This document shows, in pieces, positions 1-64,000 of a stretch of DNA of 64,000 nucleotides (position 1 is the first letter of the stretch; every line of letters starts with the position of its first letter). The DNA is from a bacterium. GTDB lineage: Bacteria; Electryoneota; Electryoneia; Electryoneales; Electryoneaceae. Position numbers and translations under genes: made by a program. The notes below the pieces were generated by a model, which was not told where the DNA came from, searched no databases, and was given only the letters and a program-made list of their open reading frames with translations. Where the stretch lies: positions 114,791 to 178,790 of the forward strand of contig CAXXKJ010000001.1 of NCBI GenBank assembly GCA_963675295.2, written 5' to 3'.

Positions 1-1
1 C

Positions 2-646
2 CATGAGGGCGAGTTGGAGTACTTCGGGGACCGGTTCCACACAGTCTCACCGGATTTCCGGGGTACCGGCAGCTCGTCACGGCTGCAACAATGGCCCGGC
101 GACTGGTGGGAAATTTGCGCTGATGATGTCGTGGCGCTATTGGATCATCTCGGCCTCAAGCAGGCTGTCCTGATGGGCACCAGCGGCGGTGCGAACATCG
201 CCTTGTTGACCGCGATCCGGCACCCGGAACGTGTGCTCGCGGTTGTCGCGGACAGCTGCGTCGAAACCTACTCACCGGACAACCTGCGGCAGGAAGTCAA
301 GCAGCGTGAGTTACGCACCGACAATCAGGTGCAGTTCTGGACCTGGGCGAACGGGGACGAGTGGGAGGCGGTTGTAAATGCCGACAGCGGGCTGCTACTT
401 AACCTGGCGGAACAGGGCGGCGACATCTACCGGGGACGGTTGCCACAAATCAAGTGCCCCGTGCTGCTGACCGGATCGCTGCACGATTCATTCCTGCCGG
501 ATATCGAAGCGCAACAGCAACGGATAGCAGAGCAAATCCCGAATTGCCGTGTGGTTCAGCATTCTGACGGCGACCATCCGTTCATGTGGACCAGTCCGGA
601 CCGGTTCCGAGCCGCTGCGGATGAGTTCCTCGCCCGATTTGTCTGA
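2..646 (+). CDS. alpha/beta-fold hydrolase (5' end lies outside window)
   Basis: Reading frame is open from the window edge. Translation has a GTSGG nucleophile elbow and a C-terminal DGDH, the usual alpha/beta hydrolase layout. Confidence 0.8.
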   Translation, partial: HEGELEYFGDRFHTVSPDFRGTGSSSRLQQWPGDWWEICADDVVALLDHLGLKQAVLMGTSGGANIALLTAIRHPERVLAVVADSCVETYSPDNLRQEVKQRELRTDNQVQFWTWANGDEWEAVVNADSGLLLNLAEQGGDIYRGRLPQIKCPVLLTGSLHDSFLPDIEAQQQRIAEQIPNCRVVQHSDGDHPFMWTSPDRFRAAADEFLARFV

Positions 647-675
647 CACGGTGTGCGTCGAACAGTAGTCAGAAG

Positions 676-2058
676 CTACCCGGACCGTCCATCACCAACT
701 TCCAGGTCGATCTCCAGCGCCTGCATCTTGCGGTAGAGGGTGCTCGGGTCGATGCCGAGCTGGGCGGCCGTTTTGCCGCGGTGGCCGTTGAACCGGCGTA
801 ACGCGTTCTCGATCAAAGCGCGTTCCATCTCCCGCAACGACATCCCCTCCAGCGCGGTCAGGCGATCATCCGCCTCGCCGCGAAATTCCTCCGGCAGGTG
901 CATTGGTTCGATCACCCCGCCACGGCTCAACACGAACGCCTGTTCGAGGATATTCTCCAATTCACGCACATTGCCCGGATAGTCGTAGGCGATGAGACGC
1001 GCGAGGGTCGCTTCGCTGACACCGGAACTGTCACGATTCTGCAGCCGGGCGATCCGTGCCAGCAGGTGATTGACCAGCAATGGGATGTCGCCACGGCGTT
1101 CCCGCAACGGCGGCAGCTGCAGCTGAATCACCCGCACACGATAGTACAGATCCTCACGGAACGTACCACGCTTCACGTCGCGCTTGAGGTTGTGATGCGT
1201 CGCCGCGACCACGCGCACATCCACCGGAATTGTCTCGACAGAACCCAGCGGTTCGATCACCCGTTCCTGCAGCACCCGCAGCAGCCGCACCTGCATCGCG
1301 GGCGAAATGTCACCGATTTCGTCGAGGAAAATGGTGCCGCCCTGCGCGCGCTGGAACCGGCCCGGCTTGTCCTGGTGGGCGTCGGTGAACGCCCCTTTCA
1401 CATGCCCGAACAACTCGGATTCGAGCAACGTGTCCGGCAGTGACGCACAGTTCACCGCGACAAAAGGCTTGTCTTTACGCGGGGACAGGTTGTGAATTGC
1501 ACGCGCGAACAGCTCTTTCCCGGTGCCGCTCTCGCCAACCAGCAGCACCGTGCTCGCGCTCTCCGCGATCTGCGGCAGGATGTCGAACAACTCCCGCATC
1601 GGGGCTGAGCGGCCAACGATATCCTCGAACGTGTACCGCGCTTCCAGCTCCTTGCGCAATTGTTCGACACGGCTGAGATCCTGCATCGTCTCAACCCCGC
1701 CGATCACATCACCGGCCTCGTCACGCAGCAACGCCGTCGACAGTCGCACCGGCACACGATCCCCATCGTTGTTGACAATGTGCGCGACAGCGTTCATCAC
1801 CGGCTTGCTCGATTCCAGCGTACGCCTTAACGCGCAACGGGTTTCGCAGATATCGGTGTGGAAAATTTCCCAGCACGGCTGCCCGAGTGCGTCCTCACGC
1901 GTCACCCCGGTCAACTGCTCTGCGATGCGGTTGAAGGAGGTGATGCGCCAGTCCGGATCGACAGTAAACACCCCTTCGTTGATCGAATCCAGGATCGTCT
2001 GCTCACGGTTGATCCGTTGCGCTGTCATCGTCCCGTCCTCCGGCTTGCAGTCCGCCAT
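676..2058 (-). CDS. sigma-54-dependent transcriptional activator (PAS sensor + AAA+ + Fis-type HTH)
   Basis: [15 protein letters not shown] Walker A, GAFTDA, ESELFGH, C-terminal HTH ([15 protein letters not shown]). N-terminal PAS with a C-x8-C-x3-C motif. Start moved to MADCKP (2058) so that the 25-bp palindrome at 2071-2095 is intergenic; the ORF itself extends to 2121. Confidence 0.9.
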
Positions 2059-2070
2059 AATCTGCACGAA

Positions 2071-2095
2071 TGATTCTTGCAAAATGCAAGAATCA
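2071..2095. promoter_or_regulatory. perfect 25-bp palindrome TGATTCTTGCA-AAA-TGCAAGAATCA, candidate enhancer (UAS) / autoregulatory site
   Basis: Read directly: 11-bp arms with a 3-bp spacer. It lies 13 bp upstream of the activator start and about 115-140 bp upstream of the sigma-54 promoter at 2212. Confidence 0.5.
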
Positions 2096-2211
2096 TGTTT
2101 CACGACTCGTGCAAGATACAAAAATCATCTAATCAAGTACAACATGAAGCTCTCTTCGTAATAGCATTATAAATAGGTAAATACGGAGTTGCCAGTATGT
2201 GTACCAGGAAT

Positions 2212-2226
2212 TGGCCCGCTTTCTGC
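2212..2226 (+). promoter_or_regulatory. sigma-54 (-24/-12) promoter TGGCCCG-CTTT-CTGC
   Basis: Matches TGGCACG-N4-TTGC with correct GG-N10-GC spacing. Caveat: the -12 GC is only 13 nt before the ATG at 2239, implying a leaderless or very short-leader mRNA. Confidence 0.5.
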
Positions 2227-2238
2227 CCTGCATCAGGC

Positions 2239-2619
2239 ATGAAGGTGGCAATACCGCAATGGATGGGGCGAGTCTCCCCAGTGCTGGATGTGGCGAACCG
2301 GCTCGTGATCTGTGAACGGACCGAGCGTGGCGACATCATCCGGGAAGACATCCTGCTCGCGGACAACGATCCGTACACCCGCGCCGAAACGTTGCGTGCG
2401 CTGGGGATCACGGAGGTGGTCTGCGGAACCTTGTCGCGCGGTTTGCGGCGGGCGCTGCAGGCGGCCGGGATTGACATCTACCCGCATGTGCGGGGCGACA
2501 TCGAGCAGGTGGTGGACGCCTGTCTGAACGGATCCATCGCGAGTGACGACTTCCGCATGCCCGGCTGCGGGCATGGGCGGCGGCACGGCATGCGCCACCG
2601 TCGGGGACGACACCGGTAA
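2239..2619 (+). CDS. NifB/NifX/NafY-type (dinitrogenase FeMo-cofactor-binding fold) small protein
   Basis: N-terminus MKVAIPQ...RVSPVLDVA and length are typical of the family. The ORF-track start at 2197 is rejected in favour of MKVAIP. Confidence 0.75.
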   Translation: MKVAIPQWMGRVSPVLDVANRLVICERTERGDIIREDILLADNDPYTRAETLRALGITEVVCGTLSRGLRRALQAAGIDIYPHVRGDIEQVVDACLNGSIASDDFRMPGCGHGRRHGMRHRRGRHR

Positions 2620-2648
2620 CACAACAAGAAATACGAAGGAGCAGAACG

Positions 2649-3047
2649 ATGGCAAAGGGAAACAAGAAAGGCCCGTACAATCAGGGACCGATGACCGGCC
2701 GTGGAATGGGCTACTGCGCCGGTTTCCATGAACCGGGCTACATGAACCCCGGTTTCGGCGGTGGACGCGGCCGTGGGTTTGGTGGCGGCGGAGGCATGGG
2801 CTGGCGTCACGGTCAGGGCGGCGGCGGTGGACGTGGTCGCGGCTTTGGCTGGGGCGGCGGCATGGGACGCGGATTCCATCCCGGTATGGCAGTGCCGCCG
2901 TGGGCGGAACAGGGCTATCCGGGCTACGAGGACGAGGATGAACTCGAGTTCCTCAAAACGCAGGCGAAGTCGTACGAGAGCGACCTCAAGACGATTCGCA
3001 AGCGGATGGATTCGCTCGAACGCGACATGAAGCAGGACAAGGACTAA
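2649..3047 (+). CDS. DUF5320-type Gly/Arg-rich protein with C-terminal coiled coil
   Basis: GPMTGRGMGYCAGF motif, GGGRGRGFGGGGG tracts, and a C-terminal ELEFLKTQAKSYESDLKTIRKRMDSLE helix. Confidence 0.7.
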   Translation: MAKGNKKGPYNQGPMTGRGMGYCAGFHEPGYMNPGFGGGRGRGFGGGGGMGWRHGQGGGGGRGRGFGWGGGMGRGFHPGMAVPPWAEQGYPGYEDEDELEFLKTQAKSYESDLKTIRKRMDSLERDMKQDKD

Positions 3048-3087
3048 CCGCCGGACCGGTTCACACCGTTTCAGCGGAGGAGGCACT

Positions 3088-3519
3088 ATGAGCCCGCGAG
3101 GACGAGGATTCGGCCGAGGAATGGGCGGAGGAGGCCGTGGACACGGCGGGGGACGGGCACACCGTCTCCGGGATGGATCCTGCCGGGGTGGATCTGTCCT
3201 TTCACCGGGCAACGTGGAACGGAACGCCGCCGCGATCAAGGCGGCATCCACCGTCGCGCTACCGTTGCTGAAGCTGGCCGGACAAGCCTTGCTGCAGGCG
3301 ACGCGCGGCCTGCTGGAACGTGCGCGGCAACGCCCAGAAACCGCCCGGATTGAGACGACTGTTCGTTCGGCGAACCGTGAACTCGCGACACAGCAGGAAC
3401 CGGAGCAGATCGAGGTGATCGACGTGGAAGCGTTGCCTGTGGACGAGGACAACAAAGATGGCCGCTATCTGGATACGGCACCGCGGACATCTGTACGGGA
3501 TTCCGGTGCAACGGAGTGA
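3088..3519 (+). CDS. hypothetical RG-rich protein
   Basis: Strong RBS GGAGGAGG 6 nt upstream of the ATG. N-terminus PRGRGFGRGMGGGGRGHGGG followed by a helical region. No family recognised. Confidence 0.55.
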   Translation: MSPRGRGFGRGMGGGGRGHGGGRAHRLRDGSCRGGSVLSPGNVERNAAAIKAASTVALPLLKLAGQALLQATRGLLERARQRPETARIETTVRSANRELATQQEPEQIEVIDVEALPVDEDNKDGRYLDTAPRTSVRDSGATE

Positions 3520-3521
3520 GG

Positions 3522-3884
3522 ATGACCATGCGAATTGCATTCACAACATCCGGCGATTCGTTGCAGGCAGCATTCGAACCTCATGTCGCACGGGCGAGTC
3601 ACATCCTGCTGTACGACAGATCCAGTGGGATGTTCGAGGTCCTGCCGGGTTGCCAGCCCGCAAGCCGGGACCAGCAACCCGGGGTGCAGCTCGCGCACGC
3701 TTTGCAACGGATCGGCGTCGATACACTGGTGACCGGGCATGGTGACGCTCAAGACCTCCAACAGTTGAAGTCGGAAGGCATTGACGTTTGCGAACTGGAT
3801 GCGACAACCGTCGCGGATGCGTTCAACCAGTTCAACGCCTTGCACGCGAAAGCGCAAGGAACGGCGTCAGCTCCGCAACACTAA
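3522..3884 (+). CDS. NifB/NifX/NafY-type small protein
   Basis: M(T)MRIAFTTSGDSLQAAFEPHVARASHILLYD is a typical family N-terminus. The ATG lies 3 nt after the upstream stop; 3528 is an alternative start. Confidence 0.75.
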   Translation: MTMRIAFTTSGDSLQAAFEPHVARASHILLYDRSSGMFEVLPGCQPASRDQQPGVQLAHALQRIGVDTLVTGHGDAQDLQQLKSEGIDVCELDATTVADAFNQFNALHAKAQGTASAPQH

Positions 3885-3950
3885 TGTCGAGCCGCAGCCT
3901 TGTGAATCCGACTGGACCCGGACCTGTGCCGGGGTAAACCGAGGGGCAGC

Positions 3951-4394
3951 ATGACAAAGATCGCGGTCATCATCTGTGACCGGTACCGCAACTGCGGTGG
4001 GGGAAAGTGCTTCCGGGCGCTGCGGGAGCGGAAGGGCGGTTTTACACGCTATCCGGCGGATGAGGACGTCGAGATCGTCGGGTATTCCACCTGCGGCGGT
4101 TGTCCCGGCGGCAACATCGAGTATGTCCCCGCCGAGTTCAAGAAGAACGGCGCCGAGGTGGTGCATCTGGCGACCGGATTCGTGGTGGGGTACCCTCCGT
4201 GCCCGTACCTGGCCGGGTTCAAGACCTACATCGAGACGATTCATCACCTGCCGGTTGTGGTCGGGACGCACCCGATCCCGCTGAAATACCTGCAGGCACA
4301 TGAACAGCTTCCCTTCTGGAAAGATTCCGGCATGCGAGAGCTTGCGGGCGAGCTGATGGACGAGTCGGCAGATACGATGGAAGCCTACAACTGA
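3951..4394 (+). CDS. CGGC domain-containing protein
   Basis: MTKIAVIICDRYRNCGGGKC ... STCGGCPGGNIEY, the Cys pattern of the CGGC family. Confidence 0.8.
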   Translation: MTKIAVIICDRYRNCGGGKCFRALRERKGGFTRYPADEDVEIVGYSTCGGCPGGNIEYVPAEFKKNGAEVVHLATGFVVGYPPCPYLAGFKTYIETIHHLPVVVGTHPIPLKYLQAHEQLPFWKDSGMRELAGELMDESADTMEAYN

Positions 4395-4410
4395 TACGAG
4401 GACCAGCAAC

Positions 4411-4773
4411 GTGAAAATCGCGGTTACGACATCCGGTACCGATCTGAACGCTCCATTCGAAGCACGCTTCGGTCGTGCGGCCTGCTTTCTCATCTACGAT
4501 CTCGAGCAGTCGGCGTTTGAAATCATCGACAACCAGGCGAACGCGCAAGCCGCTCGTGGCGCGGGAATCCAGGCGGCGCAGTCGGTGTGCCAGCGTGGCG
4601 CTCAGGTGTTGTTGACCGGCCATTGCGGGCCGAAGGCGTGGGATGTACTTCAGGCGGCTGGGGTTGAGGTGTTCAACATCGAGGCGACCACGGTGGCGAA
4701 CGCGTTGGAACAGTACAACAACGGATCGCTTACGCCAGCCGGGGGCGCCAATGTCCAAGGACACTGGTCATGA
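4411..4773 (+). CDS. NifB/NifX/NafY-type small protein
   Basis: GTG start preceded by GAGGA. (M)KIAVTTSGTDLNAPFEARFGRAACFLIYDL. Confidence 0.8.
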   Translation: MKIAVTTSGTDLNAPFEARFGRAACFLIYDLEQSAFEIIDNQANAQAARGAGIQAAQSVCQRGAQVLLTGHCGPKAWDVLQAAGVEVFNIEATTVANALEQYNNGSLTPAGGANVQGHWS

Positions 4774-5297
4774 GCCAATCCCTCACCCTGCACCCGATCG
4801 GCGTCATCCGAAGCGTACACACCGAGCCGGAGAAGACACCGATCCAGCCGATGTTCGCGCAGGATTGCATCGGAACCGTCGTTGTGGACGAGAAATACCT
4901 CGACGCACTCGCCGATATCGACCGCTTCTCGCATCTTTACCTGATTTACTGGCTGCACAAGGCCGGACCGGTGAAGTTGAAGCTGAAGCCGTTCCTGAGT
5001 GACGACATTCGCGGGTTGTTCGCGACACGAGCACCGAGCCGCCCCAACCCGATCGGGATGAGCATCGTCGAGCTGATCAGCCGGGACGAAAACATCCTCG
5101 ATGTGCGCGGCGTGGACATCCTCGATGGGACCCCGTTGCTGGATATCAAGCCATACACCGAACGGTTTGACAATGTGCAGACCCGCCGCAACGGCTGGCA
5201 GGACAGGTTGGACGACGAAACCGCGGAACGGTTGGGAAGACGCAACTACCAGCCCGCTCCACCTGTACCCGAACATGAAAATAGACGGAAGGATTGA
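4770..5297 (+). CDS. TsaA/TrmO (YaeB, UPF0066) family SAM-dependent methyltransferase-fold protein
   Basis: HPIGVIRS..., RAPSRPNPIGMSIV, LDGTPLLDIKPY. ATGA start/stop overlap with the upstream gene. Confidence 0.85.
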   Translation: MSQSLTLHPIGVIRSVHTEPEKTPIQPMFAQDCIGTVVVDEKYLDALADIDRFSHLYLIYWLHKAGPVKLKLKPFLSDDIRGLFATRAPSRPNPIGMSIVELISRDENILDVRGVDILDGTPLLDIKPYTERFDNVQTRRNGWQDRLDDETAERLGRRNYQPAPPVPEHENRRKD

Positions 5298-5303
5298 CCC
5301 ACG

Positions 5304-6176
5304 ATGAAACTCGTGATCGCCAGCGGGAAAGGCGGCGCCGGTAAGACGATGGTCGCGACCAACCTGGCTTGGACTGCCGCGCAACAAGGCATCGACACGG
5401 CCTTTCTCGACTGCGATGTGGAAGAACCGAACGCCGCGCTGTTTCTCAAGCCGGAGATCGATAACGTTTTGCCGGTGCACGTACCGACGCCGGTGATCAA
5501 CCAGGACGCGTGTACGCACTGCGGGCTGTGTTCCGATATCTGCCGCTACAACGCGCTCGCCGTGCTCAGCGACAAGGTGCTGTTGTTCAACGAATTGTGC
5601 CACTCCTGCGGCGGATGCGTGCATGTCTGCCCGGAGCACGCGATCCACGAGGAACCGCGCCTTGTCGGACACATCGACGTTGGCCAGTCCGGCACGCTGA
5701 AGGTCCGTTCCGGTGTGCTCAAGGTGGGGGAGGCAATCGCTCCGCCGGTGGTGAAGGCGGTGAAACAGCAGGCTGGCGACGAAACCCTGACCATCCTCGA
5801 CTCCCCGCCCGGAACCGCCTGCCCGGCGGTGGAAACGGTGCGTGATGCCGACTTCGTGCTCTTCGTCGGCGAAGCGACACCGTTTGGACGGCACGATCTC
5901 GCGCTCGCGATCGACCTCGCGGAAGCGCTGAAACGACCGTTCGCCGTGATGCTGAACCGTGCCGATCTCGACCATGGCGAGACGAAACGCTGGTGCGAGG
6001 AGAAGGGATACAGCGTCCTTGCGGAAATCAACGAGGACCGGCGGATCGCTGAAACCTGCTCAAGCGGCGCGCTGGTCGTGGACACACTTCCCGACTACCA
6101 GGAGGTGTTCAGCAAACTGCTGGTGGATGTGAATGCGGCGGCGGGGATCACCACAAACGAACAGGTGCGCGGATGA
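5304..6176 (+). CDS. MinD/ParA/Mrp-type P-loop ATPase with inserted 2x[4Fe-4S] ferredoxin domain
   Basis: Deviant Walker A SGKGGAGKT. CTHCGLCSDIC and CHSCGGCVHVCP ferredoxin motifs. Confidence 0.85.
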   Translation: MKLVIASGKGGAGKTMVATNLAWTAAQQGIDTAFLDCDVEEPNAALFLKPEIDNVLPVHVPTPVINQDACTHCGLCSDICRYNALAVLSDKVLLFNELCHSCGGCVHVCPEHAIHEEPRLVGHIDVGQSGTLKVRSGVLKVGEAIAPPVVKAVKQQAGDETLTILDSPPGTACPAVETVRDADFVLFVGEATPFGRHDLALAIDLAEALKRPFAVMLNRADLDHGETKRWCEEKGYSVLAEINEDRRIAETCSSGALVVDTLPDYQEVFSKLLVDVNAAAGITTNEQVRG

Positions 6177-7072
6177 AACCGACGGAACTGGTTGTGATCA
6201 GCGGCAAGGGCGGAACCGGCAAAACGTCGCTGGTGGCGGCGTTCGCCACGCTGGCTGCTGAATGTGTCCTGGCGGATTGTGATGTGGACGCGTCCAACCT
6301 GCACCTGATCCACCACTCGGAGCTGGTGCTGCGCGAACCGTTCTCCGGACGCGTGCGTGCATCGATTGATCCGGATCGCTGCACCGACTGTGGCATCTGC
6401 GAAACCCTGTGCCGCTTCGACGCGATCCAGCCATCGGGTGGAAACGGATTCACGCCGGTTTTCCACCCGACGATCAACCCGCATCTGTGCGAGGGGTGCG
6501 GCGTGTGCGCGTGGTTCTGCCCGGAAAAGGCGATTGACCTCTACGACGGCGAGGACGGGCACGTGCTGCTGTCCAAAACCCGTTGCGGGCCGATGGCGCA
6601 CGCCCGGCTCGGCGTCGCCGGCGAAAATTCCGGTAAGCTGGTTGGCCTGGTCCGTGAACAGGCACGCGAGCTGGCCGTCATGCGCGAGCTGGACACCATC
6701 CTGATTGACGGGTCTCCCGGGATCGGCTGCCCGGTGATCGCGTCCCTGACCGGCGCGGACATGGCGCTGATCGTGACCGAGCCGAGCGTCAGCGGCGTGC
6801 ACGACATGAAGCGCATCGCCGAACTGGCCGCGGGTTTCGGCATTCCGACGCTGGTCGCCGTCAACCGCTGGGATGTCAACCCGCAGTTGACTGATGAGAT
6901 TGAATCGCTGGCGGTCAAACATGGCCTTGAGTTCGCGGGACGGGTTCGCTACGACACCGCGTTCAGCCGGGCGCAGCTCGAGGGCAAATCGGTGCTGGAT
7001 ATCGAAAGCAACGACCTCGCGGATGATATCAAGCAGGTGTGGTCGGTCGTGGAGGCGCGGCTCCACAATTGA
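6173..7072 (+). CDS. MinD/ParA/Mrp-type P-loop ATPase with inserted 2x[4Fe-4S] ferredoxin domain (paralog)
   Basis: SGKGGTGKT; CTDCGICETLC and CEGCGVCAWFCP. ATGA overlap with the upstream gene. Confidence 0.85.
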   Translation: MKPTELVVISGKGGTGKTSLVAAFATLAAECVLADCDVDASNLHLIHHSELVLREPFSGRVRASIDPDRCTDCGICETLCRFDAIQPSGGNGFTPVFHPTINPHLCEGCGVCAWFCPEKAIDLYDGEDGHVLLSKTRCGPMAHARLGVAGENSGKLVGLVREQARELAVMRELDTILIDGSPGIGCPVIASLTGADMALIVTEPSVSGVHDMKRIAELAAGFGIPTLVAVNRWDVNPQLTDEIESLAVKHGLEFAGRVRYDTAFSRAQLEGKSVLDIESNDLADDIKQVWSVVEARLHN

Positions 7073-7088
7073 CGGAGGAGCTTCAGCC

Positions 7089-8009
7089 ATGAAACATGTT
7101 TATGGGCCTGTGCCCTCTAGGCGGTTGGGCAGGTCACTGGGTATCGACCTGGTCCCATACAAAACATGCAGTTTCGACTGCATTTACTGCCAGTTGAAAC
7201 GTACGACTCTGCTGACGACTGAGCGCCGCGAATGGTATCCGCTGGACGACGTAGTGGAGGACGTTAAAAGCAGCCTGTCGCAAGAGTTCGATTACATCAC
7301 TCTGAGCGGGTCCGGCGATCCCACGCTCTACAGTCGGCTGGGAGAATTGATCGACCGGATTCATTCACTGACGGATCGTCCTGTCGCAGTGCTGACCAAC
7401 GGATCGCTGCTCTGGCGGGAGGATGTGCGGCAGGAGCTGAAGGAGGCTGACCTGTTGATCCCTTCGCTGGACGCCGGGGATGAAGAAACCTTCCAGTTGG
7501 TCAACCGGCCCACTGATGAGTTGAACCTGGGCTTGATCGTCGAGGGTTTGATCCAGACCCGGGAACAGTTCCGCGGCGAGCTGTGGCTCGAGATCATGTT
7601 GGTGAATGAATGGAACACGTCCGATGAGCAGGTCCAACGGATTGCCGACCAGATTCGTTGGATTCGACCGAACCACGTGCAGCTGAACACCGTGATCCGG
7701 CCTGCAACCGAAACGTATGCCGTGGCGGTCCCTCCCGGCCGTCTGGGGAAAATTGCGACTCACTTCTCAAACGCGGACGTGATCGCCGGGTTCTCCTCAG
7801 AAGAGCTGCAAGACGCAAAACTAATGTCCGGAACGGGTGAAGAATCGGTGATGGAAATGCTGATCCGGCGTCCGTGCACGTTGCAGGATTTGTCGGATGG
7901 ACTGCAATGCCACCCCAACGAGGCAGTCAAAGCACTGGACCGCTTGCAGGAAATGGGAAAGATCCGCACACGTGATGTGGATGACAAGATGTATTACCTG
8001 GCGTGCTGA
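7089..8009 (+). CDS. radical SAM protein
   Basis: MKHVYGPVPSRRLGRSLGIDL...CSFDCIYC (Cx3Cx2C). Start set at MKHVYG; the ORF-track start at 6894 overlaps the upstream gene. Confidence 0.85.
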   Translation: MKHVYGPVPSRRLGRSLGIDLVPYKTCSFDCIYCQLKRTTLLTTERREWYPLDDVVEDVKSSLSQEFDYITLSGSGDPTLYSRLGELIDRIHSLTDRPVAVLTNGSLLWREDVRQELKEADLLIPSLDAGDEETFQLVNRPTDELNLGLIVEGLIQTREQFRGELWLEIMLVNEWNTSDEQVQRIADQIRWIRPNHVQLNTVIRPATETYAVAVPPGRLGKIATHFSNADVIAGFSSEELQDAKLMSGTGEESVMEMLIRRPCTLQDLSDGLQCHPNEAVKALDRLQEMGKIRTRDVDDKMYYLAC

Positions 8010-8120
8010 ACCATTAAACAGTGTTGGGTTCGCATAGCCCGGATCAAGTTGAACAAGAACGAACCTGAGGTCACCCCTGACCCTCTCCAATGACACCTTG
8101 ATGCCCACTATAAGACCAAA

Positions 8121-8159
8121 CCGCCCGTGGCATGGACCTTCCCAGTCTGCCACGGGCGG
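8121..8159. terminator. 12-bp-stem hairpin between convergent genes (bidirectional terminator candidate)
   Basis: CCGCCCGTGGCA-N15-TGCCACGGGCGG followed by AATGATTTTG. Confidence 0.5.
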
Positions 8160-8188
8160 AATGATTTTGTCAGAATGGTTGGTTCGAA

Positions 8189-8539
8189 TCAGTCGAGGCC
8201 TTCCTTCTCAAACTGCTTCACAGCCTCATAGGCTTCGATGCCGTAAATCACGGACGGTCCGCCACCCATCAGAATCGCCACGCCGATCGTCTCAAGGATT
8301 TCCTCCCTGGATGCGCCGGCCTTGAGCGAATCGTGCACATGGAACGAGATACACCCGTTACAGCGAACGGTGATGGCGATGCTGAGCGCGATCAACTCCT
8401 TGGTTTTCTTGTCAAGCGCGCCTTTGCCGCCAGCCGCCTGATGAAGCTGGCCGAAGCCTTCCATTACGCCGGGCAGATCCTGATGCAGCCGCTTCATCAT
8501 CCCGACGGTGTGCTTGTAGGTCTCCGGATAGTTGTGCAT
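8189..8539 (-). CDS. carboxymuconolactone decarboxylase / AhpD-like family protein
   Basis: LDKKTKELIALSIAITVRCNGCISFHV (CxxC AhpD-like motif). 116 aa. Confidence 0.85.
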   Translation of the reverse strand: MHNYPETYKHTVGMMKRLHQDLPGVMEGFGQLHQAAGGKGALDKKTKELIALSIAITVRCNGCISFHVHDSLKAGASREEILETIGVAILMGGGPSVIYGIEAYEAVKQFEKEGLD

Positions 8540-8607
8540 CGTCTCCTCCTTTTACCAGTCAGGTAGCCATGCAAGAGTTTCAGCGAAATTCGTCCTGTTG
8601 AATCCAT

Positions 8608-10587
8608 CTACCTTGTGAACTCCTGCACATACACCATCTGTTCCGAGGAAAGCTTCGTTTCCTCTCGGAGGAGGGTCGGCGTCATCTCATGGCACGTGGT
8701 GCAGCGATCCAGCTCGGGACGGTTCTGCGACAATGCGTTTTTCGTGTGGCACGGGATGCACGTGTTGTGCATCGCGCTATGGTACGAGGTCGCCGCAAAC
8801 TGCGCCAGCCTGCCGGCCGCTGGTTCCACCGCGTGCATGTCTTCACGATGGCATTCCATGCACGCCTTCGCGGATGCGACCGAGCGTGCCTGCCCACTGT
8901 GGCATTCGACACAGGACTGGTTTTCCGGTATCCAGCCGCCCAGTTGCTTGTCGTCCGCGACCCACGCCAGGTGCTGCTCGTGGTTGAAGATCACCGTTTC
9001 CGTCTCCATCGCACGGTGACACTCGGAACACGGCGTCGCACGGTCGGCGGGCATGGAAAGGTGATGGCAGTTGACGCACGATTCCTCGCCACCCAACCGC
9101 TGCTTGTGTGCGGCGTGGGCGAAGACGGCGTCCAGACCGTCACGGTTGGCGTCGATACGAAGCGTATCCCGCGCCACATCCACCGCCAGCGGCGGACGTG
9201 TGTCCGGCGGAGTGGAACTGTGGAACGGTGGGTACAGCGCGATCCACGCCAGCGGCAATACGAGCAACGCAATCAGCGAGGCACGTTCAAGGCCGGTCAT
9301 CAGCCGGTGATTCCAGGCCCAGGTCAGCCGGTCGAACGAGGAGCTGAATTTCAGCTCGGAATCGGCGAGGCGTTTCCAACGCTCGTCAAACACACTGAAG
9401 TTTTCGATGATGAAGAAAAACGCCAGCCCGGCCATGGCGAGCACGCCGAACGTAATCACCCACTCAATCGCGGAGGGGAAGTAGGCTTCGCCGGCGTCAC
9501 GGAAGTAGCCGAAAATGCCGACATCGACACGGTTCAGCGCCAATCCGAACGCCGCCAGCCCGGCGGTGACCGCCAGGGCGTATGGCGAGCGGCGCACCGG
9601 CTTGAACAGCACGAGCAGCACCGGCAAAATCGCAGCCGCCAACAGTTCGACGACGTACAGCACGCTCTCCCACGTACCCGCCAGCAATGCCTGCCGTGCT
9701 TCCGGACGCAAGACGAGATCACCGATCTTCAGCAGCAGGTAAACACTCAGCACCCATGCGCCGGCCTTGACCAGCGCCCGCACCACGTGCAGGTCCGGTC
9801 CCTCCGGCGTGGCACCGTTTTCCGATTCTCCGCCGCAGGTCTTGCAGACGACGCCCTCACGAACCATCGTCCCGCCAAACACACGGCTCGGATCGTACCA
9901 CCACGAGTGCAGCGTCTTGATCAATGCCAGCAGCATCAGCCCGCCACCAATCGCCGAGATGATGAACAGCAGGGAGATGATCGGGCTGTACCACAATGCG
10001 TGCAGCCGCTGCGGCGTCACCAGGAACAACGATCCCAGCGAGGTGTGGTGCAGGCTGGAGAGGGTGATGCCGATGATGACGAACACGCCCGCCGCCTTGC
10101 TCAGCACGCCGCGCAGTTTCGCCAGCCCCAGCCGCTCGAGCAGCGTCGGGCTGAGTTCGAGGAAGGTGATCACGAAGTAGCAGGAGACACACCAGAAGAC
10201 CTCGAACAGGAACGAATGGATGTTCCAGTAGACAAACGGATGCCAGAAACGCCACGGCAGCCCGATGTCAAACAGCAACGCGAACAACGACGCGCCGTAG
10301 CCTAAAAACGCCACCAGGATCGCCGGTTTCACCATCCGGTCGAATGGTTTCAGGTGCAGTACATGGCCGAGGAAGCCGACGGTAAACCCGCAGGTCGCCA
10401 ACGCCGCGCCGCCAATCATGTTGAAGATCTTCCACAGTCCCCACGGGACACGGTCATCGAGGTTTGTCGTCACGCCCAGCCCGAACACGAACCGCAGCAG
10501 CATCGCCACCAGTCCGGCAAATGTCAGCGCCCAGAGGATGTCCTTGATCCGTCGCGTCCGGTCGGTTGTCAGTTCCAGCTCACTCAT
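8608..10587 (-). CDS. NrfD/PsrC/HmcC/DsrP-like integral membrane subunit fused to a C-terminal hexaheme cytochrome c3-like domain
   Basis: About 460 aa of polytopic membrane sequence typical of the NrfD family. The last ~190 aa carry six CxxCH motifs: CVNCH, CSECH, CVECH, CMECH, CIPCH, CTTCH. Confidence 0.85.
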   Translation of the reverse strand: MSELELTTDRTRRIKDILWALTFAGLVAMLLRFVFGLGVTTNLDDRVPWGLWKIFNMIGGAALATCGFTVGFLGHVLHLKPFDRMVKPAILVAFLGYGASLFALLFDIGLPWRFWHPFVYWNIHSFLFEVFWCVSCYFVITFLELSPTLLERLGLAKLRGVLSKAAGVFVIIGITLSSLHHTSLGSLFLVTPQRLHALWYSPIISLLFIISAIGGGLMLLALIKTLHSWWYDPSRVFGGTMVREGVVCKTCGGESENGATPEGPDLHVVRALVKAGAWVLSVYLLLKIGDLVLRPEARQALLAGTWESVLYVVELLAAAILPVLLVLFKPVRRSPYALAVTAGLAAFGLALNRVDVGIFGYFRDAGEAYFPSAIEWVITFGVLAMAGLAFFFIIENFSVFDERWKRLADSELKFSSSFDRLTWAWNHRLMTGLERASLIALLVLPLAWIALYPPFHSSTPPDTRPPLAVDVARDTLRIDANRDGLDAVFAHAAHKQRLGGEESCVNCHHLSMPADRATPCSECHRAMETETVIFNHEQHLAWVADDKQLGGWIPENQSCVECHSGQARSVASAKACMECHREDMHAVEPAAGRLAQFAATSYHSAMHNTCIPCHTKNALSQNRPELDRCTTCHEMTPTLLREETKLSSEQMVYVQEFTR

Positions 10588-11363
10588 TGTTCGCCACCCC
10601 CGTGCCCGTTGGTTGACGCGTCCGGTCCATGCATCTGCTGCATCCGCCGCCGCACGATCCAGTTCACTCCGGCCACGCTGGCGAGCACGCTACCGCCGAC
10701 AATCGGCGTCGCGTGCATCACCGGTTCGACCAGGTGCGGAATCGACCCGGTATCCGGGGAGGGCCAGCCCAGTTCGGCGAGGTCGGTGTTCGCGATGTAG
10801 AGCACGCCCGTACCGCCGAATTCATGCTCGCCCCAGACGTGGTCGATGTACCCGTTCGGATTCTCACCGATCCGCTGGTGCGCGAGACGCAGCAACTTCT
10901 CTCGCTCGCCAAACTCGATCGCGTTCTGCGGGCAGGCCTCCGCGCAGGCCGGGATTTCGCCCTCCGCGAGACGTTCCTCGCACAACTCGCATTTCTTCAT
11001 GAACGGCACCGTCGCCGACCACTCGTAGCGCGGTACGTGAAACGGGCACGCCAGCATGCAGTAACGGCAGCCGATGCACTTGTCAGGATCGTAGACCACC
11101 GCACCATTTTCGCTGCGGGTGATGCCGCCAACCAGGCACGCGCTGACGCAACTCGGCTCGAGGCAGTGCATGCACGCCTTCTTCGCGAACTGGTCCCAGC
11201 CAACCGGCTGCACCGTCGTCAACCGGTCCGCTGAAAGCCCGTCCGGGGTGGTCGCACGGTCACGGTCGGCGGCTGCCGGGTCGCAGCCGTTGGCCTTCAC
11301 GCAGGCCGCGACACATTTCTCGCAGCCGACGCATTTCGTCACATCAATCAGCATCCCGATCAT
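10584..11363 (-). CDS. 4x[4Fe-4S] ferredoxin-type subunit (HmcB/DsrO/NrfC-like) with C-terminal TM helix
   Basis: CVGCEKCVAAC, CMHCLEPSCVSAC, CIGCRYCMLACP, CELCEE...CAEACP. No N-terminal Tat or Sec signal is visible. Hydrophobic C-terminal segment IVGGSVLASVAGVNWIV. Confidence 0.85.
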   Translation of the reverse strand: MIGMLIDVTKCVGCEKCVAACVKANGCDPAAADRDRATTPDGLSADRLTTVQPVGWDQFAKKACMHCLEPSCVSACLVGGITRSENGAVVYDPDKCIGCRYCMLACPFHVPRYEWSATVPFMKKCELCEERLAEGEIPACAEACPQNAIEFGEREKLLRLAHQRIGENPNGYIDHVWGEHEFGGTGVLYIANTDLAELGWPSPDTGSIPHLVEPVMHATPIVGGSVLASVAGVNWIVRRRMQQMHGPDASTNGHGGGEQ

Positions 11364-12064
11364 ACCTTCGCCTCCTTGCCGAGCACCGTCTCCGCGACAC
11401 GATCGCCCGCGCCCGGACGCAACTGCCAGTGAATCTCCGAGATGCGGTCAAAGAAGATCAGCACGATGTGGCTCAGCTTGGTGAACGGCACCAGGATCAA
11501 CAACGCTTCCGCGCTGAGCAGGTGGATGAGGAACATCGTCTGCCACGGCAATGGATTAAACGCCGGATGCGCCGCGAGGAAGCCGCTGATGAACGGCAGC
11601 AGGATCAACACCAGCAGGCTGACGTCCGAATTGCGGCTGATCGCACGCAGGCGTGGCACCGCGATCCGGCTGACCAACAGCACCAGCACCGCAAGGATCG
11701 TGATCACGGTGAGCACATCCGCAAATCCGTTCCCGATCGACCACAGGTTGATCCCGAGCCACTGTTCCCAGAGCACGATGTGGCCGGCGTAAAACAGCGG
11801 CACGAGGATCGCACCGATGTGGAACACGAATGATGCGTTGGAGAAAGTCACGTTGCCCGATGTCAGGTGACGGACCGGCAGCGCCCACTCCAGCGAGTCG
11901 TGCAGCATCTTGTTCCACGGCATGTATTTGAGCCGGCTGCGTTTGCGCCGGAACAACGTGTCCAGTTGCAGCACCAGGTGCCGCAGCAGCCCGAGTGCCA
12001 TCACGCCCAGCGACAAGGCGAACAACGGCCCCATCGCGAAATCGATCCAGGCTTGCATTCCCAT
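11360..12064 (-). CDS. NarI/DsrM/HmcE-like membrane cytochrome b subunit
   Basis: About 5 TM helices with conserved His residues, layout of the nitrate reductase gamma family. Overlaps neighbours by 4 nt. Confidence 0.75.
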   Translation of the reverse strand: MGMQAWIDFAMGPLFALSLGVMALGLLRHLVLQLDTLFRRKRSRLKYMPWNKMLHDSLEWALPVRHLTSGNVTFSNASFVFHIGAILVPLFYAGHIVLWEQWLGINLWSIGNGFADVLTVITILAVLVLLVSRIAVPRLRAISRNSDVSLLVLILLPFISGFLAAHPAFNPLPWQTMFLIHLLSAEALLILVPFTKLSHIVLIFFDRISEIHWQLRPGAGDRVAETVLGKEAKV

Positions 12065-12071
12065 CCTCCAC

Positions 12072-13514
12072 TCACATGGCGTACAGTTCCGCCTCTTCCT
12101 TGCGTTCCTCCGCCGACTTGCCGCCGGGGATCTCGATCGCCTTCAGGATCAGGTCGTGCAGGCCCATCACCTCGCACGGGATCTCGTAAAACTCGACCAG
12201 TTCCTTGAGCTGCTTCTTGCAATTGGCGCAAGGGGCGATGCAGATCTGCGCGCCGGTCGCGACGATCTGGTCGGCCTTTGTCTTGCCGCCGACCTTCATC
12301 CGGAAGTCGTGGATCTCGTCAATCGACACCAGCCCGCCACCACCGCCACAGCAGTAATTGTTGCGGCCTCCCGGTGTCATCTCGACATAGTCCTTGACGA
12401 ACGACTTGAGGATTTCGCGGGGCTGGTTCACAATCCAGCCGCCACGCGCCATGTTGCACGGGTCGTGGTAGGTCACTTTCTCGGTGATGATGTCCGGGTT
12501 CAGCTTGATCTTGCCCCGGCGCAAACAATCCAGCGTGTATTCGATGAAGCTGACTACCGGACGGGTCTGTGCACCGCCGAAGACTGGCACGAAATCATGC
12601 GCCGACCGCGAGGCGTGCCCGCATTCGCCGATCAGGATGTTCTTCCCGTTCAATCGGTCGACTTCACCGACGAGCTGCTTGATGATCCGTTCGAGATGCC
12701 AGTCGCTGTAGAACAGGCCGTAGTTGATGCCGTCGAAATTGCCGGTGCCGATGGTCCAGCGATCCCAGTCGCCGGCGGCGTGCAACACCGCGAGGTTGCC
12801 GAGCAACGTGTCCGGCTCCATCAGGTAGTCGCTGACCGCGCAGAAGAAGACGTAATCCCGGTTCTTCTTGTCCACCGGCACGTCCAGATCGATGCCGAAC
12901 TGGTCGGAGAATTCCTCTTGCAGGAATTCGAGCGTGTGCAGCATCGCCGTCGCCGGAACCTTGGACGTGTTGTGCGTTTCACCTTCCAATTGTTCCCGCA
13001 CACTTACTTGCAGCGCCTTCGGTGCAATCCCCGTGAGGCTCAGGATATAGCGTCCGAGACGAGTGATCAGGCCGTGATCCATCCCCATTGGACATTCGAG
13101 TGTGCAACGGCGGCAGGCGGTGCAACGGTAGAACACCTCCGCCATCTCCGCGATGACCTCTTCCGTCAGCTCGAACCGGTTCGGCGTGAACCGTGCATTG
13201 AGCCATCCGCCGAGCGTGAAGTACCGCTGGTAAATCGAAAGCAGCAGCGTCGTCTTGTAGCACGGCACATCGCGCGGGTCGCCGGTCACCTGGTACACCG
13301 GACAAGTCACCGAACAGCGGTTGCACTTGTTCGTCGTGCGGCAGTACGAATCGAGCAGCGGCTTGTAGTCCGTGTGCTCGAGCACCGCCGCGAACGCATC
13401 GAGGAAACGTTCCACCCTTCCCCCCGAACCGTTGCCCTCGATGTGGTACGGCAGGCGGGCTTTCAGGTCGATCTCGGCTGACGTAGCCAGGCCGCCGTTC
13501 GTTGTTTCAGCCAT
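12072..13514 (-). CDS. HdrD/DsrK/HmcF-like (Fe-S)-binding CCG-domain oxidoreductase
   Basis: CNRCSVTCP, CTACRRCTLECP, NYCCGGGGG, CANCKKQ. Start set at MAETT (13514), preceded by GGAG; the ORF extends to 13526. Confidence 0.85.
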   Translation of the reverse strand: MAETTNGGLATSAEIDLKARLPYHIEGNGSGGRVERFLDAFAAVLEHTDYKPLLDSYCRTTNKCNRCSVTCPVYQVTGDPRDVPCYKTTLLLSIYQRYFTLGGWLNARFTPNRFELTEEVIAEMAEVFYRCTACRRCTLECPMGMDHGLITRLGRYILSLTGIAPKALQVSVREQLEGETHNTSKVPATAMLHTLEFLQEEFSDQFGIDLDVPVDKKNRDYVFFCAVSDYLMEPDTLLGNLAVLHAAGDWDRWTIGTGNFDGINYGLFYSDWHLERIIKQLVGEVDRLNGKNILIGECGHASRSAHDFVPVFGGAQTRPVVSFIEYTLDCLRRGKIKLNPDIITEKVTYHDPCNMARGGWIVNQPREILKSFVKDYVEMTPGGRNNYCCGGGGGLVSIDEIHDFRMKVGGKTKADQIVATGAQICIAPCANCKKQLKELVEFYEIPCEVMGLHDLILKAIEIPGGKSAEERKEEAELYAM

Positions 13515-13556
13515 GCAGAACTCCATTGGGTTGCAGTGTTGTCGCTGCCGGTGTCA

Positions 13557-13571
13557 GCAAAGGGCGGGCCG
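13557..13571 (-). promoter_or_regulatory. sigma-54 promoter candidate (minus strand CGGCCCG-CCCT-TTGC)
   Basis: Reverse complement of 13557-13571 fits GG-N10-GC with a TTGC -12 element, about 30-45 nt upstream of the HdrD-like start. Confidence 0.45.
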
Positions 13572-13721
13572 AACAAGAAGAGGCGGGCAAATCCGGCTGG
13601 AAAACGAGGCCGCTGTAACTCGTGTCACCGCTGCGAATTCACCAGCGGGGAGAGGCCGAGGTACCTGCGCCGCACGTGGTACGATTTCGCATTCCTGATT
13701 TTCCGTTTTTGCGCGAAAAGT

Positions 13722-13786
13722 GTTGCAGGCGTTGCAGCGAAACGTTGTGTTGCAACGACTCCTGCTACAGCTGCGACACTTGCAAC
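13722..13786. promoter_or_regulatory. cluster of four (G/C)TTGCA(G/A) boxes including the palindrome GTTGCAAC; candidate shared enhancer site
   Basis: GTTGCAG at 13722 and 13731, GTTGCAAC at 13749, CTTGCAAC at 13779. Located midway between the two divergent sigma-54 promoters. Confidence 0.3.
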
Positions 13787-13930
13787 TCACGACCCGGGCA
13801 CCTGACCGGAGACCGTCTTACACACGACGGAAGATTCACGTAACTCCCGTGCCTCAACCGCTCCGCGTGATTTCGTCCTGCTCATTCCGTCATCAAGGGG
13901 GGTACCGTTACGCGACGCTGATCCCTATCC

Positions 13931-13944
13931 GGCACAACGCTTGC
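13931..13944 (+). promoter_or_regulatory. sigma-54 (-24/-12) promoter GGCAC-AACGC-TTGC
   Basis: Near-consensus match. GGAGG RBS at 13964-13968 and ATG at 13975. Confidence 0.6.
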
Positions 13945-13974
13945 CGTTTGCTGCGATGAAACCGGAGGCGATCC

Positions 13975-15027
13975 ATGCGTATTTGTGTACCCCTGTTTGG
14001 CGATCGAGTGGCACCGCGTTGCACACACGCGGATAGCGTGCTGCTCTGTACGCTGAAACGCGGACGCATCGTTGAACAGGAACGGATCCGGCGCAGCATC
14101 GACAGCCTGCTCGACCTCGAGGATGTTCTCCGCAACCGCAAGGTCGACACGCTGGTCTGTGGCGGCATCAACCAGCATGACCGCTCCACCGTCGATCCAC
14201 TGCTGGAAGCGGTGGTGTCGAACGTCGCGGGCACGGTTGAGGACGTATTGCTCGGGGTGTCGTCCGGTCGGATCGGTCTGGACGAGGCGAACGGTGCAAC
14301 GCCGGAGACAGCAACGGTTGCAACACCGGCGAAACCGCAGCCCAAGCCCGCAGCTGGGAATCCGTCGATGACCGACTGCCTCACCTGCGACACCATGACG
14401 TGCCTCGAGGGCAAGGGATGTGTGCTGCAGGCGTCCGGCATTCTGCTCGGTGACCGCGACGACCGCATCATGCTCGAGGTCGCGCGCGATTTGAACTGCG
14501 AGGACGAACGACGCCTCTGCAGGCTGTCCGAGCTGATCTACTTCGGCCTCGAGATGGGCTACCGCACCGTCGGCATCGCCTACTGTAGCGATTTGTACCA
14601 GCCGGCGCGGGTGCTGGCGGGCGTGTTCAAGCGTTTCTTCGAGGTGCATGCCGTCTGTTGCAAGCTGCACGTCCCGAGCAACGGCCACACGTTCAACGCC
14701 GACATGCCGGACCCGTCCACCCGCTGCAACCCTCTCGCACAGGCTGAATTGCTGAACAAACTGGGCACCGACATGAATGTGATCGTCGGACTCTGCGTTG
14801 GCGCGGACTGCGTCTTCACCCACGCCAGCGACGCTCCGGTGACCACCCTGTTCGCCAAGGATCGCGCGCTCGCGAACAACCCCATCGGCGCGGTCTATTC
14901 GGAACGATATCTGCGCGAAGCGGCACAAACCCTGGCCGCCCCAAAAACCGATATCCGCAACCACCAGATAAGCGTCGAGCGTGAATCCATGGAACACGCC
15001 GGCGACACAGGAAGGGCAGACTCATGA
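13975..15027 (+). CDS. fusion protein: N-terminal NifX-like domain + Pro/Ala linker + C-terminal DUF1847 (Cys-rich metal-binding) domain
   Basis: MRICVPLFGDRVAPRCTHA... (NifX-like). C-terminal CNPLAQAELLNKLGTDMNVIVGLCVGADCVFTHASDAPVTTLFAKDRALANNP is the DUF1847 signature as I recall it. Confidence 0.75.
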   Translation: MRICVPLFGDRVAPRCTHADSVLLCTLKRGRIVEQERIRRSIDSLLDLEDVLRNRKVDTLVCGGINQHDRSTVDPLLEAVVSNVAGTVEDVLLGVSSGRIGLDEANGATPETATVATPAKPQPKPAAGNPSMTDCLTCDTMTCLEGKGCVLQASGILLGDRDDRIMLEVARDLNCEDERRLCRLSELIYFGLEMGYRTVGIAYCSDLYQPARVLAGVFKRFFEVHAVCCKLHVPSNGHTFNADMPDPSTRCNPLAQAELLNKLGTDMNVIVGLCVGADCVFTHASDAPVTTLFAKDRALANNPIGAVYSERYLREAAQTLAAPKTDIRNHQISVERESMEHAGDTGRADS

Positions 15028-15581
15028 CGATGGTGTCGATGAAGTCCATCGGGCTATGCGCCAACTATTCGGAAGCGGGAGACTGGGCGTTCGACTTCGC
15101 CCTCGGGCTCGCACGCAAGCACAACCTGCAGCTGAACATCTTCCACTTTCTCGCGGACCCGTTCGACCCCTCCGCCGATTCCCCGATGGCGATGCCGAAG
15201 GATCAACGGGACGCGATGTCGATCGAGATGGAACGCAATCTGCGCTTCTACTACGACGAACGTCTCGGCGATCACCTTAAGGCCGGATTCCGCGTCTGCG
15301 AAAGCAATGAGTGGACCGAGCTGCATCACTGCCTGATGCGCCGTGAATTTGAGCTGCTGGTGCTGCCGTACCCAAAGCGGAACGCCACCTTCGGCGGCAA
15401 GCCAATTGAAGATTTCGCGAAGAATTTCGTGTCGCCGGTGGCACTGGTCGGACCGGACACTCCCGACCAGATCCGGCTGAACAACCAGGCCGGCCTGGCG
15501 AACAAAATCGCCGATTTCGTCGGCGCGCAAGAGATCCTGGCGACGGCGCTTGCGCTGATCATGATGGCAGGCAGCATTTGA
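15024..15581 (+). CDS. universal stress protein (UspA)-like protein
   Basis: ATGA overlap with the upstream gene. USP-like alpha/beta layout (LQLNIFHF..., ELLVLPY...). Weak assignment. Confidence 0.6.
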   Translation: MTMVSMKSIGLCANYSEAGDWAFDFALGLARKHNLQLNIFHFLADPFDPSADSPMAMPKDQRDAMSIEMERNLRFYYDERLGDHLKAGFRVCESNEWTELHHCLMRREFELLVLPYPKRNATFGGKPIEDFAKNFVSPVALVGPDTPDQIRLNNQAGLANKIADFVGAQEILATALALIMMAGSI

Positions 15582-15704
15582 CCTGGATTTCAGATTACAA
15601 GGGGAGATCGGTGCCTTTTCCGGCAATTTCATTCGTACATTTAGGATACACTATCTCCTCCTGATCTTTTGTGACGGAAGTGCCCCCCGAAACACGATGG
15701 CGAG

Positions 15705-17012
15705 ATGGACGAAAGCCTCAGCAAAATCATTTTCGAAAGCATCCGTGACGGCGTGTTCACGGTCAACAAGCACTGCATCATCACCTCGTTCAACAAGGCT
15801 GCCGAAAGCATCACCGGCTTCAGCAGCGACGAGGCGATTGGCCGTCATTGTTTCGACGTTTTCCGCACCGAAGTGTGCCACAAGCGCTGCGCGCTGAAGG
15901 ACACACTGAAGAGCCAGGAAGCGGTCGAAAATGTGCGCGTCACGATCATCACCAAGGACGGCTGCGAGGTTCCGATCACCGTCTCGACCACCCTGCTGCG
16001 CGACCGCAAAGAAAACGTGATCGGTGCGGTGGAGTTCTTCCAGGACCTGTCCACGATCGAAAACCTGCGCAATCGCGTCCATCATGCCACCACGCTGGAC
16101 AATATCGTCAGTGTCAACGCACGCATGCAGGAATTGATCCACCTGCTGCCGGACGTTGCCACCGCCGAATGCAACGTGCTGATCGAAGGCCCGAGCGGGT
16201 CCGGCAAGGAGCTGTTCGCGCAGGCGATCCATTCGCTCAGCCCACGTAAGTACGGATCGTACATCCGCATCAACTGCGGTGCGCTGCCTGCAACGTTGCT
16301 CGAATCCGAACTGTTCGGCTACGAAAAAGGCGCGTTCACCGACGCCAAGCGCGACAAGCCGGGCATGTTCTGCCTCGCCAACGGCGGCACGCTGCTGCTC
16401 GATGAAATCGGTGAAATGGACGTGCAGCTGCAATCCAAGCTGCTGCGCGTGCTGAACAACGGCGAGTATCGTCCGCTCGGTTCCACCCGCACCATGCGCA
16501 CCGACGCCCGCATCATCGCCTCAACCAACATCGACCTGCAGGCAGCCATCGAACGGCGTGAGTTCCGCCAGGATCTCTACTTCCGTCTGAATGTCGTCAA
16601 CATCCACATTCCGCCGCTGTCCGACCGTCCCGAGGACATTCCGCTGCTGGTCGACTACTTCATCCGCAAGGTGAAGAAAAAGATCCGCAAGCCGATCGAA
16701 TCGGTGTCGCCCGACGTTTTGGCGCAACTGCGGCGCTACGACTTCCCCGGTAACGTTCGCGAACTGGAAAACGCGATCGAACACGCGTTCGTGATGTGCC
16801 ACGGCAGCGTGATCCAACCGAACCATCTGCCCGGCCACATCATGAATAACGTCAACGCCGACATCACCCGCCATCCGCACCCGAGGCACGAGAAGGACGA
16901 GATCGTCGAAGCGCTCAGCCGTCACCACGGCAACCGTACCCAGGCCGCACGCGACCTCGGCATGCACCGTACCACGCTGTGGCGCAAGCTCGTCGCCTAC
17001 CACCTCGACTGA
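15705..17012 (+). CDS. sigma-54-dependent transcriptional activator (PAS sensor + AAA+ + Fis-type HTH), paralog of 676-2058
   Basis: GPSGSGKELFAQAIH, GAFTDA, ESELFGY, C-terminal AARDLGMHRTTLWRKL. The PAS domain has the same C-x8-C-x3-C motif. Confidence 0.9.
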   Translation: MDESLSKIIFESIRDGVFTVNKHCIITSFNKAAESITGFSSDEAIGRHCFDVFRTEVCHKRCALKDTLKSQEAVENVRVTIITKDGCEVPITVSTTLLRDRKENVIGAVEFFQDLSTIENLRNRVHHATTLDNIVSVNARMQELIHLLPDVATAECNVLIEGPSGSGKELFAQAIHSLSPRKYGSYIRINCGALPATLLESELFGYEKGAFTDAKRDKPGMFCLANGGTLLLDEIGEMDVQLQSKLLRVLNNGEYRPLGSTRTMRTDARIIASTNIDLQAAIERREFRQDLYFRLNVVNIHIPPLSDRPEDIPLLVDYFIRKVKKKIRKPIESVSPDVLAQLRRYDFPGNVRELENAIEHAFVMCHGSVIQPNHLPGHIMNNVNADITRHPHPRHEKDEIVEALSRHHGNRTQAARDLGMHRTTLWRKLVAYHLD

Positions 17013-17140
17013 CAACGCTCCAGACAGTAGCAGTCGATGACATCCTGCAACCGCCTGCCATTCGAGGCGGAGACGCCCCGGTCTCTCGAGAAATTCGACT
17101 CTCTTCAGCTGAACCCTTGACAAGCACCATCGTTCAGAGT

Positions 17141-17165
17141 ACTTTGTTCGGTGTTCGTACAAAGT
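17141..17165. promoter_or_regulatory. operator candidate ACTTTGT-N11-ACAAAGT (site 1)
   Basis: Read directly: ACTTTGTTCGGTGTTCGTACAAAGT. Confidence 0.5.
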
Positions 17166-17228
17166 GAGCGGAAAGACCTTGCCGGGTTGTCGGCGGACCC
17201 CGGCGGGCTTACGCTCAACATTTTGTTC

Positions 17229-17253
17229 TCTTTGTACGGGTAACAAACAAAGT
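17229..17253. promoter_or_regulatory. operator candidate tCTTTGT-N11-ACAAAGT (site 2)
   Basis: Read directly: TCTTTGTACGGGTAACAAACAAAGT, 126 bp upstream of the 17379 start. Confidence 0.5.
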
Positions 17254-17378
17254 GGCGCGGCAACCCGGCGGAGACGTCAACTCAACGGGATCAGATGGTT
17301 GCCGGATAAACGCAATGATGCAGCCAGGAAAACTTTAGATACGCTGATCAAAGTACGTTTACGAAGGAGAGATGCGTC

Positions 17379-19199
17379 ATGAGTAAGAAATTGGTTTTGA
17401 CAACATTGTTGCTCGGTCTGCTCACCGTTTCGGCAATGGCTCAGCCGACAAACCCGGCCCCAACCCCGACGGAACCGGCGAATGAAGTGACCTCGCTGTT
17501 CAGCGACGTCTACACGAACGTTACGGTGGACACCTGGTCCGCGGTCTGGGATGCGGCGGATGTCGAAGATGTTCTGATTCAGGGCAACCCGACCAAGCTG
17601 TACACCAACCTCGTGTTTGCCGGCATCGAATTCACCTCGCAGCCGATCGATGCTTCCACTCACACCACGTTCCACATGGACATCTGGACCCCGGATCCGA
17701 CCTCGACTCCGAACGTTTTCAAGATCAAGCTGGTCGACTTCGGTGCCGATGGCCTCTTTGGTGGTGGCGATGACAGCGAACATGAACTCGTGTTTGACGA
17801 GTTCACAGATCCGCCGTTGGTGACCGGAGAGTGGATTCAGTTTGATATTCCGATGTCCGATTTCGCCGGCCTCGCGAGCAGTGAACACCTCGCGCAGCTG
17901 ATCATTCAGGCTGATCCGGGCCCGGACACGGTTTACATGGACAACGTCTACTTCAGCGGCGTTGCCGGAACGCAGGCCGAGCCGACCGAACCGGCTCCGA
18001 CCCCGACCGAGCCGGAAGCGGAAGTCATTTCCCTGTTCAGCAACGCGTACACCGATGAACCGGTCGACACCTGGTCTGCGGACTGGGATCAGGCCACGGT
18101 GACAGACATTCAGATCGACGGCAACGAGACCAAGCTGTACACCGGTCTTGTCTTCGCTGGCATCGAGTTCACCTCGCAGGTGATCGACGTGTCCAACATG
18201 GAATATTTCCACATGGACATCTGGACCCCGGATCCGACATCTTCCCCGGCGATCTTTGAGATCAAGCTGGTTGACTTCGGTGCGGACGGCGTCTGGAGTG
18301 GTGGGGACGACAGCGAAGCGGCCATCGTCTTCGACGAATTCAGCACCCCGCCGCTGGTGTCGGAACAGTGGATCAGCTTCGACATTCCGATGGCGGATTT
18401 CGTTGGCCTGACCAACCTGACCAGCATGGCGCAGTTGGTGATCACCAGCACGCCGAACACGGTGTACATCGACAACATCTACTGGCACACCTTCATTAAC
18501 CCGCCGGCAAACTACGTGTTGACGATGGACCCGGTGACCGATCCAGTGATCGTGCCGCAGGGTGGCATGTTCTCGTTCGACATTTCGGTGACTAACAACA
18601 CACCGAACACAGGCAGCGGCAACCTGTGGACCGAAGCCGTGCTGCCGAACGGCAACACCTTCGGCCCGATCATCAACGTGACTGGTCTGACCCTCCCGGC
18701 GCAGCAGTCGTTCTACTTCACCAACCTCGCTCAGGCGATCCCGGCGGTTGCTCCGGCAGGTAACTACATCTACAAGTGCAAGATCGGGTACCCGGGCTTT
18801 GTCGTCGCGATGGATGGCTTCGCGTTCGAGGTCGTAGCCAGCGCCGGTGGTGACGCCAGCAGCTGGAACGTAAGCGGCACCGAACAGATCGAAAAGGCGA
18901 TGGATCGCGCGATGGCGAGCACGGAAGTTCCGACCGAAGCCGCGTTGATGTCGGTCTATCCGAACCCGTTCAACCCGACGACGACCGTTCAGCTGACCCT
19001 GCCGAATGTGGCGAACGTCCAGGTCAACGTGTTCAACAGCCTCGGCCAGCAGGTCGCGACGCTTGCGTCCGGTTCGCTGACCGCGGGCACCCATGCGCTG
19101 CAGTTCAACGGTGCGAACCTCGCCTCCGGGCTGTATTTCGTCCGTGCGACGGTTGACAATCAGCCGCTGGACATGCAGAAGCTGATGCTGCTGAAGTAA
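17379..19199 (+). CDS. secreted T9SS cargo protein: 2 CBM-like beta-sandwich modules + Ig-like domain + T9SS C-terminal sorting domain
   Basis: Signal peptide (..SAMAQP). Two ~165-aa modules (SLFS..YT..VDTWSA.WD...FHMDIWTPD...IKLVDFGADG..GGGDDSE...VY.DN.YF). C-terminus VYPNPFNPTTT...SGLYFVRATV..QKLMLLK. Confidence 0.85.
   Translation: MSKKLVLTTLLLGLLTVSAMAQPTNPAPTPTEPANEVTSLFSDVYTNVTVDTWSAVWDAADVEDVLIQGNPTKLYTNLVFAGIEFTSQPIDASTHTTFHMDIWTPDPTSTPNVFKIKLVDFGADGLFGGGDDSEHELVFDEFTDPPLVTGEWIQFDIPMSDFAGLASSEHLAQLIIQADPGPDTVYMDNVYFSGVAGTQAEPTEPAPTPTEPEAEVISLFSNAYTDEPVDTWSADWDQATVTDIQIDGNETKLYTGLVFAGIEFTSQVIDVSNMEYFHMDIWTPDPTSSPAIFEIKLVDFGADGVWSGGDDSEAAIVFDEFSTPPLVSEQWISFDIPMADFVGLTNLTSMAQLVITSTPNTVYIDNIYWHTFINPPANYVLTMDPVTDPVIVPQGGMFSFDISVTNNTPNTGSGNLWTEAVLPNGNTFGPIINVTGLTLPAQQSFYFTNLAQAIPAVAPAGNYIYKCKIGYPGFVVAMDGFAFEVVASAGGDASSWNVSGTEQIEKAMDRAMASTEVPTEAALMSVYPNPFNPTTTVQLTLPNVANVQVNVFNSLGQQVATLASGSLTAGTHALQFNGANLASGLYFVRATVDNQPLDMQKLMLLK
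17454..18488 (+). repeat. two tandem CBM-like coding modules (A1 17454-17960, A2 17991-18488)
   Basis: Each starts with a PAPTPTEP linker and ends VY(M/I)DN(V/I)Y(F/W). Confidence 0.8.
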
Positions 19200-19230
19200 G
19201 ACCGGAAATGGTCTGGTACTTGCATACAAT

Positions 19231-19268
19231 CCTGCCGGTCACAATCTGGCCGGCAGGTGTTTCTTTTT
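19231..19268 (+). terminator. rho-independent terminator
   Basis: CCTGCCGG-N11-CCGGCAGG followed by TGTTTCTTTTT. Confidence 0.6.
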
Positions 19269-19305
19269 GTACCAACCATTTCGGGACTCAACTGAGGAAT
19301 TGACG

Positions 19306-20727
19306 ATGAACAGGATGTTCCTTTTTGCTTTCCTGATGCTGAGTGTCGCTGTCACGCCGGTGTTCGCACAGCCGTCCGAACCCGCGCCGACACCGACTGA
19401 ACCCGCAAACGAGGTGACGTCGCTGTTCAGCAACGCCTACACTGATCAGCCGGTTGATACGTGGTCGGCGGATTGGGACATGGCGGACGTCGAAGATGTC
19501 CAGATTCAGGGCAATGACACCAAGCTGTACACCAACCTCACGTTCGCGGGGATCGAGTTTACCTCCAATACGTTGGATGTGTCCGACCATTCGCACTTCC
19601 ACATGGACATCTGGACCCCGGATGCGACAGCTTCACCGGCGGTCTTCGCGATCAAACTGGTCGATTTCGGTGCGGACGGCCTCTACGGCGGCGGTGATGA
19701 CAGCGAATCTGAGATCCCGTTCAACGAGTTCAGCGATCCGCCGCTAGTCACCGAATCCTGGATCGAATTCGACATTCCGATGTCTGATTTCTCGGCACTG
19801 ACCAACCTGACCAACATGGCGCAGCTGGTCATCTCCGGCGATCCGAACACCGTCTACGTCGACAACATCTACTTCTACGGCACCGGCGGCAGCGTCCTGC
19901 CGGAACCGACCGTCGCAGCGCCGACTCCGACCGAACCGGCGGACGAAGTCGTCTCGCTGTTCAGCAACGCCTACGACGATGTTACCGTCGACACCTGGTC
20001 CGCGGGTTGGGATAACGCGAACGTGGAAGACGTGCAGATCGCGGGCGACGACGCAAAGAAGTATACCGGCCTCGTCTTCGCCGGCATCGAGTTCACCTCG
20101 AACCCGGTGGATGCGTCCGACAAAGCCTATTTCCACATGGACATCTGGACGCCGGATGATACCGGCGCCCCCGCCGTGTTCAAGATCAAGCTGGTCGATT
20201 TCGGCGCGGATGGCCTGTTCGGCGGCGGCGATGACAGCGAATCGGAGCTGACATTCAGCGCGACCAGCGATCCGCCGCTGGTGTCAGAATCCTGGATCAG
20301 CTTCCACATCCCGCTGACCGATTTCGCTGGCCTGACCAACCTGAGCAGTATGGCTCAGCTGGTGATCTCCGGCGACCCGAACACGGTCTACGTGGACAAC
20401 ATCTACTTCAGCGATTCCTTCATGAGCGTGTCCGAACCGAATGCGGATCCTTCGCGGCCGCTGGAGTTCGCGACGGTGAATGTGTATCCGAACCCGTTCA
20501 ACCCGGCGACGACCGTCGCGTTAACCCTGCCGTACGCGGCAGACGTGCAAGTCGCTGTTTACAACGGGCTCGGCCGTCAGGTCGCGACCCTCGCGCAGGG
20601 CCGCTATGCCGCCGGAACGCACAGCCTCGCGTTTGACGGTTCCACGCTCGCGTCCGGCGTGTACCTCGTCCGGGCGACCGTCGATCAACAGCCGCTGGCG
20701 ATGCGCAAGATGCTGCTGCTGAAGTAA
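19306..20727 (+). CDS. secreted T9SS cargo protein: 2 CBM-like modules + T9SS C-terminal sorting domain
   Basis: Start at MNRMFLF (RBS GAGGAA). Same module signature twice. C-terminus VYPNPFNPATT...SGVYLVRATV..RKMLLLK. Confidence 0.85.
   Translation: MNRMFLFAFLMLSVAVTPVFAQPSEPAPTPTEPANEVTSLFSNAYTDQPVDTWSADWDMADVEDVQIQGNDTKLYTNLTFAGIEFTSNTLDVSDHSHFHMDIWTPDATASPAVFAIKLVDFGADGLYGGGDDSESEIPFNEFSDPPLVTESWIEFDIPMSDFSALTNLTNMAQLVISGDPNTVYVDNIYFYGTGGSVLPEPTVAAPTPTEPADEVVSLFSNAYDDVTVDTWSAGWDNANVEDVQIAGDDAKKYTGLVFAGIEFTSNPVDASDKAYFHMDIWTPDDTGAPAVFKIKLVDFGADGLFGGGDDSESELTFSATSDPPLVSESWISFHIPLTDFAGLTNLSSMAQLVISGDPNTVYVDNIYFSDSFMSVSEPNADPSRPLEFATVNVYPNPFNPATTVALTLPYAADVQVAVYNGLGRQVATLAQGRYAAGTHSLAFDGSTLASGVYLVRATVDQQPLAMRKMLLLK
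19381..20415 (+). repeat. two tandem CBM-like coding modules (B1 19381-19881, B2 19915-20415)
   Basis: Same module signature, with PAPTPTEP / AAPTPTEP linkers. Confidence 0.8.
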
Positions 20728-20760
20728 GCACAGCCGGACTGTGATTTCTTGCTGCAATAC

Positions 20761-20800
20761 CCTGCCGGTCCCCACGTGAGACCGGCAGGTTCTGTTTTGT
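20761..20800 (+). terminator. rho-independent terminator
   Basis: CCTGCCGGTC-N9-GACCGGCAGG followed by TTCTGTTTTGT. Confidence 0.6.
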
Positions 20801-20844
20801 ACCTTACCGTTCCCAGCGTGGGACGATAACCCGGGATCAGACCG

Positions 20845-21948
20845 ATGAACCCCTTGCCGCTGTTTGCCTCGATCATGGTGATTGTTCAACTGGCGGCGAT
20901 GCTGCTCGCTGGGGGATGCTTCCAGGCAGACAGTGGCGTCAGTCCGAATGAACCGGCATTACCTGCAGTTGGCGACAGTGTCATCGGCGACCTGAGGCTG
21001 CCGCCCGAAGTCAGCATTACCAGCGCCACTCAGTCCAGCGTTGCGGGGACGGCGGAGAACGTTCACATCGGTCTGCACCGTATCGTGCTGTACGCGAAGA
21101 CCGACCGCTGGTATGTGCAGCCGCTGACCACCGATCCATACACACTGATCGACAGCGACGGAACCTGGTCAAACTCGACCAACAGCTGGAACCGGCTGGC
21201 CGCCGTACTTGTCGAGGAGGATTTCGTGCCGGAAGCCGTGCTCACGCTGCATCCGTCCACGGAACCAGGCGTGCTCGTGTGGGACGAGGTGCCCGATTCC
21301 TCCGCGCGGACGGTGACCTTTGCTGGACGCTCGTGGCACGTGAAAATGGCCGACGAAACACGCGTCGGACCAGGCCCGAACTATTTCTCGGGCAGCGAAA
21401 ACGCGGTCCATGTGGACGGGAACGGCCTGCATCTGCGGACCGAATACCGCGACGGCAACTGGTTCAGCGCGGAGGTGTTCAGCGTGGATCCGGCCGAGTA
21501 CGGCGAGTACACCTTCGAGCTCAACAGCCGGGTCGACAATCTCGATTACAACCTCATCTTCGCCTGCTTCATCTACCAGGGCGCGAACCAGGAGATCGAC
21601 TTCGAATTTTCTCAGTCGCTGATCCCCGCCCCGGACAACGCGCAGTATGTCACCCAGCCGTGGGACTACCCGGGCAACATCGAGCGGTATCAGCTACCCG
21701 CCGGGATCAACGTGTCCACCCACCAGCTCGACTGGCGTGCGGACGCGCTCACCTTCACCAGCTGGCGCGGCCGGATCGAGGACGAATCCCCCGACAGCCT
21801 GCTGCACAACTGGACCTATACCGGACCCTACATCCCTTTGCCAGACGGTGAACGCATCCACATCAACCTGTGGTTCATCAACGGCGAAGCGCCCGTCTCA
21901 AATGAGCCGGACGAAGTCGTCGTCTCCGCCTTCACCTACCAGCCCTGA
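20845..21948 (+). CDS. putative lipoprotein with GH16-like (concanavalin-fold beta-glucanase) domain
   Basis: N-terminal LLAGGC lipobox-like motif. QEIDFEFSQ resembles the GH16 ExDxE catalytic motif (lichenase-type EIDIEF). Confidence 0.65.
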   Translation: MNPLPLFASIMVIVQLAAMLLAGGCFQADSGVSPNEPALPAVGDSVIGDLRLPPEVSITSATQSSVAGTAENVHIGLHRIVLYAKTDRWYVQPLTTDPYTLIDSDGTWSNSTNSWNRLAAVLVEEDFVPEAVLTLHPSTEPGVLVWDEVPDSSARTVTFAGRSWHVKMADETRVGPGPNYFSGSENAVHVDGNGLHLRTEYRDGNWFSAEVFSVDPAEYGEYTFELNSRVDNLDYNLIFACFIYQGANQEIDFEFSQSLIPAPDNAQYVTQPWDYPGNIERYQLPAGINVSTHQLDWRADALTFTSWRGRIEDESPDSLLHNWTYTGPYIPLPDGERIHINLWFINGEAPVSNEPDEVVVSAFTYQP

Positions 21949-22041
21949 ACAGCTTGACAGCAACGCCGGATGGACTCTCTTAACCCGCGTTTCATCCCAC
22001 AACCAACGAGGTTGCAGTTGACTTTCCGGGTGGAATGGGTT

Positions 22042-22066
22042 ACTTTGTTCGTTAAGCGAACAAAGT
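22042..22066. promoter_or_regulatory. operator candidate ACTTTGT-N11-ACAAAGT (site 3)
   Basis: ACTTTGTTCGTTAAGCGAACAAAGT (10-bp arms), 115 bp upstream of the 22181 start. Confidence 0.5.
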
Positions 22067-22180
22067 TGAATCCGGGCCAATCCGCCACTACCGGTGGAAA
22101 CTGCTGCGGACAGGTCTTCAGGCAGCGCTCATGCCGTACAGACAAGAGCACGCCTTCAGGACAGGGTGTTGGAGGACAGC

Positions 22181-24646
22181 ATGCGGATCAGATTGACTTC
22201 TTCATGGATCATCGTCACGCTTGCAGCGCTGCTGCTGATCGTGGCCGGCTGCGAACGCGAAAGCGATGTGACCAATCCGGCAACCTCGCCGGACGACGCC
22301 GACGTTTTTCTCGACGAGTTCGGTGACAATGTAACCTTCCAGGCGTTCGCTGGCTCGAAGCTGGATGCGCTCGACACTGACGCCTCGGTCGTGCATAGCG
22401 GCACACAATCCCTGATTATCACTGTCCCCGATGAGGGCAACGCCGCCGGAACCTTCGCCGGCGGGGCGTTTACCACCTCGATCGCACGTGACTTGAGCGG
22501 TTATGACGCCGTCACCTTCTGGGCGAAAGCCAGCACTCCGGCGACGCTGAACGTAGTCGGTCTTGGCAACGACAACACCGGCACCTCGTTGTACATGGCG
22601 GAGATGTACAACCTTGAGTTGACGACCTCCTGGACCAAGTTCATCGTTCCGATTCCGTTGCCGGAGAAACTGGAGGCGGAACAGGGGCTGTTCTACTTCG
22701 CCGAAGGGCCGGAGGACGGCCAGGGCTACCAGTTCTGGATTGATGATCTGCAGTTCGAAGCGATAGAGCTCAACACTCCGCAGCCGGATATCGGCACCGA
22801 GACGGTCGAAGCCGAGATCGGCGAAGAAATTGTCGTCGATATGGCGACCGTGACCTACAACATCGGTGGGAACGACTACATCCTCTGGGCGCAGCAGAAC
22901 TACTTCAGCTTCGCCTCGTCCAACACGAACGCGGTGGAAGTCGCGGAGGACGGCACGATTACCGCCGTTGGCCTCGGCACGGCGACAATCACGGCGGAAC
23001 TGGGGTCCGTTGATGCGGACGGCCAGATCACGGTCACCGTCGGCGAAGGTCCGGACCTGCCGGGTGAACCGGCACCGACTCCGACGCAGGACGCCGGAGA
23101 TGTCATCTCCATCTTCAGCAACGCATACACCAACGCCAGTGTCGACTCCTGGTCGGCTGACTGGGATGTGGCGGAGTATGCCGACCTGCAGATCGATGGC
23201 GACGATGTCAAGCAATACACTGACCTGGTGTACGCCGGAATCGACTTCTCCTCGGTGCCGATCAACGCCAGCGGGATGACCCATTTCTACATGAACCTGT
23301 GGACGCCGGTTACGGTGGATGCGTCTACCCAGTTCAAGATCAAGCTGGTCGATTTCGGCGCGGATGGGGTGTATCAGGGCGGCGACGACGTCGAATCCGA
23401 ATTGACCTTCACCACTACCAGCAGCCCGGCGCTGGTGTCCGGATCGTGGATCAAGTTCGACATTCCGCTGGTCAACTTCAGCGGCCTGGCCACGACTGAA
23501 CACGTCGCTCAGCTGATCATCTCCGGCGGGAATCTGCCGACGGTGTACGTGGACAACATCTTCTTCTACGACAGCGGCCAGATCATCACCGATCCCGAGC
23601 CGACCACACCGGCGCCAACCCCGACGCACGATGCCGGCGACGTCATCTCCCTGTTCAGTAATGCGTATGACGACGTGACCGTCGATACCTGGTCGGCCGA
23701 CTGGGATGAAGCTGAGCTGGAAGACGTGCAGATCGCCGGAAATGACACGAAGAAGTACACCGGCCTGACCGTCGCCGGAATCGAGTTCACATCGGAAACG
23801 ATTGACGCGTCCGAAATGACATACTTCCACATGGATTTCTGGACGCCGGACGCGACCTCGGATCCTGCCGCGTTCAAGATCAAGCTGGTCGATTTCGGTG
23901 CGGACGGTGCCTGGGGCGGCGATGATGACGTCGAGCACGAACTCACCTTTACCGCGAACACCGACCCGGCGCTGGAAACCACCAACTGGGTCAGCTTCGA
24001 CATTCCGTTGCAGGATTTCGCCGGCCTCACCACCACTGGCCACCTGGCGCAGTTGATCCTCTCCGGTGACCCGAACACGGTATACATCGACAACGTCTAT
24101 TTCCACGGCGGCGAAGTGATTCCGGATCCGGAACCAACCGAGGCTGCACCGGCACCGACCTACCCGGCGGCAAACGTGATCTCGCTGTTCTGCGATGAAT
24201 ACACGAACGTGCCCGTTTCCACCTGGTCGGCGGAGTGGGATGAGGCGTTCTTCGAAGATGTCCAGATCGCCGGCAACGACACGAAGAAGTATTCGATTTC
24301 CGTCTACGCCGGGATCGAGTTCCTCGATCCGACGATCGACGCGTCCGGGATGACGCACTTCCGGATGGACATCTGGACGCCGGACGATACAGCGGACCCG
24401 GCGATATTCAAAATCAAGCTGGTCGATTTCGGCGCGAACGGCGTGTGGTCGGGCGGTGACGACGTCGAGCATGAGCTCACCTACACCGCGTCCACCACGC
24501 CTGGACTGGTCACGGGATCGTGGATCACCTTCGATATCCCGCTGTCGGAGTTTACCGGGCTCGTGACAAGCGAACACATGGCTCAATTGGTTATCTCTGG
24601 GGACCTGAGTACGGTGTATGTCGACAACGTCCTCTTCCACAACTAG
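22181..24646 (+). CDS. surface lipoprotein: N-terminal CBM-like domain + Big_2 Ig-like domain + 3 CBM-like modules (glycan-binding protein candidate)
   Basis: Start at MRIRLTSS (RBS GGAGG). Lipobox LIVAGC. Big_2-like AVEVAEDGTITAVGLGTATITAE. Three module copies, each ending VY.DN..F. No T9SS tail. Confidence 0.85.
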   Translation: MRIRLTSSWIIVTLAALLLIVAGCERESDVTNPATSPDDADVFLDEFGDNVTFQAFAGSKLDALDTDASVVHSGTQSLIITVPDEGNAAGTFAGGAFTTSIARDLSGYDAVTFWAKASTPATLNVVGLGNDNTGTSLYMAEMYNLELTTSWTKFIVPIPLPEKLEAEQGLFYFAEGPEDGQGYQFWIDDLQFEAIELNTPQPDIGTETVEAEIGEEIVVDMATVTYNIGGNDYILWAQQNYFSFASSNTNAVEVAEDGTITAVGLGTATITAELGSVDADGQITVTVGEGPDLPGEPAPTPTQDAGDVISIFSNAYTNASVDSWSADWDVAEYADLQIDGDDVKQYTDLVYAGIDFSSVPINASGMTHFYMNLWTPVTVDASTQFKIKLVDFGADGVYQGGDDVESELTFTTTSSPALVSGSWIKFDIPLVNFSGLATTEHVAQLIISGGNLPTVYVDNIFFYDSGQIITDPEPTTPAPTPTHDAGDVISLFSNAYDDVTVDTWSADWDEAELEDVQIAGNDTKKYTGLTVAGIEFTSETIDASEMTYFHMDFWTPDATSDPAAFKIKLVDFGADGAWGGDDDVEHELTFTANTDPALETTNWVSFDIPLQDFAGLTTTGHLAQLILSGDPNTVYIDNVYFHGGEVIPDPEPTEAAPAPTYPAANVISLFCDEYTNVPVSTWSAEWDEAFFEDVQIAGNDTKKYSISVYAGIEFLDPTIDASGMTHFRMDIWTPDDTADPAIFKIKLVDFGANGVWSGGDDVEHELTYTASTTPGLVTGSWITFDIPLSEFTGLVTSEHMAQLVISGDLSTVYVDNVLFHN
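23069..24643 (+). repeat. three tandem CBM-like coding modules (C1 23069-23572, C2 23609-24109, C3 24143-24643)
   Basis: Same module signature, with PAPTPTQD / PAPTPTHD / AAPAPTYP linkers. Confidence 0.8.
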
Positions 24647-24663
24647 CAGAGGTTGACCCGGTC

Positions 24664-25902
24664 ATGGCCAAGCCGACGAATGGAAACGGGAAACGGTCGC
24701 GTGATGTGCTGACGCGGAACCGTCCCCTCGCGGAATCGGTGCTGCGTTTCATCTGGAAGGAAAAGCAGACCACGCGGGCGTACATCGCGAAGACGATGGA
24801 GTTGTCACGCTCGACAGCGTCCGAGATCGTGGACATGCTGCTGAAAACAGGCCTGATTGCAGAGGTCGGCGCGGGACGGTCGTCCGGCGGACGGAGGCCG
24901 ATTGTGCTCGAGTTTCAGGACAACGCGTGCAGCCTGCTCGGTGTCGATGTCGGCGCGACACACGTGTCCGTTGCCATGACCAACCTGCGCGGCAAGGTGC
25001 TGAAGTGGAAGGAAAAGCGCCACCCGGTACGCACCGACCCGACGGGCACCCGCCAGCTGGTGATCGACATGTGCGACGATATCGTCGAGTCGATGAAAGG
25101 CGTCGCCAAACCAGTCGTGCGGATCGGTGTCGCGGTGCCGAGCCCGGTTGATCCGTTGAACCCGGAATGGATCTCCGAGACCGTTATCCCGGCGTGGCAG
25201 GGCGAGAGTGGTCTAGCGGAGCTGCGGGAACGGTACGCGGTTCCGGTGCACATCGATAACGACGCGAACCTTGGCGCACTGGCCGAGATGTGGTGGGGCG
25301 CGGGACGGAATGTCAGCGACTTCGTTTACATCAAGATCGCACACGGTATCGGTGCCGGGTACATCCTCAACGGTCAGATCTACCGTGGCGCACGCGGTGT
25401 CGCCGGCGAAATGGGCCACCTGCCGATCGACCCGAGCGGCAGAAAATGTGTCTGCGGAATGCATGGCTGCCTGGCGACGTTCGTCAGCGCGCCGTCACTG
25501 GCCGAACGTGTCGTCGAGCTGCTGCCGCAGTATCCGAACAGCCTGCTCGGCCAGGTCGAACGGCGGATCTCGACCATCGTTGATGCCGCCCTGCAGGACG
25601 ATCCGCTTGCAAACCAGGTCGTCGCAGAAGTCTCGGACTACCTCAGCATTGCGATCACCGGCCTGTTCAACATGATCAACCCGAAGCTGGTCATTCTCGG
25701 CGGCGGATTGGCACGGCTGGACGAAAAACTGCTCAAGCCGATGCGGGAGAAGGTGCACAGCAGCATCCTTGTCAGCTCAGCAGCCGCCGACATTCGCTCC
25801 GGCGAACTCGGGTCGCAGACCATCGCGCTCGGCGCGGCCACCTTCGCGCTGGAAGCACTGATTACCGACCCTGAACTGTACCGAAACGGAGAGCACGGCT
25901 GA
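24664..25902 (+). CDS. ROK-family transcriptional regulator (NagC/XylR type)
   Basis: N-terminal winged HTH (TRAYIAKTMELSRSTASEIVDMLLKTGLI). ROK sugar-kinase fold with the CxCGxxGC zinc motif (CVCGMHGC). Confidence 0.9.
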   Translation: MAKPTNGNGKRSRDVLTRNRPLAESVLRFIWKEKQTTRAYIAKTMELSRSTASEIVDMLLKTGLIAEVGAGRSSGGRRPIVLEFQDNACSLLGVDVGATHVSVAMTNLRGKVLKWKEKRHPVRTDPTGTRQLVIDMCDDIVESMKGVAKPVVRIGVAVPSPVDPLNPEWISETVIPAWQGESGLAELRERYAVPVHIDNDANLGALAEMWWGAGRNVSDFVYIKIAHGIGAGYILNGQIYRGARGVAGEMGHLPIDPSGRKCVCGMHGCLATFVSAPSLAERVVELLPQYPNSLLGQVERRISTIVDAALQDDPLANQVVAEVSDYLSIAITGLFNMINPKLVILGGGLARLDEKLLKPMREKVHSSILVSSAAADIRSGELGSQTIALGAATFALEALITDPELYRNGEHG

Positions 25903-26717
25903 TGATTTCACGCTACGAGCGGCTGACGTTAACCCTGCTGATTGTAATGCTGATGAATACTACCGGCTGCACCACACCGACCGGCACCGACGGCGACACG
26001 TGGGAACTCGCGTGGCAGGACGAATTCGACGGCGACGCGGGTCAACTCCCGGACGCGTCCAAGTGGGGCTACGATATCGGCACCGACTGGGGCAACGCCC
26101 AGCTCGAGTGGGATACCGACCGGCCGGAGAATGTTTCGCTGGACGGCAACGGCAACCTCGCCATCACCGCCCGGAAGGAAAGCTACGAGGGGCAGAACTA
26201 CACCTCGGCGCGGATCGTCACCCGTGGCCTGTTCACGATGAACACCGGCCGTATCGAAGCACGGATCAAGCTGCCGATCGGCGCGGGTATCTGGCCCGCT
26301 TTCTGGCTGCTTGGCGCAAACATCAACGAAGTCAGCTGGCCGCAGTGCGGCGAGATTGACATCATGGAATACCGAGGGCAGGAGCCGAACATCGTACACG
26401 GCAGCCTGCACGGCCCGGGCTATTCCGCCGGGGACGCGTTCACCAACCGCTACGTGCTGAACAGCGGTACCTTCAACGACGATTTCCACACCTTCCGCGT
26501 GGACTGGTCGGATGACTACATCCGCTGGTTCATCGACGACATCCTGTACCAGACGATTACCATCGATCAGGTACGCGCGAAAGGCGAGTGGGTGTTCGAT
26601 CATCCCTTCTACATCATCCTGAACATCGCTGTCGGCGGTGGGTTTGTGGGACCGCCGAATGCCAGCACCGAGTTTCCGCAGACGATGCTGATCGACTGGG
26701 TGAGGGTGTACCAGTAA
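25902..26717 (+). CDS. GH16 endo-beta-1,3-glucanase (laminarinase-type) lipoprotein
   Basis: Catalytic motif GEIDIMEY. WPAFWLLG. N-terminal MNTTGC lipobox-like motif. TGATG overlap with the ROK gene. Confidence 0.9.
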   Translation: MISRYERLTLTLLIVMLMNTTGCTTPTGTDGDTWELAWQDEFDGDAGQLPDASKWGYDIGTDWGNAQLEWDTDRPENVSLDGNGNLAITARKESYEGQNYTSARIVTRGLFTMNTGRIEARIKLPIGAGIWPAFWLLGANINEVSWPQCGEIDIMEYRGQEPNIVHGSLHGPGYSAGDAFTNRYVLNSGTFNDDFHTFRVDWSDDYIRWFIDDILYQTITIDQVRAKGEWVFDHPFYIILNIAVGGGFVGPPNASTEFPQTMLIDWVRVYQ

Positions 26718-26753
26718 TCCGACACTTGGATCAACCTGCTTCGTGAGCCGTGC

Positions 26754-28202
26754 ATGGCCGCTGCCCAGTACACAACCGCACCCGAAGACCGCATTTCGAT
26801 GGGTCACCGCCTGATCTACGGGCTCGGCGGGTTTGTCAACAACCTGCTCGCCGCGGCCAGTGGCGGGATGATGATCGTGCTCAACCTCGGGCTCGGGATG
26901 AATCCGGCGCTGGTCGGGCTGCTTGGCGCACTGCCACGTCTCACCGACGCGCTCACCGATCCGTTGATGGGCTACATCTCCGATAACACCAGCACACGTT
27001 GGGGACGGCGCCGGCCTTACATCTTCTGGGGTGCCATCGCGGCGGGTATTATCTTCGCCCTCCTGTGGCAATTGCCACACGACAAGAGCGAAACCTTCTA
27101 TTTCGTCTGGTTCCTCGTCGGTTCCATCCTGTTCTACATGGGTTACACCGTGTTCGCGACGCCGTGGGTCGCGCTCGGCTACGAACTGACCCCCGATTAC
27201 CACGAACGCACCCGGCTGATGGGCACGCAGAACTTCATCAGCCAACTCGCGTATGTCGTGTCGCCGTGGTTCCTCTGGATCATGACCTACGAAGGCTTTT
27301 TCGAGGACCAGGTTACCGGCGCGGCGGGACTGGCGATCATCATCGCGGTGTTCACCATCGGCGTCGGTATCCTCCCGGCGATCATCCTGCGTGAACGGTT
27401 CAAGGAAGCGTCACTGAACGGTGAGACCAACGCGATCGCACCGAAGTCGATCCTCGCGAACCTGGTGGAATTCTTCAAGGGATTCGGCACCACGCTGAAG
27501 TCCGGCCCGTTCCTCAAGCTCGGCCTCGCCACCTTCCTCGTGTTCAATGGCTTCATCCTGATCTCGGCGTTCGCGTCGTACGTGATCATCTACTACGTCG
27601 CGGGCGGCGATCAGAACCTCGGCGCGAAGTATGCCGGTTACGCCGGGACTGTCGGCGCGGCGGGCACGTTCCTGATCATTCCACTCATCACCTGGCTGGC
27701 GACGAAGATTGGCAAACGCCGGGCGTTCTTCGTCTCGACCGGCCTCTCGATCATCGGTTACGCGCTCAAGTGGGTATGCTACACCCCGGAGAATCCGTGG
27801 CTGACCCTCGTCCCGGCGCCGTTCCTGTCCTTCAGCCTCGGCGGGCTGTTCACGCTGATGCCGTCGATGGTGGCGGACGTGGTCGATCTGGACGAGCTGA
27901 AAACGCACAAACGCCGCGAAGGGATGTACGGCTCGATCTTCTGGTGGGTGGTCAAGCTCGGCATGGCGGCGGCGCTGGCCGGCGGTGGCTACCTGTTGAA
28001 CTGGACCGGATTCGACGTCGAACTCGGCGGCAATCAGTCCGACCGCGCGCTCACCCTGATGCGCCTCGCCGACATGCTGATCCCGATTGTCACTTCACTG
28101 ATCGCGATCTGGGCGGTGTGGACGTTCCCGATCACCGAGGAGAAGGCGCACGAGGTCCGGATGGAACTCGAACGCAGACGTGGAAAACCCGGCGAAGCTT
28201 GA
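26754..28202 (+). CDS. glycoside-pentoside-hexuronide (GPH)/MFS family sugar:cation symporter
   Basis: 12-TM layout and the DPLMGYISDNTSTRWGRRRPYI signature of MelB/GPH transporters. Confidence 0.9.
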   Translation: MAAAQYTTAPEDRISMGHRLIYGLGGFVNNLLAAASGGMMIVLNLGLGMNPALVGLLGALPRLTDALTDPLMGYISDNTSTRWGRRRPYIFWGAIAAGIIFALLWQLPHDKSETFYFVWFLVGSILFYMGYTVFATPWVALGYELTPDYHERTRLMGTQNFISQLAYVVSPWFLWIMTYEGFFEDQVTGAAGLAIIIAVFTIGVGILPAIILRERFKEASLNGETNAIAPKSILANLVEFFKGFGTTLKSGPFLKLGLATFLVFNGFILISAFASYVIIYYVAGGDQNLGAKYAGYAGTVGAAGTFLIIPLITWLATKIGKRRAFFVSTGLSIIGYALKWVCYTPENPWLTLVPAPFLSFSLGGLFTLMPSMVADVVDLDELKTHKRREGMYGSIFWWVVKLGMAAALAGGGYLLNWTGFDVELGGNQSDRALTLMRLADMLIPIVTSLIAIWAVWTFPITEEKAHEVRMELERRRGKPGEA

Positions 28203-28224
28203 TCGTTGGAATTCAAGCAGCAAC

Positions 28225-28260
28225 GCGAATGCCCACCATCCTCGGACAGTGGGCATTCGC
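28225..28260. terminator. 12-bp-stem hairpin between convergent genes
   Basis: GCGAATGCCCAC-N12-GTGGGCATTCGC. Confidence 0.5.
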
Positions 28261-28298
28261 TGTATGTGAAATGCTCCGCGCTTGTACCTTCAGAGCGA

Positions 28299-30515
28299 TT
28301 ACGCCATAAGCTCAAACTCCGCACCCAGATTCGCCGTCGAATCGCCACCGATCCAGACATCAAACCAGCCCGGTTCCGCTTTGAGCCGCATGTCGCGTCC
28401 GTAAAACGCGAGGTCTTCCCTACTCAACTCAAACCGCACCCGTTTCGTCTCGCCCGGCTGCAACCGGACACGCTGGAAACCCTTCAGCTCGCGCACCGGA
28501 CGTGTCACACTGCCGGCCCGATCCCGTACATACAACTGCACCACTTCGGTGCCTTCGCGGGTGCCGATGTTCGTCACCTCCGCCGATACTGCAACCGTCT
28601 CGCCCAGCATAATCTGATCCGACTCAACCCGGATCGCGTCATACCGGAAACGGGTATAGCTCAGCCCGTACCCGAATGGCCACATCGGTGACGGATCGAC
28701 ATCGAGATGGAACGACGTATTCCCGAACGAGTGCTGCGACGCACCCTGCTCGATCTCGTCAATGTGACGCACCGACTCCGGTGTCGCGGGACGGCCGGTG
28801 TTTTTCTGCGAATAATAGATCGGGATCTGGCCGGTGACGCGGGGGAACGTCACCGTCAGCTTCCCGACCGGTTCTTCGCGGCCAAACAGCAGGTCAACAA
28901 TCGCCGGGCCCGCCATCGTGCCCGGATGCCATGCGTACAGGATCGCATCCACCGACCCAGCGACATCTTGCAACGCCAATGGCCGGCCGGCCATCACGAC
29001 CAGCACCACCGGCGTGCCAACCTTCGCGAGCTCATGAATCAGCTCAGCCTGATTGCCCGGCAAGCCGATATCCGCACGTGAATGCGCTTCGCCGCTGAGG
29101 ATCGACTCTTCGCCGAGGAACAGCAGTACCACATCCGATTGCCGTGCAGCGGCAATCGCCTCGTCGAAGCCGTCCCGCGAACGGCTGCGAGTCGTCTCCA
29201 GCGCTCGAACATGGTTGATCGTGATCCGATCGCCCGCAACCTCGCGCAACGCCTGCAACGGGGTCTGGCTCAGCGCCGGGTCACCGTCAAAGACCCACGT
29301 GCCCAGCTGTTCGTAGCCATCGTCCGCGAGCGGACCAATCACCGCGACCGACTTGACCGCGTCGGGTGACAACGGCAGCAGCCAGTCCTGATTCTTCAGC
29401 AAGACACAGCTTTCCAGCGCTGCCTGTTTCGCCAGGCCCAACGCGTCCGGGCTGCCCGGCTTCGGCACATCAACCGGGATCGTAGTGCGTTCGTCGAACA
29501 GTCCGAGCGCAAATTTCACACGCAGGACATTGGCAACCATCGCGTCGATCTGGGCGATGGTCAATCGGCCTTCGTCAACCAGGTCCGCGAGATGGTCGGC
29601 GTAGGTCCGGCTCGCCATCTCCATGTCCACACCGGCGGACGCCGCCGCGAGGGCGGATGCCTTGTCGCCATCGGTCAGGCCGTGAACCGCCAACTGCGGG
29701 ATTGATTCCCAGTCGCTGACCACCATGCCGTTGTAGCCCCACTCCTCGCGCAGGATTTTGCGCAGCAGAAAATCGTTCGCACTGGCGGGGATACCGTCCA
29801 GGTCGCTGAACGAGGTCATGAAGGTTGCGACACCCGCGTCCGCCGCCGCCTTGAACGGTGGCAGGTGGACGTTGCGCAGCTCGTTTTCCGGGATGTTTGT
29901 CGTGTTGTAGTCGCGTCCGCTCTCGCTTGCACCATAGCCGGCGAAGTGCTTTGCGCACGCCGCGACTGAGGCCGGGTCAGACAGGTCATCACCCTGGAAG
30001 CCTTCGATCATCGCTTGTCCATACAACGCGGCCAGCCACGGGTCTTCACCGAACGTTTCGGCAACACGGCCCCAGCGTGGATCGCGGCCGATGTCCAGCA
30101 TCGGGGCGTAGGTCCAGTTGACACCGGCCGCGACCGCCTCGCGCGCGGCGATCCGCGCCGTGTCGCGCACGATGTCCGGGTTCCAGCTCGCCGCCAATCC
30201 GAGGGGGATTGGGAAGACGGTCTTGAAGCCGTGAATCACGTCGCGCCCGACCAGTAACGGAATCCCGAGCCGGCTGTCCTCACGCGCGATCCGTTGAAAC
30301 TCACGGATCTGTTCCGCGCCGACTTCGTTGAGAATGCCGCCGATTTCGCCCGCGGCAATCTGGCTGTTGAACACGTCCGCCTGCTCCGGTCCGGGCGTGT
30401 TCATCACGTTCAGCTGACCGATCTTCTCCGCCAGTGTCATCCGGCTGATCAGCTCCGCGATCCGTTGCTCCAGCGTGGGCGCGACTGGTGTAAGTGTATC
30501 TGGTTCCCGTGCCAC
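28299..30515 (-). CDS. bglX: GH3 beta-glucosidase (BglX-like)
   Basis: MTLAEKIGQLN, GRDVIHGF, VVSDW nucleophile region, C-terminal FnIII-like domain. Start set at the GTG (VAREPD) preceded by GGAG, which removes the overlap with the upstream gene. Confidence 0.9.
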   Translation of the reverse strand: MAREPDTLTPVAPTLEQRIAELISRMTLAEKIGQLNVMNTPGPEQADVFNSQIAAGEIGGILNEVGAEQIREFQRIAREDSRLGIPLLVGRDVIHGFKTVFPIPLGLAASWNPDIVRDTARIAAREAVAAGVNWTYAPMLDIGRDPRWGRVAETFGEDPWLAALYGQAMIEGFQGDDLSDPASVAACAKHFAGYGASESGRDYNTTNIPENELRNVHLPPFKAAADAGVATFMTSFSDLDGIPASANDFLLRKILREEWGYNGMVVSDWESIPQLAVHGLTDGDKASALAAASAGVDMEMASRTYADHLADLVDEGRLTIAQIDAMVANVLRVKFALGLFDERTTIPVDVPKPGSPDALGLAKQAALESCVLLKNQDWLLPLSPDAVKSVAVIGPLADDGYEQLGTWVFDGDPALSQTPLQALREVAGDRITINHVRALETTRSRSRDGFDEAIAAARQSDVVLLFLGEESILSGEAHSRADIGLPGNQAELIHELAKVGTPVVLVVMAGRPLALQDVAGSVDAILYAWHPGTMAGPAIVDLLFGREEPVGKLTVTFPRVTGQIPIYYSQKNTGRPATPESVRHIDEIEQGASQHSFGNTSFHLDVDPSPMWPFGYGLSYTRFRYDAIRVESDQIMLGETVAVSAEVTNIGTREGTEVVQLYVRDRAGSVTRPVRELKGFQRVRLQPGETKRVRFELSREDLAFYGRDMRLKAEPGWFDVWIGGDSTANLGAEFELMA

Positions 30516-30535
30516 AAATACTCCGTGCTGCTCGT

Positions 30536-33500
30536 CTAGTTTCCGATGGTGAGACTCAGGTACGTGCGAATCTCCCACTCGCTGCCCTGTGACAGGCCCG
30601 GTGTTTCGGTGTCGCAGGTTACATTGCCGCTGGCGTCAACGATCGTCGCCGGGCAATACCGCGGCGAATACTGGTCGAGTGACCGCCACGTAACCCGCAC
30701 GCCAAACCGTGTCTGCGGCTCGTCAAACCACTCCGGCATCCCGACGAACGTCGACACATCACCCACCAATTGCAGCGGATACGTCAGGTTGAAGTCCTTG
30801 TGGTAATCGTACGGACCCCAGTCATTCACTTTCGCGGACGCGATGAACTTGAACGAATCCAGAATCAACCGCACGTCGCCACCGTACCGTTCGACCAGCC
30901 GGGGATCATTGCCGTTCGGCTCGCCGGTGCCGACAAATACGTTGGTCACCAGTCCGAAGCCCGGCCACGCTTTCGACACCATCCGGGAATACACTTCCCA
31001 CAGGTCACGCGCGGGCGTGGCGCCCGGGAAGGCGAATGATGTAACTCCATCCTCAAGGATGCCGATCGCCGCGTCCTGCGTCGTCGGGTGATGCTTGAAG
31101 ACAAAGCCGAGGTTGCCGGCAAACGCGGCATCTTCGCGCAGGTCGTTGTCCCAGTCGTACATCCAGGTCGCCGGGGTTGGGTCATAGGTCAGCAGGATTT
31201 CGCCTGCGGTCGTCTCACGGTTGGCCCGCACCGCGAACGCGTCGTCGAGGATGTTGCGCGGACGTCCCGGAGTGGGCACATCGCCCGGGATCGGCCCGAC
31301 AATCGGCTTCTGCCAGAGGAAGTTCGGCGCGATGGTCCAGTTGCCGATCATGTAGGTGAAGCCGGTGATCACGTTGTTCTGGTTCCCGCTGCCGGAATCG
31401 GCCAGCCGCCAGCCGGTGAAGGTCTGCACCGCCGTCGGACCTCCATCTGCCACCAGCCCCATCGAGGCGGCCTGCAGGTACCAGTTCCAACGGCCATACG
31501 AGAACGTGAACTTGACCTTGCCGCCGAAAGTGTCTGTATCCTTGATCTCGTCCTGCAACACGGTGTAGTTGCCGGAAGACCCTTCGACGAACTGGAAGGA
31601 GTCGCCGATTCGTTCGCGCCCACCGACGATCCCACCGATCTGAATTCCGAACGGACCCTTTTCCGTCTCGAGCGCCAGGGTCACCTTCTCCGTCGAGGGG
31701 GACGGGATCGCGATGGAACTGACCGCCGCGTCACGCTGCTCGAGGTCGCGCTGGTATACTGCCGATGCCAGCACCGGGCCAATATCATACTGATACTTCG
31801 CCAGCACCGCCGGGTTCGCACCCCACCACAACTGCGGACCGAATGCCAACACCAGGTTGTTCAACGCACGCTTGCCAGCCACCTCGAAACCAACCGGCGC
31901 CTCACCGTTGTAGATGTCGATGTTCTCGCCGTAATTCGCCTCACGGTACAGGCCGAAGAAGTCGCCCTCATACCCCCAGTGATAATGCCCGGTGCGGTAG
32001 AACCCGTCCAGATTGAACCAGTGATCCTCCCAGTGGATGCTCGCCTGGTACAGTTTCACCCGCTCGACGTCGGTCAACTCTTTGGTGCCGGAGGTGGTTT
32101 GTACCGTCACCGGACGGCCGCGATTCTCGTAGAAGATCTCGTCGATCGGGTTGGTCGGCACGTTGCCGAGGATGTTAAGCGTCGCATATCCGGTTACGTT
32201 GTCCGCCGGAGTCGCCTCGAACGTGGTGTACACCGACTGCATGTGATCGAAGCCGAGGAACGCGGGGTAGGTATCGCTGGTCGACGACGGCTGGTCCGGT
32301 GTGCTGATGTTCGTCCCGCCGGTGCTGTACGTTTCCATATCGACCCGTAAGCCGCTCAACCGTACCCGGCGCAGGGTTTCCGTCTGTAGCGCGGCCTTGT
32401 CGGAACGCGCCTCGAGCGTCGCGCCGAGCGGATTGATATTCGCGAAATGCGCGTTGATCTCCGCCAGACCGACCTCCGGCGCGTACGGGTTCAGCTCATG
32501 CGCCTGCTTCAACGCATAGTACGCCGCGCGCGGATACAGCTGGTAAATCCCCGCGCTGTTCGGCATGCCCTTGGCGCAAATACCCCACCACTCCTCATTC
32601 ATGTTGTTTTCGCCCGGAATGAAGTCGTCGGGGTAGCCGTCGTTGGGCCAGGACGCGTTGATATCATGCACTTCCAGGTTGCTGGTCTGCTCGAATTTCC
32701 ACCAGCCGTCGCTGAACTGGAAAGTCATCCCGCCGATGGAGTTGTCCGCGAGGCCGTGCCCGGCGGCGTTCGCGTAAATCTCCCGCCACTGGCTGATCAG
32801 GTACCGTGCCTGCATCTGTTGATCTTCGCTCAACGTTTTCGCGTTGAACGCGTCCGAACCGAACTCGGTGAACACAATCGGCACACCCAGCTTCTCCTTG
32901 ACCACCTCAAATGCGTCACGGAAGGAATACCCGCGGTACATGTTGGTGCCGAAAATGTCGAGGTTGCCCGCCTCGGACGCGATCAGGTCGATGTACTGCA
33001 CGTCCCCGTTGGCGATGGCGACGGGACGCATGTCGTCGATGCCGTGAATCGCGTCGATGATCTCACCGTACAGGGAATAGAGGTAACGCGCGCGGGCGGT
33101 GTCACGTTCGCCTTCCGGCAACGCTTCGGTCTCGGCCGAGGACCACGTCAGCCCATAGTTGTTCTCGTTGCCGAGCAGCCACATCAGGATGCCGGGCGTG
33201 TCCCGATACTGTTCGACCAGGCCGGTGATCTCGTCCTTGAGCGAGGCACGGGTCAGCTCGTCCGAATAGTCTGTGCTCGGGATGTACAAGCCGTCAATCG
33301 TGACACCATACCGGCCCATCGGATGGTTCAGCACGGTGTAAATGCCGTAGGTCTCGTAAATGTACTGCACCCACTCGGGTGGGACACCGACATACTGCCG
33401 GATCACATTCACGCCCATGTTCTTCAGCAGCAGCATCTCACCGTGCAACGCCTCCCGGATCACCTCTTCCGGTTGATTCCACAAGGCGTAGTTGTAGTTG

Positions 33501-33718
33501 TCGCCGATCGGGATGTAGTCCCAGTTCATCCCGTTGATGATGAAGTCCTCACCGTTCACCTGCAGCCGTGACCCGCTGGCGTCATTCACCACCTGCACCC
33601 GGTCAACACCGGCCAGCGCCGGGAGGGCAACACCGAGGATCAGCAGTGCCAGCAACAGCAACAGGCTACGTCCACGCAATCCCGCTGCACGGTTCCGGTT
33701 CGCCGTAAGGATTCCCAT
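30536..33718 (-). CDS. secreted clan GH-A (TIM-barrel) glycosidase fused to a ~650-aa beta-strand-rich C-terminal domain of unknown function
   Basis: Signal peptide (LLLLLALLILGVALPALAG). WLLGNENNY (acid/base NE) and VFTEFGSD (nucleophile E). The remainder shows alternating aromatic/Gly-rich strand-like segments. Confidence 0.8.
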   Translation of the reverse strand: MGILTANRNRAAGLRGRSLLLLLALLILGVALPALAGVDRVQVVNDASGSRLQVNGEDFIINGMNWDYIPIGDNYNYALWNQPEEVIREALHGEMLLLKNMGVNVIRQYVGVPPEWVQYIYETYGIYTVLNHPMGRYGVTIDGLYIPSTDYSDELTRASLKDEITGLVEQYRDTPGILMWLLGNENNYGLTWSSAETEALPEGERDTARARYLYSLYGEIIDAIHGIDDMRPVAIANGDVQYIDLIASEAGNLDIFGTNMYRGYSFRDAFEVVKEKLGVPIVFTEFGSDAFNAKTLSEDQQMQARYLISQWREIYANAAGHGLADNSIGGMTFQFSDGWWKFEQTSNLEVHDINASWPNDGYPDDFIPGENNMNEEWWGICAKGMPNSAGIYQLYPRAAYYALKQAHELNPYAPEVGLAEINAHFANINPLGATLEARSDKAALQTETLRRVRLSGLRVDMETYSTGGTNISTPDQPSSTSDTYPAFLGFDHMQSVYTTFEATPADNVTGYATLNILGNVPTNPIDEIFYENRGRPVTVQTTSGTKELTDVERVKLYQASIHWEDHWFNLDGFYRTGHYHWGYEGDFFGLYREANYGENIDIYNGEAPVGFEVAGKRALNNLVLAFGPQLWWGANPAVLAKYQYDIGPVLASAVYQRDLEQRDAAVSSIAIPSPSTEKVTLALETEKGPFGIQIGGIVGGRERIGDSFQFVEGSSGNYTVLQDEIKDTDTFGGKVKFTFSYGRWNWYLQAASMGLVADGGPTAVQTFTGWRLADSGSGNQNNVITGFTYMIGNWTIAPNFLWQKPIVGPIPGDVPTPGRPRNILDDAFAVRANRETTAGEILLTYDPTPATWMYDWDNDLREDAAFAGNLGFVFKHHPTTQDAAIGILEDGVTSFAFPGATPARDLWEVYSRMVSKAWPGFGLVTNVFVGTGEPNGNDPRLVERYGGDVRLILDSFKFIASAKVNDWGPYDYHKDFNLTYPLQLVGDVSTFVGMPEWFDEPQTRFGVRVTWRSLDQYSPRYCPATIVDASGNVTCDTETPGLSQGSEWEIRTYLSLTIGN

Positions 33719-33817
33719 CGCATACTCCCAGCAAAATCGCCCACGAATCCCCGGCGCTGTTGACGCTTTCAACGTCACCTACCGCCCGGACTCGAGGCCG
33801 GCCACGTCCCCAACGGG

Positions 33818-33842
33818 ACTTTGTTTTCTTGCCGAACAAAGT
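33818..33842. promoter_or_regulatory. operator candidate ACTTTGT-N11-ACAAAGT (site 4)
   Basis: ACTTTGTTTTCTTGCCGAACAAAGT, about 100 bp upstream of the minus-strand start at 33718. Confidence 0.5.
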
Positions 33843-34000
33843 AAGCCCGTGAGCCCCGGGAGTCAAGAGCGGGACGGAACATTGAGACAAAACCTGACGG
33901 TTGCGGGCTCTGATTCTGTGGCTGTGAGGTCCAGAAGAAAACCCGGCATCGTGCGACACCGGGTTGTGTTTCACTGACAACTGAGTACTGACCACTGTCC

Positions 34001-37000
34001 TTACCGGACCAACATCACCTTCTGAGTCTGGTTGAGCTGACCGGGGACAGACGCGTGGATGAAGTACGCGCCACTGGCGAAATTCGTCGCGTCGAACGCC
34101 AGCTCGTGCGTCCCCGCCTGCGTATACCCATCCACCAGCCGCGCGACAGTCTGGCCGAGGGTGTTGACCACGGTGACCGTCAGGTCGGACGCTTCCGGCA
34201 GCGAGACACGCACCGTCGTCATCGCGTTGAACGGGTTCGGGTACGCTTCGTGCATCACAAAACCGGTCGGTACCGCGGCATCCGTCTGCTCATCCGCGAT
34301 CCAGCTGCCGCCACCTGCCGGCCAGTCAGCGTAGACCATGCCCGCGGCATCGGTCCCGTTGCTCAGCTTGGTGAAGCTGAAGGACTCGGTAAACAGCGGG
34401 TTGTTGACGTTCAGGCCGAGGTGGGCACGGAACTCGTGCGTTCCGGCGGGCGCGTTGCTGGGAATTTCCTGCGTCAGGCCGGTGACGGTCGCGTTGAAGA
34501 ACGGTGTCATCGTGAACGTCTGGTGGAACAATGGACCGAACACATTACCGTTTTGCAGCTCGACACTGGTCCAGAAGTCGACGCCCGGATAGCTCTGCGC
34601 GAGCGAACTCTGCAACGAGACCGTGTACACCAGCGTTCCGCCCGAGGCCGGGATCGTGGTCGAGGAGGTCGGGGTGACGTTAAACGTGACCGGCGAGGGA
34701 TTTCCGAGCGCGATGCTGTACATCGAGCGGCCGTGCGTGCCGGCAACCAGACGGCGCTCGCTGGCGATGAACTCGATGTCGAACACGGCGGACATTGGCA
34801 GGCCCTGGCCGAGCGCGGCCCAGGTGTCGCCTTCATTGGTGGTGAAGAAAACGCCGAAGTCGGTCCCGACGTAATACCGGCTCGGATCGTCCGGATCGAT
34901 GATGATATCGTTGACCGGACCTTCAGGAAGTTCACCGGCGCCGGTGCCGGAGACGGAGTACCAGGTCGCGCCGAGGTTGTCGCTGCGATAAACATGCGGC
35001 GTCGGGTCACTGACACGGTGTCCGGAGAAGGTGCAGAAAATCGTGTTCGGCTCGGTGGGGTGGAACGCCACGCGGCTGACCCACATCTCCGGCAGGGCGC
35101 TGTCGATCCGGGTCCAGTTGGAACCACCGTTCTGCGTGACCCAGACATTCGCGTCGTCCGTGCCGACCACGATGTAGTTTGGTTGTACCGCGCTGGCGGC
35201 AATGGTGGTGATGGTGCCGAAGGTCAGCGAGCCGGGATCATCGCCGTCGGTGAGATCGCCCGAGATCGTGTTCCAGTCGCTCCCCCGGTTGTTCGTGCGA
35301 TAAACGCGGTACGATCCGAAATACAGCCGGTCGTAATTGAACGGGTCGAAACAGAAAGGCGACATCCAGTTGCAGCGGTCGCTCCACCATTCGGAAATGC
35401 CGTAGAACGATGCGCCGCCGTTGGTGGACCGGGCCATGTTGCCGTTCTGCGATTCCGCGTAGGCATACCCGTTGTCACGTGGGTCGACAAGGCAGTAGAA
35501 CCCGTCCCCGCCGTAGATACGGTCCCAGTCACCTGTACCGCCGTTGACCGTCCGCATCGTGCCGTTGTCCTGCGTGCCGCCGAACAACCGTTCCGGGTGC
35601 GACGGGTCGTGGCAGATGGCGTAAAACTGTGTCGCGCCGAGGGAATTGAACTCGGTGGAGGTGCTCCCGCGATTCGTGGAACGGTCCAGACCGCCGTCGT
35701 GACCGGAGGTCACATGCGACGGGTTGTTCGGATCGATCCAGAAGGCGTGATGGTCGGCGTGGGCATTGTCAAACTCCGTCGACCAGGACGCGCCGCCGTC
35801 AAGGCTGCGAATGACGTCAACACCAGCGACGTAGATCACGTTCGGATTGCCCGGCTCGACAATGCTTTCGCCGAAGTACCAGCCGAAGGTCGAGTACAGG
35901 TTGTCGTCATAGCCGCCAATGTCGATGCTGGTCCACGTGTCGCCGCCGTTGTCGCTGCGCCAGCTGCCGTAGTACGGTGTGCTGCTGGAGCCGGGGTACG
36001 GTGTCCCCGAATGGAAGAGGTAGAGACGGTCCGGATTGTCCGGCGAGATGGCGAGCGCGCCACGACCGAGATTTGGATCGTTGCTCGGGATGCCGTTGGT
36101 CAGCTGCTGCCATGTGTCGCCGCCGTCCGTGCTGCGCCACACACCGCTGTCATCGCCGGCGACCTCGCGGGTCGAAGGCGTGCGGTAGCGTTCCCACATC
36201 ACCGCGTAGACGATATCCGGGTTCAGCTCGTTAATCTCGATGTCGATGCAGCCGGTGGTCTCGTTGATGTAATGAACCAGCTCCCACGTGTCGCCGCCAT
36301 CTTCCGTGCGGTACACGCCGCGCTCCGTGTTTGTCCCGAACAACTTTCCCGCGACCGCGACGAAGATCCGGTCGCTGTCAGTCGGGTCGACGACAATTCG
36401 CCCGATGTGATACGATTCCGGCAGACCCTTGTATGTCCAGGTGGCACCCGCATCTTCGGTCAGGTAAATGCCGACTCCCGGGTAGCTGTCGCCGGAAGCA
36501 TTCGCTTCGCCGGTCCCGAACCAGATCCGGTTGGGATCGTTGGGATCCATCGCCAACGCGCCCGCCGACTGAGCATAATCTTCGTCAAAGATTGGCGTGA
36601 AGTTCATCCCGTAGTCGTAGGACTTGAACACACCGCCGACCGCGCCGCCGGCGTACACGACGCCCGGGTTCGAGGGGTGCACCGCCAGAGCCGTGATGCG
36701 TCCGCCGATGTTCGTCGGACCTTCAAACAGCCAGGTTTCCTCCAACGGTGAGACCTGCTGCCGCATCACGTTGGCGCGCTCACGCCCCGCGCGCACGGCG
36801 TCCATGTTCAACGTGCCGTCCGGCCCGACACGCTGCGCCATGAACCAGTCGTTCGGTTCTTTCACCGGGCCGCGCAGCTCGGCTTTCATATCCTGCATCA
36901 GCGCCGGAGTCATCAGGTAGGGGGCTCGTTCTGTGGGCTGCGGCACAAACCAGATCAACAGCAGCAGTACCGAGGCCAGGAAAAATGCGGTGACGGGGTG

Positions 37001-37015
37001 GGTGAACGAGCGCAT
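34001..37015 (-). CDS. T9SS cargo: BNR/Asp-box repeat (sortilin/VPS10- or GH74-like) double beta-propeller + Ig-like domain + T9SS CTD
   Basis: At least 8 SxDxGxTW-type boxes (TEDAGATW, TEDGGDTW, STDGGDTW, SDNGGDTW, SLDGGASW, TQNGGSNW, SDNLGATW...). C-terminus AYPNPFNAMTT...SGAYFIHASV..QKVMLVR. Confidence 0.85.
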   Translation of the reverse strand: MRSFTHPVTAFFLASVLLLLIWFVPQPTERAPYLMTPALMQDMKAELRGPVKEPNDWFMAQRVGPDGTLNMDAVRAGRERANVMRQQVSPLEETWLFEGPTNIGGRITALAVHPSNPGVVYAGGAVGGVFKSYDYGMNFTPIFDEDYAQSAGALAMDPNDPNRIWFGTGEANASGDSYPGVGIYLTEDAGATWTYKGLPESYHIGRIVVDPTDSDRIFVAVAGKLFGTNTERGVYRTEDGGDTWELVHYINETTGCIDIEINELNPDIVYAVMWERYRTPSTREVAGDDSGVWRSTDGGDTWQQLTNGIPSNDPNLGRGALAISPDNPDRLYLFHSGTPYPGSSSTPYYGSWRSDNGGDTWTSIDIGGYDDNLYSTFGWYFGESIVEPGNPNVIYVAGVDVIRSLDGGASWSTEFDNAHADHHAFWIDPNNPSHVTSGHDGGLDRSTNRGSTSTEFNSLGATQFYAICHDPSHPERLFGGTQDNGTMRTVNGGTGDWDRIYGGDGFYCLVDPRDNGYAYAESQNGNMARSTNGGASFYGISEWWSDRCNWMSPFCFDPFNYDRLYFGSYRVYRTNNRGSDWNTISGDLTDGDDPGSLTFGTITTIAASAVQPNYIVVGTDDANVWVTQNGGSNWTRIDSALPEMWVSRVAFHPTEPNTIFCTFSGHRVSDPTPHVYRSDNLGATWYSVSGTGAGELPEGPVNDIIIDPDDPSRYYVGTDFGVFFTTNEGDTWAALGQGLPMSAVFDIEFIASERRLVAGTHGRSMYSIALGNPSPVTFNVTPTSSTTIPASGGTLVYTVSLQSSLAQSYPGVDFWTSVELQNGNVFGPLFHQTFTMTPFFNATVTGLTQEIPSNAPAGTHEFRAHLGLNVNNPLFTESFSFTKLSNGTDAAGMVYADWPAGGGSWIADEQTDAAVPTGFVMHEAYPNPFNAMTTVRVSLPEASDLTVTVVNTLGQTVARLVDGYTQAGTHELAFDATNFASGAYFIHASVPGQLNQTQKVMLVR

Positions 37016-37215
37016 GTGTCAGCTCCAACAGTTTGAGTTTCAGATCCAGGTGGCAGACGCACTCATGCCAATGTTTCAAGGTCATCTGGAATATAGGCGG
37101 CAGCATTCAGGGATTGTGCAGAATGGCTCAAGAAGTCGAAAAATCATCAAGGTGCGTGCCTCCACCTCTTCGCCCGTCATAGACTGACTGATTCCTGCCT
37201 CACTGTCCCAAGTCT

Positions 37216-38997
37216 TCATCTCACCAGCATCACTTTCTGCGTCTGGTCGAGCTGGCCGGGAACGCTTGCGTGAATGAAATACAGGCCGCTTGTCAAGGAC
37301 GATCCATCAAACACCATTGTGTGCCTGCCAGACTGGTGTAGACCGGACGAAAGCGCCGCAACCCGTTGGCCGGCAATGTTATACACTGTCACAGTCAGCT
37401 CGGCGGCTTCCGGCAACATGACGGTTAGCGTCGTCGTCGGATTGAACGGATTCGGCGAGGCGGGGCAGAAAGCGTAGTCCTGGACCTGATCCGCTGACTC
37501 GCCGGATTCCTGCTGCCCCGCAAGATCGTCACCAATCGCCCGGATGATGTTCTGTCCATCCGGGGAAACATGATTTCTCAGACGGAAGGTCGCGGATTCG
37601 ATCGCATGAATCGGGTAGGTGCCAGCCTGAACCGTGACATAGTACACCCCCGCCGGAGCGTCATCGGGAATCGTCCATGTGTCCGACACACTCGCCACGT
37701 GTTCGCCGGGAATCAGCTCCACTGAACGCAGGTTCACTGTGTCGATCTGAACCAGTCCCGGATAGCGGATCACGGTCCACAGATCAACGATGGTGTTGAA
37801 GTTCATTCGGTTGGATATGCTGGTGCGGTACTGGATGGTGCGCTCGAGATTGCCGGAAAAATAGGCTTCCTGTTGAACCCCCATCTCGATGGGATCTCCC
37901 TCGACCCATTCCCAGAAGACACACTCGCCCTCGGTGTTCCCGGCGACAAGGACATCCCAGTCGCCATCGCCGTCCATGTCCGTGGCGTCAACGTGCATCG
38001 GTCCCGGATACGCGCGGGCGATGTAGCGCTTGGTCCAGTTATTGTTGCCCAGATTCTCATACCAGCAGACGTAATCCTGCTGGAAGGAGTTGGCGACAAT
38101 GTCCATGTCGCCATCGAAATCCATATCCACCGCATCCAGGCTGCGTGGATAGATGATGTCACCATCGATCAGGTGCGGGTTCCAGCCGTTGCCCTGGCCG
38201 TCGTTTTCCCACCAGATAATCATGTCGGCGTAGCGCCCGGCGCTTACAATGTCGCAGTCGCCATCGTTGTCGATGTCGACACCGATTGCCGCACGCGACC
38301 CCTCCCAGTTTTCCGCGACGAGGTGTTCGACCCAGCCGTCCGCCGTCTGTTCGAACCAGCCGACCCTGTCAATCGAGCCGGATGAACCGATGAAATCAAG
38401 GTCGCCGTCGAGGTCGATGTCGGCGGGGTACACCCAACGCGCGCCGTTGATGGTGGCGACAATCTGGTTGTCGAAGTGTCCCGCGCCGTCGTTGATCGAA
38501 AGCGTGAACGCCTCGAGGCCGGCCGAGGCGCCAAGGACGTCGTTGTCGCCGTCTGCGTCGATGTCAACCGCATAAACACCCTTGGCGAGGGGCATGTCCA
38601 TCAGCAGGTGACGCGACCAGGGGTCGGTGCCACGATTTTCCCACCAGGCGAGTTGATTTGCGACAATCGCCGTCGCGAGGATGTCGCCGTCGCCGTCACC
38701 GTCAATATCGGCGGCATGAATCTGCCAGCCACCGGTAAAGCTGCTGTCGATAACGTGCATGGCGAAGGACGTTCCCAAGTTCTCGAACCAGGCCACCCTT
38801 CCGTCCAAACGGCTGACACACATCGCATCCATGTCGCCGTCAACGTCCAGGTCCATGGAATACACGCCGCGTACGCTATCGAATCCTTCGCCCAGCCGGT
38901 GAAAAATCCAGGCGGCATCAGCTGTCAACGTGGAGAGCACCAGGACAACGAGGAGAACAGCGATACGTAGCCCATCTGATTTCGATTCGTACTGCAT
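37216..38997 (-). CDS. T9SS cargo: FG-GAP/VCBS-type beta-propeller + Ig-like domain + T9SS CTD
   Basis: Seven D.D.DGD.D calcium-loop repeats (DLDVDGDMD, DIDGDGDGD, DIDADGDND...). C-terminus SPNPFNPTTT...SGLYFIHASV..QKVMLVR. Confidence 0.85.
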   Translation of the reverse strand: MQYESKSDGLRIAVLLVVLVLSTLTADAAWIFHRLGEGFDSVRGVYSMDLDVDGDMDAMCVSRLDGRVAWFENLGTSFAMHVIDSSFTGGWQIHAADIDGDGDGDILATAIVANQLAWWENRGTDPWSRHLLMDMPLAKGVYAVDIDADGDNDVLGASAGLEAFTLSINDGAGHFDNQIVATINGARWVYPADIDLDGDLDFIGSSGSIDRVGWFEQTADGWVEHLVAENWEGSRAAIGVDIDNDGDCDIVSAGRYADMIIWWENDGQGNGWNPHLIDGDIIYPRSLDAVDMDFDGDMDIVANSFQQDYVCWYENLGNNNWTKRYIARAYPGPMHVDATDMDGDGDWDVLVAGNTEGECVFWEWVEGDPIEMGVQQEAYFSGNLERTIQYRTSISNRMNFNTIVDLWTVIRYPGLVQIDTVNLRSVELIPGEHVASVSDTWTIPDDAPAGVYYVTVQAGTYPIHAIESATFRLRNHVSPDGQNIIRAIGDDLAGQQESGESADQVQDYAFCPASPNPFNPTTTLTVMLPEAAELTVTVYNIAGQRVAALSSGLHQSGRHTMVFDGSSLTSGLYFIHASVPGQLDQTQKVMLVR

Positions 38998-39367
38998 ACC
39001 AACCTCATTTCAAACGTGATACCATTCGATGCTTCAGACAAGCGTTCCGCAGCCGCATATGCCAGACCAGCAACCGCCGGAACCAGGCATCTGTAATCGT
39101 ACTTGCCGTGATTGGGGGAACGGCAACAATACGTTGCAATATCGGTTGATGTCATATGGAAAACGAGGACTGCCGGCGATTTTGTAAAATTTCTCAGAGC
39201 CCAACCGTCTCCACTATACTGCAAAAGGCGACGCCAAGACCGAAGTAATTTCTTTTCAAACATTTAGAATGTGTTTTGCCTCCGATCCATTGCATCGAAA
39301 CAGTTATGCTGACAGGATTCAGCGTGTTGGTTGACTCACATCCTCTTCACACAAATGCCCCATTCAC

Positions 39368-39442
39368 ACAGAAAACGGGAGCCAGCGTTTCGCTGACTCC
39401 CGTCTATTTCCGTACCCCCGACAGGACTTGAACCTGTTGCCT
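39368..39442 (-). repeat. direct repeat copy 1: truncated tRNA-Arg 3' part (variable loop, T-arm, acceptor 3' strand) plus downstream hairpin
   Basis: 72/75 identical to 44095-44169. Weaker similarity continues about 18 nt into a degenerate anticodon arm. No D-arm or 5' acceptor strand, so it is not a functional tRNA. Confidence 0.8.
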
Positions 39443-39595
39443 TCGGATCAGAAATCCTGAACAGCACAAAACACACAACAAGCAACAAGCGGTAACAGCA
39501 GGGATAATCGTTAGATAGCCGTTTTTCTCCAGCTCTGAGTTGTTGTGACTTGCAGGCCATTCTTGAGGACACTGCACCACGAGTGCCCCACAGGA

Positions 39596-41740
39596 TCACC
39601 TCACCAGCATCACCTTCTGCACCTGGTCCAGATGACCGGGGACAGTGGCGCGGATGAAGTACAAGCCGCTCGCAAGATTTGATGCTTGGAGAGTTATCCG
39701 GTGTTCCCCGGCAGAGTGCCGTCCATGTGCCAGAGTAGTCACTTCCCGCCCGAGCACGTTATAGACCGTAGCTGCGAGCTCTGCGGATTCGGGTAAGGTC
39801 ACCGTAAACGAGGTGCTGGCGTTGAACGGGTTTGGGTACGCGGAGGAGACGCTGAACTCAGTGGGGAGCGGTTCCTGAGTGGCTACCTGCGCACCGGTTG
39901 TTTCCCATGCTTCGTTGCGCCAGTCTTCTACGTTCCATTCGGACTGAGGGACGGAAACTGTGTTTGTTCCCGCCAGCTTTTCAAACTCGAAGCTGTCCGT
40001 GTCAACGATCAGAGTTGGGTACGTACCGACGTGGATCTCGAAATCATAGGTTCCCGCAGGTGCAAACGCCGGCACCCAGACCGGGTACGGATCGGCGGGC
40101 GCAATTGTGCTGAATGGAGTGAGGGTGAGTTGAATTTGATCCAGGGGTCCGTAGCTGTTGCCGTTCGGCAGGATGACCTGTGTCCAGACATCACCGGTGA
40201 CCGGGTAGGGTGTGGGATTGTTCAACTCGACGAAGAACCAGAAGCCGCCGCCATAGGACGGGATCACGATCGGTTCATGGTGCGGAGTCAGAGTGACCGT
40301 CGGCGTCGATGTGATGGTAAAGGCTGAGTCGCTGACATCCTGTTCGATACCGCTGAAGGCTGTGATCCGAACACGGTAATTGTCGCCGAGCTCGAAGTCT
40401 TCCGGGATTGTGAACACAAACTCACCGTCATTTTCGGTGCCGTCCGAAATAACCGCCGCGACAAACGCCCCATCCAGCAGTTCAAGCAGCATTTCTTCGT
40501 TCGGTCCGTTCTGCCATTCGATCGTGTGCGTGGTTCCGACACGCCAGGATTCGCCACCGTTTGGAGACTGGATATGCAAGTCGAGACGGTCGTATCGCGC
40601 GACGTAGAGATCGTCATTGTTCAAGCCAATACGGCCGGCAACGATGATGCCATTGTCATCCGTCTGGTCAATGCCATAGCCCGATCTCGCGGTTGGATCG
40701 ACCAGGCTCCACTCTTCCTCTCCCTGGTTGTCGGTTTTCACAAGCCAGATCTGGCCGTCAATGTTGCCAGTCATGATGAATCCGCCCTCACGCGCTGCCG
40801 TCATCGCGAAGAAATAGTTGTGTTCCGGGGCGGAAAATACGCGTTCCCATTCAAGCACTCCGGCGGAGTCCGTTTTAAACAGATACCCTTCCTGGCCGTA
40901 CCCGATCTCTTCATGAACACCTGCCACTACAAATCCACCATCCGCAACCTGTACCAGTGATTTGGCCGAGTCGTATTCCGGTCCTCCGTACACCTCATGC
41001 CAGAGCTCATTTCCATCGGAATCCGTTCGGAGGAGGAAGGCGTTGTAGTCGGCGTCTCCCAACGTGGTGTTCCCACAAATGGCAAATCCACCGTCCTCCG
41101 TCTGGATCACGCAATCGCCATAGTCTCGTGTGCTCAACTCATAATTCTGCTGCCAGAGCTCCATTCCGCTTTCATCAAACTTCTTCAGCCAAAGGTGGAC
41201 GGGATTTGTCCCAAACGGGAACGTTGACCCGACCACCGCATAGCCGCCGTCGTTTGTCTGGATGACCCATTCCCCGTTGTCGTAGTCAGATCCGCCCCGG
41301 TACACATTCCATTCTTCGTTGCCGTTGGCGTCCGTTTTGATCAGCCACATGTCGGCGTTTCCGGAACCGTAGGAGTACGTCGTTCCGGTGATGATGTAGC
41401 CGCCGTCCGAGGTGAGTTCAACGTTCTCCGGCCAGTCGTGATTGGGTCCGCCGAACGTGGTCTCCCATTCTTCTTCCCCGTCCGCATCCAGCTTCAGTAA
41501 CCAGATATCGCGGTCGCCCGCGCCGATAGATTCTGTTACGCCGACAACGATGTAGCCACCATCCGGCGTTTGCCGCACGCATTCTCCCTCATCGTCTTCA
41601 ATGCCCCCGTACGTTTGAGTCCAGAGCAGATCAGGGGGTTGCGCGGAGGACACCCCCGCCAGTATCAATAGCGCCAGACCAAACCCGAGATGCTGGGATA
41701 TCTTCGTCATCCGCTGGTGGCTGCGTGTATCTGTCGTCAT
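39596..41740 (-). CDS. T9SS cargo: DGGY/W-repeat beta-propeller (SBBP-like) + Kre9/KNH-like domain + Ig-like domain + T9SS CTD
   Basis: Repeats of DGGY..(V/T)G.T.S.G.G..D.WL.K.D..G.E.W. SPNGGESWRVGTTHTIEW. C-terminus AYPNPFNASTS...SGLYFIRATV..QKVMLVR. Confidence 0.85.
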   Translation of the reverse strand: MTTDTRSHQRMTKISQHLGFGLALLILAGVSSAQPPDLLWTQTYGGIEDDEGECVRQTPDGGYIVVGVTESIGAGDRDIWLLKLDADGEEEWETTFGGPNHDWPENVELTSDGGYIITGTTYSYGSGNADMWLIKTDANGNEEWNVYRGGSDYDNGEWVIQTNDGGYAVVGSTFPFGTNPVHLWLKKFDESGMELWQQNYELSTRDYGDCVIQTEDGGFAICGNTTLGDADYNAFLLRTDSDGNELWHEVYGGPEYDSAKSLVQVADGGFVVAGVHEEIGYGQEGYLFKTDSAGVLEWERVFSAPEHNYFFAMTAAREGGFIMTGNIDGQIWLVKTDNQGEEEWSLVDPTARSGYGIDQTDDNGIIVAGRIGLNNDDLYVARYDRLDLHIQSPNGGESWRVGTTHTIEWQNGPNEEMLLELLDGAFVAAVISDGTENDGEFVFTIPEDFELGDNYRVRITAFSGIEQDVSDSAFTITSTPTVTLTPHHEPIVIPSYGGGFWFFVELNNPTPYPVTGDVWTQVILPNGNSYGPLDQIQLTLTPFSTIAPADPYPVWVPAFAPAGTYDFEIHVGTYPTLIVDTDSFEFEKLAGTNTVSVPQSEWNVEDWRNEAWETTGAQVATQEPLPTEFSVSSAYPNPFNASTSFTVTLPESAELAATVYNVLGREVTTLAHGRHSAGEHRITLQASNLASGLYFIRATVPGHLDQVQKVMLVR

Positions 41741-41767
41741 TTGTCCATCTCCTCGTTCTGATAGCGA

Positions 41768-43882
41768 TTATCTCACCAGCATCAGCTTCTGAAACTGGTT
41801 TTCCCGGCCCGCGACTTGCGTGTGGAGGAAATACAAGCCACTGCTCAGCTGTGAACCGTCGAAGGTGAATCTGTGCGTCCCCGCACGGAAGCTTCCATCC
41901 GCGAGTGCCGCCACCTTCTGTCCCATCACGTTGTACATGACCATCGTCACCTCGCCCCCGTCCGGCAGGGTGAGCTCGATCGTCGTGGCTGAGTTGAATG
42001 GATTCGGGTTGATGTGAAGGAGTTCGTGGGGTGCATCCAGATCTACTTCCGCGCCTGGTTGCGTCGGATACTCACCGACCGGTTGCGACCAGTCGGAGAG
42101 ATTCCAGCTTTCCCGTGGTTTTACATCGATGTCATCAGCGTTGAGCTTTTCGAACGAGAAGCTGTCCGAGGCAAGGACCCTCGATGGAAAGATCCCGGCG
42201 TTGGCGATAAACTGGTAGGTCCCAGCCGGTGCATAGGACGGGACCCATTGCGCAAACGGCTGCACTGGTGACCACGTAGAATTTCCCGGAACCGTAATCG
42301 TGCTCAACGACAATGGACCGTACAGCGCACCATTGGGCAGCTCAACCTCTGTCCAGAATTGCCCGGTTGCGGAGGCGGATGATGGGTTGAACACCTCAGC
42401 CCAGTAAAAGAAACCATCACCGTCCGGAGTGATCGTGACAGGGGGATCATACGGTGTCAGGGTGAGGCTGGGCAGCGACGCGACGCTGAACGGGGCATCG
42501 CTGACATCCTGCTCACTCCCCGACAACAGGGTGAGACGTATCCGGTAATTGTCTCCGAGGGGAATGTCGTTGCTGATCGTCCAGTCATACTCACCATCGT
42601 TCTCAGTGCCGACGGAAATCACCTCGATGACGATTGGTCCCTCGATCAACTCGATGTACACCAGCTCCTGCGCACCCGGTACCCAACGAAGAGTCTGGGT
42701 CGTGTTACGGCGCCACGTTTCACCGCCATTGGGCGAAACGACACGCAATGGGAAAGGCTCGTCCAACCCCCACCAGACGATGTCGTCGCCAAAATATGCC
42801 CCGCTGAGGATGTCCTGCATACCGTCGCCGTCAATATCCGCGGGGACAACATACCAGGGATCATCGAAGGAATCGTCCACGATGTGTTCCACCCAGCTCA
42901 GCCCGTCACCGTCGCTGTTTTCCCACCAGGCGATAGTGTTTGCCTCGCGAGCGGCACCGAGGACGTCGATGTCGCCATCCAGATCCATATCCTGGCCATA
43001 CACGCAGTGCGCGCCGTAGAAATATCCGCTGAGTGGATGTTCGGCCCACTCGGTGCCGTTCCCATCCACATTTTCCCACCATAGCAGCAGATTGTCAACG
43101 CGGGCTGCGCCGAGTATGTCAAGATCGCCGTCCCCATCCACATCGGCGGCGTTCGCATTGATTGCGCCGTTGGCGTCGCCCACGACCAGGTGTTCTTCCC
43201 AGCTCGAGCCATCGCCGTTCACATTTTCCCACCAGGAAATGTCGTCAGCGTCGTAGGCCGCGCCAACGACATCCAGATCGCCGTCCTCGTCCATGTCGAC
43301 CGTGCTGACGTTAAACGCACCATCAAACTGGTCGTCGATGGCATGTTGCGTCCAGACAAGACCGGTACCCTCGGCATTCTCCCACCACGTGATGTCGTTG
43401 TCGTCCCGTGCAGCACCGAGCACGTCATCGTCGCCGTCACCGTCCACATCAGCAACGCAGACACAGGAGACGGCGTCAAATCCACTCGCTATCTGGTGTT
43501 CGTCCCATTGAGGAGGTCCGAAATCCAACGTTTCCCACCAGGAGATGGTGTTGGTGTCGTACGCGGATCCGACGACGTCCATATCCCCATCTCCATCCAG
43601 ATCCCCGCCATAGACACTTGACGCGCCCGGGAAATTGTTGTCCAGCACATATTCAGACCATGACGATCCAGCTCCGTTGTTGCGCCAGTACGTGATATGC
43701 CCTTCGTACCCGGGACGCGCGCCCGCAGCAAGAATGTCGATCTCACCATCGCCATTCATGTCCACGGCGCAGACCGATTTTGGGCCGCGGAACGTATTTG
43801 TCACCGGGTGCTCGACCCAGGTCTGGGCCACCGCAAAAGAAGGCAGCAGCACAACCACCAACGCGAATACAATGTTTTTCAT
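41768..43882 (-). CDS. T9SS cargo: FG-GAP/VCBS-type beta-propeller + Kre9/KNH-like domain + Ig-like domain + T9SS CTD
   Basis: Repeats DMNGDGEID, DLDGDGDMD, DVDGDGDDD, DMDEDGDLD, DVDGDGDLD, DMDLDGDID, DIDGDGMQD, each with WWEN. SPNGGETWRR. C-terminus NPNPFNSATT...SGLYFLHTQV..QKLMLVR. Confidence 0.85.
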   Translation of the reverse strand: MKNIVFALVVVLLPSFAVAQTWVEHPVTNTFRGPKSVCAVDMNGDGEIDILAAGARPGYEGHITYWRNNGAGSSWSEYVLDNNFPGASSVYGGDLDGDGDMDVVGSAYDTNTISWWETLDFGPPQWDEHQIASGFDAVSCVCVADVDGDGDDDVLGAARDDNDITWWENAEGTGLVWTQHAIDDQFDGAFNVSTVDMDEDGDLDVVGAAYDADDISWWENVNGDGSSWEEHLVVGDANGAINANAADVDGDGDLDILGAARVDNLLLWWENVDGNGTEWAEHPLSGYFYGAHCVYGQDMDLDGDIDVLGAAREANTIAWWENSDGDGLSWVEHIVDDSFDDPWYVVPADIDGDGMQDILSGAYFGDDIVWWGLDEPFPLRVVSPNGGETWRRNTTQTLRWVPGAQELVYIELIEGPIVIEVISVGTENDGEYDWTISNDIPLGDNYRIRLTLLSGSEQDVSDAPFSVASLPSLTLTPYDPPVTITPDGDGFFYWAEVFNPSSASATGQFWTEVELPNGALYGPLSLSTITVPGNSTWSPVQPFAQWVPSYAPAGTYQFIANAGIFPSRVLASDSFSFEKLNADDIDVKPRESWNLSDWSQPVGEYPTQPGAEVDLDAPHELLHINPNPFNSATTIELTLPDGGEVTMVMYNVMGQKVAALADGSFRAGTHRFTFDGSQLSSGLYFLHTQVAGRENQFQKLMLVR

Positions 43883-44094
43883 GGATTGAAACCCTCATTT
43901 TTGCTCAAACATAGATCTTCTGAACGCGAATATACGAAACGTTAGCAGATCGTGCCACGCGTTGACCACATTCGTCATCGTGTAATATCGCAGATTGCCG
44001 GCGGGCAGTTGACTTGCAGGGAGCCTGCCTTCGATTGAATCAGATTATCTGTGAGACAACGACAAAGCGGACCGGTCTGCATGTCCTGACCGTA

Positions 44095-44169
44095 ACAGAG
44101 AACGGGAGCCAGCGTTTCGCTGACTCCCGTCCATTTCCGTACCCCCGACAGGACTCGAACCTGTTGCCT
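44095..44169 (-). repeat. direct repeat copy 2 (3' 30 nt of tRNA-Arg plus 45 nt downstream hairpin region)
   Basis: 72/75 identical to 39368-39442. Confidence 0.8.
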
Positions 44170-44213
44170 CAAGATTAGGAATCTTGCGCTCTATCCTGAT
44201 GAGCTACGGGGGC
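44140..44213 (-). tRNA. tRNA-Arg (anticodon CCT)
   Basis: Manual cloverleaf of the 74-nt reverse complement: GCCCCCG/TA/GCTC-ATCAGGATA-GAGC/G/CAAGA-TTCCTAA-TCTTG/AGGCA/ACAGG-TTCGAGT-CCTGT/CGGGGGT/A. G1:U72 wobble. CCA is not encoded. Confidence 0.9.
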
Positions 44214-44495
44214 AAAGCATGACGCCGCCAAGATAACAACCCATGCGGCGAATCCGAACCCTGAGTCTCGTGGCGTTCTCCCCAAATACTGTCAGCAGGC
44301 AACACCCGTCACTGGACAGTCGGGTTTCGTCTCCCTGCATCCATGACTCAGCGCTGACAACATTTTGTCCATGAAACCACGTCAGTGATTCTGCGGCTGA
44401 GCCAGGGGCCGAGTTTTTACCTGTTCCTGTTGAACCTCTGAACGCGAAAATGAACGGAGAACGCCGAACAATTCGCTGTTTGGCACCACTACTTT

Positions 44496-45572
44496 TTGCG
44501 GCAAGCTACCACAATGATTCAGGCGAAAGCGTCAACTCCGATGATTCGACACGCCGTCAGCTTCGCCGCCCGGAAACGGGTGGACATCGTGGAAGAAGAA
44601 GTCGCTTCACCCGCTGCCGGCGAAGTCCTGGTCCAGACCCGTGCCAGTCTTGTCAGTCCGGGCACGGAAATGCTGGTCTATCGCGGACAAGCGCCGTCCG
44701 AAATGCCGGTGGACGCCAAGCTGCCGGCATTCAATGGCGAACGGTTCCGCTATCCGATCAAGTATGGGTACGCCTGTGTCGGAACCGTCGTCGAGATCGG
44801 CGAATCCGTGCCGGACCAGTGGCGTGACAAAACGGTATTCACGTTTCACCCGCATGAAACCGCGTTCCTCGCCAAACTGGAAGATCTGATTCCGCTGCCG
44901 GACGGAATATCAGTCGACGACGCGCTGTTTCTCCCGTTGATGGAAACGGCGGTCAACCTGGTGCAGGACGGTGCCCCGCGACTGGGGGAAACCGTTGCCG
45001 TGACGGGTGTCGGCGTTGTCGGCCTGTTGACCACGGCGATCCTCGCCCGGATGCCGTTGTCGGGTGTGTATGCGCTCGACCTGTACCCGAAACGCCGGGA
45101 GCTGGCGCTGACCCTTGGGGCGACAGCGGTTGCTGATCCGGCGGACGAAGGGGCCGTCAACGAATTGCAGACACAGCTCCAGTCGCACAGTCCCGGTGCA
45201 GATGTCACATTCGAACTGTCCGGCGATCCGGCCGGTTTTAACCGTGCGATCAGCTTGACGGCGGATTCGGGATGCGTTGTGATCGGCTCGTGGTATGGGA
45301 CCAAGCCGGGAGACTTCAATCTCGGCGGTCGTTTCCACCGAAGCCGCATCAGGTTACTTTCAAGCCAGGTGTCTTCAATTGATCCGAAATTGCAGGGCCG
45401 GTGGACGGTGCAGCGTCGCCAGCAGGTCGCGTGGTCGATGATTCGGCAGATCCGCCCGTCGCAAGTGCTGACCCACCGCTTGCCGATCCAGGATGCGGCG
45501 CAAGCCTATGAGATGCTTGACCATTCGCCGGAAACGACGCTGGCGATTGCATTTGATCATCAGGCCGGATGA
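44496..45572 (+). CDS. zinc-type medium-chain alcohol/threonine dehydrogenase family (MDR) oxidoreductase
   Basis: GroES-like N-terminus (GEVLVQTRASLVSPGTE) and Rossmann motif VTGVGVVGLL. The start codon is uncertain (several in-frame Met). Confidence 0.8.
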   Translation: MRQATTMIQAKASTPMIRHAVSFAARKRVDIVEEEVASPAAGEVLVQTRASLVSPGTEMLVYRGQAPSEMPVDAKLPAFNGERFRYPIKYGYACVGTVVEIGESVPDQWRDKTVFTFHPHETAFLAKLEDLIPLPDGISVDDALFLPLMETAVNLVQDGAPRLGETVAVTGVGVVGLLTTAILARMPLSGVYALDLYPKRRELALTLGATAVADPADEGAVNELQTQLQSHSPGADVTFELSGDPAGFNRAISLTADSGCVVIGSWYGTKPGDFNLGGRFHRSRIRLLSSQVSSIDPKLQGRWTVQRRQQVAWSMIRQIRPSQVLTHRLPIQDAAQAYEMLDHSPETTLAIAFDHQAG

Positions 45573-45598
45573 ACAACCCGTGGAAAGGGGACTGGAAC

Positions 45599-45991
45599 AT
45601 GTATACGATTACCGTGCGTGACCGCTTTACATCGTTCCTGCGGCTGGCGCCGCCGGAGGAGTTCGACGGCTACGACATCTACCACAACTATGCCATCGAA
45701 GTCGCGGTGTCCGGCGAAGAGGTTGACGAACAGGGCTATCTGCTCAATATCGACGACCTCAGCGAAAACCTCAGCGACCTCGTTTCGGAGTGGGATGGTT
45801 CCCTGCTGAACGATTTCGAGGAATTCGAGGATGTTAATCCGACGCTCGAAACCGTCGCCCGCATCGCCTGCGAAATTCTCGCGGAAACACTTGAAGATGA
45901 AGGACTGAACGGAATCCAGGTTACAGTCTGGGAAAGCGAAATCGACCCTGCCCCGGGTCCGAGTGCAAGTTATCGAATGGATCTTGAATGA
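45599..45991 (+). CDS. 6-pyruvoyl-tetrahydropterin synthase / QueD-family protein (divergent)
   Basis: Small T-fold-like pattern HNYAIEVAVSGEEVDEQGYLLNIDDL. The canonical CxxxHGH zinc motif is not obvious. Confidence 0.6.
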   Translation: MYTITVRDRFTSFLRLAPPEEFDGYDIYHNYAIEVAVSGEEVDEQGYLLNIDDLSENLSDLVSEWDGSLLNDFEEFEDVNPTLETVARIACEILAETLEDEGLNGIQVTVWESEIDPAPGPSASYRMDLE

Positions 45992-47073
45992 AAGTCACGT
46001 TTGTCATTTACGGCGACATCGAAACGCTGTCGGGTGGATACGTCTATGACCGTCACCTGCTTCGTCACCTGAAGAAATGCGGTGATGACGTGCGGGTGGT
46101 GTCGTTGTGGGAGGGACGGTACAGCCGGCACATGCTGGACAACCTCTCCGGCGCGACCGCTCGTGCGCTGACCGCCGGCGATCCGGATGTCATCGTGCAG
46201 GACGAACTGTGCCACGCGTCTCTGGCGCTGGTGAACCATCGCATCCGTCAGGCTGGCGCGCCGCCGATTGTGTCGCTGGTGCATCATCTGCTGACGGACG
46301 AAGAGGGGCCGCATTCGGCACGCCTGCTGTACAAGGCGATGGAACGGTTGTATTTCAGCGGGGTGGACGGCATCCTCGCGAATACACACATCACCCTCAG
46401 CCGGGTGCGTGAAGTGTCGCACCGCGATTTGCCGTCTGCGGTCGCCTGGCCGGGCGGCACGCTGCCGGGGCCGCCGATTCCGCGAACCCAATTGAATGAT
46501 CGCTTGCAGCAGCAACGTCCGTTGCATATCCTCTTTGTGGGCAATCTGATCGAACGGAAGCTGGTGCATGTGCTGCTGACATCGGTGTTCGATCTGCTGC
46601 GCCGGACCGACGTGCGATTGACCATCGTCGGCGGGGACGAGCTGGAACCCCGTTATGCCCGTCGGATCAAACGGATCGCCAAACCCCTGGTCGAAAAGGG
46701 GATTGTTACCTTTACCGGACCGAAACGTGACTTGGAACTGGCGGCGCTGTACACGAACGCCGATGTGCTCGCCGTTCCGTCCAGCTACGAAGGCTTTGGG
46801 ATTGTCTATCTGGAGGGTATGGCGTACGGGCTGCCCGCCATCGGAACGGCGGCGGGGGGGGCACGTGAGATCATTGCGGACAATGTGAACGGGTTCCTCG
46901 TGCATCCACACGACAGCTCCAGCCTGAGCCGCTACCTGCAGCAACTGGCGGAGGATCGTGGCCTGCTGGCTCGCATGAGCCACGCGGCCCGTGACCGGTT
47001 CGACCGGCACCCGACATGGACCCAAAGCATGGATACAGCGCGAAACTTCCTACTGCGGATGGCGAAACCGTGA
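45988..47073 (+). CDS. GT4-family (GT-B) glycosyltransferase
   Basis: VPSSYEGFGIVYLEGMAYGLPAIGT..GGAREII..NVNGFLV (E-x7-E region). ATGA overlap with the upstream gene. Confidence 0.85.
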   Translation: MKVTFVIYGDIETLSGGYVYDRHLLRHLKKCGDDVRVVSLWEGRYSRHMLDNLSGATARALTAGDPDVIVQDELCHASLALVNHRIRQAGAPPIVSLVHHLLTDEEGPHSARLLYKAMERLYFSGVDGILANTHITLSRVREVSHRDLPSAVAWPGGTLPGPPIPRTQLNDRLQQQRPLHILFVGNLIERKLVHVLLTSVFDLLRRTDVRLTIVGGDELEPRYARRIKRIAKPLVEKGIVTFTGPKRDLELAALYTNADVLAVPSSYEGFGIVYLEGMAYGLPAIGTAAGGAREIIADNVNGFLVHPHDSSSLSRYLQQLAEDRGLLARMSHAARDRFDRHPTWTQSMDTARNFLLRMAKP

Positions 47074-47945
47074 TCAAAAAAAGCGGCAACGACCTCATCG
47101 CCTACCTTGATGCCAAGGAGGCCATCGATCAACGCTCCCGGAATCCGCAAATCTGGGCGACCCTGCTCGAACAACTGGCGAAACGCAGCCAGTACGCATC
47201 CGGCCTGCACCTGAACGTCACCGAAATCGGTGGCGGCCTCGGAGGGTTGGCGAAAGCCCTGCTCGAGGCGTGCAGCAACATTCCGCTCAACTACACGCTG
47301 TTCGACATCGATCCGACCGTTGTCGCGGAAGCTGAAAAACGCCTCGATTCCACCGCCGCCGCGCCGCATAAGGTTTCCGTGATCGAAGGGGATCTACTCG
47401 ATTACGAGCTGGGCGACAAAATCGAACCGGCCGACCTGGTTGTCGTGCAATCCGCGCTGGATCTGTTTGACCTGCGGGATGCGCTGCCACGGGTCAAGTC
47501 CTTCGCCAAACCGAACGCGCTGCTGTATGCGCCGGTTACTTTCAACGGCTTCACCGAATTTCGCCCGCCATACCAGGATTCGCAATTCGAGTACCGCCTG
47601 CTGGCGGAATACCATCGCACGATGGACGAACGCACCGGAATTCATCCGGATGCCGGCGGCAGTCGCGCGGGCTGGGTGCTGGAACGCAGCATGCGCCGCA
47701 TGGGCAGTGACTTCATCGAGACAAATTCGTCCGACTGGCTGGTTTCTTCGGACCCGAAGGAAGGGGCGAACCGCACCTTCCTTGAACACATCCTCCAGTT
47801 CTTCGAAAGCTCGCTGTCTGCCCGGTTGGAACTGGATCAGGAGAAGCTGGGCCTATGGCTGGAGCTACGGCGTCGTCAGCTCGCGGACGGCCACCTGCTG
47901 CTTCACATTCACAACCTCGACCTGCTGGCGGCATTCCCCGGTTGA
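47070..47945 (+). CDS. class I SAM-dependent methyltransferase
   Basis: Motif I VTEIGGGLGGL, then LFDID. Start set at the GTG overlapping the upstream stop (GTGA); the ORF extends to 47016. Confidence 0.65.
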   Translation: MIKKSGNDLIAYLDAKEAIDQRSRNPQIWATLLEQLAKRSQYASGLHLNVTEIGGGLGGLAKALLEACSNIPLNYTLFDIDPTVVAEAEKRLDSTAAAPHKVSVIEGDLLDYELGDKIEPADLVVVQSALDLFDLRDALPRVKSFAKPNALLYAPVTFNGFTEFRPPYQDSQFEYRLLAEYHRTMDERTGIHPDAGGSRAGWVLERSMRRMGSDFIETNSSDWLVSSDPKEGANRTFLEHILQFFESSLSARLELDQEKLGLWLELRRRQLADGHLLLHIHNLDLLAAFPG

Positions 47946-48779
47946 TGCCCGGATCAGCCCGATCATTCCCGCTCGTACCGCCGCCAACACCGAGTCGCCG
48001 GGATCGATGATCTTACCGGCTCGAACCTGCACGGCAACGCCTCGATACCGTTTCAGCAGCAACTGCAGGTACACCGCAACCTGTTCACGGCCCCGGCGAT
48101 CCCGGCGAATCCGGGTCAGCCAGTGCCGCTGAACCTCCGGATGGATTACCCCACTGACCAGCAACGGCACCACCCGAACTCCCGGCACAGTCCGTGTCAG
48201 CACCGTCAGACTCTCCGACCAGTCGCTCAGAGCCGCGACTGCCTCTTCCGGGTACAGCCGTGGATCCGGCTCGATTTGTCCCGATGGGAAGGTCAGTAAC
48301 GCGCCGCCCTGTTTCAGATGACGCACGGCCGTACGCAGCGGGAACCCTTTCCCGGTTTGACCATCCGGCAACAGAATCAGCTGCTTGCGCACGCTGGCCA
48401 ACGCCTCAAGGAACGGGTTGGCGTCAGCGATGATCATGAGATCCTCGCGCTCAATCGCGCTGAACAGGGCAAGGGTATCGCTGATCCCGGGATGATTCGC
48501 GACAATCAGCAACGGTCCGTCCGGCGGTATTCCGTCAAGATCGTGTAGCTCAAGCGTTGCGCCGAGGCGGGACAGGTACCGGCGCGACGCAGCGTGCAGA
48601 CCTTGTTCGCTCACGCACGACTCGAACTCCGCCGCCTGATGCACAACGCCACGCGTCAGCCAGGTCACCGGACGGCGCAGAAGTGCAGACAACAGGGGGC
48701 GATTTGCCACGCCGAGGGCGCGCAGCAAGTCATCGGTTGTCGCCCGTTGCAGGGCGGATGTCACATCGTGTTCGTTCAT
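47865..48779 (-). CDS. lysophospholipid / 1-acyl-sn-glycerol-3-phosphate acyltransferase family (PlsC-like)
   Basis: H-x4-D motif (ANHPGISD) and FPSG motif. Confidence 0.8.
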   Translation of the reverse strand: MNEHDVTSALQRATTDDLLRALGVANRPLLSALLRRPVTWLTRGVVHQAAEFESCVSEQGLHAASRRYLSRLGATLELHDLDGIPPDGPLLIVANHPGISDTLALFSAIEREDLMIIADANPFLEALASVRKQLILLPDGQTGKGFPLRTAVRHLKQGGALLTFPSGQIEPDPRLYPEEAVAALSDWSESLTVLTRTVPGVRVVPLLVSGVIHPEVQRHWLTRIRRDRRGREQVAVYLQLLLKRYRGVAVQVRAGKIIDPGDSVLAAVRAGMIGLIRASTGECRQQVEVVNVKQQVAVRELTTP

Positions 48780-48882
48780 GAGCGGCGAAATTAAGTCTGT
48801 TTCCGGGATCTTTCTTCAATCTAACGCATGAACGCTGGTAGCTGAGCCCCTATCTTGCCGCGACGTCAATCACAGGTTCCCG

Positions 48883-49851
48883 ATGTCATTCCTGATACCG
48901 ATCATTGCCGCACTCTTCGCCGCCGGCGGACTGCACCTCGCCACCGACCGGGAAGAACAGCTGGCGCTGGCCGCCTACCCCGACTACGGGTCGATCATCA
49001 ATGTGGAGGGGGTCCCGACGCATGTCGTGGATGAGGGCGAGGGCGATCCGGTCGTCCTGATCCACGGTCTCGGTGGCACGGCGCTGGTCTTCCGGCACGG
49101 GTTGTACGATCCGTTACGCGAGACCAACCGGGTGATCGTGATCGATCGTCCTGGGCACGGCCTGTCCCAACGGCCGCAAGGCATGAGTGGCGATCCTCGT
49201 GAACAGGCTGCGTTCCTGCATGAAACCCTGCAGCAGCTGGATTTGCCCACAAAACCGGTACTCGTCGCCCAGTCGTGGGGCGGGATGGTGGGGACGGCCT
49301 ACGCCGTGATGTACCCGGACGAAATCCGCGGGCTTGTCCTGCTCGCGCCGTATCTCACCGCCGGCCACCGCTATTTCGAGCCCCTCTTCACCCTCGCTCA
49401 GACACCCGTTGTCAGCGACCTCGCGCTCGAGACGATTGTCGTGCCGATCAGTATCCCGGGCCGTGAAATCTTCGCCGAACGCCATTTTTACCCGCATCCG
49501 GTCCCGGACGACTGGATCGGGAAAACCATCCTGCTGTCGCAAACACCGGAAGGGTTGCGTCACTCGGCGGCGGATATGCTGACCGTTCCCCGCGCAACCC
49601 GCGAGCTTGCCGAGCGATACGCCGAGATCACAGCGCCGGTGACGGTCGTCGTCGGCCTGCAGGATCAGATCGTGGACCCACTGCCGACCATCGGACTCGC
49701 CACCCGGCACGGCTGGACTCTGGTCGAATTGCCAGACGACGGACACGGGCTGCAGGTGATCAACACAGACCGCGTCCTTGCGGTCATCCGGCAGATGCTG
49801 CACGACACCGCGGTGGCTTCCCCCTCGGAGATTGACGGCGCTGGAAACTGA
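48883..49851 (+). CDS. alpha/beta-fold hydrolase
   Basis: VVLIHGLGG oxyanion region, AQSWGG nucleophile elbow, C-terminal DDGHG. Confidence 0.85.
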   Translation: MSFLIPIIAALFAAGGLHLATDREEQLALAAYPDYGSIINVEGVPTHVVDEGEGDPVVLIHGLGGTALVFRHGLYDPLRETNRVIVIDRPGHGLSQRPQGMSGDPREQAAFLHETLQQLDLPTKPVLVAQSWGGMVGTAYAVMYPDEIRGLVLLAPYLTAGHRYFEPLFTLAQTPVVSDLALETIVVPISIPGREIFAERHFYPHPVPDDWIGKTILLSQTPEGLRHSAADMLTVPRATRELAERYAEITAPVTVVVGLQDQIVDPLPTIGLATRHGWTLVELPDDGHGLQVINTDRVLAVIRQMLHDTAVASPSEIDGAGN

Positions 49852-49917
49852 ACCCCCGCCGTACTCTCATGTTATCTTCTGACCATCAAACCAGAACCAG
49901 CAGAGGACAGGATCAGT

Positions 49918-50907
49918 ATGGCAGGAAACGCAAAAGTCATCATCATCGGCGGCGGGATCGCCGGACTGTCAGCCGCGAAAGAACTCAAACAAGCCGGAAT
50001 CGACGCACTGGTTCTCGAACGGCGAATTGTGCTCGGCGGACGCATGTCCACGCGCGAGTTCGGCGGCGCGGTTTTCGATGATGGCGCACAGTTCTTCACC
50101 GTCAAGGACAAGCGGTTCGGTCCGCTGGTCGACGAGATGATCCACGCAGGCGTGATCACCGATTGGTTCCACTCGCAGATGATTCGCGGCGGGGCGAGCA
50201 ATCCGGACGGTTTTCCCCGGTACTGCGGCGCAAAAGGCATGCGCAGCATCCTTGATTACATGCACGGGCAGGGATTGTCCGTTCAGCTGAACGCCGACGT
50301 TACCGGCTTCGAGCCACAGAACAAAGCGTACACCGTCTCGCTCAAGGATGGCAGTGAACTCACCGCCGATGCAGTTCTGCTCGCGCATCCGGTGCCGGAT
50401 GCTGTTCGCATGCTGCACAACGCTGGACTGAAGCTGCATCAGGATGACGCCGAAGCATTGGAAAACGTGATCTACACGCCGTGCATCGCGGTGATGGCAA
50501 CCCTTGAGAAACCGTCCGCACTGACCGAATGGGGTGGCCTGCGGATCAACGGTGAATATGTCGACTGGATCGCCGACAACCAGCGCAAAGGTATTTCCTC
50601 AACACCGAGTGTCACCATCCAGGCGATGCCGGACTTCAGCACCGAACACTGGTATGAAGACGACGATGACATCGCCGAGATGCTGATCGGAAGCACGATG
50701 CCGCTGCTCCGCAGCGAACCGGTGGAAGCACGGGTTGTCCGCTACGAACTCGGCAAACCGATCTCGACGCACCCGAAGGAGTGGGTTGCCGCCGAAAAGC
50801 ACCCACGCGTATTACTCGCCGGGGACGGGTTCAAGGGCTATCGTGTGGAAGGTGCCGCGGTTTCGGGGATGGAAGCCGCGAAGGAACTGATCCGTCAGTT
50901 TGCCTGA
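49918..50907 (+). CDS. NAD(P)/FAD-dependent oxidoreductase (amine-oxidase/renalase-like)
   Basis: VIIIGGGIAGLSAA dinucleotide-binding motif and ERR...GGRM. Confidence 0.85.
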   Translation: MAGNAKVIIIGGGIAGLSAAKELKQAGIDALVLERRIVLGGRMSTREFGGAVFDDGAQFFTVKDKRFGPLVDEMIHAGVITDWFHSQMIRGGASNPDGFPRYCGAKGMRSILDYMHGQGLSVQLNADVTGFEPQNKAYTVSLKDGSELTADAVLLAHPVPDAVRMLHNAGLKLHQDDAEALENVIYTPCIAVMATLEKPSALTEWGGLRINGEYVDWIADNQRKGISSTPSVTIQAMPDFSTEHWYEDDDDIAEMLIGSTMPLLRSEPVEARVVRYELGKPISTHPKEWVAAEKHPRVLLAGDGFKGYRVEGAAVSGMEAAKELIRQFA

Positions 50908-51656
50908 TTGCGACAAAGGGTCATCTGGCCGGGCTGATCGTCATCTGGATGACTTCTTGTTGCAAGGAAGTAAAATTGCAAATAGACATCAGCTCGTGAG
51001 TTTGCGAAATAGAACGGGGATTCAGCCATGCTGAGTCCCCGTTTGCTCAGGGCGTTTGAGGCTTATCAGGATTGACAAAATCACGCCCCGACCCCGTATT
51101 GAAATCCCAGTGAAAGAGTCTACTTCGAGAAAATAGTGTTCTTGTTGCTTCTCGTGAGGAAAAATCGCAACTACTGCGAAATCAAGTAAATGAAAACCAG
51201 GCCTGATTTGTAATGAATGTCCCCTTGAACAAACGGCTGGGCTGGCATCCAAGGTGTAAACCGGTCAGCGTATCATTGCAGAAAGGAGAGTCGAGGAGAA
51301 CATCGCGGAGACACCACAGCGGTCGTTCGTGATGAGATGCGAATCGTCGTTAATAATCATAACCCTCGAAGTAGACGAAACGATAACAAGAGGTTAGTAG
51401 GACGATCCGCATCCTCTTGCACAGCGGAGCCGGCATTTTTGTATACTTTATGCAACTTCTTGCCTGAACCGGTATTTATTCGTAGAGATATCTTTAGATC
51501 AACAGGACCCTGCTCCCACCAGTTCAACCAGAATCGTCCGTCGGTAAACGTGTGGTAAAGCCTTGTAACTGTCATTCTTGCAGGAAACAGGCTATTCTAT
51601 CGATCCTCTACTCAACCGCCACGACTTACTCATTGCTCATACAAGAAAAATACGAG

Positions 51657-51685
51657 TTGCCTTTGCAAAACGGGAGTTGTATACT
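51657..51685 (+). promoter_or_regulatory. sigma-70-like promoter (TTGCCT-N17-TATACT)
   Basis: Read directly, about 78 nt upstream of the OMP start codon. Confidence 0.4.
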
Positions 51686-51762
51686 TTGGCATCCCGGAAT
51701 TGGGAGAATTACGGCAAATCGAGTTCTTGTTGCCGTCTTCAAAAAGGCAAAAGGGAGGAGTC

Positions 51763-52317
51763 ATGCGAGTTCGTGCATTTGCGGTAGTCATGGTTTTGAT
51801 GTTTGCGGCCACCTCGGCGTTCGCCGGTGGGTTCTGGGCTGGTGTCGGTGCGGATTTCTTCATGTACAGCGACACTGACGCGTTGGATGCTGGCGGATTC
51901 TCGACCACCGGTATCGGATTCACCCCGAAGGTTGGGTACCAGATCAACGACATGTGGGCTGTTACCGCTGGTTACAAGTACTTCCTGACCAACTCAGGTG
52001 ACAACGGTGACTGGACTCAGACCGCGATCCACATTGCTGGTAACTTCGCTCCGTTCAAGGACGGCGGCATGAAGCCGTTGTACTTCATCGCAGGTGTGGA
52101 CCTGGTTACGTGGGAATTTGAAGTCCCGGGTGTCAATGTTCCTGGTTTCGGAACCGTTGGCGGTGGCACCTTTGATGACAGCGAAACCGGTATCCTCTTC
52201 GGCGCTGGCTACGGCTGGATGATGGGCGACAAGTTCAGCTTGAATCCGGAAATCACCTACGTTACGGGTGACGTCGGCGGCATCAACATCGAAGTCGGTG
52301 TCCGCTATCGCTTCTAA
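51763..52317 (+). CDS. small outer-membrane beta-barrel protein (OmpW/OmpA-barrel-like porin family)
   Basis: Start at MRVRAF (RBS GGAGG). Signal peptide ending SAFA. Alternating strand pattern and terminal VRYRF. Confidence 0.75.
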   Translation: MRVRAFAVVMVLMFAATSAFAGGFWAGVGADFFMYSDTDALDAGGFSTTGIGFTPKVGYQINDMWAVTAGYKYFLTNSGDNGDWTQTAIHIAGNFAPFKDGGMKPLYFIAGVDLVTWEFEVPGVNVPGFGTVGGGTFDDSETGILFGAGYGWMMGDKFSLNPEITYVTGDVGGINIEVGVRYRF

Positions 52318-52349
52318 GCTCCGAAGCACCTGAAGTAGACTGTTCAAAG

Positions 52350-52376
52350 GCCGTCCCGATCCGGGACGGCTTTTTT
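52350..52376 (+). terminator. rho-independent terminator
   Basis: GCCGTCCCG-ATC-CGGGACGGC followed by TTTTTT. Confidence 0.75.
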
Positions 52377-52494
52377 GCATCCGGCTCCAGTTCTCCAATT
52401 CACTCCCTCTTCGCTCCTGTCGTCCGGCACCGTTTTGGCATCTTCCTCATCTTGGAGACAAAACACGTATCACGATGAACCAGGAGGAGAAACC

Positions 52495-52965
52495 ATGCTC
52501 AACCCAGGCGATAAGGCACCAGATTTCACGCTCAAGAACGCGGACGATCAGGACGTGTCGCTCAACGACCTGAAGGGCAAGTGGACGGTGCTGTATTTCT
52601 ACCCGAAGGACAACACGTCCGGCTGCACCAAGGAAGCCTGCGGGTTTACCGAAGCGTTGCCGCAGTTCCAGGGTCTGGACGCGCAGATTTTCGGCGTCAG
52701 CCCCGACTCGACCAAGTCACACCGCAACTTCCGTGAGAAGTATGACCTGACGATCGGCTTGTTGTCCGACCCGGAAAAGGACGTGATCCAGGCGTTCGGC
52801 GCGTGGGGCGAAAAGAAGAACTACGGCAAGACCTACATGGGCCTGATCCGTTCGACCTTCCTGATCGATCCGGACGGTGTCGTGCAACATGTCTGGCCGA
52901 ATGTGCGCGTCGCGGGTCACGTCGAAAAGGTAGCCGAGAAGCTCGAGGAACTGAAGAACGCTTAA
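52495..52965 (+). CDS. bcp: thioredoxin-dependent peroxiredoxin (Bcp-type)
   Basis: APDFTL...VLYFYPKDNTSGCTKEAC, the peroxidatic Cys motif of Bcp/PrxQ. RBS GGAGGAG. Confidence 0.9.
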   Translation: MLNPGDKAPDFTLKNADDQDVSLNDLKGKWTVLYFYPKDNTSGCTKEACGFTEALPQFQGLDAQIFGVSPDSTKSHRNFREKYDLTIGLLSDPEKDVIQAFGAWGEKKNYGKTYMGLIRSTFLIDPDGVVQHVWPNVRVAGHVEKVAEKLEELKNA

Positions 52966-53131
52966 TCATGAGCCAACAGTACTCGACAAGTTTGCCAGCC
53001 CGGTGTGAAAACGCCGGGCTGACGTGTCTCCACCTTTTCCGTCGAACCGCACCGCCTTTCATCTTTTACGCTGTTTTCCTGCGTACGTTTGAAATAACAA
53101 GCCGAGTGGATCCTCATCCGGGGAGAGTGAG

Positions 53132-54142
53132 ATGGAAAGGCGCAATCTGGACCTCGAGCTGTTCCGTGACGAATCCGCGATCAACCGGGGCGAACCCGGA
53201 CTTGTTCATTCCTACATGAAATGCCTCGCCACCGCGATGCAGGCCGTCGGGGACGGCAACGGGCCGGCGTGGTGGATGGGCGCCAGCGGGTTCGCGTTCC
53301 GTATCTGGACCAGCGACACCCTCTGTCCCAGCGCCATGAGCATGTTCGATTTCAACACCATCCTTCCCCAGGCGATCGAACAACTGGGCTACCAACCGAT
53401 CTACATCAACCGTCCCGGGAACGAGCAGAAGCAGGAAGCCCGGAAACGGATGGAAGCGCATAAGCACATCGTCGCCGCCGTGGATCGCGGGGTGCCGTCG
53501 ATTGTGTGGGACCTGCACGAAGCCGAGTGGGGCCTGATCACCGGCTATGACGACGGCCGCGACGCGTACTTCACCATCACCCATGACGGCCACACGTCCA
53601 CCATGCCGTACGAGAATCTCGGCCAGAACGGGATCGACATCCTCGCCGTCTCCATCCCAGGCGACGCGAACGATCTGTCCCGTGAAGAAGCGATCGATAA
53701 ATCCATCCGCATCGCCGTCAACCACGCCACCCAGAACGAGTGGGCCGACCGTCCCGACTACCAGAACGGGTTCGCCGGGTACGACCAGTGGGCGCTGGTC
53801 TATGAACGCTGGGGACTGCTGATCGACGGCGGGCAGATCGATACCATCGGCGTGCCGATCCACGAGTACGCGAAGTACTACGCCGCCCACTACTACTCCG
53901 CCCGCAGCTATGCGCGCGAATACCTTAACCTGATCAGTAACCACGATCCCGATCTCGCGAACGCCGCGATGAAATATGCCCAGGTCGCCGACCAGTTGCG
54001 CTACCTGTGGACCGAAGCCCCCGATTCGCCGACGCCGAACCGGCAACTGCTGGACGATTTCGTCGCACGTCTGCACAACGCGAAACGCCTCGAAGCCGAA
54101 GCCGTCGAAGCGCTGAAGATGTACCTCGGGGTGAAGGTGTAG
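53132..54142 (+). CDS. hypothetical protein
   Basis: 336-aa ORF with RBS GGGGAG and coding-like composition. No family confidently recognised. Confidence 0.6.
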   Translation: MERRNLDLELFRDESAINRGEPGLVHSYMKCLATAMQAVGDGNGPAWWMGASGFAFRIWTSDTLCPSAMSMFDFNTILPQAIEQLGYQPIYINRPGNEQKQEARKRMEAHKHIVAAVDRGVPSIVWDLHEAEWGLITGYDDGRDAYFTITHDGHTSTMPYENLGQNGIDILAVSIPGDANDLSREEAIDKSIRIAVNHATQNEWADRPDYQNGFAGYDQWALVYERWGLLIDGGQIDTIGVPIHEYAKYYAAHYYSARSYAREYLNLISNHDPDLANAAMKYAQVADQLRYLWTEAPDSPTPNRQLLDDFVARLHNAKRLEAEAVEALKMYLGVKV

Positions 54143-54222
54143 CGTCGCCGGAAACGGCGTCCAGACAAAGGACTCCGTCAGGTTTCTGAAGCTTTGCTGC
54201 TGCTGTGCTATTGGGGTCTACT

Positions 54223-55782
54223 ATGAATCGCGGATCGTATCCCTCAGGGCTGCTTGCCCTCTTCGCGCTTGCTTTCCTCGCCTGTCCAGCGCTGGTCCAT
54301 GCTCAACCTCACGTGATCTGGCAACGGGAGATTGGTATCTCGCGTCAGGACTATGCCCTTGGTCTGGAAATCTGTGAGAATGGCGACTATCTGTTTATTT
54401 CATCTATGGATTACCAGAATCACGTTGTTGATAGAGTATCACCCGACGGAATTATTGTCGGATCTACAGATATTTTGGATAGTCAAAGTGGATACGAACT
54501 TGAAATGATAGAATCGGGCTATTTTCTGGCTCAAACATACCTCCATGATCCAGACTCTTCATACACTATGATCTATAACTCAATGTTTGAGCCAATCATG
54601 ACATCGGATACGTATCCAGGGAGTGGAGGATCGGCACACAGATGCAGAACTGGTGGTTTTATCGCGTGCGGTGACAGTTACACTACTCATACAGCATATA
54701 CAACAAAGTTGAGCCCCAGCGGCGAGGTTGTCTGGTCTCTCGCGTGGCCAAACCTGTACAGTGGGGTGTCGTCATTTGATGTTGCATCTGATCACTTGGG
54801 AAATATCTACGATCCGCTGAACTATTACTACGGCGGCAGCGAGACGGTCATCAGGCTCGTCAAACTGTCAAGTGATGGGAGTATTCTCTGGATAACAGAG
54901 TATCCGGAATCAAACAACCCGTATATCCATTATGTCGGCGAGGTCAGTGTGCGGCCTGATGGCAATATCCATATGTGTGGTGTGCTGGACATCGAACCCG
55001 ACACGCTCTACTCGGTGATGAATGTGACACCAGATGGAGATGTCGTTGACTATTTCGGAGCTATCGATGACCTCGACGATATTTGCCAGATGCATGATGG
55101 CGGATACCTTGCGATCAACATTTCCTACCCGAACTTCCTGATCTTCACCCGTTACACCGCTTCCGGTGATCCGCTGTATTCCTGGACTCACGAGGTATCG
55201 ACGAATCCAGACATAGAGTGGATTGAACGTATTTTCGCGAAAACCACCCCAGATGACGAAGTGATCGTGTTTGGCTGCTATTACTACAACCTTGGAGGGG
55301 GTGACTACGATTACAACCCATTCGCGGTGAAGATGGATCTCGGTCCGACCGATCTGCAACTCGAAGTACAGCCACTCACCAATACTTCGGTAATCTCAGC
55401 TCCAGGACAGTTTTTCTGGAGTGGTACGCTGACCAACACCACAAACGCCAACATCACCACCGATGTCTGGGTGCTGGTACGCGGTCCTGCTGGATATCCA
55501 AGCGAACCGCTGTGGGTCTGGCAGGATATCAATATCCCTGTTCCGGCAAACGGCAGAGTCAGTGCGATCCTGCAACAGGACGTTCCCGCCGACGCCGAAA
55601 CCGGACAATACAACTACATCGTACGGGTTGGCGATTACGACGCCCCCGGCGGTCCACGCCATACGATCCAGGCGTATTTCCCGCTACGGGTTGTTGATGG
55701 CGCCGAGGTTGATCTTGATCCGCCACGGGTCCACGGTGTCGTTGCCGCGCCGCTTGCTGCCCCAACGCTTCGAAAACGATAG
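54223..55782 (+). CDS. secreted hypothetical protein (beta-propeller-like N-terminal part + Ig-like domain; no T9SS tail)
   Basis: Signal peptide (LALFALAFLACPALVHAQ). The C-terminal third carries the same Ig-like module seen ahead of the T9SS tails elsewhere in the window. Visibly lower GC. Confidence 0.65.
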   Translation: MNRGSYPSGLLALFALAFLACPALVHAQPHVIWQREIGISRQDYALGLEICENGDYLFISSMDYQNHVVDRVSPDGIIVGSTDILDSQSGYELEMIESGYFLAQTYLHDPDSSYTMIYNSMFEPIMTSDTYPGSGGSAHRCRTGGFIACGDSYTTHTAYTTKLSPSGEVVWSLAWPNLYSGVSSFDVASDHLGNIYDPLNYYYGGSETVIRLVKLSSDGSILWITEYPESNNPYIHYVGEVSVRPDGNIHMCGVLDIEPDTLYSVMNVTPDGDVVDYFGAIDDLDDICQMHDGGYLAINISYPNFLIFTRYTASGDPLYSWTHEVSTNPDIEWIERIFAKTTPDDEVIVFGCYYYNLGGGDYDYNPFAVKMDLGPTDLQLEVQPLTNTSVISAPGQFFWSGTLTNTTNANITTDVWVLVRGPAGYPSEPLWVWQDINIPVPANGRVSAILQQDVPADAETGQYNYIVRVGDYDAPGGPRHTIQAYFPLRVVDGAEVDLDPPRVHGVVAAPLAAPTLRKR

Positions 55783-55863
55783 TTCCTGACACATGAAGAC
55801 CCGGGCTGCGTGGCAACCCGGGTTCAGTTTGCTGATTCGTTTTTAACTGCTGCCGGACCGGGC

Positions 55864-56259
55864 TCAGTCCTCAGGCAGCTTGCAGAAGCAGTGGGTGCCC
55901 ATGCCTGCGATGTAATTCTGCGAATATCCGCCGACATAGACATACATGGTGTAGTCGCCTTCAACGGCATATGCCGGAATCTGAATGCCGCAGCCCGGGA
56001 TAATGTTTCCCATCGGATACAGCCAGAAGCACTGCAACATGTACGGGCCGCCGGTGCAGTCCGGACCCTCCACCATCAACCAGATTTCCCCGGCATGACC
56101 AAAGCCAAGGTTGTTGTGCAGGTTCACATTGAAGCAGAGTTCTCCGCCTGCCGCCGGGATCTCGGTGCAGGAGCAGTTGACGGTCACATCCACCTGATCC
56201 GCCACCGCCATGCTGGCCATGAGCATCACGCCCAGCAGGATCACCAGAATTTTCTTCAT
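55864..56259 (-). CDS. small secreted Cys-rich protein (stand-alone Ig-like module), paralog 1
   Basis: Start MKKILVILLG with RBS GGAAGGGGG. Signal peptide. About 110-aa mature part, roughly 60% identical by eye to 56739-57134. Confidence 0.7.
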   Translation of the reverse strand: MKKILVILLGVMLMASMAVADQVDVTVNCSCTEIPAAGGELCFNVNLHNNLGFGHAGEIWLMVEGPDCTGGPYMLQCFWLYPMGNIIPGCGIQIPAYAVEGDYTMYVYVGGYSQNYIAGMGTHCFCKLPED

Positions 56260-56738
56260 CTTGTCCCCCTTCCAAGGTGTACTGCGCCTTCCATCCATTT
56301 CAGCACAACGCTGATACGGATGCCAAATATCATTAATATGCTAAATATGCCTATAGACTTTCTCTTCTTTAAGTTTATGGATACTAATCTCTATTACAAC
56401 TCCTATTATTGTATCAGCGAGCCTGTACTAGTATGATCTATTAATGATACATAGCTTTCAGCTATGTATCATACCTTTCTAGTTTTCACGAGCTTAGCGG
56501 GGACGGGCGGTGAGTAAGTGTTGCCGGGGTGCGAGAAATCAGGAGAGGACTCGGACGCACGAAAACGGGACCTCGTTCAAATGAGCGCGAGGGAGCCGTC
56601 GAACTCTGTTCAAAGAAACGAGATCGGTGCTGTTGGGATAGCGATAAACCGAAGTGACTCAGCGTTTATCTGGACTCAAAATAAATACCCGGGCTGCGAT
56701 GCAACCCGGGCGGTAAGCTTGCGTGATGAGGCCTGGTG

Positions 56739-57134
56739 TCACTGGGCGGGTAGCTTGGTAAACGTGTCGGTTCCCATCCCCGCGATGTAATTCAGGTAGT
56801 ATCCGCCGACGTATACGTGCAGCATGAATTCACCCGGGAGCAGGTAGGCCGGCATCGGAACCACGCAGTCGGTGAACACGTTTCCCGACGGATTCAACCA
56901 GAAGCACTGCAAGCAGTAGGGGCCACTGGTGCAGCCCTGCCCTTCCACCATCAGCCAGATTTCGCCGGCGTGACTGAAACCGAGGTTGTTCTGTAACGTC
57001 ACATCAAATGTGAGATCACCGCCTTCCGCAGGGATTTCCGTGGTCACACAGGTGACGGTCACATCCACATCATCCGCAAAGACCGCCCCGGTCACGAAGA
57101 TCACTCCCATCAGGATTACCAGGAATCTCTTCAT
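56739..57134 (-). CDS. small secreted Cys-rich protein (stand-alone Ig-like module), paralog 2
   Basis: Start MKRFLVILMG with the same RBS and 5' leader (GCAGTACACCTTGGAAGGGGGA) as paralog 1. Confidence 0.7.
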   Translation of the reverse strand: MKRFLVILMGVIFVTGAVFADDVDVTVTCVTTEIPAEGGDLTFDVTLQNNLGFSHAGEIWLMVEGQGCTSGPYCLQCFWLNPSGNVFTDCVVPMPAYLLPGEFMLHVYVGGYYLNYIAGMGTDTFTKLPAQ

Positions 57135-57551
57135 CTCTTCCCCCTTCCAAGGTGTACTGCAGAAACTATCCACTCCAACTGTGAGCTGATGTGGATACCA
57201 AATATCATAAAGCAACGGAAATCAATTTGTGAACGGCTTTATATAAGAACGTATCCCAAGAACCACCGTAACAACTCCTATTATTGTATCAATGAGCCTG
57301 AAGACTCATTATTCAATCTCATAAATGAGACAGTACTCTTGTTAATATGCCATTCATTTCCAATGAGTTAGATATGGGGGATCCTTGCAATGAGTCAGCA
57401 ATCTGATGAGTGCCGCTGAGAGACAATGGTGGGGAAAAACCGTACCGAGTCGAAACGAAAGGGTTAGAAACATCTAACTTTTGTCTATGAAATGAGTTCG
57501 GGGAGGAAGGGGTACAATCCGTAGGCGGAGTGATGAACTGTGAGCTACGCG

Positions 57552-57923
57552 TCAGCCGCGGACACATGCCCAGGCTTCTTCTTCGTCGTAGAACAACTTC
57601 ACCTTCAATCCACGGTTGTAGGCGACATTTTCGTAAAACCTCGCGTTTTCTGCTTCGGCAGGAACGGTCAGAATCGCAAAGCGTTCCAATGGATTGGCAC
57701 GATGCGCTAAAGCGTCCGCGGATGCAGCACGGTACACCTCAATCGTATCGAAATCGGTTTGTATCTCACGGCTGTCAATCAACAAGCGATTGCAACCCGT
57801 TTCCCTTATTTTCTCATGCATACTTGAAAAATAGCGCTTGTACTCCTGCTGATTACCGATGTGACCGGAAGAACGCACGATCAATATCGATCCCTCTACG
57901 GTGTAGGAAACCTCAAACGACAT
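57552..57923 (-). CDS. STAS/SpoIIAA-like domain protein (tentative), paralog 1
   Basis: 123 aa. C-terminal FYENVAYNRGLKVKLFYDEEEAWACV resembles the ...F.deeeAl.Wl end of SpoIIAA-like (DUF3478-type) proteins. Confidence 0.55.
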   Translation of the reverse strand: MSFEVSYTVEGSILIVRSSGHIGNQQEYKRYFSSMHEKIRETGCNRLLIDSREIQTDFDTIEVYRAASADALAHRANPLERFAILTVPAEAENARFYENVAYNRGLKVKLFYDEEEAWACVRG

Positions 57924-58003
57924 AGATTTCTCAGAATCTCTGTTCAGAACAGTCCAATCGGGACTGGATCCAGGTCAATCAGCACGCGCAGTTTCGACGA
58001 AAG

Positions 58004-58375
58004 TCACTCCTTGATCCAGTTGCGTGCTTCTTCCTCATCAAAGAAGAACCGGATTTTGAAACCACGGTTGTGTGCCACGTTTTCGTAGAACTGAGCATCC
58101 GACAATAATTCCGGAGGCAGAATCACGCCGAACTTCTCCGCGGGAAATCTACGGATCGCCTGCGCGTCTGTCGTCGCGGCGCTGAATATGTCCAACGTGT
58201 TCAAATTCACTTGTAGATTGCGATCATCCGCCAGTATTCTCGTGCAACCCGCGCTGAGCATGTGTTGCAGAATTAGCGCTGTGTTCTGTTCAAGCTCCTC
58301 GTCGGAATTCACCGTGCCAGTTACATGGACAAACAGAACCGTTCCGTCAACGGAAAACTCATTTGCGACAGGCAT
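58004..58375 (-). CDS. STAS/SpoIIAA-like domain protein (tentative), paralog 2
   Basis: Start set at MPVANEF (58375). Colinear with the downstream paralog (FYENVAHNRGFKIRFFFDEEEARNWI). Confidence 0.55.
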   Translation of the reverse strand: MPVANEFSVDGTVLFVHVTGTVNSDEELEQNTALILQHMLSAGCTRILADDRNLQVNLNTLDIFSAATTDAQAIRRFPAEKFGVILPPELLSDAQFYENVAHNRGFKIRFFFDEEEARNWIKE

Positions 58376-58627
58376 CGCGCAATCCAAGTAATGATCGGGG
58401 GACTGGACAGCAATGGAAGTATAGATCCGGGGCTGGTTTCTGCGCAAGATAAACCTGTAAAACCACAAGAGTTCGGGTATACGTTGAAAGCACACAGTTG
58501 CGACAAATACATGAATCCCGGACCAAAGGCCCGGGATTCGCAGTCTTCCTGGATGTGGACCGTTCAGGGCGGAACCACTCAGGAGGACCCCCACTTTATG
58601 TATTTGATGCACAACCTCTGCTTTGGT

Positions 58628-60505
58628 TTAGTCAAGTAGAGTCGTGTACATCTCCACCTCGTCCTCTGTATACCCCAGATGAGCCCAGTCAAGCACACCG
58701 TCCGCCGTGTGGCACTGGTTGCAGGTGAGGGCGCCATCACGACGGATCGCATGGCTGACTTCCATCGCGGCGTCCATCGGCAGCCAGCGCGGTTCCATCA
58801 TCTCGCCTTCCTTGAGTGCTTCGTACTCGGAGGTGTTCCACTCGTCCACGTTCATGAACGCCATGAATTTGTCCATCAGGTAGTACTTGAACATCGCGCC
58901 GTACATCATCCCCATCATGCTTTTGTCAAGTTCCACCATCGCCGCCTGCTTCGGGTCGCCGGTGGTGTAATACGTCGGCAAATTGTAGGGGACATACATC
59001 CCGCCGAACGGCCCGATGTTGCTCAAGTCGATGTGCTGGCGACCGTTGAAGCGCTTCATCACGTACAGTTTGGACGGTTTCATCTTGGCAATTGGACGCA
59101 TGGTTTCTTCGTACCACTTGTCGTAGTCGAAGTTGGCAAACTCCGGCCACACATTGTCCGGATCGTAGAATTTGTAGAGGTTCTCCCCGTTCGGGTTGTC
59201 GCCGATCGGGTTGCCGAGGAAGCTGGCGTCACCGTTCCACCAGACGTACGTGAGGCCGTTATCCGCAGCGGTCGTTGCTTTCTCTTCGTCCGTGTACACG
59301 TAGATCCCCGGATGTTCTTCGAACTCCGGATGGTCGAAGTCACGGCGGGTCGCGTTATCCTCCTGCAACGTCGGGATATGGCAGGTCTGGCAGGCGACGA
59401 TGTCCGTGTGCTCGTTGTAGAAGTCGGCGTTTTCATAATCGCCCACATGCGGCGCGTCACCGTGGCAGTTGGTGCAGCTGACATCAATCGCCGGCAGGTC
59501 ATTGGTCATCATCGTCGTCGTGTGCTGTCCCTTGGCGATCAGGTGGCCTTCCGTCGTGTGGCAATCGATGCAATCGACACCCGCCGCAGCGTGGACATCC
59601 CAGGACGGCGAATACGGCGTCCCACGCTTCGAGCCCGGGTGCGCGATACGCGGCTTATCGTGACCGAGATTGCCCTGCGACTGCATGAAATGGGCGTCCA
59701 GTTCATCGATGTAGATGTCGCCGCCGAAATTGTGCTGGTGGCAACGCAGGCAGGTGGACGACGTCGGCGTGACAATCGACATTGCCGCGAGCATCGACCG
59801 GTCCTGCGTCCAGTAGCCGAGGCCGTCATCCGTGTACGCAACTTGCTTTTCGTTCATGTCGTAGGCTGCCGCGTGGCAGATCAGGCAGTCGATCGCGTCC
59901 TTCTCCGCCTGCGTCGTGCGGTACCCTGGCATAATCTCGCCCAACGGGGCCTGCACCTGGCCGCCAATGTGGCACTGGCCGCAGCCTTCCGACAGTACCG
60001 TACCGTCATCCAGTTTCACCTGTTCCGCCCACGCGGTGAACGCGAACGATCCCGGCTTCGGGCAGGGACGGTCGATCTTGCCCATCGGGAAATCGTCCGC
60101 GAGCTCGCCGTTGAAGCCCCAGACGTTATCGTGATCGGTGGTGAAGAACTTGTAGTGCGCGGACCCGAGCAGGTTCTCCATCAGGTCGACAGTGATCGTT
60201 TCGCCAGTCTCTGCGTCCTCGATCTGCGCGGTGGCATGACACTCAAGGCAGGTCTGCGGGCCTTCATAGGTGCGGATGCCGGCTTTCCGGAAACGGTCGA
60301 TGTGATCAAAACGGTCCGGATATGCCCCGAGCAGCTCGCTGGCGAGATCGTCGAACTCATCATCTGAAATCGTTTCACTGGCGAAGGTTATTTCCACCGG
60401 ACGGCTGTCCGCAGGCAACATCGAATTGATGATTGCCGGCCAGAACGAATAGCCAACGACAGCCAACACGGCGACAACAACAACCGCAATCATCACACCA
60501 CGCAT
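58628..60505 (-). CDS. membrane-anchored octaheme c-type cytochrome
   Basis: N-terminal TM helix. Eight CxxCH motifs (CLECH, CGQCH, CLICH, CLRCH, CIDCH, CTNCH, CQTCH, CNQCH), the last about 210 residues after the seventh. Confidence 0.85.
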   Translation of the reverse strand: MRGVMIAVVVVAVLAVVGYSFWPAIINSMLPADSRPVEITFASETISDDEFDDLASELLGAYPDRFDHIDRFRKAGIRTYEGPQTCLECHATAQIEDAETGETITVDLMENLLGSAHYKFFTTDHDNVWGFNGELADDFPMGKIDRPCPKPGSFAFTAWAEQVKLDDGTVLSEGCGQCHIGGQVQAPLGEIMPGYRTTQAEKDAIDCLICHAAAYDMNEKQVAYTDDGLGYWTQDRSMLAAMSIVTPTSSTCLRCHQHNFGGDIYIDELDAHFMQSQGNLGHDKPRIAHPGSKRGTPYSPSWDVHAAAGVDCIDCHTTEGHLIAKGQHTTTMMTNDLPAIDVSCTNCHGDAPHVGDYENADFYNEHTDIVACQTCHIPTLQEDNATRRDFDHPEFEEHPGIYVYTDEEKATTAADNGLTYVWWNGDASFLGNPIGDNPNGENLYKFYDPDNVWPEFANFDYDKWYEETMRPIAKMKPSKLYVMKRFNGRQHIDLSNIGPFGGMYVPYNLPTYYTTGDPKQAAMVELDKSMMGMMYGAMFKYYLMDKFMAFMNVDEWNTSEYEALKEGEMMEPRWLPMDAAMEVSHAIRRDGALTCNQCHTADGVLDWAHLGYTEDEVEMYTTLLD

Positions 60506-60661
60506 CTTGCACCTCTCTTCACAAAGCTTGGATTGGGGGTTCAGTTTCGGGTTTGATGCGGAGTGGGAGAGGAGGTTGTGTCGTTTGGGGAGTCTAACTT
60601 TTAGTATGGAAAAGAGTTAGCATAGACTACGTCGCAAAGCTCGGGGTAGGGGCGAATCAAC

Positions 60662-60691
60662 AAAAAACGCCCGGTTCAGCGATTGAACCGG
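60662..60691 (-). terminator. rho-independent terminator (minus strand)
   Basis: Minus strand reads CCGGTTCA-ATCGC-TGAACCGG GCG TTTTTT. Confidence 0.65.
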
Positions 60692-60721
60692 ACGTTCACA
60701 GTGGATCGAGGGGCGTTGGCA

Positions 60722-60916
60722 TTACGCGTCCGCCTGTCCCGCCTCTTCCATGCGCGCCAACAACGCGCGACCTTCCGGCGACAGATGCACCTTGTCCTGA
60801 ATCTCGATCAGCGAGGTGTTCGACCGCTGTTCGTCCGTGCGAGCCGCTACTTCCGGCTTCGTCACCTGCTGTGCCTGCTGCGCTGTGGCTGCGTGAACAC
60901 TCATGTCAGTCGACAT
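60722..60916 (-). CDS. hypothetical small protein (64 aa)
   Basis: Strong RBS GGAGGAG 7 nt upstream and a terminator downstream. Confidence 0.5.
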   Translation of the reverse strand: MSTDMSVHAATAQQAQQVTKPEVAARTDEQRSNTSLIEIQDKVHLSPEGRALLARMEEAGQADA

Positions 60917-61157
60917 CGTTCACTCCTCCGTTTACCAGGTTCTACTTATCCAATCGGCAGATTCAAGAAAAACTGAACCCCTGGCACGGAAAAATCTTTC
61001 AGCGGGCGAATCATAAACGTTCACCACTCACTTTAACCTTGCGTGAGTGCAGTAGCATCAACAGGTTAGCAGTATTTAGCGATCCGTGAATCCAGAGAGG
61101 CAAGGAGAGGCCTGTTCGCGCCCTGCGATGCCCCGGGCCGAGACGATCACACGCGCT

Positions 61158-61994
61158 TCAATCGTTGGATTGAACCAGCATCGTCAGGTTGTACACAGTG
61201 TGGAATCCGGCTCGCTCGGCATTCCGCTGCGAATCGCTGCCGGGATCGGTGAGGAAGATGACGACCTCGCACCCCTCAGCGCGAGCATCGGACAACCGCC
61301 GCCGAATGAAGGCGGACTGGATGCCATGACGCCGAAACTGCGGCAATGTTGCGGAAGTCATCAGGCAGGCCATCGGGGGGATCACGTTGAGGCACGCAGC
61401 CGCGGCGGGTTCTCCGTTCCAGCGGGCCAAATAACCGATACCCTCCGGGATGTGCACCATCGGCAGATGAAACATCGGATCCATCAGGTAATCGTGACCG
61501 AGCGTCTTAAACCCTTCCGCTATCAGCTCAGCCCACTCCCGATCCCGGTCGGCGGGCAGGCGCTCGATGCTCAATCCCGAATCAGGCGCGGCATTGTCTG
61601 CTGTGGCAGAGTTGTTCGGACTGATCAAATCGGCGTCACTGAGTTCACGCACCAGCACCTGCATCCAGTACTCGATGTTATACCCACGGCGGCCAAGCTC
61701 GGCGGCGAACGCCTTGTCACTGAATGGATTGAGCGCAAACCGGCTGGGCAGGTCATTTGAACGAAACAACGCTTCTACGGTTTCAAGCGTCTCCGGGTCG
61801 ACCGGTCCATTCATCCCGAAGCCGGTCGCACGACCCCAACGTCCCGGGATCAAACGAACCGATCCACTCGGGAATTCCTGGGTCAGTTGGGGTGTGTCCG
61901 GGGAGAGTGTCTGGCGCACTTCTCCGGTCGAAACCGCGAGGCGATGCATGAAACGGTCGATATCCAGCGCGAACTCACGAGTGATATGTAGCAT
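61158..61994 (-). CDS. GNAT-family N-acetyltransferase
   Basis: C-terminal acetyl-CoA-binding region LPQFRRHGIQSAFIRRRL..A..GC.......GS.SQRNAERAGF. Confidence 0.8.
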   Translation of the reverse strand: MLHITREFALDIDRFMHRLAVSTGEVRQTLSPDTPQLTQEFPSGSVRLIPGRWGRATGFGMNGPVDPETLETVEALFRSNDLPSRFALNPFSDKAFAAELGRRGYNIEYWMQVLVRELSDADLISPNNSATADNAAPDSGLSIERLPADRDREWAELIAEGFKTLGHDYLMDPMFHLPMVHIPEGIGYLARWNGEPAAAACLNVIPPMACLMTSATLPQFRRHGIQSAFIRRRLSDARAEGCEVVIFLTDPGSDSQRNAERAGFHTVYNLTMLVQSND

Positions 61995-62163
61995 CGAAGC
62001 GACTCACAGTTTGATCCCCACCGGCCGTGAACATGTGAAAGTAGTTCATTCCGGCCTGAATGAAAACATGGACACGTCATCGTTCGCACGCACCGGAAAG
62101 CTGTAACTTGCGGAAAGGTCGTCCGTCTCATCGTAGAGCCCCGGATTACCACCAGAGGACGCC

Positions 62164-64000
62164 ATGCATTTCGTGGAACTGCGCCTTGCCCTGCGCACGT
62201 TGTTGCGTAACCGTTTCTACAACCTGCTCAATCTCGCCGGACTGTCGATCAGTTTGGCGATTGTCATTCTGGTCGCAGGGTCGATCCGGGATGAACTCAA
62301 CTGGGATACGTGGTCAAGCAACCGCGACTCGATCTACCGCCTGACCATGCAGATGAAATCCCAGGATGGGAAGCCGTGCTCGGCGTTCTCAATGCCCGGG
62401 ATTGCGCCGGAACTGAAGGCCGCGGTTCCGTCCGTTGAATCGTTTACGCGGATCACGTGGCCGTTCGAAATGCGGGTGCGACGGGACAATGAACCGATGG
62501 AGATGCTCAGCACCATCCGCCTGGTCGACCCGGAATTTCTCACCATCTTCGAGATTCCGCTCGAGTTCGGTGATCCCGCAAAGGCACTCAACGAGCCCAA
62601 CTCCTGCGTCCTGTCGCACGAAACCGCTGTCGCCTGGTTCGGTACCGCCAATCCCATCGGTCAGCCGGTGCTGGTGGATGAAGAGAACGAGATGGTGGTC
62701 ACCGGCGTCGCTGCCCCGCTGCCGGGAAACACGCACCTGCCGTTCAACATGCTGCTGCCGATCAGCCTGTTCGGCGAAGAGACTCTGGCGTCGTGGGGAT
62801 GGATGAATTTCGGCACCTACCTGCTGATTCCCGGCGGTGCCGACACCATCACGGACACCTTGCCCTGGAATGAGTTCTTCTACCCCCGGGTAGATCGCAC
62901 ACGGCTCGAATTCGCGCTGCAGCCACTGAGTGAGATCCACTTCGCCGGGGATACCGTAGACGGCATCCACGCTGGCGTCACGACACCGAACAAAGTCTAT
63001 GGGCTGGCCAGCATCGCGCTGCTGGTGTTGATCATCGCGACCATCAATTTCATGAATTTGAACGCGTCCCTCGCCAGCCGCCGGGTGCGTGAGGTGTCGA
63101 TGTTGAAGATCATCGGTGCCCGGCGCGGCAACCTGATCGTACAACAGTTGGCGGAATCGTTGCTCATTGCCTTTGTCGCCGGAGCCGCCGCCTTGCTGAT
63201 CGCGGAACTGGTGTTGCCGCACTATGCCAACCTGCTGGCGCAACCGAACCTGGCCAAGCCGCTTGCCGATCCGGCGATGCTCGCGTTGCACACCGGCATC
63301 ACCCTGCTCGCCGGTTTATTCGCGGGTTTGTATGCGGCGTTGCTGTTTTCCGCCCACCGACCTTCCGCCGCGCTGAAAGGTGAGCTCGCTGGTGGGATCA
63401 AGATCTCACGCGTACGCCGAACCCTGGTCGTGGTGCAGATTGCGATTTCAATCGTCTTCGTCGCCGGGACGATCGTGATTCAGCAGCAACTGGCCTTCGT
63501 CTCCCGGATGAGCCTCGGCTTTGACCGGGAAAACGTGATGCTGATACGTGGAAACAATGAATTCAGAGCGCATTACGACGATTATCTCAACCGTTTTCGA
63601 ACCCACCCAGAGGTCCTGGCTGCGACCTACGCATCCGGTATTCCCGGCAACACCATCGGCCAGACCAGCGTCCTGCCGGAAGGCCAGACCGACCAGATCG
63701 CCTTGCGTTACTTCACCGTCGAGGAACAGGCGCTGGAAACCTTTGGCCTCGAGATGGCTGAAGGCCGCTTCTTCTCCACGGACTATCCGTTCGACCGGCT
63801 GAGCGACAGTACAGGGAACGTGATCCTTAACGAAGCAGCCGTGCGTAGCCTCGGACTGGAAGAACCGGTGGTCGGACGCACGATGCGCATCGGCAGCCGT
63901 GAGTTCAACAGCACCATCGTCGGCGTCGTCAAGGATTTCAACCAGAACAGCCTGCACAGTCAGATCGAGCCGATGATGTTGCTCGTCTACCCGAACTGGT
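62164..64000 (+). CDS. FtsX/MacB-type ABC transporter permease (3' end outside window)
   Basis: Translated by hand: MHFVELRLALRTLLRNRFYNLLNLAGLSISLA..., a periplasmic MacB-like domain, then FtsX TM segments (IGARRGNLIVQQLAESLLIAF). The frame is open to the window end and is absent from the ORF track because no stop is reached. Confidence 0.85.
   Translation, partial: MHFVELRLALRTLLRNRFYNLLNLAGLSISLAIVILVAGSIRDELNWDTWSSNRDSIYRLTMQMKSQDGKPCSAFSMPGIAPELKAAVPSVESFTRITWPFEMRVRRDNEPMEMLSTIRLVDPEFLTIFEIPLEFGDPAKALNEPNSCVLSHETAVAWFGTANPIGQPVLVDEENEMVVTGVAAPLPGNTHLPFNMLLPISLFGEETLASWGWMNFGTYLLIPGGADTITDTLPWNEFFYPRVDRTRLEFALQPLSEIHFAGDTVDGIHAGVTTPNKVYGLASIALLVLIIATINFMNLNASLASRRVREVSMLKIIGARRGNLIVQQLAESLLIAFVAGAAALLIAELVLPHYANLLAQPNLAKPLADPAMLALHTGITLLAGLFAGLYAALLFSAHRPSAALKGELAGGIKISRVRRTLVVVQIAISIVFVAGTIVIQQQLAFVSRMSLGFDRENVMLIRGNNEFRAHYDDYLNRFRTHPEVLAATYASGIPGNTIGQTSVLPEGQTDQIALRYFTVEEQALETFGLEMAEGRFFSTDYPFDRLSDSTGNVILNEAAVRSLGLEEPVVGRTMRIGSREFNSTIVGVVKDFNQNSLHSQIEPMMLLVYPNW

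Follow-up and report, generated by a model that had tools for sequence, protein, structure and literature searches.

Repressors of the ROK family bind palindromic operators of 23-25 bp (PMC3553997, PMC12034463). High-affinity sites of Escherichia coli NagC have TT/AA at positions ±5,6 and C/G at ±11, and the protein carries a GGRR linker (Brechemier-Baey et al. 2015, PMC4288165). In Thermotoga maritima, a laminarin/beta-glucoside operon is controlled by the autoregulated ROK repressor BglR (TM0032), whose DNA binding in vitro is undone by glucose and cellobiose (Kazanov et al. 2013, PMC3553997). The zinc motif of the family is H...CxCGxxGCxE/D, its sugar residues are N-D and ExxH, and a final Glu contacts the 1'-OH of the sugar (PMC3553997). 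The Bacillus subtilis xyl operator xylO is quoted as TTAGTTTGTTTGGGCAACAAACTAA, with two palindromic 10-bp arms around a 5-bp centre (Gartner et al. 1992, as cited in PMC12034463). A literature search found no paper combining ROK, laminarin, GH16 and repressor.

In the window, the 64-kb stretch of DNA analysed here, the pattern ACTTTGT-N11-ACAAAGT has exactly four matches when up to two mismatches are allowed; dinucleotide-preserving shuffles of the window gave a mean of 0.11 and never four. The earlier note had reported these four sites, and its coordinates and sequences agree with ours letter for letter, as do its statements that the window holds no further full site and that the 7-bp arms are equal except for one mismatch in the second site (0, 1, 0 and 0 mismatches). 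Two sites precede the first CBM-protein gene (17379-19199, plus strand), whose T9SS-secreted product has two CBM-like modules with a fold resembling CBM11/CBM30. Operator O1 (17141-17165; ACTTTGTTCGGTGTTCGTACAAAGT; no mismatch; 35.0 bits with the weight matrix described below) lies 214 nt upstream of the ATG at 17379 and overlaps the promoter TTGACA(17118-17123)-N17-TACTTT at its -10 box. Operator O2 (17229-17253; TCTTTGTACGGGTAACAAACAAAGT; one mismatch; 30.5 bits) follows O1 at a distance of 88 bp and precedes the same ATG by 126 nt; no -35 box was found at O2 in the direction of this gene, and the site presumably falls within its 5' leader. NagC also uses two operators about 90 bp apart, with looping. 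Genes for a second T9SS protein with CBM modules (19267-20727) and for a lipoprotein with an EIDFEF motif (20845-21948), both on the plus strand, may belong to the same transcription unit; a strong hairpin with a T-run stands at 19231-19257, between the 17379 gene and the 19267 gene.

The third site (22042-22066; ACTTTGTTCGTTAAGCGAACAAAGT; no mismatch; 37.8 bits, the top site of the genome) ends 114 nt upstream of the ATG at 22181 and overlaps the -10 box of TTGACT(22018-22023)-N17-TACTTT. It heads a plus-strand operon encoding a lipoprotein with three CBM-like modules (22181-24646; syntenic in about 60 loci), the 412-aa ROK-family regulator P0001 (24664-25902), a GH16 lipoprotein with the laminarinase-type catalytic motif EIDIME (25902-26717) and a GPH/MFS_2 glycoside:cation symporter (26754-28202). 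The fourth site (33818-33842; no mismatch; 32.6 bits; minus-strand reading TTGACT-N17-TACTTTGTTCGGCAAGAAAACAAAGT) is separated by 99 nt from the downstream ATG at 33718 on the minus strand. The operon that follows (28299-33718) encodes a 1060-aa TIM-barrel glycosidase of the GH-A type (30536-33718) and the GH3 beta-glucosidase BglX (28299-30578). The upstream gene has its terminator at 33965-33940. The gene calls made earlier at the ROK, GH16, GPH, GH3 and GH-A positions hold; a sequence search of solved structures gave no match for the 1060-aa glycosidase or the lipoprotein.

The regulator at 24664-25902 combines a winged HTH, an SSGGRRP linker and the ROK sugar-binding domain. It matches the Pfam ROK model at 2.2e-60, with a weak MarR-type HTH, and in structure-sequence matches it aligns over its full length, residues 25-393, with the ROK repressors Lmo0178, VC2007 and Mlc. 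The only other ROK gene of the genome encodes a 322-aa protein without an HTH, so P0001 is the genome's only ROK regulator. NagC and Mlc are its best NCBIfam models, at scores short of the equivalog cut-offs (202.2 vs 650 bits and 150.3 vs 530 bits, respectively). The linker is of the Gly/Arg kind, with the GR pair that the NagC/Mlc rule (PMC4288165) places behind the recognition helix, and is common to three aligned ROK orthologues. The zinc and sugar motifs of the family match in part: GEMGH, CVCGMHGC and IDNDAN are present, and the position of the final Glu is occupied by Ala (GCLAT). Replacement of the residue that contacts the sugar 1'-OH would fit a beta-linked disaccharide as ligand, although we take this as a hint only.

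The conserved palindrome is longer than the 7-bp arms of the earlier note, with 10-bp arms in the form aCTTTGTTCG-N5-CGAACAAAGt. We built a weight matrix from 50 sites, all from other genomes; positions -5, -4 and -3 (T, C, G), which lie outside the search pattern, carry 0.9-1.1 bits in it. Searched with this matrix, the 4.8-Mb genome contains exactly six sites, scoring 27.8-37.8 bits, and the next best match scores 14.1. They comprise the four sites of the window and two outside it; one of these precedes a second GH16-like gene, the other a DUF4185 pair. All six are intergenic, 80-215 nt before glycan genes (CBM proteins, GH16, GH-A/GH3, GH16-like, DUF4185). A genome scan of this kind had been proposed before, and its outcome, six sites with none scattered and all before glycan genes, favours the ROK regulon put forward in the earlier note. 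Neither of the two sites outside the window has a clear TTGACA box or a conserved counterpart in the same-genus genome (G002).

These features place the operator close to the described ROK systems. It is 25 bp long and has TT/AA at ±5,6 and C/G at ±11 (in the 50-site matrix, T at -6, 0.91; T at -5, 0.82; C at -11, 0.90), and the protein has the GGRR linker, as the ROK rule describes. E. coli NagC and Mlc share the protein architecture and the quasi-palindromes with TT/AA at ±5,6, and in NagC the C/G at ±11 is likewise paired with a GGRR linker (PMC4288165); the outer arm sequence differs, and their regulons serve amino sugars or PTS glucose, whereas here the regulon is for beta-glucan. BglR resembles the present system: it is autoregulated, and its operator, a palindrome of about 23 bp, closely precedes an operon for beta-glucan use. 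However, its operator, AATTTCTTTCTGAGGAAGATAGA, is unrelated in sequence, it controls one operon rather than five units, and its host is a hyperthermophile relying on ABC transport, whereas the present locus encodes T9SS cargo, lipoproteins and a GPH symporter. The likeness to the Bacillus xyl operator noted earlier stands in part. Both operators share the length of 25 bp, the 10-5-10 layout, the TTTGTT/AACAAA core and the overlap with a sugar-operon promoter, but the cores of xylO are 5 nt apart against 9 nt here, and the effector there is xylose. The xylO pattern TTAGTTTGTT-N5-AACAAACTAA does not describe our sites, in which the TTTGTT core of either half stands 2 bp away from its place in xylO, and the closest XylR structure, 4ija, matches the regulator at only 3e-23. 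The geometry fits the NagC/Mlc rule (PMC4288165) better than xylO.

ROK orthologues about 40-62% identical were found in the same-genus genome, in a Rhodothermales MAG and on about 80 metagenome contigs, surrounded by a cassette of CBM lipoprotein, ROK, GH16 and GPH, plus GH-A and GH3. The palindrome precedes the first gene of the cassette; when that gene is ROK itself, the site is immediately upstream of it. In G002 the ROK orthologue (52% identity) belongs to a syntenic operon whose site lies on a TTGACA-N17-AACTTT promoter. This genome also has an O1/O2 pair, 84 bp apart, before a divergent CBM gene orthologous to that at 17379, despite diverged intergenic DNA. Two weak extra matches in this genome (20-21.6 bits), one inside dnaK and the other where a GNAT gene ends, were treated as chance. 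In the Rhodothermales MAG the site lies 66 nt before a ROK-GPH operon. Eighty metagenome ROK-orthologue loci yielded 46 sites in 616 kb vs 1 for the reversed pattern, although these loci were gathered by their ROK gene, so that ROK/site co-occurrence among them is partly by design. A site is present in at least 30 of the 41 loci that have ROK identity of at least 49% and upstream DNA at hand; at identities of 47% or less, many loci had none at the threshold used. More distant ROKs (41-43% identical) have a variant operator, AGTTCGTTCG-N5-TGAACGAAGC, which thus co-varies with the regulator. Orthologous loci in related genomes, which the earlier note had suggested examining, thus carry the motif in front of them, as do about 40 metagenome loci. 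A phylum-wide pattern scan gave matches at control level outside G000 (the genome of the window), G002 and G013. G001 and G003 have neither ROK, GH16 and GH-A nor the motif. The ROK-less genomes of the phylum also lack the whole locus and do not separate ROK from another locus-linked factor.

Operator and promoter are held in a constant arrangement. At least five of the six letters of TTGACA end 18-21 nt upstream of the operator at 48 of 61 non-redundant sites; within 115 nt scanned on each side of these 61, exact TTGACA occurs 38 times at such gaps vs 7 times elsewhere. Distances to TTGACA were counted directly; a generic promoter scan misses these promoters, because TACTTT matches TATAAT at only three of six positions. 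At this spacing, the -10 box and the start site fall within the operator, whose position on the promoter is, as far as the DNA can tell, that of a repressor.

Taken together, we consider it highly probable that aCTTTGTTCG-N5-CGAACAAAGt is the operator of the ROK repressor encoded at 24664-25902. One ROK dimer would occupy each palindrome, every half-site taking one winged HTH and Gly/Arg linker. The palindrome begins inside the -10 hexamer of the TTGACA-N17-TACTTT promoter and reaches about +14, so a bound repressor would exclude RNA polymerase. Three units of the window would be shut off in this way, namely the secreted CBM-protein gene(s), lipoprotein-ROK-GH16-GPH and GH-A/GH3, together with the second GH16-like gene and the DUF4185 pair outside it. 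Since site 22042-22066 heads the operon that includes the ROK gene, the repressor would be autoregulated. A beta-glucan breakdown product entering the cell would bind the sugar pocket of the repressor, which would release the DNA and allow the regulon to be expressed; the inducer could be glucose or, alternatively, a beta-linked gluco-oligosaccharide, for example laminaribiose. The proposal that ROK controls the beta-glucan locus, made in the earlier note, gains support from the exclusive placement of the sites and their conservation; binding by ROK itself, its action as a repressor, the identity of the effector and any cooperation or looping between O1 and O2 are inferred.

The palindrome could instead be a real operator bound by another factor, either the sigma-54 PAS activator encoded at 15705-17012 or a regulator encoded elsewhere. 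The activator gene ends 129 nt before site 17141-17165, activators of this family often use upstream TGT-N10/11-ACA sites, and TGT...ACA is contained in the arms; the co-occurrence with ROK in the metagenome set is, moreover, partly circular. However, no -24/-12 promoter lies downstream of any site, relatives of the activator are absent from all 81 ROK loci, and the sites overlap the -10/+1 region of sigma-70-type promoters instead of occupying an upstream activator position. Against any other factor, ROK-first loci carry the site directly before ROK, and operator geometry and linker agree with the ROK rule, which leaves this explanation improbable. Still less probable is a shared core-promoter element (-10 or extended -10) of co-expressed genes that involves no repressor. 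The left arm does supply the -10 hexamer TACTTT at a fixed distance from TTGACA, but the second arm and the inner TTCG/CGAA, which have no promoter role, are conserved like the first arm, O2 and its G002 counterpart are located past the promoter and lack a -35 box oriented towards the gene, and there are only six sites in 4.8 Mb. An RNA or DNA hairpin (attenuator, terminator or processing site) is the least credible reading and scarcely to be entertained: 10-bp perfect arms around a 5-nt loop could fold and O2 would be transcribed in full, but Watson-Crick pairing is kept in only 5 of the 144 departures from consensus at pairs of 63 distinct sites, so that sequence rather than pairing is conserved, the inferred start site inside most sites would leave only half transcribed, and no T-run follows the sites.

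Returning to the ROK operator, GPH transporter identity reaches about 85% across many metagenome contigs and the Rhodothermales MAG, and the TTGACA-N17-operator fusion is the same in every case. ROK identity of about 40-62%, this GPH identity and the shared promoter-operator fusion across lineages suggest, as a tentative and rather doubtful proposal, that the beta-glucan genes make up, together with their promoter, operator and repressor, a single self-contained cassette that has moved horizontally between FCB-group phyla, and that its ROK sensor might read a laminaribiose-type disaccharide, not glucose.

The system is a well-supported but conventional bacterial sugar switch, and its mechanism is not new in kind. 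The ROK/operator pair could serve as a sugar-inducible switch. The analysis defines a regulon for beta-glucan (laminarin-type) use precisely enough to be tested, with six operators and five transcription units, in an uncultured T9SS-bearing lineage without SusC/SusD-type loci. Since laminarin is a major marine carbon pool, the operator signature helps to annotate unnamed metagenome proteins, for example the CBM11/30-like module proteins, the 1060-aa glycosidase and the DUF4185 pair.

A search of the window with the pattern ACTTTGT-N11-ACAAAGT, allowing up to two mismatches, returned exactly four matches against 0.11 expected from shuffles: site 1 at 17141, site 2 at 17229 (one mismatch), site 3 at 22042 and site 4 at 33818. 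These are the four sites of the earlier note, which had reported no other in the window; their sequences and spacing to the downstream start codons also agree on re-reading the DNA. The source genome (two contigs, 4.81 Mb, 58% G+C) was scanned in full, and with at most one mismatch it contained only five matches, the four in the window and site 5 (C2:1705044). Site 6 (C2:186009) has two mismatches to the pattern and shares the inner bases TTC...CGAA with the others. A weight matrix made from 50 sites, exclusively of other genomes, identified six sites in the source genome at 27.8–37.8 bits, the next best scoring 14.1. The genome-wide scan proposed earlier thus gave six sites only, and the scatter over non-promoter positions that would have counted against a regulon was not seen. 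Because matrix columns −5 T, −4 C and −3 G, although absent from the search pattern, hold 0.9–1.1 bits, the conserved element is longer than first described: aCTTTGTTCG-N5-CGAACAAAGt, with a core of 23 bp.

Domain and family searches together with gene calls upheld the previously described gene content of the locus. Sites 1 and 2 precede a gene for a T9SS-tailed protein (17379–19199, start codon 17379), followed by a second such gene (19267–20727). Site 3 precedes a lipoprotein gene (22181–24646, its start placed by the lipoprotein signal, in frame with ORF 22094–24646), the ROK regulator (24664–25902, plus strand), a GH16 enzyme (25902–26717, catalytic motif EIDIME) and a GPH/MFS_2 symporter (26754–28202). 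On the minus strand, site 4 precedes genes for a TIM-barrel glycosidase of 1060 aa (30536–33718, start codon 33718) and a GH3 enzyme scoring above the BglX equivalog cut-off. No Pfam glycan domain was found in the first-operon genes. They carry a module of ~160 aa, present in seven copies across the three window proteins, and its model is a beta-sandwich (pLDDT 95.7) whose best solved-structure matches are CBM11 with bound beta-1,3-1,4-glucan, then CBM30, CBM8 and CBM29 (TM 0.6–0.69); the label of CBM-module genes given earlier is backed by this modelled likeness. Since a strong 11-bp hairpin with a T-run (19231–19257) directly follows gene 17379–19199, co-transcription of the next two genes (19267–21948) is uncertain, and their expression may depend on read-through or an unseen promoter. 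The second of these encodes a 367-aa lipoprotein (20845–21948) with no Pfam match, possibly a glycanase of the regulon that has escaped recognition; the EIDFEF in its C-terminal part is similar to ExDxE, the catalytic motif of GH16/lichenase-type beta-jelly-roll hydrolases.

The sites coincide with promoters. At least five of the six bases of TTGACA end 18–21 nt upstream of the first base of the 25-mer in 48 of 61 non-redundant sites, and exact TTGACA occurs 38 times at these gaps versus seven times elsewhere in the 115 nt scanned on either side. The promoter reads TTGACA-N17-TACTTT at site 1 and TTGACT-N17-TACTTT at sites 3 and 4 (the latter on the minus strand); in this layout most of the −10 hexamer therefore comes from the left arm. 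The palindrome reaches ~+14, with its centre near the inferred start site. A protein on it would compete with RNA polymerase, and this position predicts that the occupant is a repressor. Site 2, which is in the leader and 88 bp downstream of site 1, has no −35 box in the direction of the gene; a similar pair is present in the same-genus genome (G002). NagC uses paired, looping operators, which this arrangement recalls, and cooperation between sites 1 and 2 is a speculation. On the minus strand of the site 2 region (17229–17290), TTGACG ends 21 nt upstream, as in the real promoters, directed at the 3′ end of the gene for the sigma-54 activator; it could be an antisense promoter or a chance match.

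That activator (15705–17012), encoded just upstream of site 1, was rejected as the binder: relatives are encoded in none of the ROK loci compared, and no −24/−12 promoter was found near the sites. Base pairing of its arms is an unlikely way for the palindrome to act, since it is conserved as sequence: 63 distinct sites depart from the consensus pair 144 times, and only five of these changes keep Watson-Crick pairing.

The ROK regulator accompanies the palindrome across genomes. It is the only one of two ROK proteins in the source genome with an HTH. In G002, its orthologue (52% identical) belongs to an operon that is syntenic with that of the window (lipoprotein, ROK, GH16, GPH, GH-A, GH3; protein identities 52–77%). 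Despite diverged intergenic DNA, the TTGACA-N17-AACTTT promoter of this operon carries a site that is perfect, and upstream of the divergent orthologue of gene 17379 there are two further sites, separated by 84 bp. Two other genomes of the phylum (G001 and G003) contain neither ROK, GH16 and GH-A nor the motif. In a same-family genome (G013), one contig (C511 in locus L144) and a second (C234 in L145) carry the locus: the lipoprotein orthologue with two upstream sites at the end of one, and a GH16 fragment, GPH, GH-A and GH3 at the end of the other. The locus is split just where ROK is expected, and its apparent absence is evidently an assembly gap. A Rhodothermales MAG has ACTCTGTTCGGAATGCGAACAAAGT 66 nt upstream of a ROK-GPH operon (ROK 45% identical). 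Eighty metagenome loci, collected by their ROK gene (~40–62% identical), contain 46 sites in 616 kb, whereas the reversed pattern gives one. The cassette itself is conserved, with sites upstream of its first gene or of divergent partner genes, or immediately upstream of ROK where ROK leads. At ROK identities of at least 49%, at least 30 of the 41 loci with upstream DNA available have a site. The motif is thus present at orthologous loci of relatives, where the earlier note had suggested looking for it. Orthologues of 41–43% identity are associated with a variant operator, AGTTCGTTCG-N5-TGAACGAAGC (at L122:729, L126:281 and L127:1226, A(G/C)TTCGTTCG-N5-TGAAC(G/C)A(A/G)G(C/T)), and many loci of this group have no site at the threshold used. 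Variant operators with divergent ROKs form the pattern that regulator-operator co-evolution would give.

Known ROK operators are 23–25-bp palindromes (PMC3553997). In those of NagC and Mlc, TT/AA at ±5,6 are the sole invariant positions, and C/G at ±11 accompanies the GGRR linker of NagC (PMC4288165). The operator described here has T at −6/−5, A at +5/+6 and C/G at ±11, and the linker of its ROK is SSGGRRP, so that palindrome and regulator match NagC in these features. As an equivalog the protein was rejected for both NagC (202 bits, cut-off 650) and Mlc (150 bits, cut-off 530); among solved structures, the ROK repressors Lmo0178, VC2007 and Mlc are nearest to it. The suggested resemblance to the Bacillus xyl operator, TTAGTTTGTTTGGGCAACAAACTAA (PMC12034463), holds for the ten + five + ten layout and the TTTGTT core, but not for core spacing, the xyl cores being 4 nt closer together. 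Among known systems, Thermotoga BglR comes closest in function: this autoregulated ROK repressor controls a laminarin/beta-glucoside operon, and glucose and cellobiose release it (PMC3553997); the sequence of its operator is unrelated.

N199-D200 and E249/H252 of the sugar site are retained in the regulator, as are the zinc cysteines, whereas the Glu contacting the sugar 1′-OH (CxCGxxGCxE) is replaced by Ala (GCLAT). The kinase ATP motif DxGxT, lost by most Thermotoga ROK regulators, is kept (DVGAT). These residues are compatible with a ligand of glucose type, perhaps O1-substituted, such as laminaribiose.

The palindromes are confirmed, and it is very likely, judging from sequence, that they define a regulon for the use of beta-glucan under a ROK repressor. 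No paper describing this regulon was found in the literature; ROK-repressor sugar regulons are known as a kind, of which this is a further example. Outside the window, sites 5 and 6 have no clear −35 box and are specific to the source genome. Site 5 lies 80 nt upstream of a gene for a GH16-like T9SS protein. In the stretch L001:5156–8150 (= C2:1702155–1705149), the same intergenic region borders a divergent minus-strand gene of the GH13 alpha-amylase family (885 aa), an alpha-glucan enzyme that might be under the same control. Site 6 lies 126 nt upstream of a DUF4185 gene pair followed by a LamG-like protein (L002:8010–13505 = C2:186009–191504). One of the two DUF4185 proteins has a T9SS tail, and the LamG-like protein is 684 aa long, its LamG match being weak. 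Site 6 would bring proteins of unknown substrate into the beta-glucan regulon, and the 41–43% ROK group offers a natural series for studies of regulator-operator co-evolution.

Follow-up and report, generated by a model that had tools for sequence, protein, structure and literature searches.

We found that one gene of the analyzed window, meaning the whole 64,000-nucleotide stretch of DNA, encodes a 1060-residue protein in which a glucanase-like enzyme is joined to a predicted outer-membrane β-barrel (30536..33718, -; open reading frame list and translation). We consider it fairly probable that this single-chain glucanase-porin fusion serves as an outer-membrane gateway for laminarin oligosaccharides, with the enzyme likely in the periplasm, and it is probably a previously unrecognized laminarin entry route into cells. 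Laminarin ranks among the largest fluxes of carbon in the oceans, and current models explain its uptake by bacteria through SusC/D or other transporters of the TonB-dependent kind. No description of an enzyme-barrel fusion of this kind was found in the literature searched, and existing annotation of the family is limited to "glycosidase," "GH2 TIM barrel-domain protein," or "hypothetical protein."

The reading frame runs from an ATG at 33716-33718 to a stop codon at 30536-30538 (-). A longer frame from a GTG at 33778 is possible; the ATG is favored because a Shine-Dalgarno-like GGGAG, read from the sequence at 33725..33729 (-), lies 6 nt 5′ of it. The N-terminus, MGILTANRNRAAGLRGRSLLLLLALLILGVALPALA followed by GV, is a Sec-type signal peptide (residues 1-36; 33611..33718, -) cleaved after ALA, and the N-termini of homologs are comparable. 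No lipobox Cys was present in the N-terminal translation, and no T9SS tail (Por_Secre_tail) was detected by Pfam. These results bear out the earlier note, which had proposed a Sec-exported protein lacking both of these features: the 1060-residue gene is real, with a Shine-Dalgarno site and a signal peptide. The peptides quoted there, namely the enzyme motifs WLLGNENNY and VFTEFGSD and the strand segments GFEVAGKRALNNLVLAFGPQLWWG, VKFTFSYGRWNWYLQAASMG, ITGFTYMIGNWTIAPNFLWQ, GGDVRLILDSFKFIASAKVN, and RFGVRVTWRSL, all occur verbatim in the translation, which does end in Asn (...LTIGN).

Searches at E ≤ 1e-3 recovered at least 5,646 homologs (sequence clusters). The best 120 of these 5,646 were nearly all of similar length (∼980-1105 residues) and 59-66% identical, and mean column identity in a 50-sequence alignment was 66% across the full length. 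The number of homologs and the conservation of this alignment place the fusion gene far beyond chance. The family was found in at least 594 species, distributed over Gemmatimonadota, Ignavibacteriota, Calditrichota, several Bacteroidota orders, and Proteobacteria, and one carrier, Cloacibacterium rupense CGMCC 1.7656, is cultured. The proteobacterial homologs include stand-alone barrels of ∼587 residues with their own signal peptide.

The N-terminal domain (residues 37-429; 32432..33610, -) is a clan GH-A glycoside hydrolase with a GH158-like (β/α)8 catalytic fold, as indicated by Pfam, AF2, Foldseek, and a PDB profile search. The single Pfam detection on the whole fusion was a TIM barrel of the GH2_C type, which covers residues 89-308 (E = 6e-7). 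In the AF2 model, strands alternated with helices over residues ∼41-430, with pLDDT mostly 85-96. Foldseek matched this domain to GH158 and GH2 TIM barrels (E = 1e-10 to 1e-7), the best matches being the GH158 endo-β-1,3-glucanases 9p25, 9oro, and 6pal (E ∼1e-10), and the profile search also placed 6pal (BuGH158) first (E = 7.8e-6 over ∼190 residues). The predicted acid/base, Glu185 (codon 33164..33166, -), lies in an LGNENNYG motif that aligns with GIGNEIELG of BuGH158, and the predicted nucleophile, Glu285 (codon 32864..32866, -), lies in an FTEFG motif that aligns with its ITEWG; both residues were unchanged in 50 of 50 aligned sequences. The fold (AF2, Foldseek, Pfam) and the catalytic Glu pair therefore agree with the GH-A TIM barrel that had been proposed for the first ∼400 residues.

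GH158 enzymes are the nearest solved relatives of this domain, and they are distant ones. In some genomes, one locus encodes both a true GH158 and a fusion protein (L001); the former matched 9ORO with an E value of 4.6e-90, and the enzyme domain of our fusion matched the former with 24% identity over 161 residues (E = 1e-5). The Ig-like C-terminal domain of the GH158 type is absent from the fusion, where helices (398-451) and then barrel strands follow the TIM barrel, and an extra conserved insert is present at residues ∼335-395 (FQFSDGWWK...NMNEEWWGI). The enzyme half probably founds a glycoside hydrolase family of its own, or a new subfamily, and gene neighborhood together with distant homology points to β-1,3-glucan as its substrate. 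In one relative, P0244, a CBM4_9 module lies N-terminal to the enzyme domain.

The remainder of the chain (residues 452-1060; 30539..32365, -) is an outer-membrane-type β-barrel domain of about 26 strands according to AF2, Foldseek, DSSP, and the stand-alone homologs; the count is 24 if the short 707-724 hairpin is taken as a loop element. The AF2 model of the C-terminal 621 residues had a mean pLDDT of 83 and a pTM of 0.82, and DSSP divided it into ∼26 antiparallel strands of 7-19 residues arranged as a hairpin meander. Connections from odd to even strands were mostly long (17, 36, 34, 7, 18, 7, 6, 26, 31, 26, 9, 11, and 30 residues), and those from even to odd strands were mostly short, of 2-6 residues (2, 3, 6, 2, 2, 2, 2, 2, 21, 5, 2, and 10 residues). 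One turn on the "periplasmic" face, 846-866, is long and highly conserved, so that the strand parity may be imperfect. The best 50 Foldseek matches in the PDB were all outer-membrane β-barrels (E = 2e-12 to 1e-8, probability 1.00), with no soluble fold among them; they included MOMP, the chitoporin ChiP, OprD/Occ, TonB-dependent transporter barrels, FimD, MtrB, AlgE, OmpF, and LamB. TM-scores to solved barrels were low (0.2-0.4), indicating that no solved barrel of matching size and shape was found. The last ∼620 residues had no match in Pfam, NCBIfam, or PDB sequences, and the barrel appears to be an outer-membrane family without earlier description or family model. Where the earlier note had suggested an outer-membrane barrel and named a soluble sandwich or propeller as the alternative, structure prediction (AF2 and Foldseek) returned the former fold. 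The model suggests that the C-terminal half is a closed barrel inserted in the outer membrane.

The most conserved part of the barrel in the diverse alignment A2 runs from the last part of strand 5 across the third outward loop, a long one, through strand 6 (FYRTGHYHWGYEGDFFGLYREANYG...; 31871..32002, -), and the invariant columns F134, H141, W142, G146, D147, and G150 of that alignment fall within it. From its conservation, this segment is a candidate channel-lining or constriction loop. Loops held 25 of the 33 invariant barrel columns, although they make up 50% of the residues. Such a concentration of conserved positions in loops fits a selective channel and does not fit a passive anchor, and the barrel may function as a channel for oligosaccharides.

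The C-terminal Asn, an unusual ending for an outer-membrane barrel, had been raised as a caveat, and the homologs probably account for it. Phe is the last residue in all 26 proteobacterial-type homologs that were compared, whether fused or stand-alone, and it closes a β-signal of the Y-x-Y-x-F type. Within the clade of the fusion itself, an aromatic C-terminal residue occurs in only 6 of 50 sequences and M in 24 of 50; our fusion ends ...YLSLTIGN, and the amphipathic last strand EWEIRTYL is conserved. Judging from these termini, this clade appears to have added or changed 1-2 residues past the last strand.

Enzyme and barrel are connected by a linker helix (residues 430-451; 32366..32431, -), delimited by DSSP and pLDDT in both models and by conservation. 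It consists of a conserved patch, A437-R438-x-D440, in which A437 and R438 are invariant in the 50-sequence alignment, and a variable half of lower confidence. Beside the barrel, its pLDDT was about 60 and 44 in the models, and the full-length AF2 model reached a pTM of only 0.51. Such low pLDDT and pTM values speak more for a flexible tether than for a helix packed in the pore.

Assignment to known classes was also considered. The protein does not fit the TonB-dependent transporters or SusC, which have an N-terminal plug with a TonB box and a 22-strand barrel: no Plug or TonB_dep_Rec match was obtained with Pfam even at E ≤ 1, the N-terminus is a TIM barrel, and the barrels of TonB-dependent transporters resemble its own only in general fold. 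The protein does not fall in the type Va autotransporter class (no Pfam match, about 26 strands versus 12) or among the synthase-dependent export porins (no TPR, catabolic or importing neighbors).

The surrounding genes encode a β-glucan utilization set, and we counted these neighbors over 52 species loci with relatives of the fusion. Downstream and probably co-transcribed is a GH3 β-glucosidase (28299..30578, -; Pfam GH3 N, C, and Fn3-like domains; exact start uncertain), at whose N-terminus no signal peptide is visible; GH3 is present in 24 of 52 related loci, in 20 of them directly 3′ of the fusion gene. A conserved partner lipoprotein (22181..24646, +), recognized by its N-terminus (signal ...LIVAG before C-ERESD) and by homologs in related loci, accompanies the fused forms. 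The copy in the window had no Pfam match; its homologs, which carry Big_2 or CBM30-like domains (Pfam), occur in 49 of 52 loci and directly 3′ of the fusion gene in 28. Also present are a ROK-family regulator (limits of the reading frame 24520..25902, +, the real start probably lying further in; Pfam ROK, E = 2e-60; 22 of 52 loci), a GH16 laminarinase-type lipoprotein (25902..26717, +; Pfam GH16; signal ...NTTG before C; 50 of 52), and an MFS_2 (GPH-type) inner-membrane sugar importer (26754..28202, +; Pfam MFS_2, E = 2e-70; 39 of 52). Loci of relatives also hold GH17, GH30, true GH158, and GH149, and the Cloacibacterium locus has a Y_Y_Y/LuxR regulator. The stand-alone barrels lie in gammaproteobacterial operons with LacI, GH1, GH16, CBM4_9-GH16, and an oligosaccharide ABC importer. 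Fused and stand-alone forms thus both belong to β-1,3-glucan catabolic loci. Neither the window nor any related locus that we annotated (L001, L003-L008, L069, and L089-L091) yielded a TonB-dependent receptor or SusC/D, while the β-1,3-glucan gene set is conserved, so the description of a locus lacking SusC holds for these loci.

In the working that we propose, the protein would be exported by Sec, and its C-terminal ∼610 residues would then be inserted into the outer membrane as a ∼26-strand barrel whose long and highly conserved loops, rich in aromatic and acidic residues, bend into or over the lumen to give a channel specific for laminari-oligosaccharides. The N-terminal ∼390 residues would be an active retaining GH-A glucanase, tethered to strand 1 by the ∼22-residue helix. 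A porin topology of the usual kind, in which long loops occupy one face and tight turns the other, with the N-terminus on the tight-turn face, makes the periplasm the most likely place for the enzyme, and on the basis of this model we lean toward that face of the membrane. Tethered at the pore's periplasmic side, the enzyme would cut chains on emergence, and this cutting would keep up a steep inward gradient. The resulting short oligosaccharides would pass to the MFS_2 importer, to the cytoplasmic GH3, and, in relatives, to the GH149 phosphorylase, while capture and initial cutting of the polymer would fall to the partner lipoprotein and the GH16 lipoprotein. The fusion would fill the functional slot that SusC/SusD occupy in Bacteroidota laminarin loci. 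A bolder version, which we regard as rather unlikely, is a TonB-independent, hydrolysis-coupled import in which the tethered glucanase acts as a Brownian ratchet pulling in whole chains and, with the partner lipoprotein, replaces SusCD in at least 594 species. The GH158-like enzyme below the ∼26-strand channel would grip and cut each laminarin chain that reaches the periplasm, and whole chains would cross the outer membrane without an energized transporter; a recent study showed tunnel closure and processive action for GH158 enzymes (PMC13195107).

The periplasmic placement has to be weighed against surface display, a minority possibility to which we give some weight. Here the enzyme would face outward, with helix 430-451 threading the lumen as in type Va autotransporters (EstA), and the glucanase would cut laminarin at the cell surface, its products entering through this barrel or by another way. 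As in autotransporters, a helix immediately precedes strand 1, and the N-terminal half of this linker is conserved, with A437 and R438 invariant. The nearest characterized enzyme, BuGH158, is described as acting at the Bacteroides cell surface (PMC7157763), and a CBM4_9 ahead of the enzyme, as in P0244, is typical where polymer is met outside. However, Pfam gives no autotransporter domain, the strands number about 26 where autotransporters have 12, and the barrel-side part of the linker is of low confidence in a full-length model of pTM 0.51. Barrels free of a passenger are moreover retained in laminarin operons, which indicates an independent role for the barrel, and the GH16 and partner lipoproteins of these loci could carry out the surface steps.

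Two further readings see the C-terminal region differently. Export systems commonly include a periplasmic hydrolase, and the barrel could be a polysaccharide secretion porin of the PgaA, BcsC, or AlgE kind, with the hydrolase trimming an exported β-glucan as PgaB, BcsZ, and PslG do. PgaA and BcsC share the layout of an N-terminal periplasmic domain and a C-terminal barrel, and AlgE is among the Foldseek matches, but the fusion gene has no linked synthase or glycosyltransferase, Pfam detected no TPR repeats, and the neighbors are catabolic or importing (GH16, GH3, GH17, GH30, GH149, MFS_2 or ABC importers, and ROK or LacI repressors); we judge export very improbable. We would be just as surprised if the C-terminal region were a secreted β-sandwich or propeller array of carbohydrate-binding modules. 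The non-aromatic C-terminal Asn and the low TM-scores (0.2-0.4) would suit such an array, whereas the best 50 structural matches contain no soluble fold, no CBM or Ig family was matched in Pfam, the whole region is one domain (pTM 0.82) built as a strict hairpin meander of long (10-19 residue) strands, and distant homologs end in the canonical Y-x-Y-x-F β-signal.

If the barrel is the gateway that we favor, metagenomic surveys in which SusC/D or TonB-dependent receptors mark glycan uptake would overlook the whole route, and the enzyme-channel fusion would offer a simple system for the passage of polymers across the outer membrane without TonB energy. A new family of outer-membrane barrels would be established with it, and probably a glycoside hydrolase family or subfamily as well. 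The cultured carrier C. rupense CGMCC 1.7656 makes the gateway idea directly testable.

Compared with known systems, the enzyme shares with GH158 (BuGH158, PDB 6PAL; GH158(Pro), PDB 9ORO/9P25) the GH-A fold, NE and TE Glu residues in matching positions, and an occurrence in β-1,3-glucan utilization loci. In GH158, an eight-stranded Ig-like C-terminal domain packs on the TIM barrel (PMC13195107), whereas the fusion has a helix and a ∼610-residue barrel instead. EstA-type autotransporters resemble the fusion in that one chain carries an enzyme at its N-terminus, then a helix, and a barrel at its C-terminus; their barrels have 12 strands and a Pfam family, while the fusion barrel has neither and its stand-alone homologs lack a passenger. 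LptD and MtrB (both 26 strands) and the ushers FimD and PapC (24 strands) are comparable in strand number, and the structural matches include FimD and MtrB, with TM-scores of only about 0.23-0.34. LptD also has a linked lipoprotein partner gene (LptE), as the fused forms do, the likeness being one of gene linkage; cargo and gene context are unrelated in all four. A covalent union of a β-1,3-glucan enzyme with a transport protein is also found in the GH17-MFS "transporter-CAZyme fusion" of the Formosa laminarin system (PMC6246565), which differs in joining a GH17 to an inner-membrane MFS protein, where we find an outer-membrane barrel and another enzyme family.

The fusion stands where SusC/SusD stand in Bacteroidota laminarin loci and shares their companions, namely a lipoprotein of the surface type, a GH16 lipoprotein, GH3, and, in Cloacibacterium, a Y_Y_Y/LuxR regulator; it presumably does the same job, the uptake of β-glucan fragments. 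The fusion differs from them in having no plug or TonB-dependent receptor domain (Pfam) and no SusD partner, and TonB energy coupling is therefore not expected. In this respect it resembles LamB with MalS, and ChiP, whose TonB-independent outer-membrane barrels also serve dedicated glycan catabolic loci; ChiP and LamB are themselves among the structural matches. LamB and ChiP have 16-18 strands versus about 26 in the fusion, with no detectable sequence similarity, and the fusion differs further in the covalent attachment of its enzyme to the channel and, as far as gene neighborhood and distant homology indicate, in a β-1,3-glucan substrate. In the mal system, the periplasmic amylase MalS shortens incoming chains for the inner-membrane importer, and in the best reading the fusion would be the covalently joined counterpart of the maltoporin LamB and MalS.

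The open reading frame reported in the earlier note on the minus strand at window positions 30536..33718 translated into 1060 aa that contained all of the peptides quoted there. Its ATG start (33718) is preferred to a longer GTG start at 33778 because GGGAG lies six bases upstream of the ATG. As proposed, the N-terminus carries a Sec signal peptide (ending ...LPALA before GV) that lacks a lipobox cysteine, and Pfam showed no T9SS sorting domain in the protein. A search of 5.8 billion protein clusters returned 5,646 homologs; nearly all of the best 120 are of similar length (∼980–1105 aa) and 59–66% identical to the target. By name, these 120 come from Zixibacteria, Gemmatimonadota, Calditrichota, Ignavibacteriota, Marinimicrobia, Bacteroidota, and Delongbacteria. 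Both halves of the protein are conserved, with a mean column identity of 66% in a 50-sequence alignment. This reading frame is a genuine gene and not a chance one. The closest genome match among those listed (L009, CAZNKB010000014.1; 66% identity), which has the same gene set and an FCB-type sequence ending, is labeled “uncultured Gammaproteobacteria”; this label is probably a binning or labeling error and not a true gammaproteobacterial copy.

The only Pfam match of the fusion protein was a GH2_C-type TIM barrel (residues 89–308, E 6e-7), and NCBIfam and PDB sequence searches added nothing beyond marginal β-galactosidase matches in the same region. The last ∼620 residues had no significant match in Pfam, NCBIfam, or PDB sequences, the only hit being a non-significant 15-bit NCBIfam match. 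The clan GH-A TIM barrel that had been recognized from short motifs appeared in the full-length AlphaFold2 model as a high-confidence (β/α)8 barrel at residues ∼41–430. Its top Foldseek matches in the PDB were three GH158 endo-β-1,3-glucanase entries, 9P25 and 9ORO (GH158(Pro)) and 6PAL (BuGH158), followed by GH2 glucuronidases and galactosidases. A family profile run against all PDB sequences also found 6PAL best (E 7.8e-6), aligning LGNENNYG with GIGNEIELG and FTEFG with ITEWG, the clan GH-A acid/base and nucleophile positions. Neither Glu185 nor Glu285 varies in the 50-sequence alignment, and the enzyme domain is therefore very probably a catalytically active retaining glycosidase.

GH158 itself is only distantly related. 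A true GH158 of 451 aa (L001 16997–18352, E 4.6e-90 to 9ORO) is 24% identical to the target enzyme domain over just 161 residues, and the fusion lacks the Ig-like domain found after the TIM barrel in structures of GH158 (PMC13195107). On these two grounds, the enzyme domain is termed GH158-like here and is not assigned to GH158. L001 is a 5.8-Mb metagenome contig that has the same gene set as the window together with this true GH158 and, at 18352–21879, a cytoplasmic GH149 β-1,3-oligosaccharide phosphorylase of 1175 aa (E 0 to 6HQ6). We considered the 451-aa and 1175-aa pair as a split form of the fusion and rejected it on these assignments. Since a true GH158 shares this locus with a fusion homolog, the GH158-like domain is not simply a GH158 substitute.

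The earlier note had read the C-terminal half as a possible outer-membrane barrel, with a soluble sandwich or propeller as the alternative, and had pointed to structure prediction as the check. Residues 440–1060 were modeled alone with a more diverse alignment that included relatives at 24–34% identity, giving a confident single domain (mean pLDDT 83, pTM 0.82). The model contains 26 long antiparallel strands in a hairpin meander; the hairpin at 707–724 is short and non-amphipathic, and there would be 24 strands if it is a loop element. Most odd-to-even connections are long (17–36 residues in eight of them), and most even-to-odd ones are two-residue turns. In the model, this is the pattern of outer-membrane proteins, and it puts the barrel N-terminus at the tight-turn face, which in outer-membrane barrels is normally periplasmic. 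All of the 50 best Foldseek matches were outer-membrane barrels (probability 1.00, E 2e-12 to 1e-8), including Campylobacter jejuni MOMP, Escherichia coli chitoporin, OprD/Occ channels, TonB-dependent transporter barrels, FimD, MtrB, AlgE, OmpF, and maltoporin. The TM-scores to solved barrels were just 0.2–0.4, indicating that no solved barrel has equal size and shape, and it is from the model that we infer barrel closure. Two Cys (YCP ... VTCD) lie in the last long barrel loop at residues 1019–1036 (window about 30611–30664), where the target-clade 50-sequence consensus reads YCP ... VCD; this pair is a possible disulfide within the loop.

An exhaustive HMMER search that took the barrel half as query gave 467 clusters at 50% identity. 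Matches of ∼1000 aa or more mostly bear the barrel C-terminally, and some matches are ∼570–660 aa long. A few family members have extra N-terminal modules. Two such variants are relevant to whether the enzyme faces inward or outward: P0244 (1218 aa) consists of CBM4_9, the GH domain, and the barrel, and P0124 (1351 aa) has an N-terminal extension of ∼380 aa without a Pfam match ahead of the GH domain. A homolog search seeded with the barrel protein P0189 revealed a clade with named members in Gammaproteobacteria and Desulfuromonadales that holds fusions (∼1020 aa) as well as stand-alone barrels (∼587 aa), the two forms being 40–46% identical to each other. The stand-alone barrels, P0189 and P0324 among them, have their own signal peptides and begin directly at strand 1, which argues that the barrel can work alone.

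These distant relatives also settle part of a caveat in the earlier note, namely that the target ends in Asn and not in an aromatic residue. All 26 of the P0189-clade proteins examined end in Phe within a Y-x-Y-x-F type motif, the classical BAM β-signal. In the target clade, only 6 of 50 sequences are aromatic-ended; here the amphipathic last strand (EWEIRTYL...) is kept and is followed by a short variable tail, often ...IGM. Half of the residues are in strands, but 25 of the 33 columns that are invariant across both clades fall outside them. W, Y, F, H, D, N, E, and R are frequent among the conserved loop residues, and the strongest motif, H-W-G-x-x-G-D-F-x-G-L, is located in the long third outward loop. 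Both the concentration of conservation in the loops and the residue types fit a predicted lining of a selective sugar channel, rather than a barrel that serves as a membrane anchor alone.

In the window, the fusion gene is followed by a GH3 β-glucosidase gene (28299–30578, minus strand), which overlaps the fusion 3′ end by 43 nt if GTG 30578 is used. No signal peptide was found in this GH3 at any plausible start, and thus the enzyme looks cytoplasmic. The two genes converge on a plus-strand set encoding an ∼820-aa lipoprotein, a ROK regulator, a GH16 lipoprotein, and an MFS_2 sugar importer. The ∼820-aa lipoprotein (22181–24646, plus strand; signal ...LIVAG before C-ERESD) had no match in PDB, Pfam, or NCBIfam; its homologs contain Big_2 or CBM30-like domains, and a role as glycan-binding partner or as barrel lid is possible. 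Elsewhere in the window, five genes (34001–43882, minus strand, and 19267–20727, plus strand) have products that carry a C-terminal T9SS sorting domain (a 1004-aa sortilin/BNR protein, two FG-GAP proteins, a Kre9_KNH protein, and a 486-aa protein), indicating that type IX secretion is present in the source organism, as is consistent with the FCB group. A membrane redox module (8608–13526, minus strand) that resembles Dsr/Hme/Qrc-type complexes comprises a 659-aa fusion of NrfD-like and cytochrome c3 domains with Fer4_11 iron-sulfur, NarI-like, and CCG-domain proteins. A 625-aa multihaem cytochrome (58628–60505, minus strand) matches MtrC/MtrF-like and cytochrome c7 proteins.

With one genome taken per species, the barrel was present in at least 594 species, and neighbors were counted in the 52 loci whose sequence extends to 18 kb or more. 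GH16 was found in 50 of these loci, a homolog of the window lipoprotein in 49 (directly 3′ of the fusion gene in 28), MFS_2 in 39, GH3 in 24 (directly downstream of the fusion gene in 20), and ROK in 22. One Melioribacteraceae and one Calditrichia genome have the same gene set plus GH17 and GH30. In the cultured Bacteroidota species Cloacibacterium rupense CGMCC 1.7656, whose fusion gene lies at 8729–11857 of locus L069, the order is fusion, Big_2/CBM30-like lipoprotein, GH16 lipoprotein, T9SS-tailed protein, Y_Y_Y/LuxR regulator, and GH3, the last of which carries a signal peptide, unlike the GH3 of the window. Lipoprotein export signals were sought as a guide to which enzymes are on the surface: the sequence from the lipobox Cys onward is C-DEE in the Cloacibacterium GH16 and C-ERESD in the window lipoprotein, but C-TTPTG in the window GH16.

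The gammaproteobacterial operons with a stand-alone barrel encode LacI, GH1, GH16, a large CBM4_9-GH16 protein, a type I secretion system, and an Opp-type oligosaccharide ABC importer. Downstream of the gammaproteobacterial fused form are genes for a conserved lipoprotein of ∼211 aa and for a homolog of the GH149 phosphorylase seen in L001. This lipoprotein (13003–13629 in L008, 13092–13727 in L089, and 13142–13789 in L090) belongs to no Pfam family, contains the motifs CVLDDPDNP, FYLWATA, GENQYY, and KRAYRSVLDNFF, and is a second candidate partner, unrelated to the window lipoprotein. As the earlier note had claimed for the locus, no TonB-dependent receptor or SusC/D was found in the window, nor in the annotated related loci (the metagenome contig, Melioribacteraceae, Calditrichia, Cloacibacterium, and Gammaproteobacteria). 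The recurring catabolic neighbors show that the tie to β-1,3-glucan catabolism is conserved over very distant phyla.

The best-supported reading is that the glucanase-porin fusion is an outer-membrane gateway for laminarin fragments, in which we infer the substrate, membrane location, and channel activity. Laminarin chains would enter through a specific channel and be cut on arrival, which would prevent back-diffusion and feed the inner-membrane importer. The possibility that the barrel instead exports a glucan is poorly supported, the neighbors being catabolic. A soluble β-domain in the C-terminal half is likewise poorly supported, as no soluble fold occurred among the 50 best Foldseek matches of the model; the computed amphipathicity of the predicted strands was discarded as evidence for a barrel, since soluble sandwiches alternate likewise.

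Within the gateway reading, we lean toward an enzyme on the periplasmic side. The predicted topology sets the N-terminus at the tight-turn side, and the large N-terminal domains of big barrels (LptD, BamA, ushers, PgaA, and BcsC) are periplasmic. Moreover, the linker beside the barrel is of low confidence and the full-length AlphaFold2 pTM is only 0.51, as expected of a flexible tether. The main rival is an outward-facing enzyme with a helix threaded through the pore, for which the autotransporter-like helix before strand 1, the CBM ahead of the enzyme in P0244, and the reported action of BuGH158 at the cell surface (PMC7157763) all speak. We also considered whether fused forms go with MFS importers and stand-alone barrels with ABC importers, a division that would have favored periplasmic trimming, and rejected it because gammaproteobacterial fused forms adjoin ABC importers.

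This system combines two known kinds of part, a glucanase of clan GH-A and a predicted substrate channel of the outer membrane, and the barrel family is one without a Pfam or NCBIfam model or a solved relative. In a full-text literature search of incomplete coverage, neither a glycosidase-barrel fusion nor a laminarin porin like this one was found described, and the covalent enzyme-channel architecture is, as far as could be found, undescribed. The practical interest of the family rests on its breadth and its link to laminarin turnover. The “porin” of PMC6246565 was rejected as a precedent, as it is an unrelated protein tied to nitrogen metabolism. In concept, the nearest precedent is a “transporter-CAZyme fusion” of Formosa, a GH17-MFS protein sited at the inner membrane (PMC6246565). 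In its locus, the fusion gene occupies the place that SusC/D, the usual importer, holds in Bacteroidota laminarin loci, and with a periplasmic enzyme it would be a covalent analogue of LamB plus MalS.
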